A DNA stretch of 63,919 nucleotides, the filler included, from Reclinomonas americana ATCC 50394 (lineage: Eukaryota): the NCBI GenBank assembly GCA_048213135.1. It is 8 parts of 7 records of this genome, joined end to end, with 100 filler letters (N's around TTAATTAATTAA, not from the genome) between each part and the next. Parts side by side here need not be neighbours in the genome. Positions count along the whole stretch, not along the records: positions 1 to 24,959 come from PS015770.1; positions 25,060 to 30,306 come from PS015771.1; positions 30,407 to 45,700 come from PS015771.1; positions 45,801 to 47,660 come from PS015772.1; positions 47,761 to 54,766 come from PS015774.1; positions 54,867 to 58,665 come from PS015775.1; positions 58,766 to 62,480 come from PS015776.1; 1 more part is not named here. The stretch is one strand, 5' to 3'. Below, one piece after another: positions 1 to 63,919 of this stretch. The notes beneath the pieces were generated by a model. That model was given only the letters and a program-made list of their open reading frames with translations, had not been told where the DNA came from and ran no database searches. The translations under genes were made by a program, and so were the position numbers. How positions within the stretch are numbered: position 1 is the stretch's first letter; each line of letters opens with the position of its first letter.

Positions 1-31
1 GTTCTCCTCCTCGGCATCTCGCGCCGTGCAG

Positions 32-1496
32 TTGGCGTCGCTGGCCTTCAAGTGCGACGACGAAACCGGCGCGATTCTCACCGGCAACAAGGTGCGCAAG
101 CTCGAGTACCTGCTTGCCGACGCCACAGATATGCACTGTCAAGTGATTATGACGTGTGGCGGAGTGGTGCGTCGTTCTTTCGCCTGTTTTTTGCTCGCTC
201 CCCCTCGGTGTGTTCTGATTCACTTGTTTGCGGTGCGACAGCAATCGAATCACTGCCGAGCCACGGCCGCCGCTTGTGCTCGTCTCGGTCTCCAGTGCCA
301 CGTGTTCCTGCGTGGTCGCCCTCCTCGTGCGTCTCTTCGCCAGTGGTGCCATGTACTCTTTTGCTGTCTCGCATACTGACAGGAGCGTGTGGCAGACGAT
401 GGTCTGTTGACCGGCAACCTTTTGCTAATGTCTATTTCCGGCGCCACCATCCACTATGTGGCGGAGGAGGACTATTATCACGGTGGCGTCGGTGATCGGA
501 TGCAGCAGATGGCTTCGGAGCTGGCCGCACATCAGGGCCTCATGAGCTACATTATCCCGTCGGGTGGCTCCAATGCTCTCGGCTGCTTCGGCTACGTCGA
601 CATGGTGGTGAGTCAAAAAAATACCCGTGCACGTGAGACGAATTGCGTCGCTGACTTGTCACGTGTGACCCACCTGGCAGACGGAGGTGGTGGAGAGATG
701 TTCGTCTGGCGGCGAACTTGCTGCCATTCACGGATTTCCGTACACGCACATTGCGGTGGCTGTCGGTTCGGGCGGCACGGTAGCCGGTGCGTCGCATCGG
801 AGGGGTGGGGAAACGCAACTTTTTCGTTTGTTCGTGCAGTTGACCCGCTTTTTTTTTGTTGCCAGGCATTATTCTGGGTCTCGCGCTGCACGGCTTGTTG
901 CCTCAAGTGCATGTTATCGGCTTCTCAGTGTGCGACAGCCGCGAGTACTTTGAGGAGCACGTGTCGACCATTATTGACGATTTCCGACGGCGGTCGGGCG
1001 TGGAGGATTTGCAAGTGCCCCGTGAATCGTGGTCCATTATCGATGGTGCGCTGCCGTAGAGTTTTCATATGAACGTTGTGTGGGATGCGCTGACGCTGGG
1101 TGGGTCGCGTAGTTGCTGGCGACGGGTATGGCATCGAGCTGCCGGGTGAAGCGGAGGCACTCAAGTCACTGGCGCGACGCACTGGCGTCTTCCTCGATCC
1201 AGTGTACGGCGGCAAGGTGTGTGCATGTCTGCATGTGTGTGGGTGGGTGTTGTGTGATCACGTACACTCACTCGCTCCTGCACGCAGGCATTTGTGGGCT
1301 TGCAGCAACTGGTCACCTCGGGCGGTGGCGGAATCCTGAATGATGGCGATTCCGTCTTGTTTGTACACACTGGTTTGTCGATGGCTCTGTTGTGCTTCAT
1401 GCATACTTTGGATGGCTTGCTTAATGGGGGATTGCAGGTGGCGTGTTTGGGCTACTGGCTCGCCCCGACATGTTTTCTGGTGGAGAGCGGCTTTAA
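32..1496 (+). CDS. D-cysteine desulfhydrase / ACC-deaminase family PLP enzyme (5' partial, 7 introns)
   Basis: Spliced translation gives KCDDETGAILTGNKVRKLEYLLADA (PLP-lysine motif GNKxRK), TCGGVQSNHCRATA, GNLLL, IPSGGSNALG, VAVGSGGTVAG, GVFLDPVYGGK and VHTGG. GT-AG introns; stop TAA 1494-1496. Confidence 0.9.
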
Positions 1497-1828
1497 GAAA
1501 ATCGACGGTGCTGTCGTCTATTGCCGTTCTTTCGCTATGTGTTTTCTCCCCTTCTATCCCCCTCACCACCATCTCTCTCTTCATGGTACGTACCCCATTC
1601 CTGTGCCCTTGTGGTTGGCAATTTCGTTCTCCTTCTCTCTCTCTCTCATGTTTGTGCGTAGTATGTGTGTTTGTTTCTCGGTCAATGTGATGTGCCCGTG
1701 TACGATGTGTGTGTTGTGTGTGTGTGTGTCGAGCGTCCAATGAACTGCAGCCGACACGAATCAAGCCGCCAAAGTCCATTCTTCATTTTGGCAATGAGCA
1801 CGCACAAAAAGTGGAAACAATCAATCGA

Positions 1829-3434
1829 CTACTGAGGGTCACCGGCGGCCGCCGCCGCCGCCACACTGTCTGAGACGACGACGTCGGCCGACACCTTGGC
1901 GACCTCGGCTGGCGGCAATTGCGAGCACAGCGAGCATTCGGGGTTGGCTTCCATCTTCCACCGCTCAATCTGCGCGTGACACAACAGAAGTCAGGAACAA
2001 ACACGAGCGCGAGCGCGCGCACTCATCTACATACCTGCCAGCTCATCATGTAGACGATCACGCGGTTCGGCTGGTCCATCTCCATGCGCGCCGGGTAGTC
2101 CAGCAAGTGCTGCACGGCCAGGCCCACCATAGTGTGGCACTGTCGAACACGAGAGAGCATAAGTATTCTTGACCTCTTCCTTTTCTCGTCAGAAGCAACA
2201 GACCCCAACAGAGCACGAATAAATGGTGCTTCCGCCGCCCTGGTACAGATTGTCTGTGTGTGTGTGTGTGTGCGTGTGGTAAGGTGAGAGACTGGAGGTA
2301 CACACGGCGAGCACTGTCGACAGGCGGCAGACCTCGCGGAATAAAGTCGATTGTCTCCAGCTTGTCAATCACATCCAGTGACAGTCGCGCCTTGACCTCC
2401 TCGTTGGTCAAGTCAATCATGCACGCCCAGCAGGGGCGGCCAGTGGCGGTGGCGACTGACCGGTGGCACTCGAGTGAGGCGAACAGATTGAACGCATAAA
2501 AGAAACACGAAAACGCAACAGTCAACAGTGAGCGTGTGACCGTAGACGGGATCGGTGCCGCCGACCACAAGCGGAATGCGCAGCTTCAGTGCGAGCGACG
2601 CCACCGCATAGTCAAAGTAGTCACCTGTGGCGCGCGCACACACAGACACAGACAGGGACGACGTCGGTCAGATCGTGGAGATCATCATGGACTGCGGTGG
2701 ACTCGACGACGAACCAACATCGATGCCATTGAAGAGAATGGTGCACTCGCGTGCGGCCTGCACCACGAGGTGCCAGTTGATGACGGCTGCCGGTTTCAGC
2801 GCACAGTGAGCAGGAGGAGGGCATAAGAAAGAAGAGGAAAAAAAAGGCACCATCAGTGTGAATCGGAACAATTTCTGTGCCCAGATTGTGGCGTTCCAGC
2901 GAGTCCTTGGCGGCGTCCACCTTGCGCCGACCCACGTCGGCCTTGGAGTACAACATCTGACGATTGAGGTTGTGATAGTCGACCACATCGCGATCCTGTG
3001 ACAATGATTGGTTTCCCTTGGTGAGCACAGAGAGAAAGAAAGACATGAACATGTGCTGTGCTTGTGCGACTCATGCACACACCAAGATGAAGATCTTCTT
3101 GAAGCCGAGTCGCACACAGTCCATGGCACATGTGCAGCCCACACCGCCTGTGTGATGCGATGAATGAGCGCATTTCAGGCTTTCTTGATTTGTCTCACAA
3201 CTCCGCCGTGTTACACGCACCCACACCCAGAATGAAGGCCACTTGCTCACGCACAATCTCCTGGTCCCATCCACGGCATCGGCGTTGACTGTGCACACAC
3301 GGAAAGAGAGAGAAAGAGAGGTTCACTAATTGGATGCGCTCTTTTTCTCACACACATTACACACACCGCTCAAAGTAGTCAACAGCGGGGTGCTCCGCTG
3401 CTGCAGCTGCGTGTGCGTGCTCCTCTCCGCTCAT
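1829..3434 (-). CDS. ThiF/MoeB/E1-like adenylyltransferase, multi-exon
   Basis: Spliced: MSGEEH...DYFERQRRCRGWDQEIVREQVAFILGVGGVG (Rossmann GxGGxG), DRDVVDYHNLNRQMLY...DVGRRKVDAA, GRPCWAC and C-terminal NPECSLC (two CxxC Zn motifs). Stop TAG 1829-1831. Confidence 0.85.
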
Positions 3435-3712
3435 TTGCAAACCCACGGCGAAACTCCACGGTCCACCTCAATCGATTGGGGCGAGAAGATGACCGTTGCA
3501 TCCTTTTTCAAGTTTTCGGTGAGCAAAAGCCACTTGTACTGCCCTCCCTCTCCCACTGCGGCACGCTCTCCATCTATACACGCTCTGTCCTCCTCCTCCC
3601 CCTCACTTGCTCACTCGTTCACTCACGCACTGCTGACACAAGTTTGTTGCGTGTCACACAGACTGCGCGCGCGTCTCCCTCAAGAAAACCCCCCAACAAG
3701 ACCAACTCAGAA

Positions 3713-4128
3713 ATGCGCGCTGCTGCACTGTGGATTGCGGTGGCGGTGATGCTCGTGGCGGTGGCCGCGGCACAGGAAAACCCGGGTTTCCGCAGAGAAC
3801 GGTGCCCGACGCTCACTGATCGTCAGACACGCGCGGCAATGCAGTTTGACATCTCCAAGTTCACTGGCCAGTGGTTCCAGGTGCTCGACTACGACCTGTC
3901 GCAGTCGGCCTTCAAGTGCCAGGTGAGCAACAGAGAGAGAGAGACAAGTGGCACTCGTTGTCGCACAAAATAATTCCCAACGGCTCATCACTTTTTTGTT
4001 GTCTTTCTCTCATTGTGCAGAGCGTGAACAACCAGCTGACGTTCGCCGACGACGGCTCTACCATCCCGCAGTCTGTGACGCAGACGCTGACCTACAAGGA
4101 CACGTCGGATGGCAACTCAGTGCAGACT
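3713..4128 (+). CDS. Secreted lipocalin-like protein (3' end lost in gap)
   Basis: Hydrophobic signal peptide MRAAALWIAVAVMLVAVAAA, then CP...FDISKFTGQWFQV (lipocalin SCR1 GxW motif) and a downstream Cys. One GT-AG intron. Confidence 0.65.
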
Positions 4129-4427
4129 NNNNNNNNNNNNNNNNNNNNNNNNNNNNNNNNNNNNNNNNNNNNNNNNNNNNNNNNNNNNNNNNNNNNNNNN
4201 NNNNNNNNNNNNNNNNNNNNNNNNNNNNNCTACTCTCTGTGCCTCTGTGTGTGTGTCTAGGCGCTCGAGTGTATGTGTGCGCGCGTCCGTCCTTCTGTGC
4301 ACCAGTGTGTGTGTGTGAGAGAGAGCGTGTGGGTGTTTGGATAACGGCATGCTCCGGACATGATTCTCCTCGGGCACATCGCTGACTCTGTGTGTGTGTG
4401 CGTGCGTGTGTGTGTCACATGACACAG

Positions 4428-7400
4428 ATCGTCCACCTCGCTTCTGGTGGCGGTCCGTGTACGGCCATTCAATGAGCGGTGTGTGTGTGGGTGGATGGTG
4501 CCCGAGAAAAATCTGTCTTCAGTCACTCACTCACGTGGTGTGTCGCTCACAGAGAGAAAGCCGCCAGCAACATCTGTGTGGTGTCGGTGGAGGGACCCAC
4601 TACTACCATGATTCATCCCACACATGCTGGTGTGTGCGTCGACAGAAGGGATGATCACGCTCTGTATCTCCTCCCTCTCACGCATGTGTGTGTGGATCGC
4701 AGATGAGAAGCGCAGCTTCACGTTTGATCATTCGTACTGGAGTCTGGAGGCCGATGATCCACGGTTCGCCAGCAACGACACAATCTACAACGATATCGGA
4801 CGAATGCTGATCGACAACGCGTTTGAGGGCTACAACGTGTCGTTGTTTGCTTACGGGCAGGTTGGTTCTTTTTGCTGTGCCCCCTTCGCCCCCTTCCGCC
4901 CCTGCCACCACACTCATGGTTGTGCAGACGGGCTCCGGCAAATCGTTCACCATGATGGGCAACAACAACGACAAGGGCATCATTCCGCGTGTGTGCGAAG
5001 ACATCTTTTCCCGCATGGATGCCATGAGGATCGCGGCTGGCCTTCCGGTGAAGAGGCGCGACAAGCAAGCTGCGGTGTCGGGTTCCACCAGACCAGTCAC
5101 AGCGGCAGCCGGTGCCGGAACANNNNNNNNNNNNNNNNNNNNNNNNNNNNNNNNNNNNNNNNNNNNNNNNNNNNNNNNNNNNNNNNNNNNNNNNNNNNNN
5201 NNNNNNNNNNNNNNNNNNNNNNNNNNNNNNNNNNNNNNNNNNNNNNNNNNNNNNNNNNNNNNNNNNNNNNNNNNNNNNNNNNNNNNNNNNNNNNNNNNNN
5301 NNNNNNNNNNNNNNNNNNNNNNNNNNNNNNNNNNNNNNNNNNNNNNNNNNNNNNNNNNNNNNNNNNNNNNNNNNNNNNNNNNNNNNNNNNNNNNNNNNNN
5401 NNNNNNNNNNNNNNNNNNNNNNNNNNNNNNNNNNNNNNNNNNNNNNNNNNNNNNNNNNNNNNNNNNNNNNNNNNNNNNNNNNNNNNNNNNNNNNNNNNNN
5501 NNNNNNNNNNNNNNNNNNNNNNNNNNNNNNNNNNNNNNNNNNNNNNCTTGAAGGAGGGCTCGCAGGCAAGGTCTGTGACACAGTGACGACAGGAGAAGCA
5601 GTAGACATCTACTAGGGCCTCACTGTGCACCCCGGCAGAACGGTGGCGGCCACCAACATGAATGCCACGTCGAGTCGCGCGCACACCATTTTCACGATGA
5701 CATTCAGTCAGTCAGTTGTTGCGTGCAAGACGCGGTCGCAGTCTCGCCCACTTCTTCTTCTTCATCTTCTTCATCATCATCATCCTAAACCCTTCCATTT
5801 CCCGACATGCAGTGGGACCCCGTGGTTCAGCGTTCGACCTCCAAGGCTTCCAAGATCCACCTTGTCGACTTGGCCGGCTCGGAGCGCGCGCGTTCGGCAC
5901 AGAGTGTCGGCGATCGTCTGAAGGAGGGTTGCTCCATCAACCGATCCTTGTCGTGTCTCGGCAAGTGCATTCATGCTCTCGCCGACGCCTCGGAGAGCGG
6001 CGGAAGTGGAGCAGCTGCAGCAACGGGCAAGGCCGCGAAACCGTTTGTGCCGTACCGCGAGTCGGCTCTCACGTGGTGCGTGCCGTGTGTGTACAGTACA
6101 CTCTTCGTTGGGCGCCTGCCAGCATCTGACCCTTCACCCCACGCAGGTTGTTGAAAGAGTCGCTCGGCGGCAACTCGAAGACCGTAATGATTGCCACCAT
6201 CTCGCCCGCCGACGTGCACTACGAGGAAACTCTGTCGACCCTCAAGTACGCCGACCGCGCCAAGCAGATTCGCACCAAGGCCGTGGTCAACGAGGATCCC
6301 AACGCCAAACTCGTGCGCGAGCTGCGCATGGAGATTGAGAAGTTGCGGTCGCAGCTGACCGACACGCCCAACAATCCACAAGACGAGGTTGCCTCGCTGC
6401 GCGAACAGTTGCAGCAGAGTGAGAAACTCATTGCGGAGCTGCGCATGACGGCCAAGGAGCGCAAGGCCGTGACAGAGGCCATTAACAGAGAGCGTGCCGA
6501 GATTCTCAAGGTGTAGTGCGCTCACCGCTGCCTCCTTGGTTGTATTTTCCGCCGCTTCTCTGACACTGCAGAGGAGTAGGGCGCGGGTTTGATGCTCTCG
6601 GAACTCGGTTTCGATCAGCGATCGACTCCACACTTTGTCAACCTCAACGAGGACCCGCTGATGTCCGAGTGTCTCGTGTACTTTATCAAGGAGGGCATCA
6701 CGCACATTGGGCGCACCAACGTCAAGAACCCGCCTGACATTGAGCTCAGCGGCTCGTCGGTGGCCAAGGACCACTGTGTGGTGGAACGCCAAGGCAACGA
6801 TGTGTATCTGCGGCAAACATGCCAGGATCCGCGGTACCGTACTTTTGTGAATGGACAACTGGTGCAGGATGTGGTGCAACTGCGGCAGGGCTTCCGAGTC
6901 ATCATTGGTGGCAATCACATTTTCCGATTCAACCACCCGGCAGAGGTGGCCGCCATGTCTGGTCGACGCAAGCGCCGAGCTTCCTCTGCCGCCTCTGCCG
7001 CCTCACACATGAGTGAGGAGGGTGCGCCGGTGGACTCGGACGAGATTATCGACTGGGAGTTTGCGCAAAAGGCGAGGACAAGCGCAACACTTCTGACATC
7101 CGTGAGTTGTCGCTAACCGTGCTTTTGTCGACATTAGGAATGGATGCGTGCACAGGGCTTCATTCAATCCGACGAGCTCGTACGGCAGATCGAGGAGGAG
7201 CGGCAAAAGGCACGGGAGGCGCTGGAGGAAGAGCATCGGCAACGTGAGCGAGAACTGCAACAGATGATGAAGAAGCAGGAGGAGCTGCTGCGTCTGAAGG
7301 AGGAAGAGGTGCGTGCGAATTGCTGCTGCGCACGCTGCCCTGCGCTGTTGTTGTTCTCACTCTTTTTCTATGTTTCTATCTTGCAGTTTGAGAAGCGACT

Positions 7401-9706
7401 GCAGTCGCTGCATCAGCGCGGAGCGGTGGCCGAGGAAGAAGAAGTCCGGAAAGAGAGGGTACGCATACATGGTGCCAGTGTGACACTCTGCCACGTGCTG
7501 ACGGACTGTGCATGACAGGCACGTGTGCACGAGCGCTTTCACAGCGAACGCACGGCACTCGAGCAGAAAAAGGATCGCCTGGCCGAGGAGAACGAGTGGC
7601 ATCGACGCATGGAGGAGTATTCGGCGGCCGAAAGCAAGGCCAAGGTGGTCATCGAGGAGGCGCTGATGAAGGTGCGCCCGGGTGCTGTTGTTGCTGCTCT
7701 CCTCTTCCAGTCCCCCGCTCACTCGCACCACTACAGCTCATGCCGTTGATCACGCAAGCCAACTCGTGGGCCGAGGCACTGCAGCGCCCGATGCGCTTCG
7801 AGGCCAAGATCGTCACGGCGTACGCCGAGATGAAGAGCATCATCAACCGTGATGCCTCCTCGACCGTCTCGCGCAACTCCAAGCCAGACATTTCGTTCTT
7901 CAAGAACTTGGCCAACGTTGTCGTCCGGGTCAACAATTTGTGGAACGACACGAGCTGCATGTGGGAGGAGGGCAAGTTTGTCAATCGCTACTACATTATG
8001 CAAGAGGTGTACGAGCGGGCGCTGGACGCTGTCGACTGTCGCGAGCCGTACGTCCTCAGTCTGGAGGCCGACCCTTTTTACGATCCACCCGAGACGCAGA
8101 TTATTGGCGTCGCGCTGCTGTACCTGCAGCCACTCGCCTACCGGCTCGACTCGATGTGCTCGACCCCGATTTTGGACTACAAGGGCGCCGAGAAGGGCTA
8201 CATCAACGCAGAGATGTTGCGTGCTCACGTGGACACGTAGGGTGTGCAGATGATTGTGGTCTTGCTCACTTTTGCGTCGCAGCATTCCGGTGACGGCCGA
8301 CGGCGAGGAGGATGTGGATCCGGTGGCGTCACCCAACGAACTGATCGGTCAGCGTCTCGACTTTGAACTGCGTGTGCACGAGCTTGAGGGTCTGGAGGAC
8401 AGCATGGCCAACGACGTGTACGTGCACTACAAGCTGCTGGAGCAGTCGCTGGCGTCGGACTCACATCTCGGCCACGCCACCACTTTCACGCTGGGCTTCA
8501 ACAAGCACTTCACCTTTAATCCAGTGACGAAGCAGCTGCTGACCTTTCTCCAGCGCGAGGCGGTGGCACTGGAGGTGTACGGACACGCCGACGAAACCAA
8601 CAAGCCTCACGCACTGGCGCTGAATCAGCATCGGCGTAACGGGGGTGGTGCCGGCTACCGCCACGCGCATCTAGGATTGGACGAGAAGCGCGCAGCGGTG
8701 GCCGCCGAGGAGGCCGAGTTGAGCCGCAAGATTCAGCAGTACGAGAGGAATTTGCACCAGCGCGGCGAGTCGAGTGTGGCCGCCGACGACGACGACGAGG
8801 AAGGTGGGGAGGACGACGAAGGCTACGGCACCGGCTACGGTCAATGGGGCTACGGTCTCGGTGGTGACGACGAAGAGGACGAGGAAGGTGTGGGTGCAGA
8901 GTACGACGACGACGACGACGAAGGGGACGCCGCATATGGTGAAGACGACATTATCGCTGGTGAGGTTTACGAGGGCGAAGGCGACGGTGAGTTTGACCGT
9001 GTCGGTGGCGACGAGGACGACGATGACGACGGCGGGGAGGAGACAGGCGGGCGGAGAAGGCATCGACGCCGCTCACGGTCGCCCGAGGTGTTGGAGCGTG
9101 AGCGTGAGCTGCGCGAGTTGCGCGAGAAGAACGACGTGATTGAGCGAGAGCGTGCACGGTACGAGTCGGAGCACGAGCGACTCGAACGGGAGCGCAAGGC
9201 CGCTGAAGACGAGAGGCAACGCCTGTTGGCTGAGCAGCAGCACTTGGAGCAAGTTAGGGAGCGTCGGCGGCAGCTGGAGGAGGAGGAGCTGCGACGTGTG
9301 GCGGAGATGGAGGCGAGGTTGCGAGTGGCGGAGCAAGCACTCTCCAAGTTGGGTGTGGTCATTCCGCCGTCGTCGCCACCGCCACCGCAGGCGGCCGATG
9401 GCAAGCACACGCCGGGCGTCAGTGGCGTCACAACGGACACACCAGCTGAGGCAGGCACGCCGTCGGCCAAGTCGCCGGCCGCTCTGGAGACGGAGAAGGC
9501 GCTGGAGGCGGAGCGGTTGCGCAACCAGCAACTGATGGAGGAAATGGAGCGCATGAAGCGCAGCCTGGAGGAGCGTCAGGTGAGCATCCCCTCGTTGTGA
9601 GAGAGTGAGAGAGTGAGAGAGAGACAGGTCGCTGACTGGTGATTGGTGAATGCAGACGGCGGGCGCCAGCGGGAGCGGCAACTCGAAATCCTGTGTAGTC
9701 TTGTAG
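4428..9706 (+). CDS. Kinesin-3 family motor (motor + FHA + coiled coils + C2-like region; KIF28/KIF13-like) with C-terminal CaaX; start exon not resolved, internal gap
   Basis: [31 protein letters not shown] (P-loop), [49 protein letters not shown] + FHA ([11 protein letters not shown]), DWEFAQKE, DPFYDPP. Last exon 9656-9706 reads [16 protein letters not shown]. Confidence 0.93.
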
Positions 9707-9882
9707 AATCGCTTCCACGCCAACACACAATTCCTGTTAGAAGCCTGTTGTAATGTACCACTGTTGCTGTTTGTTTGTTTGTTTGGTTTTGTAGCTAAAA
9801 AGAGGCACGTCTGCAGCTATACACTGTTGTTTTTCACGGTCTCTTCCCTACTACTTCTGCCGACTGACGACTACGACTCTAC

Positions 9883-11142
9883 CTACATTATGGAGCAGTT
9901 GCGCTGCGCATCGCCCTCGGCAGCAGCAGAGCCACCGGTGCCACCGCCCTGGCCAGCATTCGCAAACGCGGCCAGCAATTCCGGTGGAAGCGCCTCGTCG
10001 CCACTGCCACTGAGGCCACTGCAAGAGCGTGAGTCAACGAAAGAAAAGGAGGATGCTCGTTGCACGCACCCAGTGACAGACTCCATCAGCTCCTCTGGCG
10101 GTTGCCCGCACGCCTGCAACTCCTGCACCAGCTGCAGCAGCGTCTCCTGATCGTCGGGCGTGACCTCAAACGTGTGCACGATTCTTCTCAACAGATGCAA
10201 CTGCTTCTCGTACATGGCCGTCTGCTCCGCCGGCAGCGTCGCTCGATTCCGAGCGATATACTCGGGCAGCTGCTCCGAGAGCGCCTTGAACGGCGGATAC
10301 AGAACGTCCTTGGACAGCAGATGCTTCACGAGATTATCCATCACACCGCGCAACGACGGATCAGCGTCCATGCGCTCCATTTGCTCCATGACACGCGCAA
10401 ACAGTTCCTCCTCCGACGCATCTGCCGGCATGCCCTGCTGCACACCCTGCACACCACCACTCCACCAGTCAGCCATCGATCCACGCACCAACATCTCACA
10501 CACATGGGAAGAACCTCAAACTGCTTGGCTGTCTCGGCAAGCATGCTCATGGTGCGCGTCAGAGTCTCCTGCAGCTTCTTGTCGGCATCGGGATCGCCTG
10601 TGCGCCATCGTATGAGCACTCTTGTTGAACTCGGCGCTCTCACACACATACTGACCAGAGCCATCGGGTGTAAACGACTCGGCCAGCAGCTTCTCCAGCT
10701 CTGCGGCCAACTCGGGCGACAGACCGTCCGGAGCAGCGCCCTAATGACACAATCATCATCATCATCATCTCATCATCCAATGACACGCGCACAGACACAC
10801 ACGCGCACACACGCACTGTTGCACTGATGCGTGGAGGAGGCGAGGACGAGGAGCCACTCGGAGCAGGACGAGGCGGAGGTGACGACTGTGTCACCCCTCC
10901 TGCTGCTGCTGCTGATGCTGATGCTGTGTGTGGATCGTATGGATCCGACTCTTCAAACTCATCCAGAGCGCCTGTGGTGTGGATGTGAGAGAGAGTGTGT
11001 GTGTGAGAGAAGAGAGACGCATGGCCGGACATCGACACACGTGGAAAGGAGCGTGTGTATGTGTGCAAGTGTGCGAGTGTGTGTGTATGGAGTAGTAGAC
11101 GTAACTCTCAAGCAGCGCGTCGAGGTCCTTTTGACTGCTCAT
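9883..11142 (-). CDS. PEX19: Peroxisomal import receptor PEX19
   Basis: N-terminal DLDALLESALDEF (PEX3-binding motif), LLSKDVLYPPFKAL, ELQACGQPPEEL and C-terminal CaaX NCSIM*. Five GT-AG introns. Confidence 0.92.
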
Positions 11143-11477
11143 CGTCGGCTGTCTGTGTGTGTTGTGACAAGTTTGTGTCCTGCGCTGACGATTTTGTTCA
11201 CACTCCGACGACGACGACGACAAGGTGAGTTGCACTCTCTCTCTCTGTTTGTTTGTCTCTCTCCCTCCTGTGGCCCTCTCTCTCTCTCTCCCCTCGCGCA
11301 CTCCGACTTTGGGGGACAACTCCATGTGCGGTTTGAGAGTTGTCGTCAGTTGGTGTTGGCCATCGCCTCGTGCTCTCACTCTCACTCCTCTGTCTCCTCA
11401 CGACTTGCTGCTGAAACGCTGTGTGCGTGCGTGTGTCTGTGTGTGTGTGTGGAGCAGTGTCATCATCGCAGTGAGTC

Positions 11478-14071
11478 ATGAGTTCTGGTGACGAGGATGA
11501 GCGCATGAGCGTGGAGGAGGAAGAGGCAGACGAGATGGAGGAGGAGGCTGACAGCGACGATGAGCCAGTGGACATGGAGATGTCGGGAGGCGACGACGAT
11601 GATGATGATGATGATGATGATGATGACGATGAGGTTGGTCGAAAAGATCGCATTCGTATAAACTGTGTATGTTGATTGACGTGGAGTGAGGGTGCAGAGT
11701 GAGGAGGAGGAGCTGGAGTTTGAGATCGACTCGCCGTATCCGGTGGCGAGTGGGAGCGGAGGCATGTCGTCGCGTGCGGGTGGGCGTCCGGGCGAGACGT
11801 TTGTGGTGTTGGGAGCGGCGGACATTGTGGATCGGCAGCGGCGGGATGTGATGTGTGTGGCGGAGAGAGCCAATGTGCCACTGGGAGTGGCGGCGACGCT
11901 GTTGAGGCACTTCAAGTGGAATGTCGAGCAGTGCCTGCAGCGGTACTTTGACGACGAGGAGCGCACGTGTGCGGCGGCGCATGTGAGCACCGATGTGGAG
12001 TTCACACGCGGAGAGCCGGGAACAACTGTGTTGTGCGAGGTGTGCATTGAGGAGTATCCGGGACCCGATATGGTCGCACTGAGGTGAGTGTTGCCCATCG
12101 TCCCATGGCCCCGGGCACCACCTGACGAAAGAGCCTTTTGCTGTGCAGCTGTCGACACTTTTTCTGCACCGGTTGCTGGAAGCAGTATCTGGCGGCGTCG
12201 GTGGAGGCCGGTTATGCGTGCATCTACTCGACGTGCATGTTCCCCAAGTGCGACAAGGTGGTCAGTGATCAGGTGTGGGCGGATCTGGCCGACCCCGAGG
12301 TTCGCGCCAAGTACACCAACTATCTGCTGCGCTCCTTTGTGGAAGATGTTGCGTCGTTTTTTATATGTACTCCCGTCTCTTGAAGTGACGCTGATGGATG
12401 TTTGTGTATGTTGCGCTGCAGAATCCCTACCTGCGATGGTGTCCGTTCCCCGACTGCGGGCGAGCCGTGTCGATTTCCAGCTCGGGTGTGCGCAACGTGC
12501 AGTGTGCTTGTGGATTTGAGTTTTGGTGCGGTGCTGTTGTTGCATGCACGACTGCGGGGAAACACCCCATCTCACTCTCCACACAGTTTTCAGTGCAACG
12601 AAGAGCAGCACGATCCGGCGTCCTGCGAAATGGTGTCTCTGTGGAAGCAGAAGGAGTCCTCCGACAGCAGCAACGCACTGTGGCTATCGGCAAATGTGAA
12701 GAACTGCCCAAAGTGCAAGTCACCGATCGAGAAGAACGGCGGTTGCATGCACATGACGTGCTCAAGATGCCGGTGCGTGACATGATGCACGCGATCAGTG
12801 ATGCTCGTGTGTGTGTGCCTGGTGCTGAGTGCGCTCGCCCTCAGCCACGAGTTCTGCTGGATCTGCACGGAGGACTGGACACGGCACAGCAACGAGACTG
12901 GTGGTTTCTACAAGTGCAATCGCTACCAACCGAAANNNNNNNNNNNNNNNNNNNNNNNNNNNNNNNNNNNNNNNNNNNNNNNNNNNNNNNNNNNNNNNNN
13001 NNNNNNNNNNNNNNNNNNNNNNNNNNNNNNNNNNNNNNNNNNNNNNNNNNNNNNNNNNNNNNNNNNNNNNNNNNNNNNNNNNNNNNNNNNNNNNNNNNNN
13101 NNNNNNNNNNNNNNNNNNNNNNNNNNNNNNNNNNNNNNNNNNNNNNNNNNNNNNNNNNNNNNNNNNNNNNNNNNNNNNNNNNNNNNNNNNNNNNNNNNNN
13201 NNNNNNNNNNNNNNNNNNNNNNNNNNNNNNNNNNNNNNNNNNNNNNNNNNNNNNNNNNNNNNNNNNNNNNNNNNNNNNNNNNNNNNNNNNNNNNNNNNNN
13301 NNNNNNNNNNNNNNNNNNNNNNNNNNNNNNNNNNNNNNNNNNNNNNNNNNNNNNNNNNNNNNNNNNNNNNNNNNNNNNNNNNNNNNNNNNNNNNNNNNNN
13401 NNNNNNNNNNNNNNNNNNNNNNNNNNNNNNNNNNNNNNNNNNNNNNNNNNNNNNNNNNNNNNNNNNNNNNNNNNNNNNNNNNNNNNNNNNNNNNNNNNNN
13501 NNNNNNNNNNNNNNNNNNNNNNNNNNNNNNNNNNNNNNNNNNNNNNNNNNNNNNNNNNNNNNNNNNNNNNNNNNNNNNNNNNNNNNNNNNNNNNNNNNNN
13601 NNNNNNNNNNNNNNNNNNNNNNNNNNNNNNNNNNNNNNNNNNNNNNNNNNNNNNNNNNNNNNNNNNNNNNNNNNNNNNNNNNNNNNNNNNNNNNNNNNNN
13701 NNNNNNNNNNNNNNNNNNNNNNNNNNNNNNNNNNNNNNNNNNNNNNNNNNNNNNNNNNNNNNNNNNNNNNNNNNNNNNNNNNNNNNAGCGGAGAAGCTGG
13801 CGCAGCTGTTTGAGCAGACCGACAAGCATCCGTACAATCGCGAACAAATGCAAATCGCCATGCGTGATGCTGAGCGGGTGAGTTGGTGGCAAATTGTACA
13901 TGTGTGTGTAGGTGTCGAGCATGTCCTCACACGCACGCACATGTTGCTGAATTGGTGCAGAGGAGACAACACATCATGGAGACGGAGCCACCGTCACCAC
14001 TCATCAACATTAGTGGAAATCCGTTTGCCGCCGCCGCTGCTGCTGCCGCCGCCGGCTCCGGCATTCGATAA
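11478..14071 (+). CDS. Ariadne-family RBR E3 ubiquitin ligase (internal gap)
   Basis: Acidic N-terminus, [10 protein letters not shown] (UBA-like), RING1 CEVC...[10 protein letters not shown]...[24 protein letters not shown]...CACGFEFCFQC...HDPASC, RING2 [21 protein letters not shown]...[18 protein letters not shown]. Confidence 0.93.
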
Positions 14072-14260
14072 TCGCTTCGCGATATATGTATGTGTGGGCG
14101 TACGTGCGAAAATGTGCGTAGACGTGTGAAACCAGCAATTAAAGGAGGGGAGAACAAAGAGCGCAGCCACATCGATTTATTGTGAGAGTGGAAACGACAG
14201 CACAAATGTGTTCTACAGAGAAATTCTAATGGTTGCAGACGCGCAGTGAGGAGACGGCGC

Positions 14261-16115
14261 CTAATGGATGGTGTGGCCATTCGTCCAGAGCGAGAAGAGA
14301 CCGAGGGCGATCTCGCACGCAATCAGCCAGATAATGATCCATTCGAGTCGGGCGCTCTTCTGGTTGTTCAACATCTCCAGGAAGTGCTTCACATTGTGTT
14401 GAATCACTGCACATAATGCAGGTAAGTTAGAGAGACGCAACAGAGACGCGCGCGCGCATGCGGGGTGCGAGCGACGTACGATTCAGCTTGAAATCAAACG
14501 TCTCAAAGCGCTCCTCCAACTCGAACTCCTCGCGCATGCTCTCCCACACGGTGGAGTACTTGGAGTACTTCCACGGGATCTCCGAGCGATCGAGAATGCC
14601 CAACTTGGTGATCACATCGGTGAGGATGGAGTTGTTCTCGGCGACAATGGTGAACAGACGCTTGCGGCTCATGTTGAAGACGCCGGACTGCTGCACGCGG
14701 CTGTTCATCTCCGTGAACTTTTGCAACATGGCGTCGACCTGCAACGGGCCGAGTCAGGGCGGGGCAAAGAGAGCAACATACACACATATGAATGCACACG
14801 CATGCACCTTTCTTTCGTAGTGCTCGAGAGCCACGGTCTGGGCGAGGACGCCGCAAATGACAAGAATGTTGTTCAAGTCGAGCTTGCGCACCACAATGTA
14901 CTCGTGGTTCTGCTGGCTCCACACGTCGAGACCCGGGCGCACCACGATACCAAAGTCCTCCGCCTTGAGCGACGAGAACGGCTCGGTGGCGTACTTGCGA
15001 ATGATGGCCAGGCATTCACGCTGCCGCCACTCCTCAAAGTTGACAAACACCACGCTGCCGTAGCGGAACACCACCATGTACTTGTCGGGTTTCGGCGGCT
15101 CCAGTTGCTGAGCATGATGCACGAGAATGAGAGAGGGTGGAGTGGGGGGAGGAGGAAAACAGCGGGTTGGAGAGAACCTGGAGTGTCTGCGCCCAGTCGC
15201 CACTGCTCTCATCGTTAAAGGCGACGATGAGGGAATCACGCTGCAGCGAGTGTGGCCGGTCGCTGTAGGTGTCTTGGAACATGCGCACGAAATCAATCAT
15301 GCGGCTGCGCAGCGAGATGAGCAAGTGCACGCCTCTCTGCAACTGCAAGTGCACGGAGGAGACGCAACGCGACGTGGAACGCCTTGACTTTGAACATCAC
15401 ATCCGGCTCCAACGACCCCGCAGGCGTGCCGACCGGGCCGGGCGGAAGCACACCCGTGGCGTGCGCCTCGAGAGTCGACAGCAAGCCACTCAGCGCCACG
15501 TCGGCATCGGGTGTGGCGCGAGGTGCGACAGCCGCCGCCGCCGGTGCGGTGGCGACCGCCGACGGTCTCTTGATGCTGAATCGCTGCGATCGCAGGTACT
15601 CGACCGCAGTGCGTCGCGCTGCTTGTGCAGGAGGCGGAGGCAGCAGCGTGCTGCCCGTGTCCTTTGTCACAGCCGCAGTGAAACGATGCGGTGTGCCAGT
15701 TTTCCCAGGTGCTGTTGTTGTGGCAGAGGATGAAGAAGAAGAGGAAGAGGTGGCTGCTGGTGCTGCTGCTGGTGAGCGTTTCACACTGGCCGGCGCCACT
15801 GCATCCACCGACTCATCAACACCTCCAATGAGCTCCTCCAGTGATAATGTGCGCGCCGAGGGAGGAGGAGGAGGAGGAGAAGAAGAAGCAGATGCTGATG
15901 CTGCTATTGTTGCTGAAGGTGGTGATGGTGGTGAGGTCTTGTCTGTGAGACAGTGAGAGTGTGAGCGCGAGAGAGAGATGCGTGCGTGTGTGTGGATGCG
16001 TAAAGTTACCTGAACGCCATCTTTTTGTCAGTGCATGAATCGGCCACTGTAGTGAAGATAGCCGTGGCGGGCGGTGCGTGGCACCAGAGGCCACTGCTGC
16101 GAGCGATCGCAGCAT
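14261..16115 (-). CDS. RMND1/Sif2/Rmd1 (DUF155) family protein, probably mitochondrial
   Basis: YMVVFRYGSVVFVN, VLAQTVALEHYE, EEFELEERF...KLNLIQHN...LEWIIIWLIACEI (C-terminal TM). The Arg/Ser/Leu-rich, acid-free N-terminus MLRSLAAVAS...KRWRS resembles a mitochondrial presequence. Confidence 0.88.
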
Positions 16116-17213
16116 TCAATCAGTGATGAAAGTGTCCTGCAAGAAAACCAGAAGCGGGGCAAGCTCGTACGCGGGATGCGCAGTGTGGTAAAGGGGTCGT
16201 TGTAGACGCGCCTTGTGGTGGTGATGGTCGATGTGGATCACCACTTGCGCAGAGAGCTCGACGTTGAATTTCGAACGTCGCTCGACGTTGCTGTGCTCTC
16301 TGGATACGACCGCGGATGGTCAGCCCTGTGCGCCGATCGCTGAGCTCGTGTCCGGACATGCACAGCTAGAACGCGCGCGATAGATGTCCGTGTGACGCAG
16401 GTCTTGCGCATCCTCGCGCGCAAGCGTGGCCAGGTCCCCCATGCACTGGCGTGCCGCTAATCGCCGGACAGTATCGACACCATAATCGTTCGATATTTCC
16501 ACGCCCGATATGTGCATGCATGCATGCAGCTTTTTTTTACGCGCGCGACGTTCGAATTCACAATGGCAATCGCGAATTCGCACGCCCCTCAAGCTTGCAG
16601 CTGCCGATCCGTGCTGCTCCCCCTGACTTGAAGCCTGCATATATAGCTGGGGACGTCAACGGTGTGAAATTATTTTGGGGGCAAAGCGGGCCGGGCCCGC
16701 TTTGTCAGAAATTATTTCTGGATGCGTGGCTCGCGCGCGGCAAAATGGCACAAATATGATTTGTGCCAATTGAATTTCGTGATACTTGTGATTTTCCTTG
16801 TGACTCCCGGAGCACTGGTGAGCCGCCTCGGCCAACAGAGAGAGAAGAGGGAGGAGGGAGTAGGAGGGAGACAGATAGACAGAGAGAGGAGCAGGGGAAG
16901 AAGTCTGTGTTTGTCTGTTTTCTTGAGTGCACCACTCGTCGGTTGTGTCATGTCCAACTCACCACGCACAGCACACTCTCTCGCCTTGTGCCTCTCCGTG
17001 CTGTTCCTTTGCGTCGCGGCGCTGCTCGCCGCAACGTGCACGTTTGTTGGTCTCTTGGGAAGTGCGCACATGCCTTGGGGTGTTCGCCATTTTCCTCACG
17101 CACAACTCTTCTTCTCGCACCCCACAAAAACAAACACACACGCACTGTGACCAGCAGTGTGCTCACCTCCGTTGTGTTGGTGTGGCACAGATTTTCGTCG
17201 CCTACAGCAGCAA

Positions 17214-18563
17214 ATGACTGAGTACAAGTTGGTGAGTCCTCACGCCATCCGCGTGTGTGTGTGCTTGTGTTTGTGTTTGTGTGCGTGCGTACAGTGAAGA
17301 GCAGAAGATCCATGTGTGTGTGCGTGTCAACAGAGGCGTCTTGTGTTTGTTGTTTTGTTNNNNNNNNNNNNNNNNNNNNNNNNNNNNNNNNNNNNNNNNN
17401 NNNNNNNNNNNNNNNNNNNNNNNNNNNNNNNNNNNNNNNNNNNNNNNNNNNNNNNNNNNNNNNNNNNNNNNNNNNNNNNNNNNNNNNNNNNNNNNNNNNN
17501 NNNNNNNNNNNNNNNNNNNNNNNNNNNNNNNNNNNNNNNNNNNNNNNNNNNNNNNNNNNNNNNNNNNNNNNNNNNNNNNNNNNNNNNTGTGTGTGTGTTT
17601 TTCCGCTGTCTGTCTGCCACTCTTCCTCTTATCGTCCACGCACTCCCAACTCCCCTTCTTACACATCGTCGTGTTCATTTTTCCCGCGCAGGTGGTTGTC
17701 GGTGGTGGTGGTGTGGGCAAGTCGGCGCTGACGATTCAGCTGATCCAGAACCACTTCATTGAGGGTGCGACCGTATTTGTGTGTTTCTCCGCTCTCTCTT
17801 TCTTTTCACTCCCTGCTCACACTTGCGCGTGTTTGTGTGTGTCTCTCTTTCTATCACAGACTACGATCCCACCATTGAGGACTCGTACCGCAAGCAGTGC
17901 GTCTTCTCGCGTCGCATCTTTTCGTTTGTGTTTTTCATGGTAACTCATTTGCGTCGAAAAACAGGATCACAATCGATGAGGAGACGTGCTTCCTCGACAT
18001 TCTGGACACGGCCGGCCAAGAAGAGTACTCGGCGCTGCGCGACCAGTTGCGTGTTGTGTGTGTGTCAGTTTACTCTGTTTTTTGCTGTGCATTGTGGCTG
18101 ACGGAGATTATCCACACGTGTACAGGTACATGCGATCTGGCCAGGGCTTCCTGTGCGTCTACTCGATCACCGAGCGCAAGTCGTTCGAGGAGATCACCAC
18201 GTTCCGCGATCAAATTCTGCGTGTGAAGGATGCCGATCAAGTGCCGATGGTGCTGGTGGGCAACAAGTGCGATCTCGAAAAGGACCGCAAGATTACCTCG
18301 TTCGAGGGCCAGCAACTGGCCAAGACGGTGTGTATACCATCCTACCTTGCCCTCGGTTGTGTGTCTTGTTTTTTTGGCTGATGTCACGTGTGCCTCATCA
18401 GTTCGGCTGCCCGCACTTTGAGACGTCGGCCAAGACTCGCCTGAATGTGGAGCAGTGCTTCATGGAGCTCGTGCGCGAGATCCGCCGCGACAAGATCCGC
18501 ACCAGCGGTGACGCCAAGCCCGACAAGGGCAAGGCCAAGAAGGGTGGCTGCACGGTGCTGTAA
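17214..18563 (+). CDS. RAS: Ras small GTPase
   Basis: [67 protein letters not shown], polybasic tail and CaaX CTVL*. Five coding introns. Confidence 0.97.
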
Positions 18564-18750
18564 ATCACCAGCCCCGCTGTTGTTTTCCCTTTTTTTTCTG
18601 CACGCAGAAAGAAGAAGAAGAAGTGCGTTGCGTGCGTGCGTTTTGGCGTGCTGCGTGTGGTGGTAGAGGCTTAGTCGTGAACGAGAACCAAGTGTATGTT
18701 ATCAACATCGAAATCCATCAAATCGTCCATTGCTTCCTGTCGGTGTTTGA

Positions 18751-20835
18751 ATGGACGTGGAGGAGCGCAAGAAGCTGGCCAAGTTGATTAGCGAGGCCAC
18801 CAGCACTGGCGAGCGTGTCTTGTCGCACGAGCATCTGGCGGTGCGTTGCAGTTGTCTGCGACACATACATGTACACACACACGTGCGCAGTGCGTTCTCA
18901 TCGCCTCCGACGTATGCAAGTGCAGAGCATCAAGGCAGTCGCACGACAGTCACCGGCGCACGTGGAGGCGGCGGTGGACTTTGCTCTAGGGCAACTGCGC
19001 AAGGAGCACGCGCAGATCCGCCTGCTGGCCATGCGCCTCCTGGATGAGCTGTTTCGACGCAGTCGCTCCGCCCGTCTGCGCGTGCAGGAGGTCATTGAAG
19101 AGGTGGTGCGACTGTCGCTAGGTGAGTGGGAGAAGAAGGGAGAGGGGGAAGGGGCAAGAGGGTGGGTGTGACTGTCGAGTGTGACTTGGATGTGAGTAGG
19201 TTTTGATCGGCAACGACCGTGCCCGCTGCCGCCGCCCAAGTCGTGGGCCAAGGACCTGTATGAGTGCTCCGTACGTCTACTGCATGCGTGGCACAAAGAT
19301 CACGGACAGCAGCTGCCGCGGGTGCGTGCACCGGTGATTGCAATAGTGAGTTGACTTGTCTTGTTGAAGTGCTGCTGCTGTGCAGTTGTCGGTCACCTAC
19401 TGCTTCCTGCGTGATACGGTGCGGGTGGACTTTGTGTCGGGCACGATACCGACAGCCAGCGCGGCCGAGGAACAACGGCGGCGAGGCGTACGGCACGAAA
19501 TGTCGCGCATGAAATGCCTGGAACACTGCCGGGAAGTGGACGACGAGCTGCCTGGAATGCTGGCCGTGCTGGAATCGATGGTGCGTATGTGAACTCCACC
19601 TCCCATTGACAAGCACTCATCCAGCATCATCGTTGGCGCAGCAAACATGTTTCGACTTGCTGAACGCGCCGACATCGCCGTCGGTCGCCGCCAGTCGCAT
19701 ACACTTTGATGTTGCGATTGCACAGTCGCCGCCGGAGAGGGTGGCCACGGCGGCCGACGATGTCGACAAGGACGCGGAGCAGGTGATGCGTGAAATCGGT
19801 TTGCTGGTGGCATCGCCCACGGATCGTGACGCTGAGCCGCCACCACTGGCGACTGTCAGCAGTCCGGGAGCGGACTCGACCGGGAACGATGCAGTGTTGG
19901 ATGCACTGCGAGATCACTGGAAGGCGCTCGTGCACACGATCGAACCCAAGTTGCGCCAGTGGATGAATGCGTTCCTGGGATTCTTGCCCGGACCGTCCGC
20001 CGCCGCCGAGTCGACAGAAGACGCAGCGGTGCAAATCGTGCGCACTCACCTCGCGCCCGTCATGGACGCGTTGCACGGCGCCGAACGACAGAAGGAACGC
20101 TGTGCAATGATTCGCCTCTTTGATCCCGCCGAGGCCAGTCACAGCAAGAGCAGCGGACAGGCATTGCAGGCAGCGGCGACTGCAGAAGACGATGACGATG
20201 ACGACGACGACGACAGTGATGACGAGGATGATGACTTTGAGGAGGTGCCGACTGACGGTGAGGAGGCGAAGCCTGTTGTGACTGCTCGCTCCCAGCCTCC
20301 ACCACCACCGCCACCACCGCCGCCGCCAGCACCCGCCACCACAACCACTGCTGGCAAGCGAAGGCGCACAGCAGGTGCGGATGACGGTGAAGATGGTGAA
20401 GGTGGTGGTGGTGGTGGTAGTCTTGGACGTGGATGGCAACCTCCTCGGGTGCCGCTGGCAGTGCCCGAGGCGTTGCGCACACTACAGCAGCACCGGCAGC
20501 AGGTGGCTGCGACGGGTGGTGCGATTATTCCCGAGTGTCGTGACGACGACGACTCACTGCTGGCGGAAGCCCCGGCACTGGCGTCCTTCCGTGCCGCTGT
20601 GCATCCGCAATCAATGGCAGTGGCAACGACGACGACGGTGGCACCCGATGTGGACACTCGCGGGTTTGAGTCGGTGCGCGACAAGGCGAAAGAGGAGGAC
20701 CAGGGACCGCCGCGCAAGCGTCGCAAGACAAAGGCGAAGAAGCCGCAGACGGCGCTGGTGGATCTCCGCGTTTTGCGCCGTCGCCAGCTGAGGAAGGAGT
20801 TGTTGTTGGATGGCCAGCCACCGTCGCCAGAGTGA
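18751..20835 (+). CDS. UVSSA: UV-stimulated scaffold protein A-like (VHS-like N-terminus)
   Basis: LISEATSTGE..L, QLRKEHAQIRL...DELFRRS, PLPPPK, W...G...L...YCFLR...VDF match the UVSSA N-terminal domain. Also an acidic DDDFEEVP segment and a basic C-terminus. Four introns. Confidence 0.82.
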
Positions 20836-20914
20836 GCAAAGGGATGCAAGCAAACACGACGCCATTTGCGGTACATTTTTTCTGTGCATGGAAGGAGGAG
20901 GAGAAGAGACATTG

Positions 20915-22065
20915 TCAGATCTCCAGCTCTTCCTGCCCCAGTGGCTGATAACTTGTCATGGCTGTGGTGGAACAATGTGTGAGCAAAGTGCGCTGCGGTG
21001 ACTCTCGACATGGCGCATTCAACCACACACCTCGTTTGAGTTCTCGATAGAAGAGCCAGACGTAGTAGATCAGCACCGCCTTTTGTTGTTATCGTACCGT
21101 GAGATGAGTGAAATGAAAAGAGGAGAGTGTGATGCGATGGGTGAACCGCACCTGTGCAAGTGTATCCACCGTCCATGCCAACAACACGGTCCAAGGCCGT
21201 TTCATCGCCAAGAACACAATCACCATGACGGCGCTGATGGCACAATCGACAATGTTGCCGACAAAATACTGCGCAGAGGGTTTTCTTTTCTTCAGCGATC
21301 GACGCCCTCTCCCCTTCTGAGCAAGCGTGCACGACAAACCCAAAACGTCAGCTTGGCCGACAGATTCTTCGCCCCAAAGTAACCGAGGAAGCCGAGAGGT
21401 AGTTTGAGCAGGTTCCACCACATGCTGAACACGACAAAGGCCAGCGACAACACCTGTTCCGCACACCGGTGAGATACACGCCAGAGGACGACGACGACGA
21501 CGGGAGGAGAAGAAAGGACGCAACAATGTCGGCCAGGGCGAGCACAATCACCGTGCGACCCATGTGCATGAGGACTTCGTAGTGCTGCGTGTCAAGCGAC
21601 ACGGTCACCGGCTGATGATGCGCACCAGCTGCGATCTCCGGCTCTGCGACACCCTCGTTTGTCAACTCCACACGCTCGTCTCTCTCACACACTCACGCGT
21701 GGCACACGAACCAGAGACGAGCAAGTGCGTCGGTTTGCGCGTTCCCTTGACCACTGCGCGCGATGGTGAACTGGAGAGAGGCGACGACGACGATGATGAT
21801 GATGACGCGTGACCAACGCGAGCACCGCCGCTGCCACCACCGCCGCCACCACCGCCATTCTCCGACGATAGGAAGCCCGTGAAGTTGAGCAGAGACCGTG
21901 GTTGCCCGCCGCCTACACGTTGAACGGATTTGAGCAGCACGCGAACTCACACACGCACACATTGACGATCGCTTTCTCTCTTTCTCTCTCACACACACGG
22001 AAGGAGGGAAAGAAAGGGCGAAAGACACACAGAAGAGAGAACACGCCACCCAAGAACGCACTCAT
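20915..22065 (-). CDS. Uncharacterised ~4-TM membrane protein
   Basis: Splicing joins hydrophobic exons (TVIVLALADI/VLSLAFVVFSMWWNLLKLPLGFLGYFGA, FW/YFVGNIVDCAISAVMVIVFLAM, TVLLAWTVDTLAQ/AVLIYYVWLFY) and ends SYQPLGQEELEI*. N-terminal exons are less certain. Confidence 0.55.
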
Positions 22066-23168
22066 GATGTTGTGATTGTCACAGAGATGCGATAACGCGA
22101 GGTGGTCCACACGTGCACACGCACACGCAGGTACGGAGCGCTGAGAGGGAGAGAGAGAGAGACGGAGAGACAGGTGGCGGGCACGTGCGATGGGACAGAG
22201 ACAGTTTGGTGATGCATAGGGCTCGCGGCCGTTTCCGTAGACTCACACAGTTTTCGCTGTTCATCGTTGCGCCGAGTTTACCCCGCTTGTCTCTCTCCTT
22301 TTTCCCCTCTGTGCGTGTGCACGTGCGTGCTCTTTCTCCCTTTGTGCTCTGCGTGTNNNNNNNNNNNNNNNNNNNNNNNNNNNNNNNNNNNNNNNNNNNN
22401 NNNNNNNNNNNNNNNNNNNNNNNNNNNNNNNNNNNNNNNNNNNNNNNNNNNNNNNNNNNNNNNNNNNNNNNNNNNNNNNNNNNNNNNNNNNNNNNNNNNN
22501 NNNNNNNNNNNNNNNNNNNNNNNNNNNNNNNNNNNNNNNNNNNNNNNNNNNNNNNNNNNNNNNNNNNNNNNNNNNNNNNNNNNNNNNNNNNNNNNNNNNN
22601 NNNNNNNNNNNNNNNNNNNNNNNNNNNNNNNNNNNNNNNNNNNNNNNNNNNNNNNNNNNNNNNNNNNNNNNNNNNNNNNNNNNNNNNNNNNNNNNNNNNN
22701 NNNNNNNNNNNNNNNNNNNNNNNNNNNNNNNNNNNNNNNNNNNNNNNNNNNNNNNNNNNNNNNNNNNNNNNNNNNNNNNNNNNNNNNNNNNNNNNNNNNN
22801 NNNNNNNNNNNNNNNNNNNNNNNNNNNNNNNNNNNNNNNNNNNNNNNNNNNNNNNNNNNNNNNNNNNNNNNNNNNNNNNNNNNNNNNNNNNNNNNNNNNN
22901 NNNNNNNNNNNNNNNNNNNNNNNNNNNNNNNNNNNNNNNNNNNNNNNNNNNNNNNNNNNNNNNNNNNNNNNNNNNNNNNNNNNNNNNNNNNNNNNNNNNN
23001 NNNNNNNNNNNNNNNNNNNNNNNNNNNNNNNNNNNNNNNNNNNNNNNNNNNNNNNNNNNNNNNNNNNNNNNNNNNNNNNNNNNNNNNNNNNNNNNNNNNN
23101 NNNNNNNNNNNNNNNNNNNNNNNNNNNNNNNNNNNNNNNNNNNNNNNNNNNNNNNNNNNNNNNNNNNN

Positions 23169-24951
23169 CATTCGCCCGCGCCACACTCTCTGCCTTCCCT
23201 ACCGGCACCAGCACGTATCGCGATCTGCACGGTACGGTCGAGAGCGCTGCGGCGGGTGCCAGCGGCTCGCGACCGCGCTGGATGGAGCACGAGAAGAAGG
23301 TGCTGCGCTTCTACGCCTTCTTCAAGGAGGGTGTGCATGAGAGCAACTTCGAGAACGAGCGCGTGCGCAAGTGCATCATCCACTATTACCTCGAGGACGG
23401 CACCGTCATGGTCAGCGAGCCCAAGGTCGACAACTCCGGCATTCCGCAGGGCGCACTGCTGAAGCGCAACAAGGTGCCCCACCCCGACCCATCCGAGGGC
23501 TACATCTCCGACCAGCACCTCAACGTCGGCGAGGATGTCACCCTGTGGGGCAAGCGCATGCACATTTACGATTGCGATGCGTTTACTCGGGTGAGTGTTT
23601 CAAACAGTGCGCTTCTTCTCGAGCCGCACACTCGCTCACCACCATTCGTTGCGCAGGACGAGCTCGAGTCACAGGGCCGCTCGGTCGCCGAGCCAGAGGA
23701 TTCGCCGGCCGACCAGTACACCACTCTGCGCCAGTCTCGCGCGCCCGGTGGCCCGAAGCAGCCGTCGGATGTGCACGAACTGAAGCGTTTCCTGGAGATC
23801 TCGCATCACGGCCGTGGTTCGGCGCCGACGCAGCACGAGAAGGTCGGGTGCCAGAAGTTCCTCGAGCACGACCGCAAGGTTCTGCGTTTCCGCGCCGTGT
23901 GGGACGATCGTAGCACGCTGTACGGCCAACTGCGTTTCCTGGTTGCGTTTTCTTCCCTGTCCTGGCTTCTCATGTTCACGTCACTCACTTTTTTCCTTCG
24001 CGCGCTGCAGACGTTCTACTACTTCCTGTCAGACGACACGATCGAGGTCACGGAGCTGGTGGAGCAGAACTCGGGCTTCGATCCGTTCACCGTCTTCACT
24101 CGCCGTTCGCGTGTTCCGCGCACGTTCCGCGGACTCACCGACACACACTCGGGCGACTACATCACCGATGCCGACTTGCGCATCGGCGCCATGGTCAACC
24201 TGTACGGTCGCGAAGTGCTGCTGTTTCGTCCACCGCGACCTTTCCACCTCCATCCGTCGATTGATTTTTTCGCGACTGACACTCATCGGCGCACAGGGTG
24301 GACTGCGACGAGTACACGCAGGACTACTACCGCGAGAAGTACGGCATTGACGACTTTACCCCGATCCGCCTGGAGGTGGAGTCGGCCGAGACCTCGCAGT
24401 TGGTGAGTGCAATTGTGGGCCACGTCATTTGATATTGTGCGCACTCACACAACTGTTCGTGGTCAGTCGCCGCCGCCGTACAACGGGTTTGGCACGGAGG
24501 AGGACTCGCTGCAGTCGTGGAAGCACTTGGTGCTCAAGCCACCGAAGAAGGACGTCAAGGTTTGCGCGTGTGACGACGCACGCGCACTTTCGCAACCACT
24601 TCGAAGCACTCACACTCTCTCGTTCGCAGAGGATGATGGCCAACGAGAAGATCAACCTGCGCTTCCGCGCCAAGATGGCCACCACTCGACCGGAGGATCG
24701 CGACCGTGTGTTCCTCATCACGTTCTTCACCGCCGACGACACCCTCACCATCTACGAGCCACCACAGCGGTGAGTTTTGGTGCCTGTTGTATCAATTGGT
24801 TTGTGCTGACACTGCTTTGGTGATCGTGCAGCAACTCTGGCATCATTGGCGGCAAGTTCCTCGAGCGCCGCAAGGTGAAGAAGAACGCCGACGAGTGGTA
24901 CGGCGCGCCGGACTTTGTCGTAGGCGCCCAGCTGACGATCCACGGACACTG
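23169..24951 (+). CDS. EFHC1/EFHC2 (Rib72) axonemal DM10-domain protein, partial at both ends
   Basis: Three DM10 repeats: KKVLRFYAFFKE...YYLEDGTVMVSEP..DNSGIPQG; DRKVLRFRAVWDD...YFLSDDTIEV; NLRFRAKM...DDTLTIYEPPQRNSGIIGGKFLER. Also PPPYNGFGTEEDSL. Confidence 0.93.
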
Positions 24952-25003
24952 GTGAGCCCNNNNNNNNNNNNNNNNNNNNNNNNNNNNNNNNNNNNNNNNN
25001 NNN

Positions 25004-25015
25004 TTAATTAATTAA
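25004..25015. other. Artificial scaffold linker TTAATTAATTAA (also at 30351, 45745, 47705, 54811, 58710, 62525)
   Basis: Identical 12-mer with stops in all six frames, always flanked by ~44 N on each side. Confidence 0.97.
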
Positions 25016-25059
25016 NNNNNNNNNNNNNNNNNNNNNNNNNNNNNNNNNNNNNNNNNNNN

Positions 25060-26757
25060 TCGTTGCTGAGTCGCCGCCTCGGCAGTGCGAACGGCTTGGC
25101 GCTGGCGCTGAGTCCGATGAGCGCCGGCACAACAACGGAGGATGCCTCGACCCCGAGCGGCATTCTGAAGCGCCTGGGATCTCGCGCACAGCTTCAAGTG
25201 AATTCCGACTCGGTGTCGCCACGCTGTGACCTGAGTCCGCGCAAGAGCGTCACCTGGTTCGACAATCCACCGGGCGACGGCAAGTCGGCACCCGCCGCCG
25301 ATCAGCAGCAGCCGCAGCAACCGCAGCAACCGCAGCAGTCGGCACACCGGCAGCAGGCGGCAGGCACGGTCACTTCACCGGGCTCGGCAGCTGCTGCCGG
25401 AGCCACGCATGCGCCGCCACCGCAGTTGCTGGTCACCAGCCTCACGGGTGCGACTGTGGCCGCCGAGAGTTGCCCGATCACCGCCACAGAGGGTGCTGAG
25501 TCGTTGAAGAAGCGACGGATTGTGCGCAAGCGCAAGGTGGTCAAGGGTGCGGAGGAAGACAACGCCGCCACCGCCGCCGGCAGCGTGGGATCCAGTGGTG
25601 TGATGGCCAGCGAGGTGACCGCATACGGACGAGCTGGCGGTGAGGACCGCAGTTCGATTGTGTCTGTGGCCCCGGACAACGCGATCTCCGGTCGTACGGA
25701 TGACGACTGTGACGGTGACGACGATGACGACGATTTGGCGTCGGCGTCGATTGAGCCGGAGCTGTCGGCCCGCTCGACCAGCAGCCCTGTGCCGGTGGTC
25801 CTCGTGGGCAAGGCCAAGGCTGCGGGCAAGCAAAAGGAGACGGTGCTGGCTGTGATGCACGCACCGGGAGCCATTAGCCGCGAGCTGTCGCCGAATGCCG
25901 ACCAAGACGAACTGCACCATCGTGGACGCGGTGTCCCCAGTGGCTCGGCGAGCAGTATTCTTGCTCTGCTGGCTCCGCCCACCGGCAATGGCGGTGGCAA
26001 GAGTGGTGGCAGTAATTCGTCGTCATCGTCATCGTCCTCCTCCTTGTCGACGGCCCAACTGGCCGGTCTGACTCCACGCACGGCCGCACTCGTGACAAGT
26101 GATGACGTGTTTCTGAAGGTCGGATACGCCGGCGACGACACGCCCAGCATTGTCAGCATCAGTGGGAGCGACACTGAGGAGTCGGTGCCCGACTACTTTG
26201 CTCGCTTCGCGGCGGTGCACCCCACTTCGCGACGACGCATCACGGAGACGTCGCCGCACCGTGTGGTTGCCGTCTCTGCGCCCGCTGTGCCCTCGGCGGC
26301 TGCGAGCGGCAGTCACTCTGGCGCCGGCGCGGTGGACATGAATTTGCGCAATCCGCGTCGCACCACACCGGCTGCCATGCAGCTGCAGTTGGTGAGTATT
26401 TGGCGATTGATTGCTCTCCTCGTGTCATGGTTGTGACTAATTTCTTCCGATGTGCAGGAACGACGACTGCGTGCCAAGCGCTCCAAGCAAGCGCGTCAGG
26501 CCAAGCAGCAAGCGCATCCACCCCAGCAGCAACAACAACAACCTCATCACCCAGTGCAGCAGCACTCGCCCACCAGTGCCGGTGACAGTCGGCGGCCGGC
26601 CTCACTCGATCTGGCCCTGCTGTCGCCGGCGTCGATCCTGAAGGGTCCTGACGCACGACCACCGCAGCCGTCGCCACGCTCGTTGATACTGGACGGCGAG
26701 TGCCTCATCAGTCCGCGAACAGGGCGGCGAATCCGATTTGCCTCCGCTGCCCAGTAG
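25060..26757 (+). CDS. Hypothetical low-complexity (Ser/Ala/Pro/Gln-rich) protein, two exons, start uncertain
   Basis: A 457-codon open frame with coding-like codon usage, a GTGAGT...TGCAG intron at ~26392-26457, and a second exon ending RIRFASAAQ*. No recognisable domain. Confidence 0.55.
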
Positions 26758-26914
26758 TCAGTGAGAGGATGAGGGGGTGGGCTTTTTTGTTGTTGAGGGT
26801 TTTGCGTGTCCGCCGCAATCGCCGCCGTTATGAGAAGTGCATTATGAATGTTGCCTTTATTACACACATTGTGATCGCACGAGGGGGGAGGAGGAGAGCG
26901 CGGCGAGGGTCCAC

Positions 26915-28476
26915 TCATACGACCACCGTCGAGCGCATTGAACGGGGTGATTTTGATCGGAGTGACCTCGGTGATTTCTGCCGCCGCACCAGACTCATCA
27001 CATCGGATGCTGCACCACGCACACAGAGAGAGGGTCAGATAGTGGAGACGCGTGTGAGCTCACACGACTGCACGCACCCATGCTCATCAACTGGACGGTG
27101 CTGTCGACAGTGACCGAGTCGTGGCCGAGTGTGCGACCAGGTGAGTGCAGCATTTGTTCCACGGCCTTGAAGTATCTGCAACAGGAGACACACTTCCTTT
27201 CAGCACGGGTGGAAGTGCAGCCGAAGAATATAAATCAACGCAACGTTTTCGGCAGAGGAGCCGGCTGCGGTGTGCCCTTGTCGCGCGGACTGGTGATGCG
27301 TCTGTCGCCTGGAATCATCGACTCAAAGAGCGGACCCACTTCTAGGTCTGGCGACCTCCGGCCACGCATCTGGTTGGTGGCCACCATACCGTAGGTGGCC
27401 GAGTCGGGTGGGTTCTTGTACACGGGCTGTGGCAGGAATTCCGGCTTGTTGAAGGCGGATTCGGGTCGCGTGGCCGTGCGGAATTCAGCCGTGCCCTTCC
27501 ACAGCGACTTGGTGACAGGCCGGATCGGCTCGTCGGGCTTCGCCTCCATCGGCGCCATGTGAATCACACCGTGCTTGCGAATCTCGTCGCGGATGCGTTC
27601 ATCCTGTGTCCGTGGTCCGAAGCGGAACGGACCGCGGATCTGCACGGCCGGCTGATCGCGTCGCAAGTCGTACACGGTGGGGTGCAGCAGATTGCCGACA
27701 TTCTGCTCATTCTGCGTAATGAGCCCGTACCGTGGCTGCTGAATGCGAACCTCATTGCTCTTCTCCACAGCGGCCACGCGCTCTCGTTCGGTCACATATC
27801 GACTCGGAGAGACGCACGAGTGAGCAATCTCCAAGTCGGGATTGCGATCCCGGAAGTGGTGGTGTGCCGGGTGCGCCAGCAGCAGAGCATCATTGAACCG
27901 AACTGCAACACACCGGGCGCGTCAACACGAGGACAGCCACAGGGGGAAAGGCGCGCTGTGGACAGAGGTGACTGACCTCGAATGGTATCATTCGCCACCT
28001 GCTCCACAAACTTCTCCATGCGCTCTCGCGCCTTGGCCGCCAGCTGCTCCCGCTTGGACGAGTGACGCAACGACGACGACGACGGTGACAGCGCAGTCAC
28101 ACTGCGCCCGGCCTCACTCGCCGCATCCCGCGCCTGCAGCTCTCCACCCGGACCATGAGTGCCCAAGCTCCTGTGTCATATACACCATGAGCGACAATGA
28201 GTGAGATAGAGAGAAGGACGTGGTGTAAGCAACGTACGTGTAGGCGCGTGACACGGGCGAGTCGCTGACTGCGGTGGAGAAGGCGCTGCCTGCGGGTGAT
28301 TGAGGGTGTTGTTGTTGTTGTGCTGCTGTGTTGACTCTGCGACGACCGGCGACTGGGTTGGCAGAGGTCGTTGTGCTTGGTGTTGTCATGTACTCTGCTT
28401 GCTGTTGCTGCTGTTCTCGTTGTTGTTGCTGTGCGGCCTCTTGGCGCCGCCGACGGATTTGATGTGCGTTGATCAT
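26915..28476 (-). CDS. Hypothetical protein with duplicated (F/L)RxxxPx.EI...R...xxERV/I motif
   Basis: Exons join with canonical splice sites from MINAHQIRRRRQ to ...KTYFKAVEQM...RSTVVV*. Long central exon ~27245-27905. Confidence 0.55.
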
Positions 28477-28698
28477 TGAGGAGAGAGAGCCTCGGACACT
28501 GTCACACACACACACACGCACGAGCGACGAGAGAGGAGATAGAGAGAGACACACACGCGCGCGCACACACACAGAGGGCACAGTGAAGGTGAGAGATGAA
28601 GAGAGATGAGAGAGAGACCTTGCGGTTGTGATTCGATATTAAGAAGAGAGTCGTTTTCATTTGCTCGCGCGCCGACTGACTGAATGCGTTGAAGGTTG

Positions 28699-30306
28699 TC
28701 ATCGCGCGACCAGGGCATTGGCGCGTCGCAGCTTCTCCTTGAGGGCGCTGTGCAATTAACAACAAGGCAACAACAAGCAGAACAACATTACTTGTCAGCT
28801 GCGTGAAAGAGAGCGACTGCGACAGGGGAATTGTTTCGCACCGGATTTGGCTGAAAATGGCGGTAAGCAACTGCTTGACTTGGGCCAGCAGTTTGGTGCG
28901 GCCGGCAAAGCAGTCGCGCAGCTCAAAGTAGCGCCGCTGGGAGTAGTCGTTGAAGGCGTGCAGAGCTTGGATGTCGCTCTGCATTTGCTGGTAGCTGCGA
29001 AACGGGAGGGAAATGGTCGGAAAAATGTGTGCGAAAAGACAAGAAGCAATCAGGCAAAACGCAACGTCTCCCACTGCAGTCGCTGGATGCGGAGCATGGC
29101 GTCGTCCTGGATGATGGTGTCGAGAATGTGCGAGACTGCTGCGGCGCCGGGTCCGACTGCGGGCGGGGCGAATTCGTCTGTGTGCACAACAACGCGATCA
29201 GCTTGGTGGTCACAGGTCGGTCACACGCAGAACAGGGCGGCCACCACACCTTGCTCCAGCGACGACGGCTCTGCCGTGTCGTCGGTAGTCATGTGATCCG
29301 CAGGCTGTGGCGGCGGAACGGACGCTTGCCCGCGATTGGGTGGTGGTTCGGCGGCTGCCGATGCCGTGGCCGCAGCAAACGATGCGGCTGCGGCGGAGAG
29401 TCGCTCGCGTTCAGCAGCTACCGCCTGCTCCTTGGCGGCTTCGGCGGCGGCTTCGGCTTCTGCTGCTGCGGCGGCGGCAGCGGCCTCCGCCTCGGCCTTC
29501 GCAGCCGCCTCGGCAGCCGCGGCTTGTTCGCGCGCACGCGCGGCCGTCATTTTGCGATGTTCGAGCTCGGCCGGGTTCTCCTGCGCGCCCTGCTGCATCC
29601 GGCGCAATTCCTCCAGCGTGTAGCCGCGTCCTTTGGAGTTGCGCTTGCCATCGGTGGCGGCGGTGGTGGTGGTGGAAGTGGCGGCTGCAGCGGTGGCGGA
29701 AGGTGTGAATGAAATTGGCGCTGGCGGCTGCACAGGTGCGGCGGCGCGCGCAGGTGGCTGAAATGCCGAAGCGGGAGCTGAAGCAGCAGCAGGTTGAGTG
29801 GCAGCAGCAGGAGCAGGTGGAGCAGGAGCCGGTTGTGCAACGGCGGGCAGCACAGAAGCAGCTGGCTGTGCCACGGCGACAGGCTGCGCCACAGCAACAG
29901 CAGGAGCTGGCGGAACTGAAGCAGCTGGCTGTGCCACGGCAACAGCGGGCTGCATGGGAGCAGCGGCAGGTGGTGGAACAGGCTGCGCCGCAGGTTGTAC
30001 TGAAACTGGAGCGGCAGGAGCAGGGGCAGGTTGTACTGGGGCAGGTGATTGCGCCAAAGCAGCAGCAGGAGCAGCAGGAGCAGCAGCAGCAGGAGCAGCG
30101 GCAGGAGCAGCGGCGGCCGGAGCAGCAGCAGCAGGAGCAGCAGCAGCAGCAGCAGCAGGAGCAGCAGCAACAGCAGCAGGAGCAGCAGCAACAGCAGCAG
30201 GAGCAGCAGCAACAGCAGCAGGAGCAGCAGCAGGAGCAGCAGCAGCAGGAGCAGGAGCAGGAGCAGCAGGAGCCACAGCAGCAGCAGGAGCAGGAGCAGG
30301 AGCAGC
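28699..30306 (-). CDS. KxDL-domain (KXD1/BORCS4-like) protein with long Ala/Pro-rich N-terminus (5' partial)
   Basis: C-terminal exons give IQRLQWETYQQMQSDIQALHAFNDYSQRRYFELRDCFAGRTKLLAQVKQLLTAIFSQIRALKEKL, matching the KxDL-domain pattern (N..S..R......F...T.LL...K.dL..IF..IR.LK.KL). Confidence 0.72.
30055..30306. repeat. (CAG/GCA)n-derived coding repeat encoding (PAAAA)n on the minus strand
   Basis: Tandem gcagcaggagcagcag... units running to the scaffold end. Confidence 0.85.
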
Positions 30307-30518
30307 NNNNNNNNNNNNNNNNNNNNNNNNNNNNNNNNNNNNNNNNNNNNTTAATTAATTAANNNNNNNNNNNNNNNNNNNNNNNNNNNNNNNNNNNNNN
30401 NNNNNNAAAAGGGTGGGAGAAAGAGTACAGAGACAGAGAGATGTGCAAGTCAACAGGCGGCTTGTGTGTCGACTGCACAACTCTGTAGCGACGGTGACGG
30501 TGACAGTGGATCCTGCGC

Positions 30519-33248
30519 TCAATCGGCTCCTCCGCGATTGCGTGGATGTCCGCGGTTTGGAGGTGGCGTCGAAGCCGAGGCCGGTCGCTGTTGCACGTGT
30601 CTGACGCGGAAGGGTGAGCAGAGCACTCAACTGTACATGTCACTGGGAGCAATACGATTCTACGCAACTGGCTCATTTTTTGCACGGTGCGACTGAACTC
30701 CAGCACCGGAGGGGAACGCTCCAAGTCGGCCCACGTGCGAGATGCACCCGCCATCCTGCCGGCGCAACACATTCTTAATTCCCAGCTCAGCTACTTCATG
30801 ATTCACGAGCAACACACCAGCCATCTTCGGTACGCGTCCGTCCCAACGAGGCGACCTCGGCACGCCTTCTGGCCAACTCCACACGCGGGCCCTCCAGCGC
30901 CTGCTGGTACTCGACCGCGCTGGCTGGATCGTCGTCGGCGACGGTCGGCAAAAAGTGCACAGACACCTCACTGCTGCCACGCGCTGCACACCGCAACAGC
31001 GTGTGAGGCCAGCACAAATGACGCGCGTCACCTCCACGCCACGAACCAAACGAGGTGTGCTGCAGCACCGAGTTCAGGTAGCGGCGCACGTCTTGGTGGT
31101 GTGTCGACGAAGAGTAGCGATCGCCGCGGGTGCGGTTCATCAGAAAAGCTGTGGTGCCAGTCAGGTGTGCACACCACACGACGAGAACACGGCGAGTCAA
31201 CGCAACAGACACTGGCACGATGCTTGGGAGGCACCTCAGAGAGCATGTCGGCGCGAATAAGGAGCCGCAAAACAGCGTCGTCCCACGGCTGATCGAGCAC
31301 CACAAAGACGTGGTGGCAGGTGGAGAGCAAGAAAATGGCCAGTTGAAGCGACTGGCCAGCGACACGGATGAGGGCAGGGACGGGAGGAATACCGCGCAGA
31401 CGACCAGCGGCGACGCAACATGCAGTTCGACGACATTCTCCAGCGACCCAGCCTCGTCGATCAGCTCCACATCCCTCTTTAGCAGCGAGTACAGCAACGA
31501 GACACTCATCAGTGGCTGAGAGAGAGAGCGAGGGGAGAGAGTGAGATACATCATCTTTGCATGCGGGTTCAAGCACCTCACCTGTGAGTCCAACACAAAG
31601 AGACGATCGCGATTGATGCACATGTCGACACCGTCGGTGCCGTGCTGTGACGCCACCATGTCGGCGGCTGTCTGCATCTTGAACCACAACGAACGCTGCA
31701 ATCACATCACAATGAGTGCGACAACAGGCACGATCGAGAAAGATCCAGGCACACACACACACCGGCACATCGGCCAAGCAGGTGGCCACGAACGACTTGC
31801 CGCTGCCCTGTGCGCCGAGAACGCCGACAACCTGAAACTCGGTGTTTCTCTGGCTCACAAACGGTTTCCAGTGGTCACCCATAAAGTGCATGTCGCTTCC
31901 GATGAGACTTCGCTGTGCCAGCGGCAACGACTCGCCGCTGACCCACACACGTGTCTGGCTGGCATCGTCTTTCGCTACAGTCACAGGCGGCGACACGGCC
32001 GTGCCATGCACCTCTGCGAGAGGGAGGGTCGGATACGGAACAATGTCAATGCGCAAAACACGCACCACACACACACCTCCATCCGCCGGCAACTCTTCCA
32101 AGTAGTCGGCATCGCCACCTGCCGCACCGGCTCCCAGGGAAGACGATGGCTGCAACGAGGCACCGCTGCCGCTGCCACTGCCACCGGCTGCAGACTGCGG
32201 GGCACCAGGTGGTCCTTTGCGAGCACGTTGCCGGTCGCGTCGCGTCTGCTTCTTGGGCGACACCATCGCATTCCCCGCACCACCTTCAGCGTTGCGCGAC
32301 GAGGGGCGCGGAGGAACACGACCCATGCCATGCGGGCCGGGGTGCGGCACATTGGACGGCAGAACGGGTCGCGGAGCAGCCATAACCGGCGGCTGTGGCG
32401 GCGGTGGTGGTGGTGGCGGCGGCGGTGGTGTAGGATCAGACACGGCAGCGGCCGCAGCCGGCGCTGCGAGTCACTGATGAGAGAAAGAGTCGTGGCAGCA
32501 GCGAAGCGATGCATACCAGGTGGTCGCGGAAGCACTCGTCGCATGGCGCCACCATCCTCGTCACCAGCACCGACAGCCGCCACTGCAGCATCAACCGGAC
32601 GACGCTCCTTTCGCCGTCGCCCTCCACGCGCCAAGCCTTGCACGTGCACGCCACACCATGAGCATCGTCGACACGCATTCACCATTGCAACGAAAACAAA
32701 AACACTCACCAGGCGGTCCTCGCATCGGCGGTGGCGGTGTCTGCGATGCCGGAGGAGGAGGAGGAGCAGCAGGCATCGGCCTCGCAACAACCGCAGGAGC
32801 ACTGGTGGGTCGGAACTCAGGCACCGCCAACAGCGACGCCACTGCCTCGGCATTCGCCTGCCCGAATGCACACTCAGTCACCTGACCAAAACACTCGAGG
32901 AGAACGCGCGCTCGCTTACCTCGCGCTTGAGCAACGAGAACGCCGTCGAAGGCAGCGGCCGCATCATGCCCTTTTGCGAGAGAGAGAGAGAATGAGCAGC
33001 AGCAATCACACATGCACACACATGCGCGTACTCACTGATGATGCAGGTGGTTGAGGAGGAGGCGGAGGTGCTGCTCGTCGTCGCCGATAGTCGCCCTCAC
33101 TATCCTCCTCGGCATCGTCCTCCTCGCGTCGCTGCCTGCCGCCTCCTCCGCGACCCACTGAGAATGCAATGTGAGTGAACATGAGCACACAAAGAGAAGA
33201 CAGAGAAGAAGACAGACCTTTGCGGCGCGCGGCAACAAGATCGCTCAT
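30519..33248 (-). CDS. SMG9: SMG9 nonsense-mediated decay factor
   Basis: Pro-rich N-terminus, VVGVLGAQGSGKS (P-loop), HGTDGVDMCINRDRLFVLDSQPLMS, ELHSLQLAIFLLSTCHHVFVVLD, LLIRADML, and C-terminal TEDGWMAGASRTW. Confidence 0.88.
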
Positions 33249-33303
33249 TGCGCGCGTGAGAATGAAGAGGATGACACAAATTTTCAAAGTCACTTTTTTC
33301 GCA

Positions 33304-35500
33304 ATGTCGGATAAGGCGCGCGCTCACTGCCTCACTCATGCCACACACACACACGCACTCACTGACTTTGCTGTGTGTATGCAGAGAGGCAGCTCGCTGA
33401 GCTCATTTCGCCCTGCGCCCGGGTCGCCTCGTCGCCCGAGTCCCTATGTCGGTGTCGACGAGTATGATCTTGTGAGTCTCTCTCTCTCGCCCTCTTACAA
33501 ACACACATACACAGACACACAGTGCATGTGCTCACTGATGCACAGCCGTCGCCTGCAACGTTTGTGACACGCGAGGCTCCGGCGAGATGCAAGGTGCTGA
33601 TTTTGGCGCGATGTAACAAATGAGGATCACACACTCTCATACTTGTTTTGTGTCTCTGTGAAAGGACTGGTGGGGCGCGCTGTTCTTTGTCGCTCAAGTG
33701 TCGCTGGTGATTGTGGCGGCCGTCAAGGGCGCCATTCATCTGCCTCTGCCCAAACCCGACACGCAGTACCCATGTTCGCCTTCATTTTCGTTCAGTCTCT
33801 AGCTTTCTCCTTTCTCTTATGCGTCTGTTGTTGCGCACAGTTGATGTTACGCCGCAGCATGCGGGGCAGTACGCGTATGTACTGGCAGTGGTCGTCGTGC
33901 AAAGTGCAGTGCTGTCGGCGGTGTTTGTTGTGGCGTCGCACTTTGCCAGCAAGCTGCTGTTGTACACGTCGGGAATGATCTGCTTGTTCATCTACGGCGG
34001 CATCGGCATGCTGTTGGTGTTTGATGTCGAAAAGTACCGGCCGTACTCGGCGGTGCCGTTTGCCATTGGCGCCATTGTGCTGCTCTACAGCTTGTACCTG
34101 TGCGCGCGTGTCGACCTCACGTGTCACCTGACGAAGATTGTCGGCGCCGTCTGTGTCAAGTTCCCGGCGCTGATTGGCTCGGCGATTCTCGTGCTCGTGT
34201 TGCAGGTGTGTCTGCGGGTTAGTAGCGACACATGCATTCTGGCTGTGGTGACTCACTGTCCGCCCCCCCGTAGCTGTCGTACTCGTGCGTGTTCCTGCTG
34301 TCGGTGTTCACGCTCACCGAGAGCAGCCTGCTGCCGGTGTTCCTGCCGCTTCTCATCATCAGCTTCCTGTACACACTGCAAAGTGCGTCTCTCTCTATTC
34401 CCTCTGCACACCAACGATGATCCCCACCCCTCTCTTTGGCTGTGGTGCAGCGTTCAGCAACATTCTGGTGGTGGTCGTGAGTGGCACCATCGGCGCTCGG
34501 TTGTATGCTCTCGAGAGCACGCCGGGGAGGGTGCTGGGCAGGTGAGTACCGCTGTTTGCGTGCGTCAGGAGCGCAGTGGACCAATGTCGTGCTTGCAGAG
34601 CTCTCGGTAAGAGTTTCGGTAGCATCTGCGTCGGCTCGCTCTTCAGTGGACCAGTGACGTTCTTCCACTCGCTCGGCCGTCTGCTCAGGTCTGTTGTCGC
34701 GCGCGCGTGCATGGGACAGCGTTGTGGCTCCGGTCGCTCACCCCAGTGTGCCTGCAGATGCAGCAGCTCAAAGTGCTGCTGCTGCTGCCGATGCTCGGGG
34801 TGCTGCAGGTCGTGCGGCGAGTCGATTGCGCGCACCTTCAACCAGTACGCCTACGTGCATGTGGCGCTGTATGGAAAGGGATACTTTAGGGCGGCAAAGG
34901 ACACGTGGGTCGCCATTAGCGAGTCCAATGTCGGTGCGGTCGCCGCCCTTTGTCACACACACTCTCTCTCTGCCTTGGCTCACCTCTGAACAACGCAGAC
35001 TCGATCATCAATCTGGTGAGCGTCAACATTCTGGCATTTGTGTTCTCCATGAACGCCGCAGGTGTGCTCTTCCCCCCACCCCTCTCCACTCGTTTGATTC
35101 GTGTCGGGTTGGTGACCGCAGATCAATGTGCAGGTGCGGGCTTCTTGGTCGGCATGATGTGGACGAAATCGCTGTTCCCGGCCGCCGAGTCGCTAGAGTG
35201 GGCCGTCGTTGGCACTTGCGGAGCGCTGCTGGCCTTCTTTGTCTCCTACTCCATGTCGCGCATTATCACGGCCGGTGTGATGACCACGTTTGTGTGCTTT
35301 GCTCACGACGAGAACATGGATTTGAGCGTGGAGGCACTTGGCGCACTGCGTTCTGCCATGCGCGAGCAGCAGTATACGAAGCTCATGTCGGGCAGGTGAG
35401 ATCCAGAGTATGCTGCTGCTAACACATACCCTCAATTCCTCACCGCGTTCGTGCACACAGAAACACCGAGTACGACGCCAATGTGAATACGGTGGCATGA
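33304..35500 (+). CDS. Choline transporter-like (SLC44/PNS1) membrane protein
   Basis: KDWWGALFF, multiple TM exons, KSFGSICVGSL, Cys-rich CCCC segment, FNQYAYVHVALYGKGYFRAAKDTW, TTFVCFAHD. Start at 33304 (via a GC-AG intron) or at 33379. Confidence 0.88.
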
Positions 35501-35659
35501 GGATGAAAAACAAAGAGTACAAAAAGGAACCATGTTGTTATTCAGTTCTCTTTTCCCATCATCATTCCCGACTCCACGGGCTGCGTGGTGAAAGGATGTT
35601 GAGTACGCAGTGTGTGTCCAAGGCAGCGAAATGCTCAGGCAGTACCTGCATCACAACAA

Positions 35660-37273
35660 TCATCTGCCGTAACCGTAGCCGCCGGCGCCCGGAGGATAGC
35701 CCGGTGGCTAGAGAGGCAAGTCAGCACAGTCCAGGGCGCAAGAGAGATAGAGGCAAATAGGGGAGAGCACTCACCATCACTTGTGAGCCGTGACCGCCCG
35801 GTGGTGCCACCTGTGTCACACATCGTCGTTGGTCATCATCATGTACACTCGGGATAAGTTGGCAAGCAATGACGCACTGGGGGGTAATACGGCTGTGGTG
35901 GTTGCACTTGCGACATTGGTGGCTGCGCTTGCTGTGGCGGTTGCACCAGCGGCAGCATGGCCGCGCCATGCCCGTAAGCGTGCATGCCGGCGCCGGGAGG
36001 AGCGACACCAGCACCCAGCGGAGCAAAGCCCGGTGCCGGCGGCGGCGGGGACATTGCGAAACCAGGCCGCCCCGGAACTGGCATGCCTGGCACCGCGGCA
36101 CTAAAGCCACCCGCGCCGTGCGACACCTGCAGTGGAGACGAGAAAGCGGGCGGAGCCACAGAAGAAGCGCCGCCACCAACTCGTGGCGCATACCCCGAGT
36201 AGCCGTGCGGCTCAGGTGGGGAAACGCTGCCGGCCGCCCTCGCTTGACTTGCGTCTACCATCTCCCAGCTTTCGTCGGCGCCGCCATCAGCCTCGGCAGC
36301 GTCTCCCCGCGGAACGCGCTCCAGCAGCTCGTCCAGCGAGAACGTCTGGTCATTGCCATCCGCTCCGAGAGGAAACAGTTCATCAAACTGCAGCCAGAGT
36401 GTGAGCAGTCGCCGATCGGCGATACTTTTGTGACGCACGCAACTTGCTGCGCAAACACGGTGGTTGTCGGCATGTCAAAGCTGACAAAGCGCACTTGGGT
36501 GATCTGCGTGGTCTCGCGGTGTCGTGCATAGTACTCCACGACGCTGTCCAGCAGCGCCTCGGCCGACACGATCTTGGGCACGCCAAAGATGCCACTGCTA
36601 ATGGCCATGAACGAGACCGTCTTCAGCTTCTCCTCGTCGCACAGCCGGAGCACCGAGTGCGCACACTGCCGCAGCAGTCGTCGGCACTCTGCAGGCGTGT
36701 GATCCGACCAGCGCGGTCCGACCACGTGCACAACGCGTCTGCACGGCAAGCGACCACCAGTAGTCGACATGGCCTGTTCGTTCGAGCATGAGTTGGGGAG
36801 GAAACGGGAGGCAGGAGGCAGAAGGAGAGGAAGGAGGAAAGTACCGTGCCGACGGCCAGGCGACCCGTCCGCTGTCTTCTCAGCCATGTCGAGCACTCCG
36901 TGTCGATATCCCTGCCTCCCTTGTCGACAATCATGCGGGCAACGCCTGTGTGTGAGAGCGAGTGAGCGAGTGAGTGAGTGAATGAGAGAGGCATTGATGT
37001 TCACACACCGCCGCCGTGATTGAGATCCTCATTTGCCGCATTGACAATGGCGTCGACATCCTCCGAGGTGATGTCACCGTCACGGATCTTTGTGTGCGCG
37101 TGTGTGTGAGAGAGAGAGAAAGGGAGAGGGAGAGTCTGACGACAGCCGTATCTCATGCAACACACCTGCAAGTAGCGATTGTGTGAGGTGCGCAGCTGGC
37201 GCACGATGAGGCTCTCGCTGCCGTCGTCCGCCGAGTTGGACACCATCTCCTGTGAGGAGCTGACGTTGCCCAT
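35660..37273 (-). CDS. Macrodomain (MacroD/PARP14-like) protein with N-terminal MG myristoylation-like motif and Pro/Gly/Tyr-rich tail
   Basis: GDITSEDVDAIVNAANEDLNHGGGVA, TTGGRLPCRRVVHVVGP, AISSGIFGVP. Begins MGNVSS and ends PPGYPPGAGGYGYGR*. Confidence 0.9.
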
Positions 37274-37461
37274 GCCGCTTTGCTCTCCCTGTTTGTTGCC
37301 TTTTTGTTAATGTCCCGCGCTCGATTCCCGGCAACCCGGCAACGACAACGAATGTTTTAGCATTTTTTCTTTTTGTTTACTTGCCACTCTGCTGCAACTC
37401 CTCCACACGCACGTGCTATGCCATTCGTAACCCCTTAGTATGTGTGTGTGTGCGTGCCCTT

Positions 37462-38098
37462 CTACATGTCTCCGGGCATGCCACGGCGCTGCGGCTGCTC
37501 CTTCGGATTGATCTTGATAAAGTCGTCAATGCGCAAAATTGACGTTGCTGCCTCGGCGGCCAGGCCCAGCGCCTTGATCTTGCTCATGGCCGGCTCCAAC
37601 ACTCCCCTCTCCAAGTTGTTCACCACTGTGCCCGCAAACACGTCCAGACCGAATCGCTGGTACCCCTTCTTGTCGGGGTTGCTCTGCGCCAGATGGTGGT
37701 ACGCGCGCAGCGCGGCCACCAATTCAGTGGCGTCGAGTGCGGCATTCACGGCCAGCGTCTTCGGGATGACCAACAGCGCCTCGGCGAACTCTGCAATGGC
37801 CAGTTGCTCACGCGAACCCTGCCCCCGACGACAAAGTAACATGAGTGCATGTCGTAGATAAAGAGAAAACCAAAAAAACTCGAAAGCACACACACACACC
37901 AGGCCACGGGCAAAGTTCTCCAGGTAGATCGACAGCGCGGCTTCCACACAGCCACCACCCGGCACCACTTTCCGGCTCTCGAGTGTGCGGCGCACAGCGC
38001 ACAACGCGTCGTGTACTGATCGGTGCATCTCGTCAAGCATGAACGAGTTGGCGCCGCGCAACACAATCGACTGTGCGCGCTCCGACTTGGGACCCTGT
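37462..38098 (-). CDS. CCT1: T-complex protein 1 subunit alpha, 3' part
   Basis: SIVLRGANSFMLDEMHRSVHDALCAVRRTLES..VVPGGGCVEAAL, SREQLAIAEFAEALLVIPKTLAVNAA.DATELVA.LRAYH, GVLEPAMSKIK...ILRIDD. Confidence 0.93.
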
Positions 38099-38974
38099 NN
38101 NNNNNNNNNNNNNNNNNNNNNNNNNNNNNNNNNNNNNNNNNNNNNNNNNNNNNNNNNNNNNNNNNNNNNNNNNNNNNNNNNNNNNNNNNNNNNNNNNNNN
38201 NNNNNNNNNNNNNNNNNNNNNNNNNNNNNNNNNNNNNNNNNNNNNNNNNNNNNNNNNNNNNNNNNNNNNNNNNNNNNNNNNNNNNNNNNNNNNNNNNNNN
38301 NNNNNNNNNNNNNNNNNNNNNNNNNNNNNNNNNNNNNNNNNNNNNNNNNNNNNNNNNNNNNNNNNNNNNNNNNNNNNNNNNNNNNNNNNNNNNNNNNNNN
38401 NNNNNNNNNNNNNNNNNNNNNNNNNNNNNNNNNNNNNNNNNNNNNNNNNNNNNNNNNNNNNNNNNNNNNNNNNNNNNNNNNNNNNNNNNNNNNNNNNNNN
38501 NNNNNNNNNNNNNNNNNNNNNNNNNNNNNNNNNNNNNNNNNNNNNNNNNNNNNNNNNNNNNNNNNNNNNNNNNNNNNNNNNNNNNNNNNNNNNNNNNNNN
38601 NNNNNNNNNNNNNNNNNNNNNNNNNNNNNNNNNNNNNNNNNNNNNNNNNNNNNNNNNNNNNNNNNNNNNNNNNNNNNNNNNNNNNNNNNNNNNNNNNNNN
38701 NNNNNNNNNNNNNNNNNNNNNNNNNNNNNNNNNNNNNNNNNNNNNNNNNNNNNNNNNNNNNNNNNNNNNNNNNNNNNNNNNNNNNNNNNNNNNNNNNNNN
38801 NNNNNNNNNNNNNNNNNNNNNNNNNNNNNNNNNNNNNNNNNNNNNNNNNNNNNNNNNNNNNNNNNNNNNNNNNNNNNNNNNNNNNNNNNNNNNNNNNNNN
38901 NNNNNNNNNNNNNNNNNNNNNNNNNNNNNNNNNNNNNNNNNNNNNNNNNNNNNNNNNNNNNNNNNNNNNNNNNN

Positions 38975-41900
38975 GGCATTGCTCCATCGCACACACAGTA
39001 CATATGACCCCGCCGCCACACTGCTCGCATTCACCGCAAGCACCATGCTCGTCGGCAGCGTTGATGACGACACACTGATCACGGCAGTCGTTGCTGCCGC
39101 CGCACAACTCGTCGAAATCACAAACGCCGCCGTGTCGCCGCTCACATTCACCAACGAGCTTCCCGTCAACGCAATCGTCTGACTCGGCGTTGTCACCGTG
39201 AACACGGCTCGAGGTACCTGAGTTGACCACGTGGCTGTGCGTGCACATAAAACAATGTCAGTCACTCACTCGCCCCACCAGGCTCCTTCCCAAAATACTC
39301 ACCAACATTCAGAGTCGCCGGAGTCGCACTCACTGTTGTATACGCACTCGTCGCCAGCCACCGCACACACACCGTGTACGCCCCGGCTGCAGTCGCGCTG
39401 GCGTCAATCGTCAGCGTGATCAGAGTGTCCACCGTCCGCATGCTCGTCATCGTCACCACACTCGACGGCGTGCCAGTGCACGTTCCCGACGACAGCACAA
39501 ACGCCAGCGGATCGGTGCTCACGTCTGGCATCGCAGTGCCGCTGATCTGAATCGTTCGCCCAGACAGCGCGGCCATCGCAGGTGGATTGGCACCACTAGC
39601 CGACGCCACCACCAGCTGCGTGGCGGCCACAAGCGAATAGTTGCCAGCGCCGCCAAACTGGATGCACACTGCACAGTACCCGGCACTCACGGTCGCCGCC
39701 GTCGCACCCTGGGCCGTCACGACCAACACATTCGCTCCAGCCGTGCTCACCAGAGACTGGTTCACCATCACTGGGAAGCTGCCGCCACTCGCCGTGCACG
39801 TCATCGATCCCACCTCCAGTCGCACATTGTCCGACATGCTCAGCGCACGACCAGAGACCGAGAACACCGCACCCGCACCACTGATGTTGATCACACTTGG
39901 CGCGTATCCAGTTGCCGAAGAAACTGCAAGAAGGCGAACATATCATCAGACAGCTGACCCGCCGAGAGCTCTCTCGTTCACATATGCGTACTCACCAACA
40001 GTGAGTGTGCCACCGACTTTTACAAACGTGCTTGTCCCGTTGAACTTGCCGCACACCGAGTACGATCTGCGCATGCACACTTGTCAGAACAAGTTTCACC
40101 GCTACCAAAGAATCATGGGGCAGCAAAGACACACCCGCTGCTCATGATTGTGTTGGCGGCAGCTGTGCTCGCCACCACAGTCCGCGCCCCGGCAACGCCG
40201 CCGATACTCGCCGCAGTCACCAACGGAATCGTTCCACCAGTACCCGGACACACCGCTCCCGATTGCAGACTGAACACGTCGGTCGTCGCCAATGCCAGTC
40301 CAGTGATCGTCACCTGCGCACCAGCAAACTGCGCGAGAATCGACGACGGCGAGAACGACGTGCCGCTTCCCACTGCATTGCAAATAAACACGCACATAAA
40401 CACATACGCGTGAGAGGGGAAGGAGGTACGCGCGCGCAGAGCCACCGCCGCACTCACCCACACTCAGTTGAGTCGCGCCAACAGTCGTGAATGTTGCAGT
40501 GCCAGTGAACTGGATGCACACCGCATACAACCCCACCGTAGTCAACGTCGACACAGCTGCCGGCTGCACCGCTAGCGTGCGAGATCCCGCTGCGCCAGCG
40601 TACGTCGGCGACGACAACCCAATGCCGCCGCCACCCGACGCACACGTCGTCACGCCGAGTTGCAGCTGCACAGCATCGGTGGCCAGCAACCCAGGTCCGG
40701 TCACTGTCACTTGCTGTGATGTTGACTCGGCAAGAATCGTCGCAGGTGTGAAGCCAGTCGTCGATGGCACTGTGTGAAGAATGCGCAATCAGATTCACGT
40801 AATGTTTGCGTGCCGACACACAGCTCACACCCAAAAAAAAACACACCAGCAGCCAGCTGCGTGACGCCGACACGGACAAACGATCCTCCACCACCATACT
40901 GGATGCTGCGTTTGAAGGAAAAGGGAGAGAAAGATCAGCATGAAAGCGCTTCGTACTCCAACAGGCACAATACACCCACCACACAGCATACACATCCGTC
41001 GGTGCAGTTGTCACAGCCGGAACCGATGCAGTCAATGTCCACGCTCCTGCGGATCCCGTCCGCGTCGGCGAAGACGACACCAGGTTGCCGCCACCAGAGC
41101 ACACTGTTCCCGATTGGATCTGAATCTTGTCGCTGGTGCGCAACCCCAGACCCGATATCGTGATCACTTGTCCAATGGTTTCCGCCAGAATCGACGCCGG
41201 CAGGAACGATGTCGCATTTGCCACTGCACCGCACTCACAAGTCAATCGATTGTCTCCACAGCATTCTCTCACACACTCACGCACTCACCTCCTGTGAGTT
41301 GTGACGCAGATACTTGTACCCACGTGCCCGTGTTGGAGACGTACTCCACACACACAGCAAACGTGTCGGGACTCGCTGACGGCAACGCGAGACCCGTGCC
41401 GCCCACAGTTGCCACAATTTCCGTCAGAATCACCGAGTTGAGTGTCGCCGCAATCGTCTGGCCCGATCCAATACAATTGCTACCCGGCATGAACATCACT
41501 TGATTGATCGACAGCGTCGAGAGGCCGGCGCCAGTGATCGTCACTTTCTCCGTCGGCACCTCGGCCATGATTGACGACGGACTGAAGGTCGACACCGTTG
41601 CTGCACCGCCCCGAAACACACTGTCAGCTCAGACACTCATGCGTGGCGAAAACAAGGGATCGACAAAAATGAACGAAACGGACGAGCAGCTGGGTCGAGC
41701 CGACCTTGAAGTACGAGCCAGTCGCTGAGAAACGCACACACACACTGTACGCCCCACCCACCGTCACACCGCTGCCGCCAACGTTCTGTTTGTAGACCGT
41801 TGACGTGCCACTCGTGCCACCAGACAGAGTCACGGAACCCATCGCAGTACCAGTCGGCGTGCACGTTGTGTTCGGCTCGAGCAGGATGGATGTTGCGCCG

Positions 41901-44900
41901 ATGAGGAACTGGCCGGTGATCGTCAGCTGTTGCGAACTGCTCGACGGTCTAATTGTGGCAGGTGAGAATGCCGTGGCAGCTCCTGCAAGGACAAGTGTTG
42001 GGAATGACACAACAATACACGGCGACAGAAGGAGGTTCGAACCAATCTGGATGCCGATGGCATCAATGTACGACTGTGCCGCGCTCCAGCGCACACACAC
42101 TCGCTGTGCGCCGACTGCACTCGCACCCGACGCATCGACTGTCATGGTGATACTCGTGCTGCTCACGGTTGTGATTGCTGTCACAGGGGCCACAGCAGAC
42201 ACAGTTGAGCAATTGGCCGAGATCACCACGCCAGCCGCATCGAGCGTCGGGAATGCAATGCCAGTCAGAGCCAGAGATCGACCAGTCAATGGCTCCAGCG
42301 TGGCTGGCGTTGTCGATGTCACTTGGGCTGTGCGGTGGTATCAAGCGTGAGGTAACACTCACTCAAAGCTCAGTGAACGGGGCAGACATAGCGCACCAAC
42401 ATCAATGGATATCAAGGATGCATAGTTGCTGGCGGCAATGGTCCGGCCACACAAATAGTAGGTGCCACCAGAGCTTGTTCCACCATTCACAGTCAAAGTG
42501 GCCGTTGTGTTGCTGGTGTATGTCGCCATGCTCACGCTACTGCCAGTTACTGCAGTGGTGCACGCAGACGTAGTGCCGAGTCGCAGTGTGTTCGGCACAC
42601 CAGTTAGGTCAATCAACCCCGCCCCGGTCGCAACAACACTTGTCGCAATCAGTTGTGCGACCGTGAGTTGCGATATCGATGACACAGTGCCTGCGCCACA
42701 CCGAAATTAAGTGAGCAATAACATCCACTACGTAGATCGCAGATACGCACGCAAACACGCACCGATGCTGAACGGAGACAGAATCTGATTGTACGCCGCC
42801 CACGAGTCGTTGCTCAGACGCATGCAAACTCGGTACACGCCTCCCGGCGATGTCGACGATGCCACCGTCATCGTGATTGATGCCGCCGAATTAAATGTAC
42901 TTGTTGTCGATGATCCTGTCACCGCTGTCGGTGATGCTGCACTGCAATTGGCGCTGGCGGTGATTACAAACGCCGACGAGTCCGACGACACACTAATTAG
43001 GCCAGTGCCGCTCAGAAATGTCGAGTACGAGGCCGAGGCGAATACACCAGTCGGATTCGAAGAAGTCACCACAGCTGCGAGGCAGGTTGAGAAAAACACT
43101 TTCTCAAAGTGCTTCATCCAACTCACTCACCGACAGCAAATGGAGGCACGGCCAGTGCAAAGTACGGTCCGGTGCTCGACCACCGCAAGCAGATAAGGTA
43201 CGCAGTGCCGGTTGGCGTCTGCAACGTGTCGCTTCAGATAAGTACACGCGCGGGCGTCTCTCACGTCGCAGCAACAGCAACAAACCGCCGCCGTCGTGGT
43301 GATAAACAACCGAATCGTCGATGACGAGCTGAACGTCGTCGTCACCGTTGCGCCAGTCGCCGCGGTGGGTGTCGACGTACAGCTCGTCGTGATCACCACC
43401 GCACTCGCATCGCTCGCGATGTTTACCATACCGGCACCAGTGAGTCGCACTTCCTGCGATGCCGCTCCACGATACACCGCCTGTGGAGACACGCCCGTCG
43501 CTTGGCCTGCAGGTGCACAGGTCAGACGGGCCAGATGCACCGTGCGACACACAAAGCAACCGGTCACTCACCAATCGAGAACACGCCGCCCGCAGAGTCA
43601 GCAGTTCCGTATGACATGGTGCTCGACCTGTTCATCCACAAATGTCAGCGATTTGATGACCGCTGCCTGTCACTCCAGCGCCCCAAGCACGCACCATCGC
43701 ACACACAGCTGGTACACGCCACCGCTGGCCGTCGACGCATTCACAGTCAGCGTAATCGTGTTGCCCACGGGCGCCGCCGACGTGATGGACGTGCCCGACA
43801 CCGCGGTGCCAGACGCGCATGACGCCGAGACGATGAATGCGGCTGCGTCGCCCGTGAGACTGCGCAAGTTGGTGCCCGTCACCACCACCGACTGCGACGC
43901 GAGTGGGGCGACAATCGCCGGCGAAAAGCCGGTGAACACGGGAATCACTGAGCGCAAGGAAGGAGGAAGGATGAGCGCCTGGGAAACAATTACACGCGCG
44001 GCGTAAGAGAGTGCGCTTACCGGCAACCAGCAGCGTCGGCAGTTTCATCGTGAGAGTCTGCGAGTGGCAAAGGCGAAATAAATGAAGTGTCCCCAACAAT
44101 CTTGCGGGTCGCGACAAACCGTGAATGTTGTCAGCTTGATGTAATCGACTTCAGTGTTGTCGGCCACCACCACGTCCAGCTTGTTCTTGGCATTCATCTG
44201 AGTGAGGACGTTGCCGGAGAGAGTGATCGTAAACGTGGCGGAATTCGGAAACGGGTAATCGCCGCCACTAGTCTGCCAATTCTTCGAAGTCAATGAGTTG
44301 AAGGACGGGTTTTGAAATGCGAGTTGGTTGCCGTTCGTGTCGTCAGTGACGAGGATGTAGATCTTGTCGTCGTTGGATGATGCGCCACTTCTGGTCGGCC
44401 GCGCCTTGATCTCGATCGTTGCAACATCCACTCCCGGGGTGTCGGCAATGCCAACAAAGGATATTGCCAGTCGACTGAATACAACTTGTGTGAGACTGGC
44501 GAATCAAGTGCACACTGCGGCACAATCAAACACACCTGGTGCTCGTGCGGTCGTCGTATCCAATGTCAACCTTCGTATCGAGCATATCCGGTGGATTATT
44601 TGCTGCGGAGAGCCAAGATACCAGCCCATTGCTGGCGGTGCGCTGTGGATCTGAGGTGCCGCCATTATTAAAATTATTAGCCGTGCCGTCCACGTAGGAA
44701 GTTACACGGTAGCCCTGCAGGTTGCCCGATCAGTAGCAGCGCTTGCAAGTGACAGAACGCGATCACACACACCATGTCCACACACAGTGCGTATGTTCCG
44801 TCCGCCAGGAGCGCATCTGGCGTGTTCAACACCAACGGGCTGGTCGTCGCGCCACTTGCCACCGTGAGCGCATACGAGGTGCCACCCGGGTTGACTGGAC

Positions 44901-45082
44901 ATGTTCCCGACGAGTCCAACCGTCCCGCCACAGTGCTGGACGCGGTCGGCGTGCCCGTGTACGGCACCGAGATGCTCACCGTGCTGTCGAACGCATTGAC
45001 AGTCGCCGGCGAGAATGAGGTGGGATAGAATGGGAGTGTGGCGTCCGGTAGGTTGACCGAGATGTTGTCGGTGTGGAAGTGG
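38975..45082 (-). CDS. Large extracellular protein of ~14 tandem ~105-aa Ig/IPT-like repeats, each with a Cys pair (partial at both ends)
   Basis: Each repeat reads (F/V)SP..I.A....(V/L)TITG..L...(F/V)..S..C....T/S-rich...G.Y.(V/L)C(V/I).(F/W)....Y..V....L.VG. Repeats are Thr/Ser/Ala/Gly/Val-rich and mostly separated by phase-1 GT-AG introns. Confidence 0.8.
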
Positions 45083-45463
45083 CTGTGGAGGGGAGGGAGA
45101 GAGGGAGAGAGAATGGGTGAGAGGGATGATACAGAAAACAAGAAAGGGTTCAGAACAGCGTACAGAAAGCGTGAGAGTGTGCGTGTTGAGTGAGAAAGAA
45201 ACGAGAATGTGTGCGCATTTGCGTGTTTGTGCCTGCGTGTGTGTGAGACGGTGAGAGTGAAAGATAGAGAGCGCGCGTGGGAGAGAGAGGGAGGGAGATG
45301 ATACAGAAAGCAAGAAAGTGATGAGACATACAGAGTGCACAGGCGTGTGTTGTTGACGGAACGTGTGAGCGAGTGTGTGTATGCAGGTGTGCGTGCGTGT
45401 GTACGTGTGAGAAAGAAAACAAGAAAGTGTGCGCATTTGCGTGTGAGAGAGACAGTGAGAGTA

Positions 45464-45619
<156 letters not shown>

Positions 45620-45800
45620 GACGAGACGAGACGACGACGACGACGTACGACGACGAGACGACGACGTACGACGACGTACGTACGTACGACGACGTACGAC
45701 NNNNNNNNNNNNNNNNNNNNNNNNNNNNNNNNNNNNNNNNNNNNTTAATTAATTAANNNNNNNNNNNNNNNNNNNNNNNNNNNNNNNNNNNNNNNNNNNN

Positions 45801-47660
45801 GGGGGCGAGGGACATCAGCATCATCAACGCTTGTTGTTGCGTTCTCCTTCCACCCTACCATTAACAAAGAGGCATTCCAGCGGGCACTTGTCCACCAGAG
45901 TCGCCACGTGCACCATTCCTGCGTGGATGCGAGGTGAGAAGGGTGGCAGACACGAGTGGGGCACCGCTTCATGCACACCGTCATCGCCGAGCGGATTTCC
46001 TGTCTCGCCATGTGCAGTGAGGAAACTGTCACAAGTATTTTCGCAAGCTTACACGTACAAGACGCAACGACTCAGATTCAAGTCCGACAGCACCGTCTTG
46101 TTATTCGTCGATAATGACCGTGCCAGTGCTGCGATTCCAGCCGCTCCAATTGAATTACCTGCCCCTCTTGCCAGTGAGCGACATCGCCCTCACGAAGCAC
46201 ACGTCTCTGTGGAGACAGACACGCACACAGACCTTGCATTCCCAGTCGAGTTAATGACCAATTGTCACTGAGACCGGCGGCGATTGCCGCCGCACCCTCA
46301 TCGCCCAGCTCACATCCTGCGCACCACACACATTTCAGGCCACCGTCACGCCACGTCATGCAACACCCTTCACGCCAACCATTGATCTCCACATGCTTCA
46401 GCGTGTTGCTTGTCATCAGAGCCCTGCCGAGATGCGCAGCTCCAGCAGCACCAATGGCGACCGCTGCACCAGGGATCAGTTTAGCGCCCTCACACAAGCA
46501 GGACGATCTGCAGCGGCAGAGACGGACCTGTGAGATTCACATAGTTGACGGACCGCGACCTGGCAATGGCGTTGGCCAGTGGTCTGAGACCCGCCTCCGT
46601 GAACCGATTGCCTGGAGAGCGGTGAACGAGTAAGAGCTTCATGTGATTGCCCAAAGAATTCACGTGCACAGGATACCATCCAAGTACAGCTGCACCACCG
46701 GTAATGAGTGAGTGCGGAACAAGGTCTCCATGGTGGCGTCGTCCATTGAGCAGGCTGGCGATACCGATGTGAGATGAGGGCGATTGGCATGAGAATGAAG
46801 AGAAGGCAATCGATAATCGCAACTCGTTAACCGCAGCGTACGCAGAGTCCTTCCGTCACTCGCAATCGCCTCCAGCGCCGACCCAAATGTAGTGGCCGCT
46901 TGCACGCTGTGCACACGCCAGTGGATTCATGAGTACTGGGTCGCAGGTAGAGGCACCGAGAAGACATACGTACCCAAACACAGCGCCGGTCACGTCAATG
47001 ACCTGCAGCGTGCGATTGGCGCGCACCGCGTCGCCGAGGTAGCTGAGTCCAAAGTCCTGGATCTTGTTGACTGGCCGACAAACAACATGAGAGGCACGAC
47101 ACGGTGCACAACCAACAACAACGACAGGCCACACACGCAACATGCAAGCAGCAGCTGTCGCAGCGAGGTCGTGCGCGTGAGGCTATCGGCTAGTTCACCC
47201 ATCGCCTCATTGTCGAGCGAGTTGCGCGTGAGATCCAACACCTGCAGCGACGCCGACACCTTGATCAACGACGCAATGTGCTTTGCCGTGTCCCTGTTCA
47301 ACTCGTTGCCTGCAGCACACAGAGAGTCAGACCACACACTCTCCAAGAGACCGCAATGGCCTCGAGCGTACCCGGCAACGCCAGATGCGTGATGTTGACC
47401 GACTCCAACGCCGAGCACAGCGCCCACGTCGACACATCGTCCAGCGTATGCTGCGTGTCTGCATGCGATCCGAGTAAGACACCCCAATTCGATCGCCTCT
47501 TTCTCTCTCACACAACTTGCAATCTTGAGTCGCCGCAGAAACGACGCCCGACGCAGCGCCAAGCACAAGTCGTCAAAGCCGCCCAACAGCCGCCAGTCGT
47601 GGAAGAAGAACACCCATTGATCGTGACTCGTCGACTGCAATGCAAAATCAGTGAGACTCT
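45801..47660 (-). CDS. RNI-like (NLRC3/RanGAP-type) leucine-rich repeat protein, internal fragment
   Basis: Repeated ~28-aa units: LQVLDLTRNSLDNEAMGELADSL, NKIQDFGLSYLGDAVRANRTLQVIDV, GNRFTEAGLRPLANAI, GCELGDEGAAAIAAGLSDNWSLTRL, GNSIGAAGIAALARSL, RNPLGDDG. Confidence 0.85.
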
Positions 47661-47784
47661 NNNNNNNNNNNNNNNNNNNNNNNNNNNNNNNNNNNNNNNN
47701 NNNNTTAATTAATTAANNNNNNNNNNNNNNNNNNNNNNNNNNNNNNNNNNNNNNNNNNNNTCGTCGGACGGTACGAGTCTACCA

Positions 47785-47832
<48 letters not shown>

Positions 47833-47849
47833 TCTCTGCATCTTCTCAG

Positions 47850-48139
47850 CATCCTTGTCCGTGCAGCTCGATGTGACGCCCACGGCGCAGTCGCTGGCCG
47901 CACTGCTCGTGCGCCTCCGTCTCAATTCGTCGCACGCGCACGAGGTCGACGTGTCGGCTCAGCTGCAGCGCATGCGACTGGTGGCTGGCACAGAAGGCGA
48001 CGGGTCTCCGTCCGGGGCGAGGTCCGGCAGCGCGTCACGACGCCGCCGGCGATCCATGTCACTCCCAGCGTCGCCGTCACTGCGCACGACTGCACCCGAT
48101 GCTGCTGCTACTGTCGCACAACGGCGAGCGTGGAGATGA
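47850..48139 (+). CDS. Probable last exon of an unidentified gene
   Basis: Open frame after a (CT)n tract and a TCAG acceptor, ending in TGA and convergent with AMSH. No domain recognised. Confidence 0.35.
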
Positions 48140-48187
48140 GGACGAGAATGAAGCGCGTGTATCGTTTCGTTTCTCGGTAATTTTTCA

Positions 48188-49775
48188 TTAACGCCTCGTG
48201 TCGAGCACTGAGAAACTCGGCACGCCACGCAAAACTGTCACGCGACTCGGATCGCACGGTTCGAACAGCGGCACTGTTGCCTTGTGTTCGTGGAAACTGC
48301 GCATCTCACACACCTGAATCTCGTCCATGCCGCGATCGGTGAGGCGGAAAATGCCACACGACGGCTGCGCGCGCGGTGCCATGACCACCGCAATGGCCTC
48401 GTCGAGAATTGCCTGATACCCAAAATGTGTGTGCATGTCGACGCTCGACAGGAAGGCGTCTTGCGTCGGATGCGTGTGAATCCACCCGAGGGTGATCAAA
48501 TTGAGCCGGTTCTGCACCTCAAACATCTCGTCCTCATTGTGCGCCTCGACCGTGTCCGGCGACCCCGACTGCTCCGGAACAATCAGATGACTGACGTGCA
48601 ATGTGGAGCCCTGCGTGAGCGAGCAGAGTGAGCTCATTCACCAGCGACGATGCTTGGATGGGACACGAACCGGAGCACCGGCGAGGATTCCGCAAAACTC
48701 GACTTTGCGAGCCGTGTGGTCACTGGCCAGCTCCAAAAAGCGCAACAACAGCTCCTCGTCAATGGTAATCGGGCGCAGCCGCGGCTGTGCTGCTGCTGCT
48801 GCTGCTGCGGTGGTGGTGGTGGCACTCGGCGCTCCCGCACCACTCGCCGCTGGAGGTGGTGGTGGTGGTGGTGGTGGCTGCGGCATGGGCGACATTTCTG
48901 ACCAATCAGGCGGTGTGTACGGCGGCGGTGGTCCCAGCGACGACGGAGGCGTCGACGGCAGCACCGGCATGGGCGCTGTCGGCGGCGGCGGCAGACCGAG
49001 TGCACTAAACGACGCCGGTCGATCCCACTCATCATCGTACGCCGGTGGCAGGTTCTTGCCCACAGCAGCCGCCGCCGCGACCGACGGAGCTCCCAGAGGC
49101 GCCGACGGCACCAGCGGCATGTCAAACAAGTCATCCGCGGCCGGCAGCGGCACAATCCCCACACGTTCTGTCACCACTGGAGGTGGCAATGACACTGCTG
49201 CTGCTGCTGCTGCTGCCGAAGCTGCTGCTGCTGCCTGCTGCTCCTCCTCCAATGCTCGTCTTTGCTGCTGCTGCTCGGCCTCGTGTCGCTGCCGCATGAC
49301 CTGCTTCACAGTGTCCGCGTACGCCTCACACTCGTCCATGAAGCGCTCGGCAAACCGACGCGTCTCGTTGACTTGCGATTGCAGCTTCCGATTGCCGGCG
49401 CTGTTGAGTGCCGGGTGCCTCAGAATCACTTGAAAATACAAGCTGTCGCGAAGGCACACAGTGAGCGAGAGACAGTGAGAATGAGCGAGGTAAAGAGACG
49501 CACCACACATATCGCCACAGTGCGACATAGAGATACTCGCGTTTGTTGTCACTGCGGTACTCTTGGATCTGTGGAGTGTGTGAGCAGCTGCGTTGTGTCT
49601 TCAAGCGCGCGTCTGTCTGTGAGACCTTTTCTCGCAAGTTCCTCGCCACATTGAGGTACGTCGACACTGTGCGATTGGTGTCCACTTGTGTGCACAGTGG
49701 CTCCGACTCGGCACGCTCGCGCAAGCCGCGCAGGTACTCTTTCACTTGCGCGTCAAGCCCGCTCTCGTCGCTCAT
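48188..49775 (-). CDS. STAMBP: AMSH/STAMBP K63 deubiquitinase (USP8-dimer/MIT-like N-terminus + JAMM)
   Basis: FLELASDHTARKVEFCGILAG, HLIVPEQSGSPDTVEAHNEDEMF, LGWIHTHPTQDAFLSSVDMHTHFGYQ (JAMM HxH..S..D), EAIAVVMAP, GIFRLTD. Three introns. Confidence 0.93.
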
Positions 49776-50200
49776 CGGAAAGGAAAAAACGTCGCGACGG
49801 GTGAAGATGAAAGTTCGATTTCGGCAGACGTCGACGTTGCGCTTTGTGCCCCCTTCTCGATGGTCGCCAGTGATGTGGAACGAGTGTATTGGGGGTAAGA
49901 GGGTGTCTGCGCTGCTCTGTTGGCGCTGAAAAGCCCTCGTACGCGCGACGTCGACTACAAAATCGCTGATCTTTCAACGTCTCGCGCTTTCATAGTGCCT
50001 GCATGCATGCAGCATGTTGTGCGATACTCCGCGCTGTGTGGCAGAGTGATCTTTGACGTGCCACGCTGGAATCAATGCATCCTGGGACAGTCCCGGTGGC
50101 CTGCGAAACACCCATTGTCCACATTGTTGATCTCGTGCGGACTTGGAGCGCCCGCGTGTTTCCTGTTGTCAGGCGAGAGACAGAGAGAGAAGACATAGAA

Positions 50201-51865
50201 ATGGTGGAAGCTGATACGCGCAAACGCCTCATTCTGAACACTTGTGTGTTGGTGTTCCTCGTGTGGTACTCCCTCTTCAACTTCCGACTCTTCGCCTCCA
50301 CGCTGTTGACACTGCCGTTCATCGCCTTCGCCTTCCTCGACAAGTCCACTGTGCTCTTCCGCCTGCTCATGGACAAGGTGTGTGTGTGTGTGCGTGTGTG
50401 CGTGGAGAAGGGGGGTGACATTGCGTGTGTCCTCGCACTCTCTCACACTCACACACGTGTCTGTGCTATGTAAAGTGCCCGCCTGTGCGTCGCTGGTTCT
50501 GGAAGCGCTGGTACGACTTTTGCGGACGCGCTGCGCAGACCAGTCAGATCCACTTCCTCAACTACGGCTACGATAGCCCCGTGTATGCCAACTTCCCAGT
50601 TGCGACACATGTGTGTGTTGTGTGTGTGGAAAGAGAGAGAGAGAGACTGATGGATGTGAGGATTTACGTACAGTTGGACGGATCGCAAGAGCCCAATCGA
50701 TATTCGATTCAGCTGTACCACTTTACGGCGACCTCGTCGGGCCAGTCGTTGCAGAATTGCGATATCCTCGATGTGGGATGCGGGCGTGGCGGTGGCACCA
50801 GGTCCGCGATTCCTTGCCTCCCATCTCTCTCTCNNNNNNNNNNNNNNNNNNNNNNNNNNNNNNNNNNNNNNNNNNNNNNNNNNNNNNNNNNNNNNNNNNN
50901 NNNNNNNNNNNNNNNNNNNNNNNNNNNNNNNNNNNNNNNNNNNNNNNNNNNNNNNNNNNNNNNNNNNNNNNNTCCTCATGTGTGTGTCATGCGCTGACAC
51001 GCGTGATCCCATTTGGAATCGTCAGTTTCCTGAGCAGCTACCTGAAGCCCAAGTCGATCACCGGACTGGACTTCTCGCAGGAGAACATCGACAAGGCGCG
51101 TGAGGCGTTCCGCACCAACTCGCGTCTGCGCTTCGAGTCTGGCGACGCCGAGAACATGATCAACTTCCAGGACGAGTCTTTCGATGTGGTCGTCAATGTC
51201 GAGTCGTCGCACTGCTACGGCAACTTCCCCAAGTTCCTGTCGGAGGTGCGCCGCGTGCTGCGCCCCGGTGGCTACTTCCTCTTTGTGGATCTGCGCGGAG
51301 AGGACAAGATTGCCGGCTTCCTCGATGCGCTGCAAAAGTCGCGCATGGAGACCGTCAAGACCACGGACATTACGGAGAACGTGCTGCGTGCGCTGGAGCT
51401 GGAGAGCCCGCGCAAGGAGAACTTTGTGGAGACCACCATCCCGCGCTACCTGCGCTTCATCGTGCGGTGNNNNNNNNNNNNNNNNNNNNCGTTGGGAGAT
51501 GCCGAGAAGACACTCTACTCTGTCATGATGTGTTGAGCTCATTCGTTCATGTGTGCAGTGAGTTCATGGCCGTCAAGGGCTCCAACATCTACAACGCCTT
51601 CGCGAAGCGCACTCTGCAGTACCACCACGTGATCCTGCGCAAGGAGGGTCGCAGCGCGGCGGTCGCGAGCGCTGGCTCGGCGTCCTCGTCGTCGCCGGTG
51701 TCGTCCAGGTCACCACCGTCGCCCACGGCCGCCGGTGGCAACGCCGGTACCTTTGTGGCACCGCCCGTGTCCGACACCAATCGTTGCGCGCTCTTGTGTC
51801 TACTCTCGTGCACAGTCTAGTGCCGTCGCTCATTCGTGTGTTATGCAGCCACCACGGTCGAGTAA
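50201..51865 (+). CDS. Class I SAM-dependent methyltransferase (bacterial Fmt/phthiotriol-dimycocerosate MT-like) with N-terminal hydrophobic anchor
   Basis: FLNYGY, NRYSIQLYH, DILDVGCGRGGG (motif I), GDAEN..F.DESFDVVVNVESSHCY, EVRRVLRPGGYFLFVD, DITENVLRAL. Confidence 0.85.
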
Positions 51866-52020
51866 TCGGAACCCCTCATAGTCATTGTTACAAGCGCCCC
51901 GCACACAGCACACCTTCACACATCCACCAAGACACCACATCCTGTTGTGCAGTAAAAAAACGCGGGTGCTCCTCTGCCAGTACGCTATTCCTGTGCATCC
52001 TGTGTACATTTTTCACATTA

Positions 52021-53274
52021 TTACTTCTTTCCGCGCTGCGCCTTGCCCGACGGTCGCAGCAGTGCCGGCATCAGCTTGCCGGTCGGTCGCAGTGCCATGG
52101 GGATCTGGTCGTCACTCAAGCCGCGCACCGACAGCAACCGCGCCGCGCGCTCCAGCGGAGTTCCGCCGCACTGTGGGCGAGAAGAGATGAGCACGCACAT
52201 CATGTGGAGGCACATGTATACACACACACACACACACCTTCAAGTTCCGGCGTGTCAACTCATTCTTCAGTGCCTCGGCACCGTATCGACTCAGCAGCTC
52301 CTCCGGCGTGTCCATATCAAGGTGAATGCCGGCCGTCGGACTGCCCGATGAGCCACTCACGTGACTCTCCTCCTCGCTTGCCGGTGGCGACGGTGCCGAA
52401 GATGCTATCGCTGCCGCAGCAGCCGCAGCCGCAGCGCCCGTGGTGACAGTGGTCGTGGTGGTGGTGGTGGTCGTCGTCGTGCTCGACGACCCTCCATGAC
52501 GGCGGTGACCCTTCTCTTCCTCCTCCTCGTCCTCCTCCTCTGCTACTGCTTCCTCGTCGTCACTATCCACTGCTCCATCCACACCAAGCAGCGCATCGTC
52601 CAGTGCACGCATGTGACGAGAGCGCTTCCGGCGCGGCTTCAGAATCGCATCCAAGTCGCCCTCCGCCACACGCTTCTCGCCACGACGTCCAGCCGCCGCC
52701 GATCGCAGCTCGCGCATGCCAGACTCCAAGCTCTCCACAATCGCCTCGCGGTGCTTCTCAGTTGACTTGCCGTACTCGCGCAGCGCCGATTGCAACTGTG
52801 TGTGACACGAGAGAGTCAATAACCGCCACGACGAAGAGAATGAGAAGGTCTCTCGCTTACCTGACTGCGCTCCTCCGCCATCCGGTTCTCGCGCTCAATC
52901 CACTTGCGATCCTCCGTCACCTTTGTGCGGTTCTCATCCGAGTCGGCCGCCACCGCCGTGCGCACCACCTCCTCCGTGTGCACATGTCGCAGACGACGAC
53001 CCTCCAAATCGCGACACGAGTCAAAGTTGGTCTGTGGAGATGAGAGCAATCGGAAGAGTCAGATGAGAGAGGGAGAGAGGGGAGGGGGAGAGAAAGAGGA
53101 GGAGCTTCATCTCTCACACAGACACTGAGAGAAGAGGAGTAGCATGCGATGATCGCTTCTCCTCTCTCAATCTCTCTTCGCTCACAGAGATAGAAGGGGA
53201 GAAGAGAAAGAGAGAATGGAGAGAAGAGGAGAAGGACGTGTTGATTGCTCTCCGCCCTCTCTCTCCACTCACAA

Positions 53275-53305
<31 letters not shown>

Positions 53306-54166
53306 ATAGAAAGCTTGTGCTGATTGCTTCATCTCTTCTTTCATCTCTCCCTCTTAACTTTCAAAGATAGAAGAAAGAGAAGGGGAGCAGGTTGTGTTCA
53401 CTGAGTCTTCCTCTGTTTCTCACTCTCGCTTTACACTCACGCAGAGCCACAGAAGCGGAGAAGAGAGAAAGCGTGGCCTGTTGATTCATCTCTTCTTTCA
53501 TCTCTCCATCTTCACTAGCAAGGATAGAAGAGGAGAAGGACGCCTTCACTACTTCTTACTCTCTCTCTCCTTCTCTCTGCACTCATTCGAGACAACAGAG
53601 AAGAGTACGTTTGTGCTTCATGTCTTCTTCCTCCCCTTTCCTCTTCTCACCTCTCTCTTCTCTCTTCTCTCCTCTCTCTCTTCCCTCTTCTCTTCTCATC
53701 CCCCTCACTTGTCACTCAGAGTCCCAGTGCACTTCGACCCGACTTTTTTTCACGCAACAGTCTTCTTCTGCCCAACTCGCCGCGGGGCGCCACGCAAAAG
53801 CGCGCCAAAACCACCCTTGCCACCGCACAACGCTCCATCGCGCCACACAAACTCCAAAAACACCGTCACAACAACAACCATCTGCGCCGACATGGCCACC
53901 GCGCGCTTTCTCTCCTCGTGCATCACACGTTCCCAGGTAAGAGGCTGCGACGCTTGCTGCTTCCCATTGATGACAACTGATGCAGTGGTGGACAACACTG
54001 TGCGACCGGCCCAGCGCCACGCCATGTGCTGCGCGGGAATGCCACACGCGCGCTCCACGCGCTGACACACGTGTTGCAACGATGCAGCCTGTTGCTCATT
54101 GTCGAACGCAAGGCATAGTGTGCGTCGTCCTTGCGACACGGGCAATCCGCTCACGATGATCTGCAT
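52021..54166 (-). CDS. SDE2: SDE2 (ubiquitin-fold-activated splicing/replication-stress factor)
   Basis: UBL-like N-terminus, LCGGKGGFGALLR cleavage motif, KKTTNFDSCRDLEGRRLRHV, C-terminal SAP-like GAEALKNELTRRNLKCGGTPLERAARL. Confidence 0.93.
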
Positions 54167-54508
54167 TGTGTGATTGAAATGTCCTGAGAGTGTCATGCAA
54201 GGCAAAGGTCAAGAACCACCTTCGTCCATAACTGCTGAGCGTTCGTCGTAAGCTGGTAGAGAGGGATACGCGTGCAGATCGACGACAATAGCAGGGAGAA
54301 CACTTCAGCTGCAGCATGGATCGCAAAGTTGCTCAATTGCGAAGTTGCAAGCTGAACTGCAGCTGTGTACCGGTGCTTTCCCGCTGCACATCCTTGTGCA
54401 TCGTACACACTTTTGCAATTACACAAAGTACAGAAGAGTTTCCCGAGTGCGAGAACTTCATCACGCGCCCTGCACCATTTGTTCGAAGTCACTTTCCCCA
54501 CTCAAAGC

Positions 54509-54766
54509 ATGAGCGACGCATACGCGCGCTTTGTCGACACGGAGCCAAGCGAGTACCCTCGCGCTGGGCCTCTGCTTGTGCCGCAACCCGCTGCGCCTCT
54601 TGCTGTGGCGGCGGGCGAGGACGACAGGCGGAGTGCATCGTCGGCGGAGAGCTCTCTCTCGCGTCGCGCGTTGTGGATGCGCGAAAAGTGGAGACAGCGT
54701 CTGCCGCCGCCGCCGCCCTCTGTCTTGTGTAGATGCTGCAAAGGGAAGAGACCACGCAGCAGCAGT
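54509..54766 (+). CDS. Possible 5' fragment of an unidentified gene divergent from SDE2
   Basis: ATG followed by a GC-rich open frame running to the scaffold end. No homology recognised. Confidence 0.3.
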
Positions 54767-54901
54767 NNNNNNNNNNNNNNNNNNNNNNNNNNNNNNNNNN
54801 NNNNNNNNNNTTAATTAATTAANNNNNNNNNNNNNNNNNNNNNNNNNNNNNNNNNNNNNNNNNNNNGTCTGTCTCATATGATGGTGATGATTGTGTGGCA
54901 G

Positions 54902-57900
54902 GAGCAACGCGGGAATGCTGAGCTGGAGGAGGCGTTGAATGTGGCGCAGGCGCGTCTGCGGGAGAAGGAGGAGGAGTTGGAGGCGGCGGTGTTCAACGTG
55001 AATCGTCTGGAGAAGCGCGTCACGCAGCTCATGTTTGATGCGGAGGAGGCCACGCGCAAGGCGGCGAGTGGATCGGCGAGTGGTGGTGGCTTGCTTGGCT
55101 GGCTTGGTGGTGGATCGGCGGCGAAGAAGGCGCAGATGGACACGGAGGAGGTGTGTCTCGCTGTGTGTGTGCGTGATCACATTGGTGTCATTTCGTGACC
55201 ACGTGGATGGTGCAGGCTCGCAAGGAGATTGCGGTGCTGCGGGAGGAGCTGGAGAATAAGATCACGGAGAACGAACAGTTGCACATGCGTAACTTTGAGA
55301 TGAAGCAGGATTACGATGCCCGTATTGAGGATGTGTCGAATAACGTGGCAAGGCTCGACGCGCAGTTGAGCGAATTGAAGGAGGAGTTGGCGCGCAAGGT
55401 GTGCAGTGGGATCGTATCGATCAGGAGAGGCAGCAGCAGCTCGTGAGAACGCTCACTTTGTGATGCAGACTGCCGAGGCGCAGGCGGCCAGGGAGACGGC
55501 AGAGGATGAGGCGGAGAGGATGCGAACGCAGCTGTCGGTGCTTGACGAAAGACTGAATGCGCTGCGAGCAAGCGGACGCACTTTCGAGTCGGATGCCGTC
55601 AACGTGCAGCGGCAACTACGGGAGGAGATTGACAGATTACTAGCCTCATTACCGCAGGTGGGGCATTTGATGCGGTTTAAACTGGCGATTGGGAGAGTCT
55701 CCTCACCTCCCTTTGTTTCGCAGCCGTTCGGTAGTCCGGCGGCGGGTGGTGGCGGCAGCAGCAGCAGCAGTGTGACTGGTGTCGGTGGCATGTCATTGTC
55801 TTCGCCGGGCGTGGGGCGCAACGGCATGATGTCATCCGCCGAGAGGTACGTCACTCCACCACCGCGTGTTTTCGGTCGCTGCGTCTCATTGCGGAGCGCA
55901 CAGTCAACAACACTCGCGAGTGCAAGAGGCCACACAGCTCTTCCGTCACATTGTACGACAGCTGTCGCTGCACTATCGCGCCGTGTGCGACTCGATCACT
56001 CGAGCGAGAGCAGACAACGTGACGGTGGTGACCAAGGCCACAGATGCGCTGAATTCGTACATGAAGCTCACCGATGCGGTGCTCGAGGTAAGTCGCCCTG
56101 TAGGCGTTGAATGGAATACGACTGTGTGCTCACCTCTTTGTGTGTTGCAGAAACTCGGACACTGCACACCAGCATCACTGTTGACGTTGGCGCTGCCGGA
56201 GGACGCCTCCATCGCGTTGAAGCGATGGATCGACTTTCACTCGCACGGTGTCGCCCTGCACAGCATCATGCTGCGGAACGAGATCACAGAACAGGAGCGT
56301 GCCAATCTGGAGACGCAGACGCAGAATGTGAAGACACATGTGTGGAATCTGTCGAGCGTGTTTTCCAAGGGTATGGCACACTTTGTCTCTCTCACTTTGC
56401 GGGCTCTGATCGACTGACACTTGGTGTGCACAGGAACGTTCTCCGAACACGGTGCTGTTCTGTGCATGAACATCAAGGGTGCACTGGACGGACTGGCGTC
56501 GCGTCTGGCGCAAATGTTGCGTCTTAAGCATGAGTCCATCGCGATGATGTACCGACCTTACTTCTCCTTGTGTACAGTGCATTTGTGCGCACCGATCCAC
56601 GCATCATCGAGACGCTGCAGTCGTGCTCCACGTACCTGTACCAGCTGCACGAGTTGCTGCGCGAGATTGTCGCCCCGCAATCGTCAATTGTTGCGTTGTG
56701 GTGACGTGCACTTGGCTGCGCAACGATCTTCTTACTGTGTGCGTTGCAGTGGGGCGACGATGACTCGGCATCCGGCGGTAACGACGGGTCAGGTGATCGA
56801 GCTCGGTACGTCGACAACACATTGTGTGTGGTGTGAAGTGTGCCAGAGGCTCACTTGCACGCATGCAGAGGCGGACTGGCATCACATCGCATGGCGGTGC
56901 GAAACTTGAGATTAATTCGGCAGGCGCACACGAGTCTCGAGTCTGTGGTGGTGGGTGTGACCTGAGGAGTCGTCGACGAATGCCAGTTCTAGTTTTTTTC
57001 ACTCACAGTGGCGTCGCTGCAGGAGGAGCATGCGCGTGCCAGAGCCCTTCTGGAGCAACTAGTTCCGCATCACGATGGCAAGGTATGATGCGTGCAAGCA
57101 TGGAGTGTCGCAGTCTTCTTACCCTGCTCACTTTCCATAATGCAGTCACTTGGAGCCACGCTGCCGGATCTCGTGCTTGCAGTGCATGGCGAGTTTGACC
57201 GCGCACAGCAGCAGGTTTGCGTTGTGTCCATGCTGGGAGGTGTGTGTGATGATGCTCACACGCATGCGATGCAGTTGCAAGAGATGCAACGGCGGCGCGA
57301 CCAGCTGCAGGAGGCGATGGATGAGTGCCAGCGAGCACGACGGATCGATCGCGACATGGCACAACGGGATATCTCTGCGCTGCGAAATCTCGTCTCTGGG
57401 TTGGAGCGTGCACAGCGAGCGCCGACCCCCACTGCGTCCTCCGAATCTCTTCCATCGACGCGAGTCACTGCATTGGTCTGTGTGTGTGTGTGTGTGTGCA
57501 CGAGCGAACTGGCCTTTGTAATGTCGACTGACTCTGCCTCCCACAGTCGTCGCGATTCGACGAGGACGACAGCAGCGGCGGCGCGCGTCAGGATGGCGCA
57601 GGTGCAGCGGTGCAGCGGCCATCGGAAGGCGCAGCCGCGGTCTCTCCAGCCGCACCGGCGAATCTTGCTTCATCGGCTGGCGGTGACGTTGTCAGTGGCG
57701 CAGCCTCGGGTTCCTCGTCGTCTCTCTCTGCCGCTGTCGATGCCGTGGACGCCTCGCCAGCATCGGCAGTTACCGAATCGATTGGTTCATTATTGCAGAC
57801 GGGAGCGCGGAGTGCGCCGTCGCCACCAACCGTGGTGCAAGCGAGTGAGTGTCACCGCATGTTGCGCAACTGCTTTCCGTCGCAAGTATTTGCTCACGCG

Positions 57901-58565
57901 GCACTGTGCAGTGGCCGTCTTCGAGTCGAACAATGAGAGCCACGGCACCGACAGTGTGCCGTACCGGTTCTTGAGCAGTCGCCCGCATGGCAGCAAGGGC
58001 CTGGTGCGTTATTGTTGACACTGGCGTGTCGTATCAGATAAACCTCACGCGGTCTGCGCAGTTTTCGAGTATTCCACCCGAGGTGTTGCAGCGCGAGAGA
58101 CAACTGGAAGAATTCTTCCTCACTCGCATCCAACGCTTGGAGAACGAGGTGAGGGGGCGGCGCGTGAGTACAACATGTGCGCCCGTGTGTTCACCTCCTT
58201 CTTTATTTTGCAGCTTCGCGTGGCCGACCGCAAAGCTGTCGATTACCACGTCGACTACCAACGCGTGCAGATGAAGCACGACAAGTTCGTGGAGGAGAAG
58301 GAGGCCACCGAGTTGCAGCTCGCACAAACCGAGCAGCACCTCAACGAAGTCTCTGTTGCGTCGCGCGCGCAATGACACCGAAACAAAAAGAAACTGATCG
58401 CATCGCATCGTGCGCTCGCAGGATGAACTGGAGACCACTCGCCGCAACTACGAATCGCAACTATCGGCGCTCTCGGACCTGCTCTGCGAGGCCAACGAAC
58501 GAGTCAACGAACTCGAGCAAGAGCTTCGTCGTCTACGTCGAACGTCGGGCGGCAACGTTCAATGA
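54902..58565 (+). CDS. PPP1R21: PPP1R21 (KLRAQ1/FERRY Fy-2)-like coiled-coil protein, 5' partial, ~17 introns
   Basis: N-terminal LEAAVFNVNRLEKRVTQL...LREELENKITENEQLH and C-terminal RERQLEEFFLTRIQRLENELRVADRKAVDYH...DELETTRRNYESQLSALSDLLCEAN resemble the two conserved PPP1R21 coiled-coil regions as I recall them. Confidence 0.78.
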
Positions 58566-58765
58566 AAGGTCAACGTCCTGTGCTCCTTTGGCAGGTGCAC
58601 CAATCAAAAGACAGGGGGGAGACGGAAGGCACAGACATCCCCCGTCCTCCTTCTCTCTCTTTGTCNNNNNNNNNNNNNNNNNNNNNNNNNNNNNNNNNNN
58701 NNNNNNNNNTTAATTAATTAANNNNNNNNNNNNNNNNNNNNNNNNNNNNNNNNNNNNNNNNNNNN

Positions 58766-59477
58766 CTGTATGAGATTGGGAATGTGATCGCCAATGCCAG
58801 TCGATTGTCGTTGATTGCCGAGGTACCGCCATTAAACCCGGAGAGCGAGTGGTGAGCGAGCCTCTACTAAGCAGGAGGACGTGTTGTTGCTGGCTCACGC
58901 ATGCAATGTGCAGGGCCGATCGTGCGACGTTCATTGTGGACAAGTACTGTCCGGAAAGCACTCGAGAGGCTCTGAAGAAGCGCTTGCTGCGCGCGTCGCT
59001 CTCCAGGTCTGCGTCCTCTCCTGCCTCGTGCCCGAGCTATTCTCGTGCTCACTTTCTTTCATATGTGTTGCATCAGCGAGCATCTGAAATCAATAGGGCG
59101 CTTCGACACGCTGGCCAACGTGCGGATAATAGCGCTGACGGGCGTGCCGCGTGAGAACCTCACCAAGCCGCACCTGTTGCGTGTCTTCCGGCCAAGCGGG
59201 CAGTCGCGAGAGACGAGACCAGTGGTGCCGACGGCCGACGGAGTGGTCACGTGGGAGGAGTACGTGGTGTTGGGCGTGCTTGGCGTCGACAGTCCCCTGC
59301 ATGCGTATTTGTATGTGGAGGATGTGTCGGAGAGGTTGGTGTTGTTAGTCAAGGACATCGTGTGTTTTGTGGGTGAAACTTTCCTAACTATTTCTTGCAC
59401 AGTTCGTCGTCACTAACAGTCGCCACGGCCGTGCTGTCACTGCAAAGATTACGGCCGGGTCGAGTAGAACCAGTTAA
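58766..59477 (+). CDS. 3' part of an unidentified spliced gene
   Basis: Coding-like exons separated by GT-AG introns (~58852, ~59007, ~59334). No family recognised. Confidence 0.4.
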
Positions 59478-59805
59478 TGTTGCGTCTTCCTCCATCGTCC
59501 CTTCTTCTCCCTCTGTTGCGCTCACCCACTCGAGCAGTTAAGTTTTGCCGATTCGGCCTTTGCGAGCTCCAGTCGAGGAGCGACGTACGGGCGCGCATCG
59601 CTCTCCCTCACCGTCACTCTGGAGATGTTTGGCAGTCCGTGAATGTGTGAGCGAGAAAAAGAGATCTTTATCGGGTGGGAAATATGTTTTGCATGGGCGA
59701 AGAGAAAAAGAAGATGGAATGAACATTGAAAATATGTAATGTGCGTCGCACACGACGCGCGCATGTAACCGTGACACATGGAAGACGAGATCAGCTATTA
59801 GCACC

Positions 59806-61881
59806 TCAAAGCTTGGCGCGCAGGCCAGCCGACTCGGACACGACGCGCATCTCGCGCAGCGCCTCGGCCAACAGCTTGGCAAAGGTGCGGCAGCCGAGCC
59901 ACTTGGAGGTGAGGTCGTACACAATGTCGTTGTTGTTCACCATGTAGCCCGAGCCCACGCATCGCTCGTACACCGGTCCTGCACGCAGAAACAAGTGAGG
60001 GTGGGGGCGCAAATAAAAGGAGAAGCTGCAGATGCGACGAACCAAAGCCGAACATCGAGAGGTTGGGGCTGCCGCAGTGGCTGGTCGACAGCAACCACGT
60101 GTTGGTCCAGCGGTAGGCCGGATCGCGGTACAATGCCGGCATCTCGCCGCCCTCCTGCTCGGCGATCTTGCGCATACCCAGCAGGTGGCGATCGACACCT
60201 TGGCCGGAAGCAGCCAGGCGCGACACCTCGCTGTGGCGCTCGCATGCCGTGCGCAGCAGCTGAGCCTTTTGCTGCACTGCCAGCGACGAGTCCTCGAACG
60301 CCTTGCAGAAGGCCACCGACTCGTTGGTCACCGAGCGGATGGTCTCCGTGCGGCCGTGCAGGTACGGACGCATGGTGCACGACTCGTAGGTGGCGGTGAA
60401 GCAGCCGAAATGCCTGTAGTAGGCCAGCTGCAGGGCCATTTGTGCAAACGCATCCGGACCCATGCCCCACTTGACGATGGAGTTCTTGCCAAAGTCCTTG
60501 AAACGCAACACCTCAATGTCCATCTACGAGGGAAGAGTGCGGTGAGCAGGCGTGCCTTGCGGGAAGAAAGAAGACAAGAGGGGGTGGGCGGACCTCGCGA
60601 TTGGCCAACTCGATCTGGCGGCTGCCGTTCTCAATGTCGGCCAGATTCTCGCGGTTCAGCTTCCACGGCAGACGCTCGACCGCGGCCGCCTTGGAGGCAG
60701 CGGCACCAGCACTGGCGATCTTCTCGCTGCGTGTCGAGGAGTGAGCGTGCACAGCGAACACAAATATAAAGACAGAGAGTGCCACCGAACCTGTCCTCGA
60801 CAATGTAGTTGGCGTAGCGGAGCAGGCTGTGTCCGTCGACGCTGGAGTGCTCCATGTTGATGCCGGCCTGACCCGAGGGGGAAACGATGATCTGGATCTT
60901 GTCGAACCATCGGTTCTGTCCGTCGCCGTGCTGCAGCGCGCGCGACCACTCGCTGTCGCCAGCCGGCTCCTCCTCCTCCAAGCACACGACCAGAATGGCA
61001 CGCTGGATGCGATCCAGGGACTGGCGGTTCTCGGGCAACAAACGCTGGTAGGCAGCAGCAAAGAAATCACGCTCCGACGCCGTCAGAGCACCAATGGCCG
61101 GACCACGCTCAGCGGGGGCCGAGGCCAACAGTGCGCGAATCGAACTGTGCGAGTTCGAGTCAGCGGGGGAAGGAAGGGAAAGGAGAGAGAGTGAACAAGT
61201 GCGCAACGCTTCAATCTCGCCAGTAGTGGCGGGGGTGCCGTCCTTGTGGATGACCTCCACAGAGTAAAAATGGTTGCGGTGGGCCACCACAATGTGGCGC
61301 GAGCCCTGGTACACCTCGATGCTGTCGCGGTTCTTGTACGGAACGCGGCACGTCGACAGAATGTACGGGAACTGCGACATGTCAATCGGCTTGTCGCGCA
61401 TCGTGTCGGGCGTCAGCGTCTCGCTGTGGAGTAACAGCGCATGAGCAAAGGAAGGGGGGAAAGGGGTAAGAGAGAGTGTGGGAGACGCAACGTGTCAAGC
61501 ATGTGCTTGAACTTGACCGTGGAGGTGACGAGGCGGGCCACGCGTTGCGCCTGCGAGGTGGATGGTGAGTGCGCAGAATGAGAGAGGGCAAGGCAGGAGA
61601 AAAGAGGGAGAAAACAGACCTGATCCTTGGCTCCTGCGTCGTTGCGGAAGCCAAAGTGGTAATTGACATTGTTGGGGTTGGCATCGCGCGTCATAAAGTA
61701 CATGTCGAACCACCAGTCCTGTCACCAGAGAGATAGTCAATCCACTGTGCGCCTGGGGAGAGTGACGATTAGTGCGTACCTCCAGCCAGCTGCCGTCGAC
61801 CTTGGTCTTGGCAAACTCGCGCAGCTTGCGGTCCAGGCGCTCTCCGTCGCCACCAGCCTTGCCGAACTCGGCCACCGCGGA
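59806..61881 (-). CDS. Carnitine O-acyltransferase (choline/carnitine family), peroxisomal (PTS1), 5' partial
   Basis: SWLEDWWFDMY, IDMSQF..I.STCRVP, NRWFDK, catalytic NMEHSSVDG, PDAFAQMALQLAYY, TYESC...HGRTETIR, GQGVDRHL, LSTS, FG/GPV. Ends RAKL*. Confidence 0.93.
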
Positions 61882-61934
61882 CTGCACGCGGGAGGGGAAG
61901 GGTGAGTGGAGGAGGTAGAGCACGAAGGATGACA

Positions 61935-62460
61935 AGACGAATGAGAAGCTGCTGACACGAGAAAGCAAAAAGCATGAAGCACGAGAAGACAAGGAAGAAG
62001 CTGCTGACGCACTCACGAGGAGGCAAGAAGCGTGAGGAGACAAGTGAGAAGCTGTCGGTGCCCTTGATCACGAGAAGGCAAGAAGCATGAGAAGATACGA
62101 AATGTTGGTCGCGAGAAGGCAAAGAGAAGCTGCTGGTGCACTTGAACTCAAGAGAGCATAAGAGCACAGAGAATGAGAAGAAGCGAAACGCCCTCGATCA
62201 TGAGACACACAAGAGGAAGCACAAGCGACAGCGAGACAGGTGAGAAGCTGCTGGCACTCTCGATCACGAGAAGGCAAGAAGCATGAGAAGACAAGCAAGA
62301 AGCTGCTGACACGCTTGACCGCAGGAGAGCATAAGAGCACGTAGACAAGCGAAACGCCCTTGATCATGAGACAGACAAGGGGAAGCACAAGCGACAGCGA
62401 GACAGGTGAGAAGCTGCTGACACTCTCGATCACGAGAGAAGGCAAGAAGAGAAGACAAGT
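61935..62460. repeat. Degenerate ~50-nt tandem repeat with a ~166-nt higher-order duplication, intronic
   Basis: Recurring GAGAAGCTGCTG(A/G)CAC...GATCACGAGAAGGCAAGAAGCATGAGAAGACAAG. The block AAGCGAAACGCCC...GACAGCGAGACAGGTGAGAAGCTGCTG occurs twice (~62181 and ~62347). Confidence 0.85.
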
Positions 62461-62580
62461 AGAATGGACAAGGAGACAAGNNNNNNNNNNNNNNNNNNNN
62501 NNNNNNNNNNNNNNNNNNNNNNNNTTAATTAATTAANNNNNNNNNNNNNNNNNNNNNNNNNNNNNNNNNNNNNNNNNNNN

Positions 62581-63859
62581 TCGGCGATGATGTCGGCGGT
62601 CATAAGAGGAAGCGACTTGCTGTGCTGCGCGGTGCCTCTCTTGTTGCGTTGTGTCTTTGTTTGTTGCGGGTGTCGACTTGTTTGTTTTCGCTGTTTCTCA
62701 CTTGTGTTCGGAAATCGTCATGAATGCCTTCCCTCCCACACACACACACTTACAGCTCATTCGGAGGCTCGACATGTGGTTGCCGCGCGTGACACTGTTC
62801 TCCACTTATGCGCTGTTTGTGTGGCAGCACGCCTTTGCTTGGTGCGCGCGTGCTCAACTATCCTTTTATGGGCAATGGGTTTGATGCTGATATATGTCTC
62901 TGCATTTTTTGGTGCTCTGTGCTTGCTCACCGCGCAGGTCTTATGTGGCCTTGACTGTGGCCCTGCACATTGTAGTGCCATTCTTCGTGACGCGTGGTAC
63001 AGGTAACGCTTGGTGTGTCCAAGAACACCCACGTTCCCGAACAAATCAGAGGTGTTTTTTTCCTTGCTTGCAGGCAGCAGCCCCTTTTCCAGTTCCATGT
63101 GGAAGAACGTGTTTGTGCAGAGCACGGTGCGCGATGTCTTCTCTTTGTTTCTCGTCTCTGCTTGCTTTACTGATTGATTGATTTCGTGTGGTATACAGCA
63201 AGCACGGATTCCGCTGCGTTGGCGGCTTGCCGCTGTGATCGCCGTTGTCGTGCAAGATGTGTTGCGCTGCTGGCTCAGCGTGCCCGCCGATCAGCAGTGG
63301 CTACTGAATATAGTAGGCATCTTGTTCATCCCACTGCTTATTCCCGACTTGCCGTGGCTGCAGCTGGCACTCATCTCTGGAGTTGCGTGTTTTGAGTCTC
63401 TTTTGGGGGGCACCTTTACCGGCGTCTTCGCTCACTCGGCACCGAATGCAGGAGGCATTTTCTCCGTTCCTGTCCCTGTTAAACGTGGAGGCCGTCCTTG
63501 CCGCCGATGTGGTGCGCTGCGCTTCCACCATGACCTTGCATGTTCGCTGTGCTCACCAAGAATGTGCAGCTCATGCTTCTGACCCTTGCGCTGGCCATGC
63601 TTGTCGCTGGTTCGTCACTGCGTTCGTGGTGCTTCCTTAACCAGGCAACTAACATTGGCTTGCTTCCCTGGCCCCGCAGGCATGCGTGACTCGTCGATTC
63701 GTTGCGTTCCTCCTGTGCTGATCCCTTGTAGTGCCCTGGTTATCTTCGCTCACTTTGTGAATGTGCATGGCACTGGCAACAGAGAGCGAGTTCAAGCAGG
63801 CGGTCACAGAAGAACGTCGTGCCAAGGACACTCTACAAAGTCGCAATCGAGAAATGGAG
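62581..63859 (+). CDS. Multi-pass membrane protein fragment followed by a coiled coil (possible sensor/receptor N-terminus)
   Basis: Several hydrophobic exons separated by GT-AG introns, then ERFKQAVTEERRAKDTLQSRNREME-like coiled coil before the window ends. The downstream domain is not visible. Confidence 0.4.
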
Positions 63860-63919
63860 GTACGTGTCTCTGCATCACTCTCTCCCCCACACACACGAGC
63901 ATGTCCTCACACCTCCCTT

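Follow-up and report, generated by a model that had tools for sequence, protein, structure and literature searches.

Departures from the ordinary pairing of 5′ splice sites with U1 are known from several eukaryotes. In human, shifted and bulged registers have been reported, with validated non-canonical registers amounting to ca. 1.5% of sites and a register bulged at +2/+3 predicted for 68 sites (PMC4856993, Table 3). Donors have also been described as falling into the classes -1H/+5G and -1G/+5H, LUC7 paralogues being reported to favour those with intron-side strength (PMC11842720), and altered U1 5′ ends are reported from Entamoeba and Mastigamoeba (bioRxiv 10.1101/2022.06.08.495308). Here we describe, in predicted introns of the intron-rich protist Reclinomonas americana, a second class of GT-AG intron starts, Y/GTTGCGT, which is real and accounts for about one intron in seven; we found no description of such a donor class in the literature.

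A second class of intron starts

All counts are from one 64-kb window (the whole stretch of DNA analysed, 63,919 nt) and from our own gene predictions, the intron set being that of a dynamic-programming gene parse save for seven junctions fixed by homology. The initial annotation had listed 23 GTTGCG sites. The hexamer is present on the expected strand at all 23, followed by T at +7 in 19 and preceded by T in 11, C in 7, A in 4 and G in one (23942); the parse took 20 of them as donors, left 46068(-), 46823(-) and 50599(+) unused, and added a GTTGCG donor at 31206(-) and three GTTTCG variants (Table 1). GTTGCG is the first hexamer in 21 of 146 predicted introns (14%), in agreement with the earlier estimate of one in seven, versus 0.4 introns expected under positional independence, the comparison that had been suggested as a test. 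The 21 GTTGCG donors and the three GTTTCG variants are counted here together as class 2 (n = 24), the rarer forms of its start being GTTTCGT and GTTGCGC. The heptamer GTTGCGT occurs 33 times in the window (14.9±3.6 in 100 shuffles, none of which reached 33) and the hexamer 85 times (65.0±8.6, one shuffle reaching 85). Between 19 and 20 of the 33 heptamers serve as donors, versus 14 of the 100 occurrences of GTGCGT.

Class 2 emerges without any donor model and also from an unsupervised mixture. In a parse requiring just GT, GTTGCG was the second commonest donor hexamer (17/199), and a two-component mixture of the donors from a single-matrix parse separated GCAG/GTGTGT (ca. 80%) from A(C/G)AT/GTTGCGT (ca. 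20%) with a log-likelihood gain of 78 nats, as anticipated by the initial claim of two donor classes.

Table 1. Class 2 introns and candidates in the window; a slash marks the exon-intron or residue junction, and "parse" an intron predicted by the gene parse.
Feature	Coordinates	Strand	Donor	Length (nt)	Remarks
Class 2 intron, kinesin-3 motor gene	5718..5812	+	T/GTTGCGTG	95	parse; junction matches KIF1A chain 1i6i residues 229/230
Class 2 intron, kinesin-3 tail	8216..8282	+	T/GTTGCGTG	67	parse; CTCAC branch site and CAG
Class 2 intron, Ariadne/ARIH gene, FVED/NPY	12348..12421	+	T/GTTGCGTC	74	ARIH1 chain 4kbl residues 271/272 continuous
Class 2 intron, Ras gene, RDQ/YMR	18046..18125	+	A/GTTGCGTG	80	Ras HMM positions 66/67/68 continuous over split codon
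Class 2 intron, EFHC (DM10) gene	23942..24010	+	G/GTTGCGTT	69	sole -1 G; DM10 HMM 32/33 continuous
Candidate class 2 donor	50599..50673	+	A/GTTGCGA		parse prefers GTGTGT at 50611 (shared acceptor, 12 nt apart, in frame); no settling homology
Class 2 intron, GTTGCGC variant	51783..51848	+	C/GTTGCGCG	66	parse
Class 2 intron, PPP1R21-like gene	56516..56577	+	T/GTTGCGTC	62	parse
Class 2 intron, PPP1R21-like gene	56690..56749	+	T/GTTGCGTT	60	parse
Class 2 intron, PPP1R21-like gene	58355..58421	+	T/GTTGCGTC	67	parse; next exon matches PPP1R21_C from residue one
Class 2 intron	2456..2519	-	T/GTTGCGTT	64	parse, after minus strand freed there
Class 2 intron, RMND1/DUF155 gene	15305..15368	-	C/GTTGCGTC	64	parse
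Class 2 intron	21454..21524	-	T/GTTGCGTC	71	parse
Class 2 donor, acceptor uncertain	27010..27244	-	C/GTTGCGTT	235	parse; TTGCAG at most 120 nt downstream of donor
Class 2 intron	28995..29065	-	C/GTTGCGTT	71	parse
Class 2 intron, SMG9 gene, ELH/SLQL	31352..31419	-	T/GTTGCGTC	68	parse; downstream exon aligns with human SMG9 residues 304-350 from its residue one
Class 2 intron, SMG9 gene	31149..31206	-	T/GTTGCGTT	58	parse; absent from initial annotation
Class 2 intron, macro-domain gene	36388..36443	-	A/GTTGCGTG	56	parse
Candidate class 2 intron, leucine-rich-repeat gene	46000..46068	-	C/GTTGCGTC	ca. 69	no gene model; CTCAC and CAG 69 nt downstream
Candidate class 2 donor	46755..46823	-	A/GTTGCGA	69 or 134	possible ends; parse spans site with 280-nt intron from 46969
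Class 2 intron	47071..47141	-	T/GTTGCGTG	71	parse
Class 2 intron, SDE2 gene, KKT/TNF	53032..53758	-	T/GTTGCGTG	727	GA-rich; SDE2 HMM 22/23 continuous; parse, with introns up to 800 nt allowed
Class 2 intron, carnitine acyltransferase gene	61145..61207	-	C/GTTGCGCA	63	gap-free versus 13 homologues
Class 2 intron, carnitine acyltransferase gene	61424..61491	-	C/GTTGCGTC	68	gap-free versus 13 homologues
Variant class 2 intron, EFHC gene	24223..24296	+	T/GTTTCGTC	74	parse
Variant class 2 intron	41601..41679	-	C/GTTTCGTT	79	parse
Candidate class 2 intron outside gene models	59479..59537	+	T/GTTGCGTC	59	ends at GAGCAG; heptamer, then CTCAC and CAG; not in parse
Candidate class 2 intron outside gene models	63382..63451	+	A/GTTGCGTG	70	heptamer, then CTCAC and CAG; not in parse

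Junctions fixed by homology

Seven class 2 junctions (18046, 23942, 53758, 61491, 61207, 12348 and 5718) are gap-free against HMMs, chains of solved structures or 13 homologues, assuming no indel across the 1–8 unaligned terminal residues of each. The four peptide junctions put forward in the initial annotation all read as claimed (Table 1); the exon upstream of the 31419(-) intron gave no SMG9 match. These data bear on whether the class is an artefact of misplaced junctions or wrong gene models, considering that the junctions are predicted from sequence, that three of the 23 sites first listed are outside the parse, and that in-frame alternatives exist at two sites (50599/50611 and 47516/47513). 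However, a cut at the GC three bases downstream, an alternative already named in the initial annotation, would add a residue at each of the seven gap-free junctions, and class 2 appears without a donor model, so that we find an artefact hardly credible.

The intron side

Among the 21 GTTGCG donors there is no variation from +3 to +6, and a T occupies +7 in 21 of the 24 class 2 donors. All 19 GTTGnGT donors have C at +5, whereas the corresponding n of GTGnGT is T in 33, A in 16, C in 14 and G in one (p = 3e-10), the main class preferring T at +4; the parse makes a donor of none of the occurrences of GTTGTGT (n = 18) and GTTGAGT (n = 7). A one-base displacement of the main motif thus does not by itself describe the core, and the initial description of the same GCGT core in a displaced position needs amending both for this constant C, as opposed to the T of the main class, and for the T or C found at -1 in 21 of 24 donors. 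One GTTGTGT, at 47516(-), was a donor in the earlier reading and has an in-frame alternative at 47513.

Median intron length is 68.5 nt in class 2 versus 68 nt in the main class, a CTNAY branch-like site is found in 22 of 24 class 2 introns, with an A-to-3′ distance of 18 versus 19, and all 24 end in a CAG acceptor. This likeness to the other introns means that class 2 is processed by the same major spliceosome. It also counts against class 2 being what is left of a family of mobile introns (introner-like elements) that began with GTTGCGT and entered sites ending in a base other than G, an origin that would suit the shared fixed 5′ word and the unusual exon context. The interiors, however, are no more alike (mean local alignment score 7.9 in both classes, maximum 17 versus 19), and there is no pattern of target-site duplication, the exon end equalling the intron end in 0 of 21, which makes this origin very improbable.

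The exon side

A G at -1 precedes one of 24 class 2 donors versus 84 of 107 ordinary donors (Fisher p = 6e-12), and 1/20 versus 67/94 in the parse without donor model (p = 3e-8); the initial claim that these donors nearly always lack -1 G, absent from 22 of the 23 sites first listed, thus stands. Class 2 accounts for 23 of 54 introns with a -1 base other than G versus 1 of 92 with -1 G. Its -1 base is T in 13, C in 8, A in 2 and G in one, the three purines comparing with 12.1 expected from the codon-position background (p = 1e-4), and phase-0 class 2 introns have -1 T in 7 of 10, though T is the last base of just 16% of codons. Of the 23 ordinary donors lacking -1 G, 12 are GTGTGT and 2 GTGCGT, and 17 have T at +4. 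By contrast, -1 G is kept by the strongest ordinary hexamers (GTGTGT 21/33, GTGAGT 14/16, GTGCGT 12/14; 64–88%), so class 2 is not merely another strong intron-side motif. Class 2 gains nothing from a -1 G, which would follow if the partner of -1 G were occupied by G+1.

Pairing with U1

When each site was taken in its best register, the duplex predicted with a standard U1 5′ end averaged -0.4 kcal/mol for class 2 versus -6.7 kcal/mol for the main class. The +1-shifted U1 register of the initial annotation accounts for the loss of -1 G, but standard U1 forms no stable duplex with class 2 in any register, so that a G facing the invariant C+5 is to be expected in the pairing RNA. A U1 variant with G5 gave a class 2 mean of -4.6 kcal/mol, with the +1 register in 19 of 24 sites; the values for GUUGCGU, GUUGUGU and GUUGAGU (-4.2, -2.6 and -1.2 kcal/mol, respectively) fit the invariant C. 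No U1, U5 or U6 snRNA gene was found within the window.

Standard U1 might instead read GTTGCGT, which is GTGCGT plus one inserted T, with one bulged U, G+1 and U+2 pairing normally and the rest after a one-base bulge at +2/+3, the human register cited above; the missing -1 G would be a by-product of compensation. Such a bulge would leave the pairing of -1 G with C9 intact, yet -1 G is kept by the GTGCGT donors and lost in class 2, which argues against it. Likewise, folding with the standard end yields no stable bulged duplex if -1 is not G, as seen in the class 2 mean and in the model site ACAU/GUUGCGUCU (+0.5 kcal/mol), and GTTGTGT and GTTGAGT are unused although GTGTGT is the commonest donor. 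We consider this explanation quite improbable.

Our preferred, still tentative reading, to which we give somewhat less than an even chance, is that class 2 is an exon-independent donor read in a +1 displaced U1 register, probably with a non-standard U1 or U1 protein partner. Both the -1 G and the +5 G anchors of ordinary numbering are missing; G+1 would take the usual partner of -1 G, and G+6/U+7 would replace +5 G/+6 U, read one position deeper in the intron, in a displaced pairing with the U1 5′ end and later with U6. The G opposite C+5, whose placement as G5 is a guess, would be like that of the ACGUAC variant reported for a Mastigamoeba U1 candidate (bioRxiv 10.1101/2022.06.08.495308); alternatively, a U1 protein partner may provide the missing affinity. 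Exons able to end in G would be served by many ordinary donor words, which would crowd out a single special word, and class 2 would for this reason follow exon ends other than G. Two observations run against parts of this scheme: the G5 variant would make GUGCGU the strongest of the ordinary donors, whereas it is rare (2/23) among ordinary donors without -1 G, and a -1 base lying opposite U10, as it does in the shifted register, would be expected to be A or G, not the pyrimidines seen.

Recognition beyond a displaced U1

Recognition could also depend little on U1 pairing, YGUUGCGU being read by a protein (U1C, a LUC7-type factor or some other RNA-binding protein) or through early, direct pairing with U6. 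The failure of the standard end in every U1 register is compatible with this, and the -1 pyrimidine and invariant C+5 look more like the mark of a sequence-specific contact than of helix stability; the reported preference of LUC7 paralogues for intron-side-strong donors points the same way (PMC11842720). A further point in its favour is the frequent +4 T of ordinary donors without -1 G. A T at +4 pairs with U6, as in yeast-type GUAUGU sites. No factor is known to recognise a motif of this kind, and we hold this route to be improbable.

A dedicated second RNA, i.e., a U1 paralogue or other small RNA complementary to (Y)GUUGCGU in its own normal register, with ordinary U1 reading GTGNGT, is unlikely, if somewhat less so than recognition without U1. 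It would suit the rigid, information-rich motif, its high specificity among heptamers, its independence from the exon, the failure of standard U1, and the +5 C and -1 Y preferences, which match no standard-U1 register. On the other hand, no such RNA was found within the window, the 3′ signals are as in the main class, and one base change in a single U1 already yields usable pairing. Recognition of class 2 needs either a changed snRNA or another factor; if a dedicated second RNA were responsible, this would amount to a two-U1 system within the major spliceosome.

Intron prediction and donor classes

The 63,919 bases of the window include 4,067 N and seven spacers, each carrying a central TTAATTAATTAA that stops all six reading frames. 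Separate contigs are thus strung together in the window, and genes or neighbourhoods are not readable across the seven spacers. The evidence used here consists of the window sequence, protein homology and published papers, and the introns are predicted. Genes were parsed by dynamic programming, combining codon log-odds, GT..AG introns and frame tracking, starting from a generic (heuristic) codon model plus an acceptor/branch bonus, with no donor model. The 121 introns of this starting parse had GTGTGT as the leading donor (6), with GTTGCG and GTGCTC in joint second place (5 each). A self-trained parse with a single donor matrix contained 154 introns and GTTGCG was down to 10, because such a matrix penalises it. 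An unsupervised two-component mixture applied to the donors of this single-matrix parse separated GCAG/GTGTGT from ACAT/GTTGCGT (the slash marks the exon-intron boundary), raising the log-likelihood from -2228 to -2150 and, in a later round, from -2081 to -1926. Parses with the mixture model held 19 and then 21 GTTGCG donors, the latter with introns of up to 800 nt allowed and one region freed. In practice, such introns are lost to gene finders built on one donor matrix.

The final parse, with introns up to 800 nt, contains 148 introns, 146 of them without N at the donor; its commonest donors are GTGTGT (34), GTTGCG (21), GTGAGT (16) and GTGCGT (14). We designate as class 2 the 24 donors of the form GTTGCG or GTTTCG, and as main class the 107 ordinary donors with G at +5. 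An agnostic control parse, with no donor model beyond GT, yielded 199 introns, certainly including more false ones, and again had GTTGCG in second place (17) after GTGTGT (20).

Frequency and specificity of GTTGCGT donors

The initial annotation had listed 23 GTTGCG donors, estimated as one in seven introns and almost never preceded by an exonic G. All 23 hexamers are present on the strand indicated and 20 are predicted intron starts in the final parse; the preceding base is T in 11, C in seven, A in four and G in one. The parse adds one donor missing from that list, and GTTGCG accounts for 21 of 146 predicted introns (ca. 14%), in agreement with the estimate, whereas only 0.4 such donors would be expected from independent position frequencies. 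The corresponding values in the agnostic parse are 17 observed and 1.3 expected.

GTTGCGT is a remarkably dedicated donor signal: the parse uses 19-20 of its 33 copies in the window as donors, versus 14 of 100 copies of GTGCGT, 34 of 254 of GTGTGT and 16 of 73 of GTGAGT. The heptamer is also more frequent than in shuffled sequence (14.9±3.6; none of 100 shuffles reached 33), as is the hexamer GTTGCG, with 85 copies against 65.0±8.6 (one of 100 shuffles reached 85). One copy, following a T, falls within a carnitine acyltransferase exon verified by homology (IEVLRFKD), with no branch site or acceptor downstream, and the heptamer alone is therefore insufficient for splicing.

Three of the 23 listed sites are unused in the parse. 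One has no gene model, and is followed by a branch site and a CAG at 69 nt; the other two, GTTGCGA sites of GTGCGA type, have alternatives in frame. The seven GTTGCGT copies beyond gene models all have a non-G base at -1, and several have a branch-like site and a CAG downstream. Five copies outside gene models on the forward strand each follow T or C, and may in part begin introns of untranslated regions or of genes missed by the parse. As for related words, the GTTGTGT variant reported initially belongs to an in-frame donor pair 3 nt apart and is not distinguishable by sequence from an ordinary GTGTGA donor. The sole GTTACGT of the window lies upstream of the PEX19 exons and outside the gene model; it may be the start of a long first intron, as first suggested.

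Coordinates of class 2 junctions, related motifs and other features of the window
Position	Strand	Feature	Placement or observation
18046		Ras junction	exon ends at HMM 66, split-codon Q is 67, next exon from 68
23942		EFHC (DM10) junction	HMM 32/33
53758		SDE2 junction	HMM 22/23; implied intron 727 nt
12348		Ariadne junction	ARIH1 chain 4kbl residues 271/272
5718		Kinesin-3 junction	KIF1A chain 1i6i residues 229/230
61491, 61207		carnitine acyltransferase junctions	spliced protein gap-free against 13 homologues across both junctions
31419		SMG9 junction	downstream exon, from its first residue onwards, matches human SMG9 residues 304-350
31206	-	GTTGCG donor	added by the final parse
24223	+	GTTTCG donor	in the final parse
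41679, 62189	-	GTTTCG donors	in the final parse
46068	-	GTTGCG	unused; no gene model
46823	-	GTTGCGA	unused
50599	+	GTTGCGA	unused
3646, 18627, 45836, 62643, 63701	+	GTTGCGT	outside gene models
60503-60509	-	GTTGCGT	inside carnitine acyltransferase exon
47513-47516	-	donor pair	A/GTTGTGTGAG and T/GTGTGAGAGA
11099-11105	-	GTTACGT	A/GTTACGTC
37462-37818	-	CCT-alpha exon	
20194-20330	-	mir-598 model match	41.8 bits, E = 1.8e-5
21768-21865	-	mir-598 model match	29.4 bits, E = 0.048
24960-25059, 30307-30406, 45701-45800, 47661-47760, 54767-54866, 58666-58765, 62481-62580		spacers, 7 x 100 bases	N44-TTAATTAATTAA-N44

Junctions fixed by protein homology

With single exons as queries, homology showed that intron removal restores a gap-free reading frame at seven class 2 junctions, a placement that presumes the few terminal residues left unaligned to be free of indels; the remaining junctions come from the gene parse. 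The peptide junctions read initially from the sequence all read as claimed. Pfam placed no junction for Ariadne, SMG9, PPP1R21 or the carnitine acyltransferase intron at 61207; those of Ariadne and kinesin were settled by searches against solved structures, and that of SMG9 is half fixed, by the match of its downstream exon alone. Cleavage at the GC three bases downstream was rejected, since one extra residue would arise at each of the seven fixed junctions.

Dependence on the last exon base

The last exon base is G in one of the 24 class 2 donors and in 84 of the 107 main-class donors (Fisher p = 6e-12), which bears out the dependence on -1 proposed in the initial annotation. The agnostic parse gives one of 20 class 2 donors versus 67 of 94 others (p = 3e-8). 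Sorted by exon end, class 2 makes up 23 of the 54 introns with a non-G base at -1 and one of the 92 with G. The strongest ordinary hexamers keep the exonic G (GTGTGT, 21/33; GTGAGT, 14/16; GTGCGT, 12/14).

The composition at -1 of class 2 (T, 13; C, 8; A, 2; G, 1) also departs from the codon-position background, from which 7.6 G (p = 0.001) and 12.1 purines (p = 1e-4) would be expected; among phase-0 introns, T occupies -1 in seven of ten, although T is the last base of only 16% of codons. The real motif is Y/GTTGCGT.

The 23 main-class donors without G at -1 include 12 GTGTGT and two GTGCGT. Their base at +4 is T in 17/23, versus 31/84 of those with the exonic G, and A in 2/23. This suggests that the compensating base in ordinary donors lacking -1 G is U at +4, rather than A.

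Class 2 introns share the features of major-type introns

All 24 class 2 introns in the parse have GT..AG ends and a CAG acceptor. A CTNAY branch-like site is found in 22 of the 24 and in 83 of the 107 main-class introns, with CTCAT, CTCAC and CTGAC common to both classes, and the branch A lies at a median of 18 and 19 nt, respectively, from the 3′ splice site. Median lengths are 68.5 and 68 nt. Because length, branch motif and distance, and acceptor match, class 2 introns are ordinary major-type introns, that is, predicted major (U2-type) GT-AG introns with a different 5′ end.

Three other intron types were considered and rejected. Like U12-type (minor) introns, class 2 has a rigid, long donor word without an exon consensus and occurs alongside ordinary introns. 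The U12 type is defined by an RTATCCTT donor together with a branch site that resembles TCCTTAAC and is near the 3′ end; unlike it, class 2 has GTTGCGT and the branch motifs and distance of the main class, and the single RTATCCTT copy in the window is at no predicted donor. An introner-like or recent mobile family does not fit, with interior alignment scores equal to those of the main class and no pattern of target-site duplication. Non-conventional introns of euglenozoans lack GT-AG ends and their two ends pair together (PMC12621601); in class 2, GT-AG is present and the 5′ word is unpaired with the 3′ part of the intron, the reverse complement of the 5′ end occurring inside three of 21 introns versus 32 of 91 in the main class.

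Pairing with U1 and the proposed displaced register

In ordinary numbering, class 2 donors are -1H/+5H (H, non-G) and thus lack both classical anchors, G at -1 and at +5. They carry C+5 and G+6 in 24/24 and T+7 in 21/24, and would qualify as intron-anchored donors only if G+6/U+7 act as +5 G/+6 U. The initial annotation had proposed that U1 recognises them in a register shifted by +1. Two points speak for this proposal: G+6/U+7 would supply an intron anchor, and -1 G brings class 2 no advantage, as the shifted register predicts if G+1 occupies U1 C9. A bulge at +2/+3, with G+1 aligned normally, is an alternative way of recovering a GTGCGT core; it leaves C9 free for -1 G and therefore predicts far more -1 G than 1/24. 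That prediction failed, GTGCGT itself having the exonic G in 12/14, and the bulged register is improbable.

Other observations speak against the simple form of the shifted-register proposal. Paired with a standard U1 5′ end in whichever register is most stable, class 2 averages -0.4 kcal/mol, no usable duplex, versus -6.7 kcal/mol for the main class, where the canonical register is best in 82 of 107 sites. The displaced core does not mirror the canonical core of the main class: +5 in GTTGnGT donors is C in 19/19, whereas the matching place in GTGnGT has T 33, A 16, C 14 and G 1 (p = 3e-10; agnostic parse, C in 14/14 vs T 20, C 8, A 7). Likewise, -1 would face U1 U10 and A would be favoured there, whereas class 2 has mostly T or C. 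From C+5 and the pyrimidine at -1, it follows that the motif is not derivable from the standard U1.

A hypothetical U1 end with G opposite C+5 (G5) improved the class 2 mean to -4.6 kcal/mol, in the +1 register in 19 of 24 sites. Model sites ranked GUUGCGU (-4.2 kcal/mol), GUUGUGU (-2.6) and GUUGAGU (-1.2) in decreasing stability, so that the invariant C would be explained. Yet the same end would rank GTGCGT as the best ordinary donor, whereas without -1 G it is GTGTGT that prevails. In these pairing models, a changed U1 end would help, without explaining everything.

Candidate mechanisms are therefore three: a single adapted U1 pairing in a displaced register, a second RNA dedicated to class 2, and a contact driven by a protein or by U6. 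It is conceivable, though we think it improbable, that the major spliceosome has two parallel 5′ splice site readers, with U1 for G/GTGNGT and a diverged U1 paralogue RNA or a sequence-specific protein for Y/GUUGCGU. If so, some 15% of introns would constitute a third class, with a major-type 3′ end and its own 5′ reader. An Rfam search of the window returned no snRNA genes at the gathering threshold, and relaxing it to E<=1 added only weak microRNA or low-complexity look-alikes; there were no tRNAs in the window either. Two matches to the mir-598 model were below its gathering threshold of 69 and probably represent a hairpin-forming repeat present in two copies.

Comparison with known donor systems

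Rigid GTGCG(T/C) donors were reportedly described by Irimia and Roy in 2008 in the Mamiellales green algae. They share with class 2 a donor core of GCGT, in a GC-rich genome whose introns are short; unlike class 2, the Mamiellales donors form a single canonical-register class read by a standard U1 (bioRxiv 10.1101/2022.06.08.495308). The same source gives Thecamonas and Mamiellales a standard U1 despite +4 C donors, and describes changed U1 5′ ends in Entamoeba (AACAAAC, fully co-evolved) and, as a candidate, in Mastigamoeba (ACGUAC replacing ACUUAC). These last two are also protists with atypical donors, where U1 changed to match, and a U1 with G at position 5 could pair with the invariant C of class 2; unlike them, with one transformed consensus each, Reclinomonas has two coexisting donor classes. 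Andalucia is described as intron-poor (PMC7050145).

Shifted and bulged registers of 5′ splice sites with U1 are established in human, validated non-canonical registers amounting in all to ca. 1.5% of sites in the PMC4856993 account. The human +1 shifted sites are rare, of GUUAAGU type, and pair well with the standard U1 (model site, -6.5 to -7.6 kcal/mol; PMC4856993, Table 2). Like these, class 2 lacks +5 G but carries G+6 and U+7, its predicted cut is still at GU, and its own G+1 can pair in place of -1 G. Unlike them, it is one fixed heptamer in ca. 14% of predicted introns, with C where A would pair, no stable duplex with the standard U1 and a preference for T or C at -1. The bulge and asymmetric-loop registers (PMC4856993) resemble class 2 in that the +5 G/+6 U anchor is moved by one base, a +2/+3 bulge fitting GU(U)GCGU, but the bulge model predicts that -1 G is retained, and class 2 lacks it.

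Right-handed (-1H/+5G) and left-handed (-1G/+5H) donors, whose two anchors trade off in other eukaryotes, have been tied to LUC7 paralogues (PMC11842720). Our two classes resemble this genome-wide split into exon-anchored and intron-anchored donors, with a trade-off between -1 and an intron anchor. They differ in that class 2 is -1H/+5H, a combination which that trade-off disfavours and which fits only with the anchor at +6, and in that class 2 is one rigid word and not a graded tendency.

Homologues and significance of the Y/GTTGCGT class

Three protein searches found no near-identical proteins, the best identities being 52% and 79%; the third query, a 438-aa kinesin-tail exon, had no match at E<=1e-5 among longer proteins. 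Of the 128 pattern stretches that a 160-aa acyltransferase exon matched in a metagenome scan, none was confirmed. The best named match of the CCT-alpha exon was from the jakobid Seculamonas ecuadoriensis (79% identity), most others being near 70%. Full-text literature searches for GTTGCGT or GTTGCG donors, in DNA and RNA spelling, had no splicing paper among the matches listed; a description confined to a logo or figure would escape such searches.

In the usual picture of donor recognition, a single U1 end reads a single degenerate consensus, and non-canonical registers, at about 1.5% of human sites, count as marginal (PMC4856993). Y/GTTGCGT is instead a single rigid eight-base word with neither anchor, present in about one in seven predicted introns and nearly mutually exclusive with an exonic G. 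If genome-wide and RNA data agree, R. americana would offer a natural system for how the cut site is set under a displaced pairing register, and would reveal whether a subset of introns can co-evolve with the 5′ ends of snRNAs or with proteins associated with U1.
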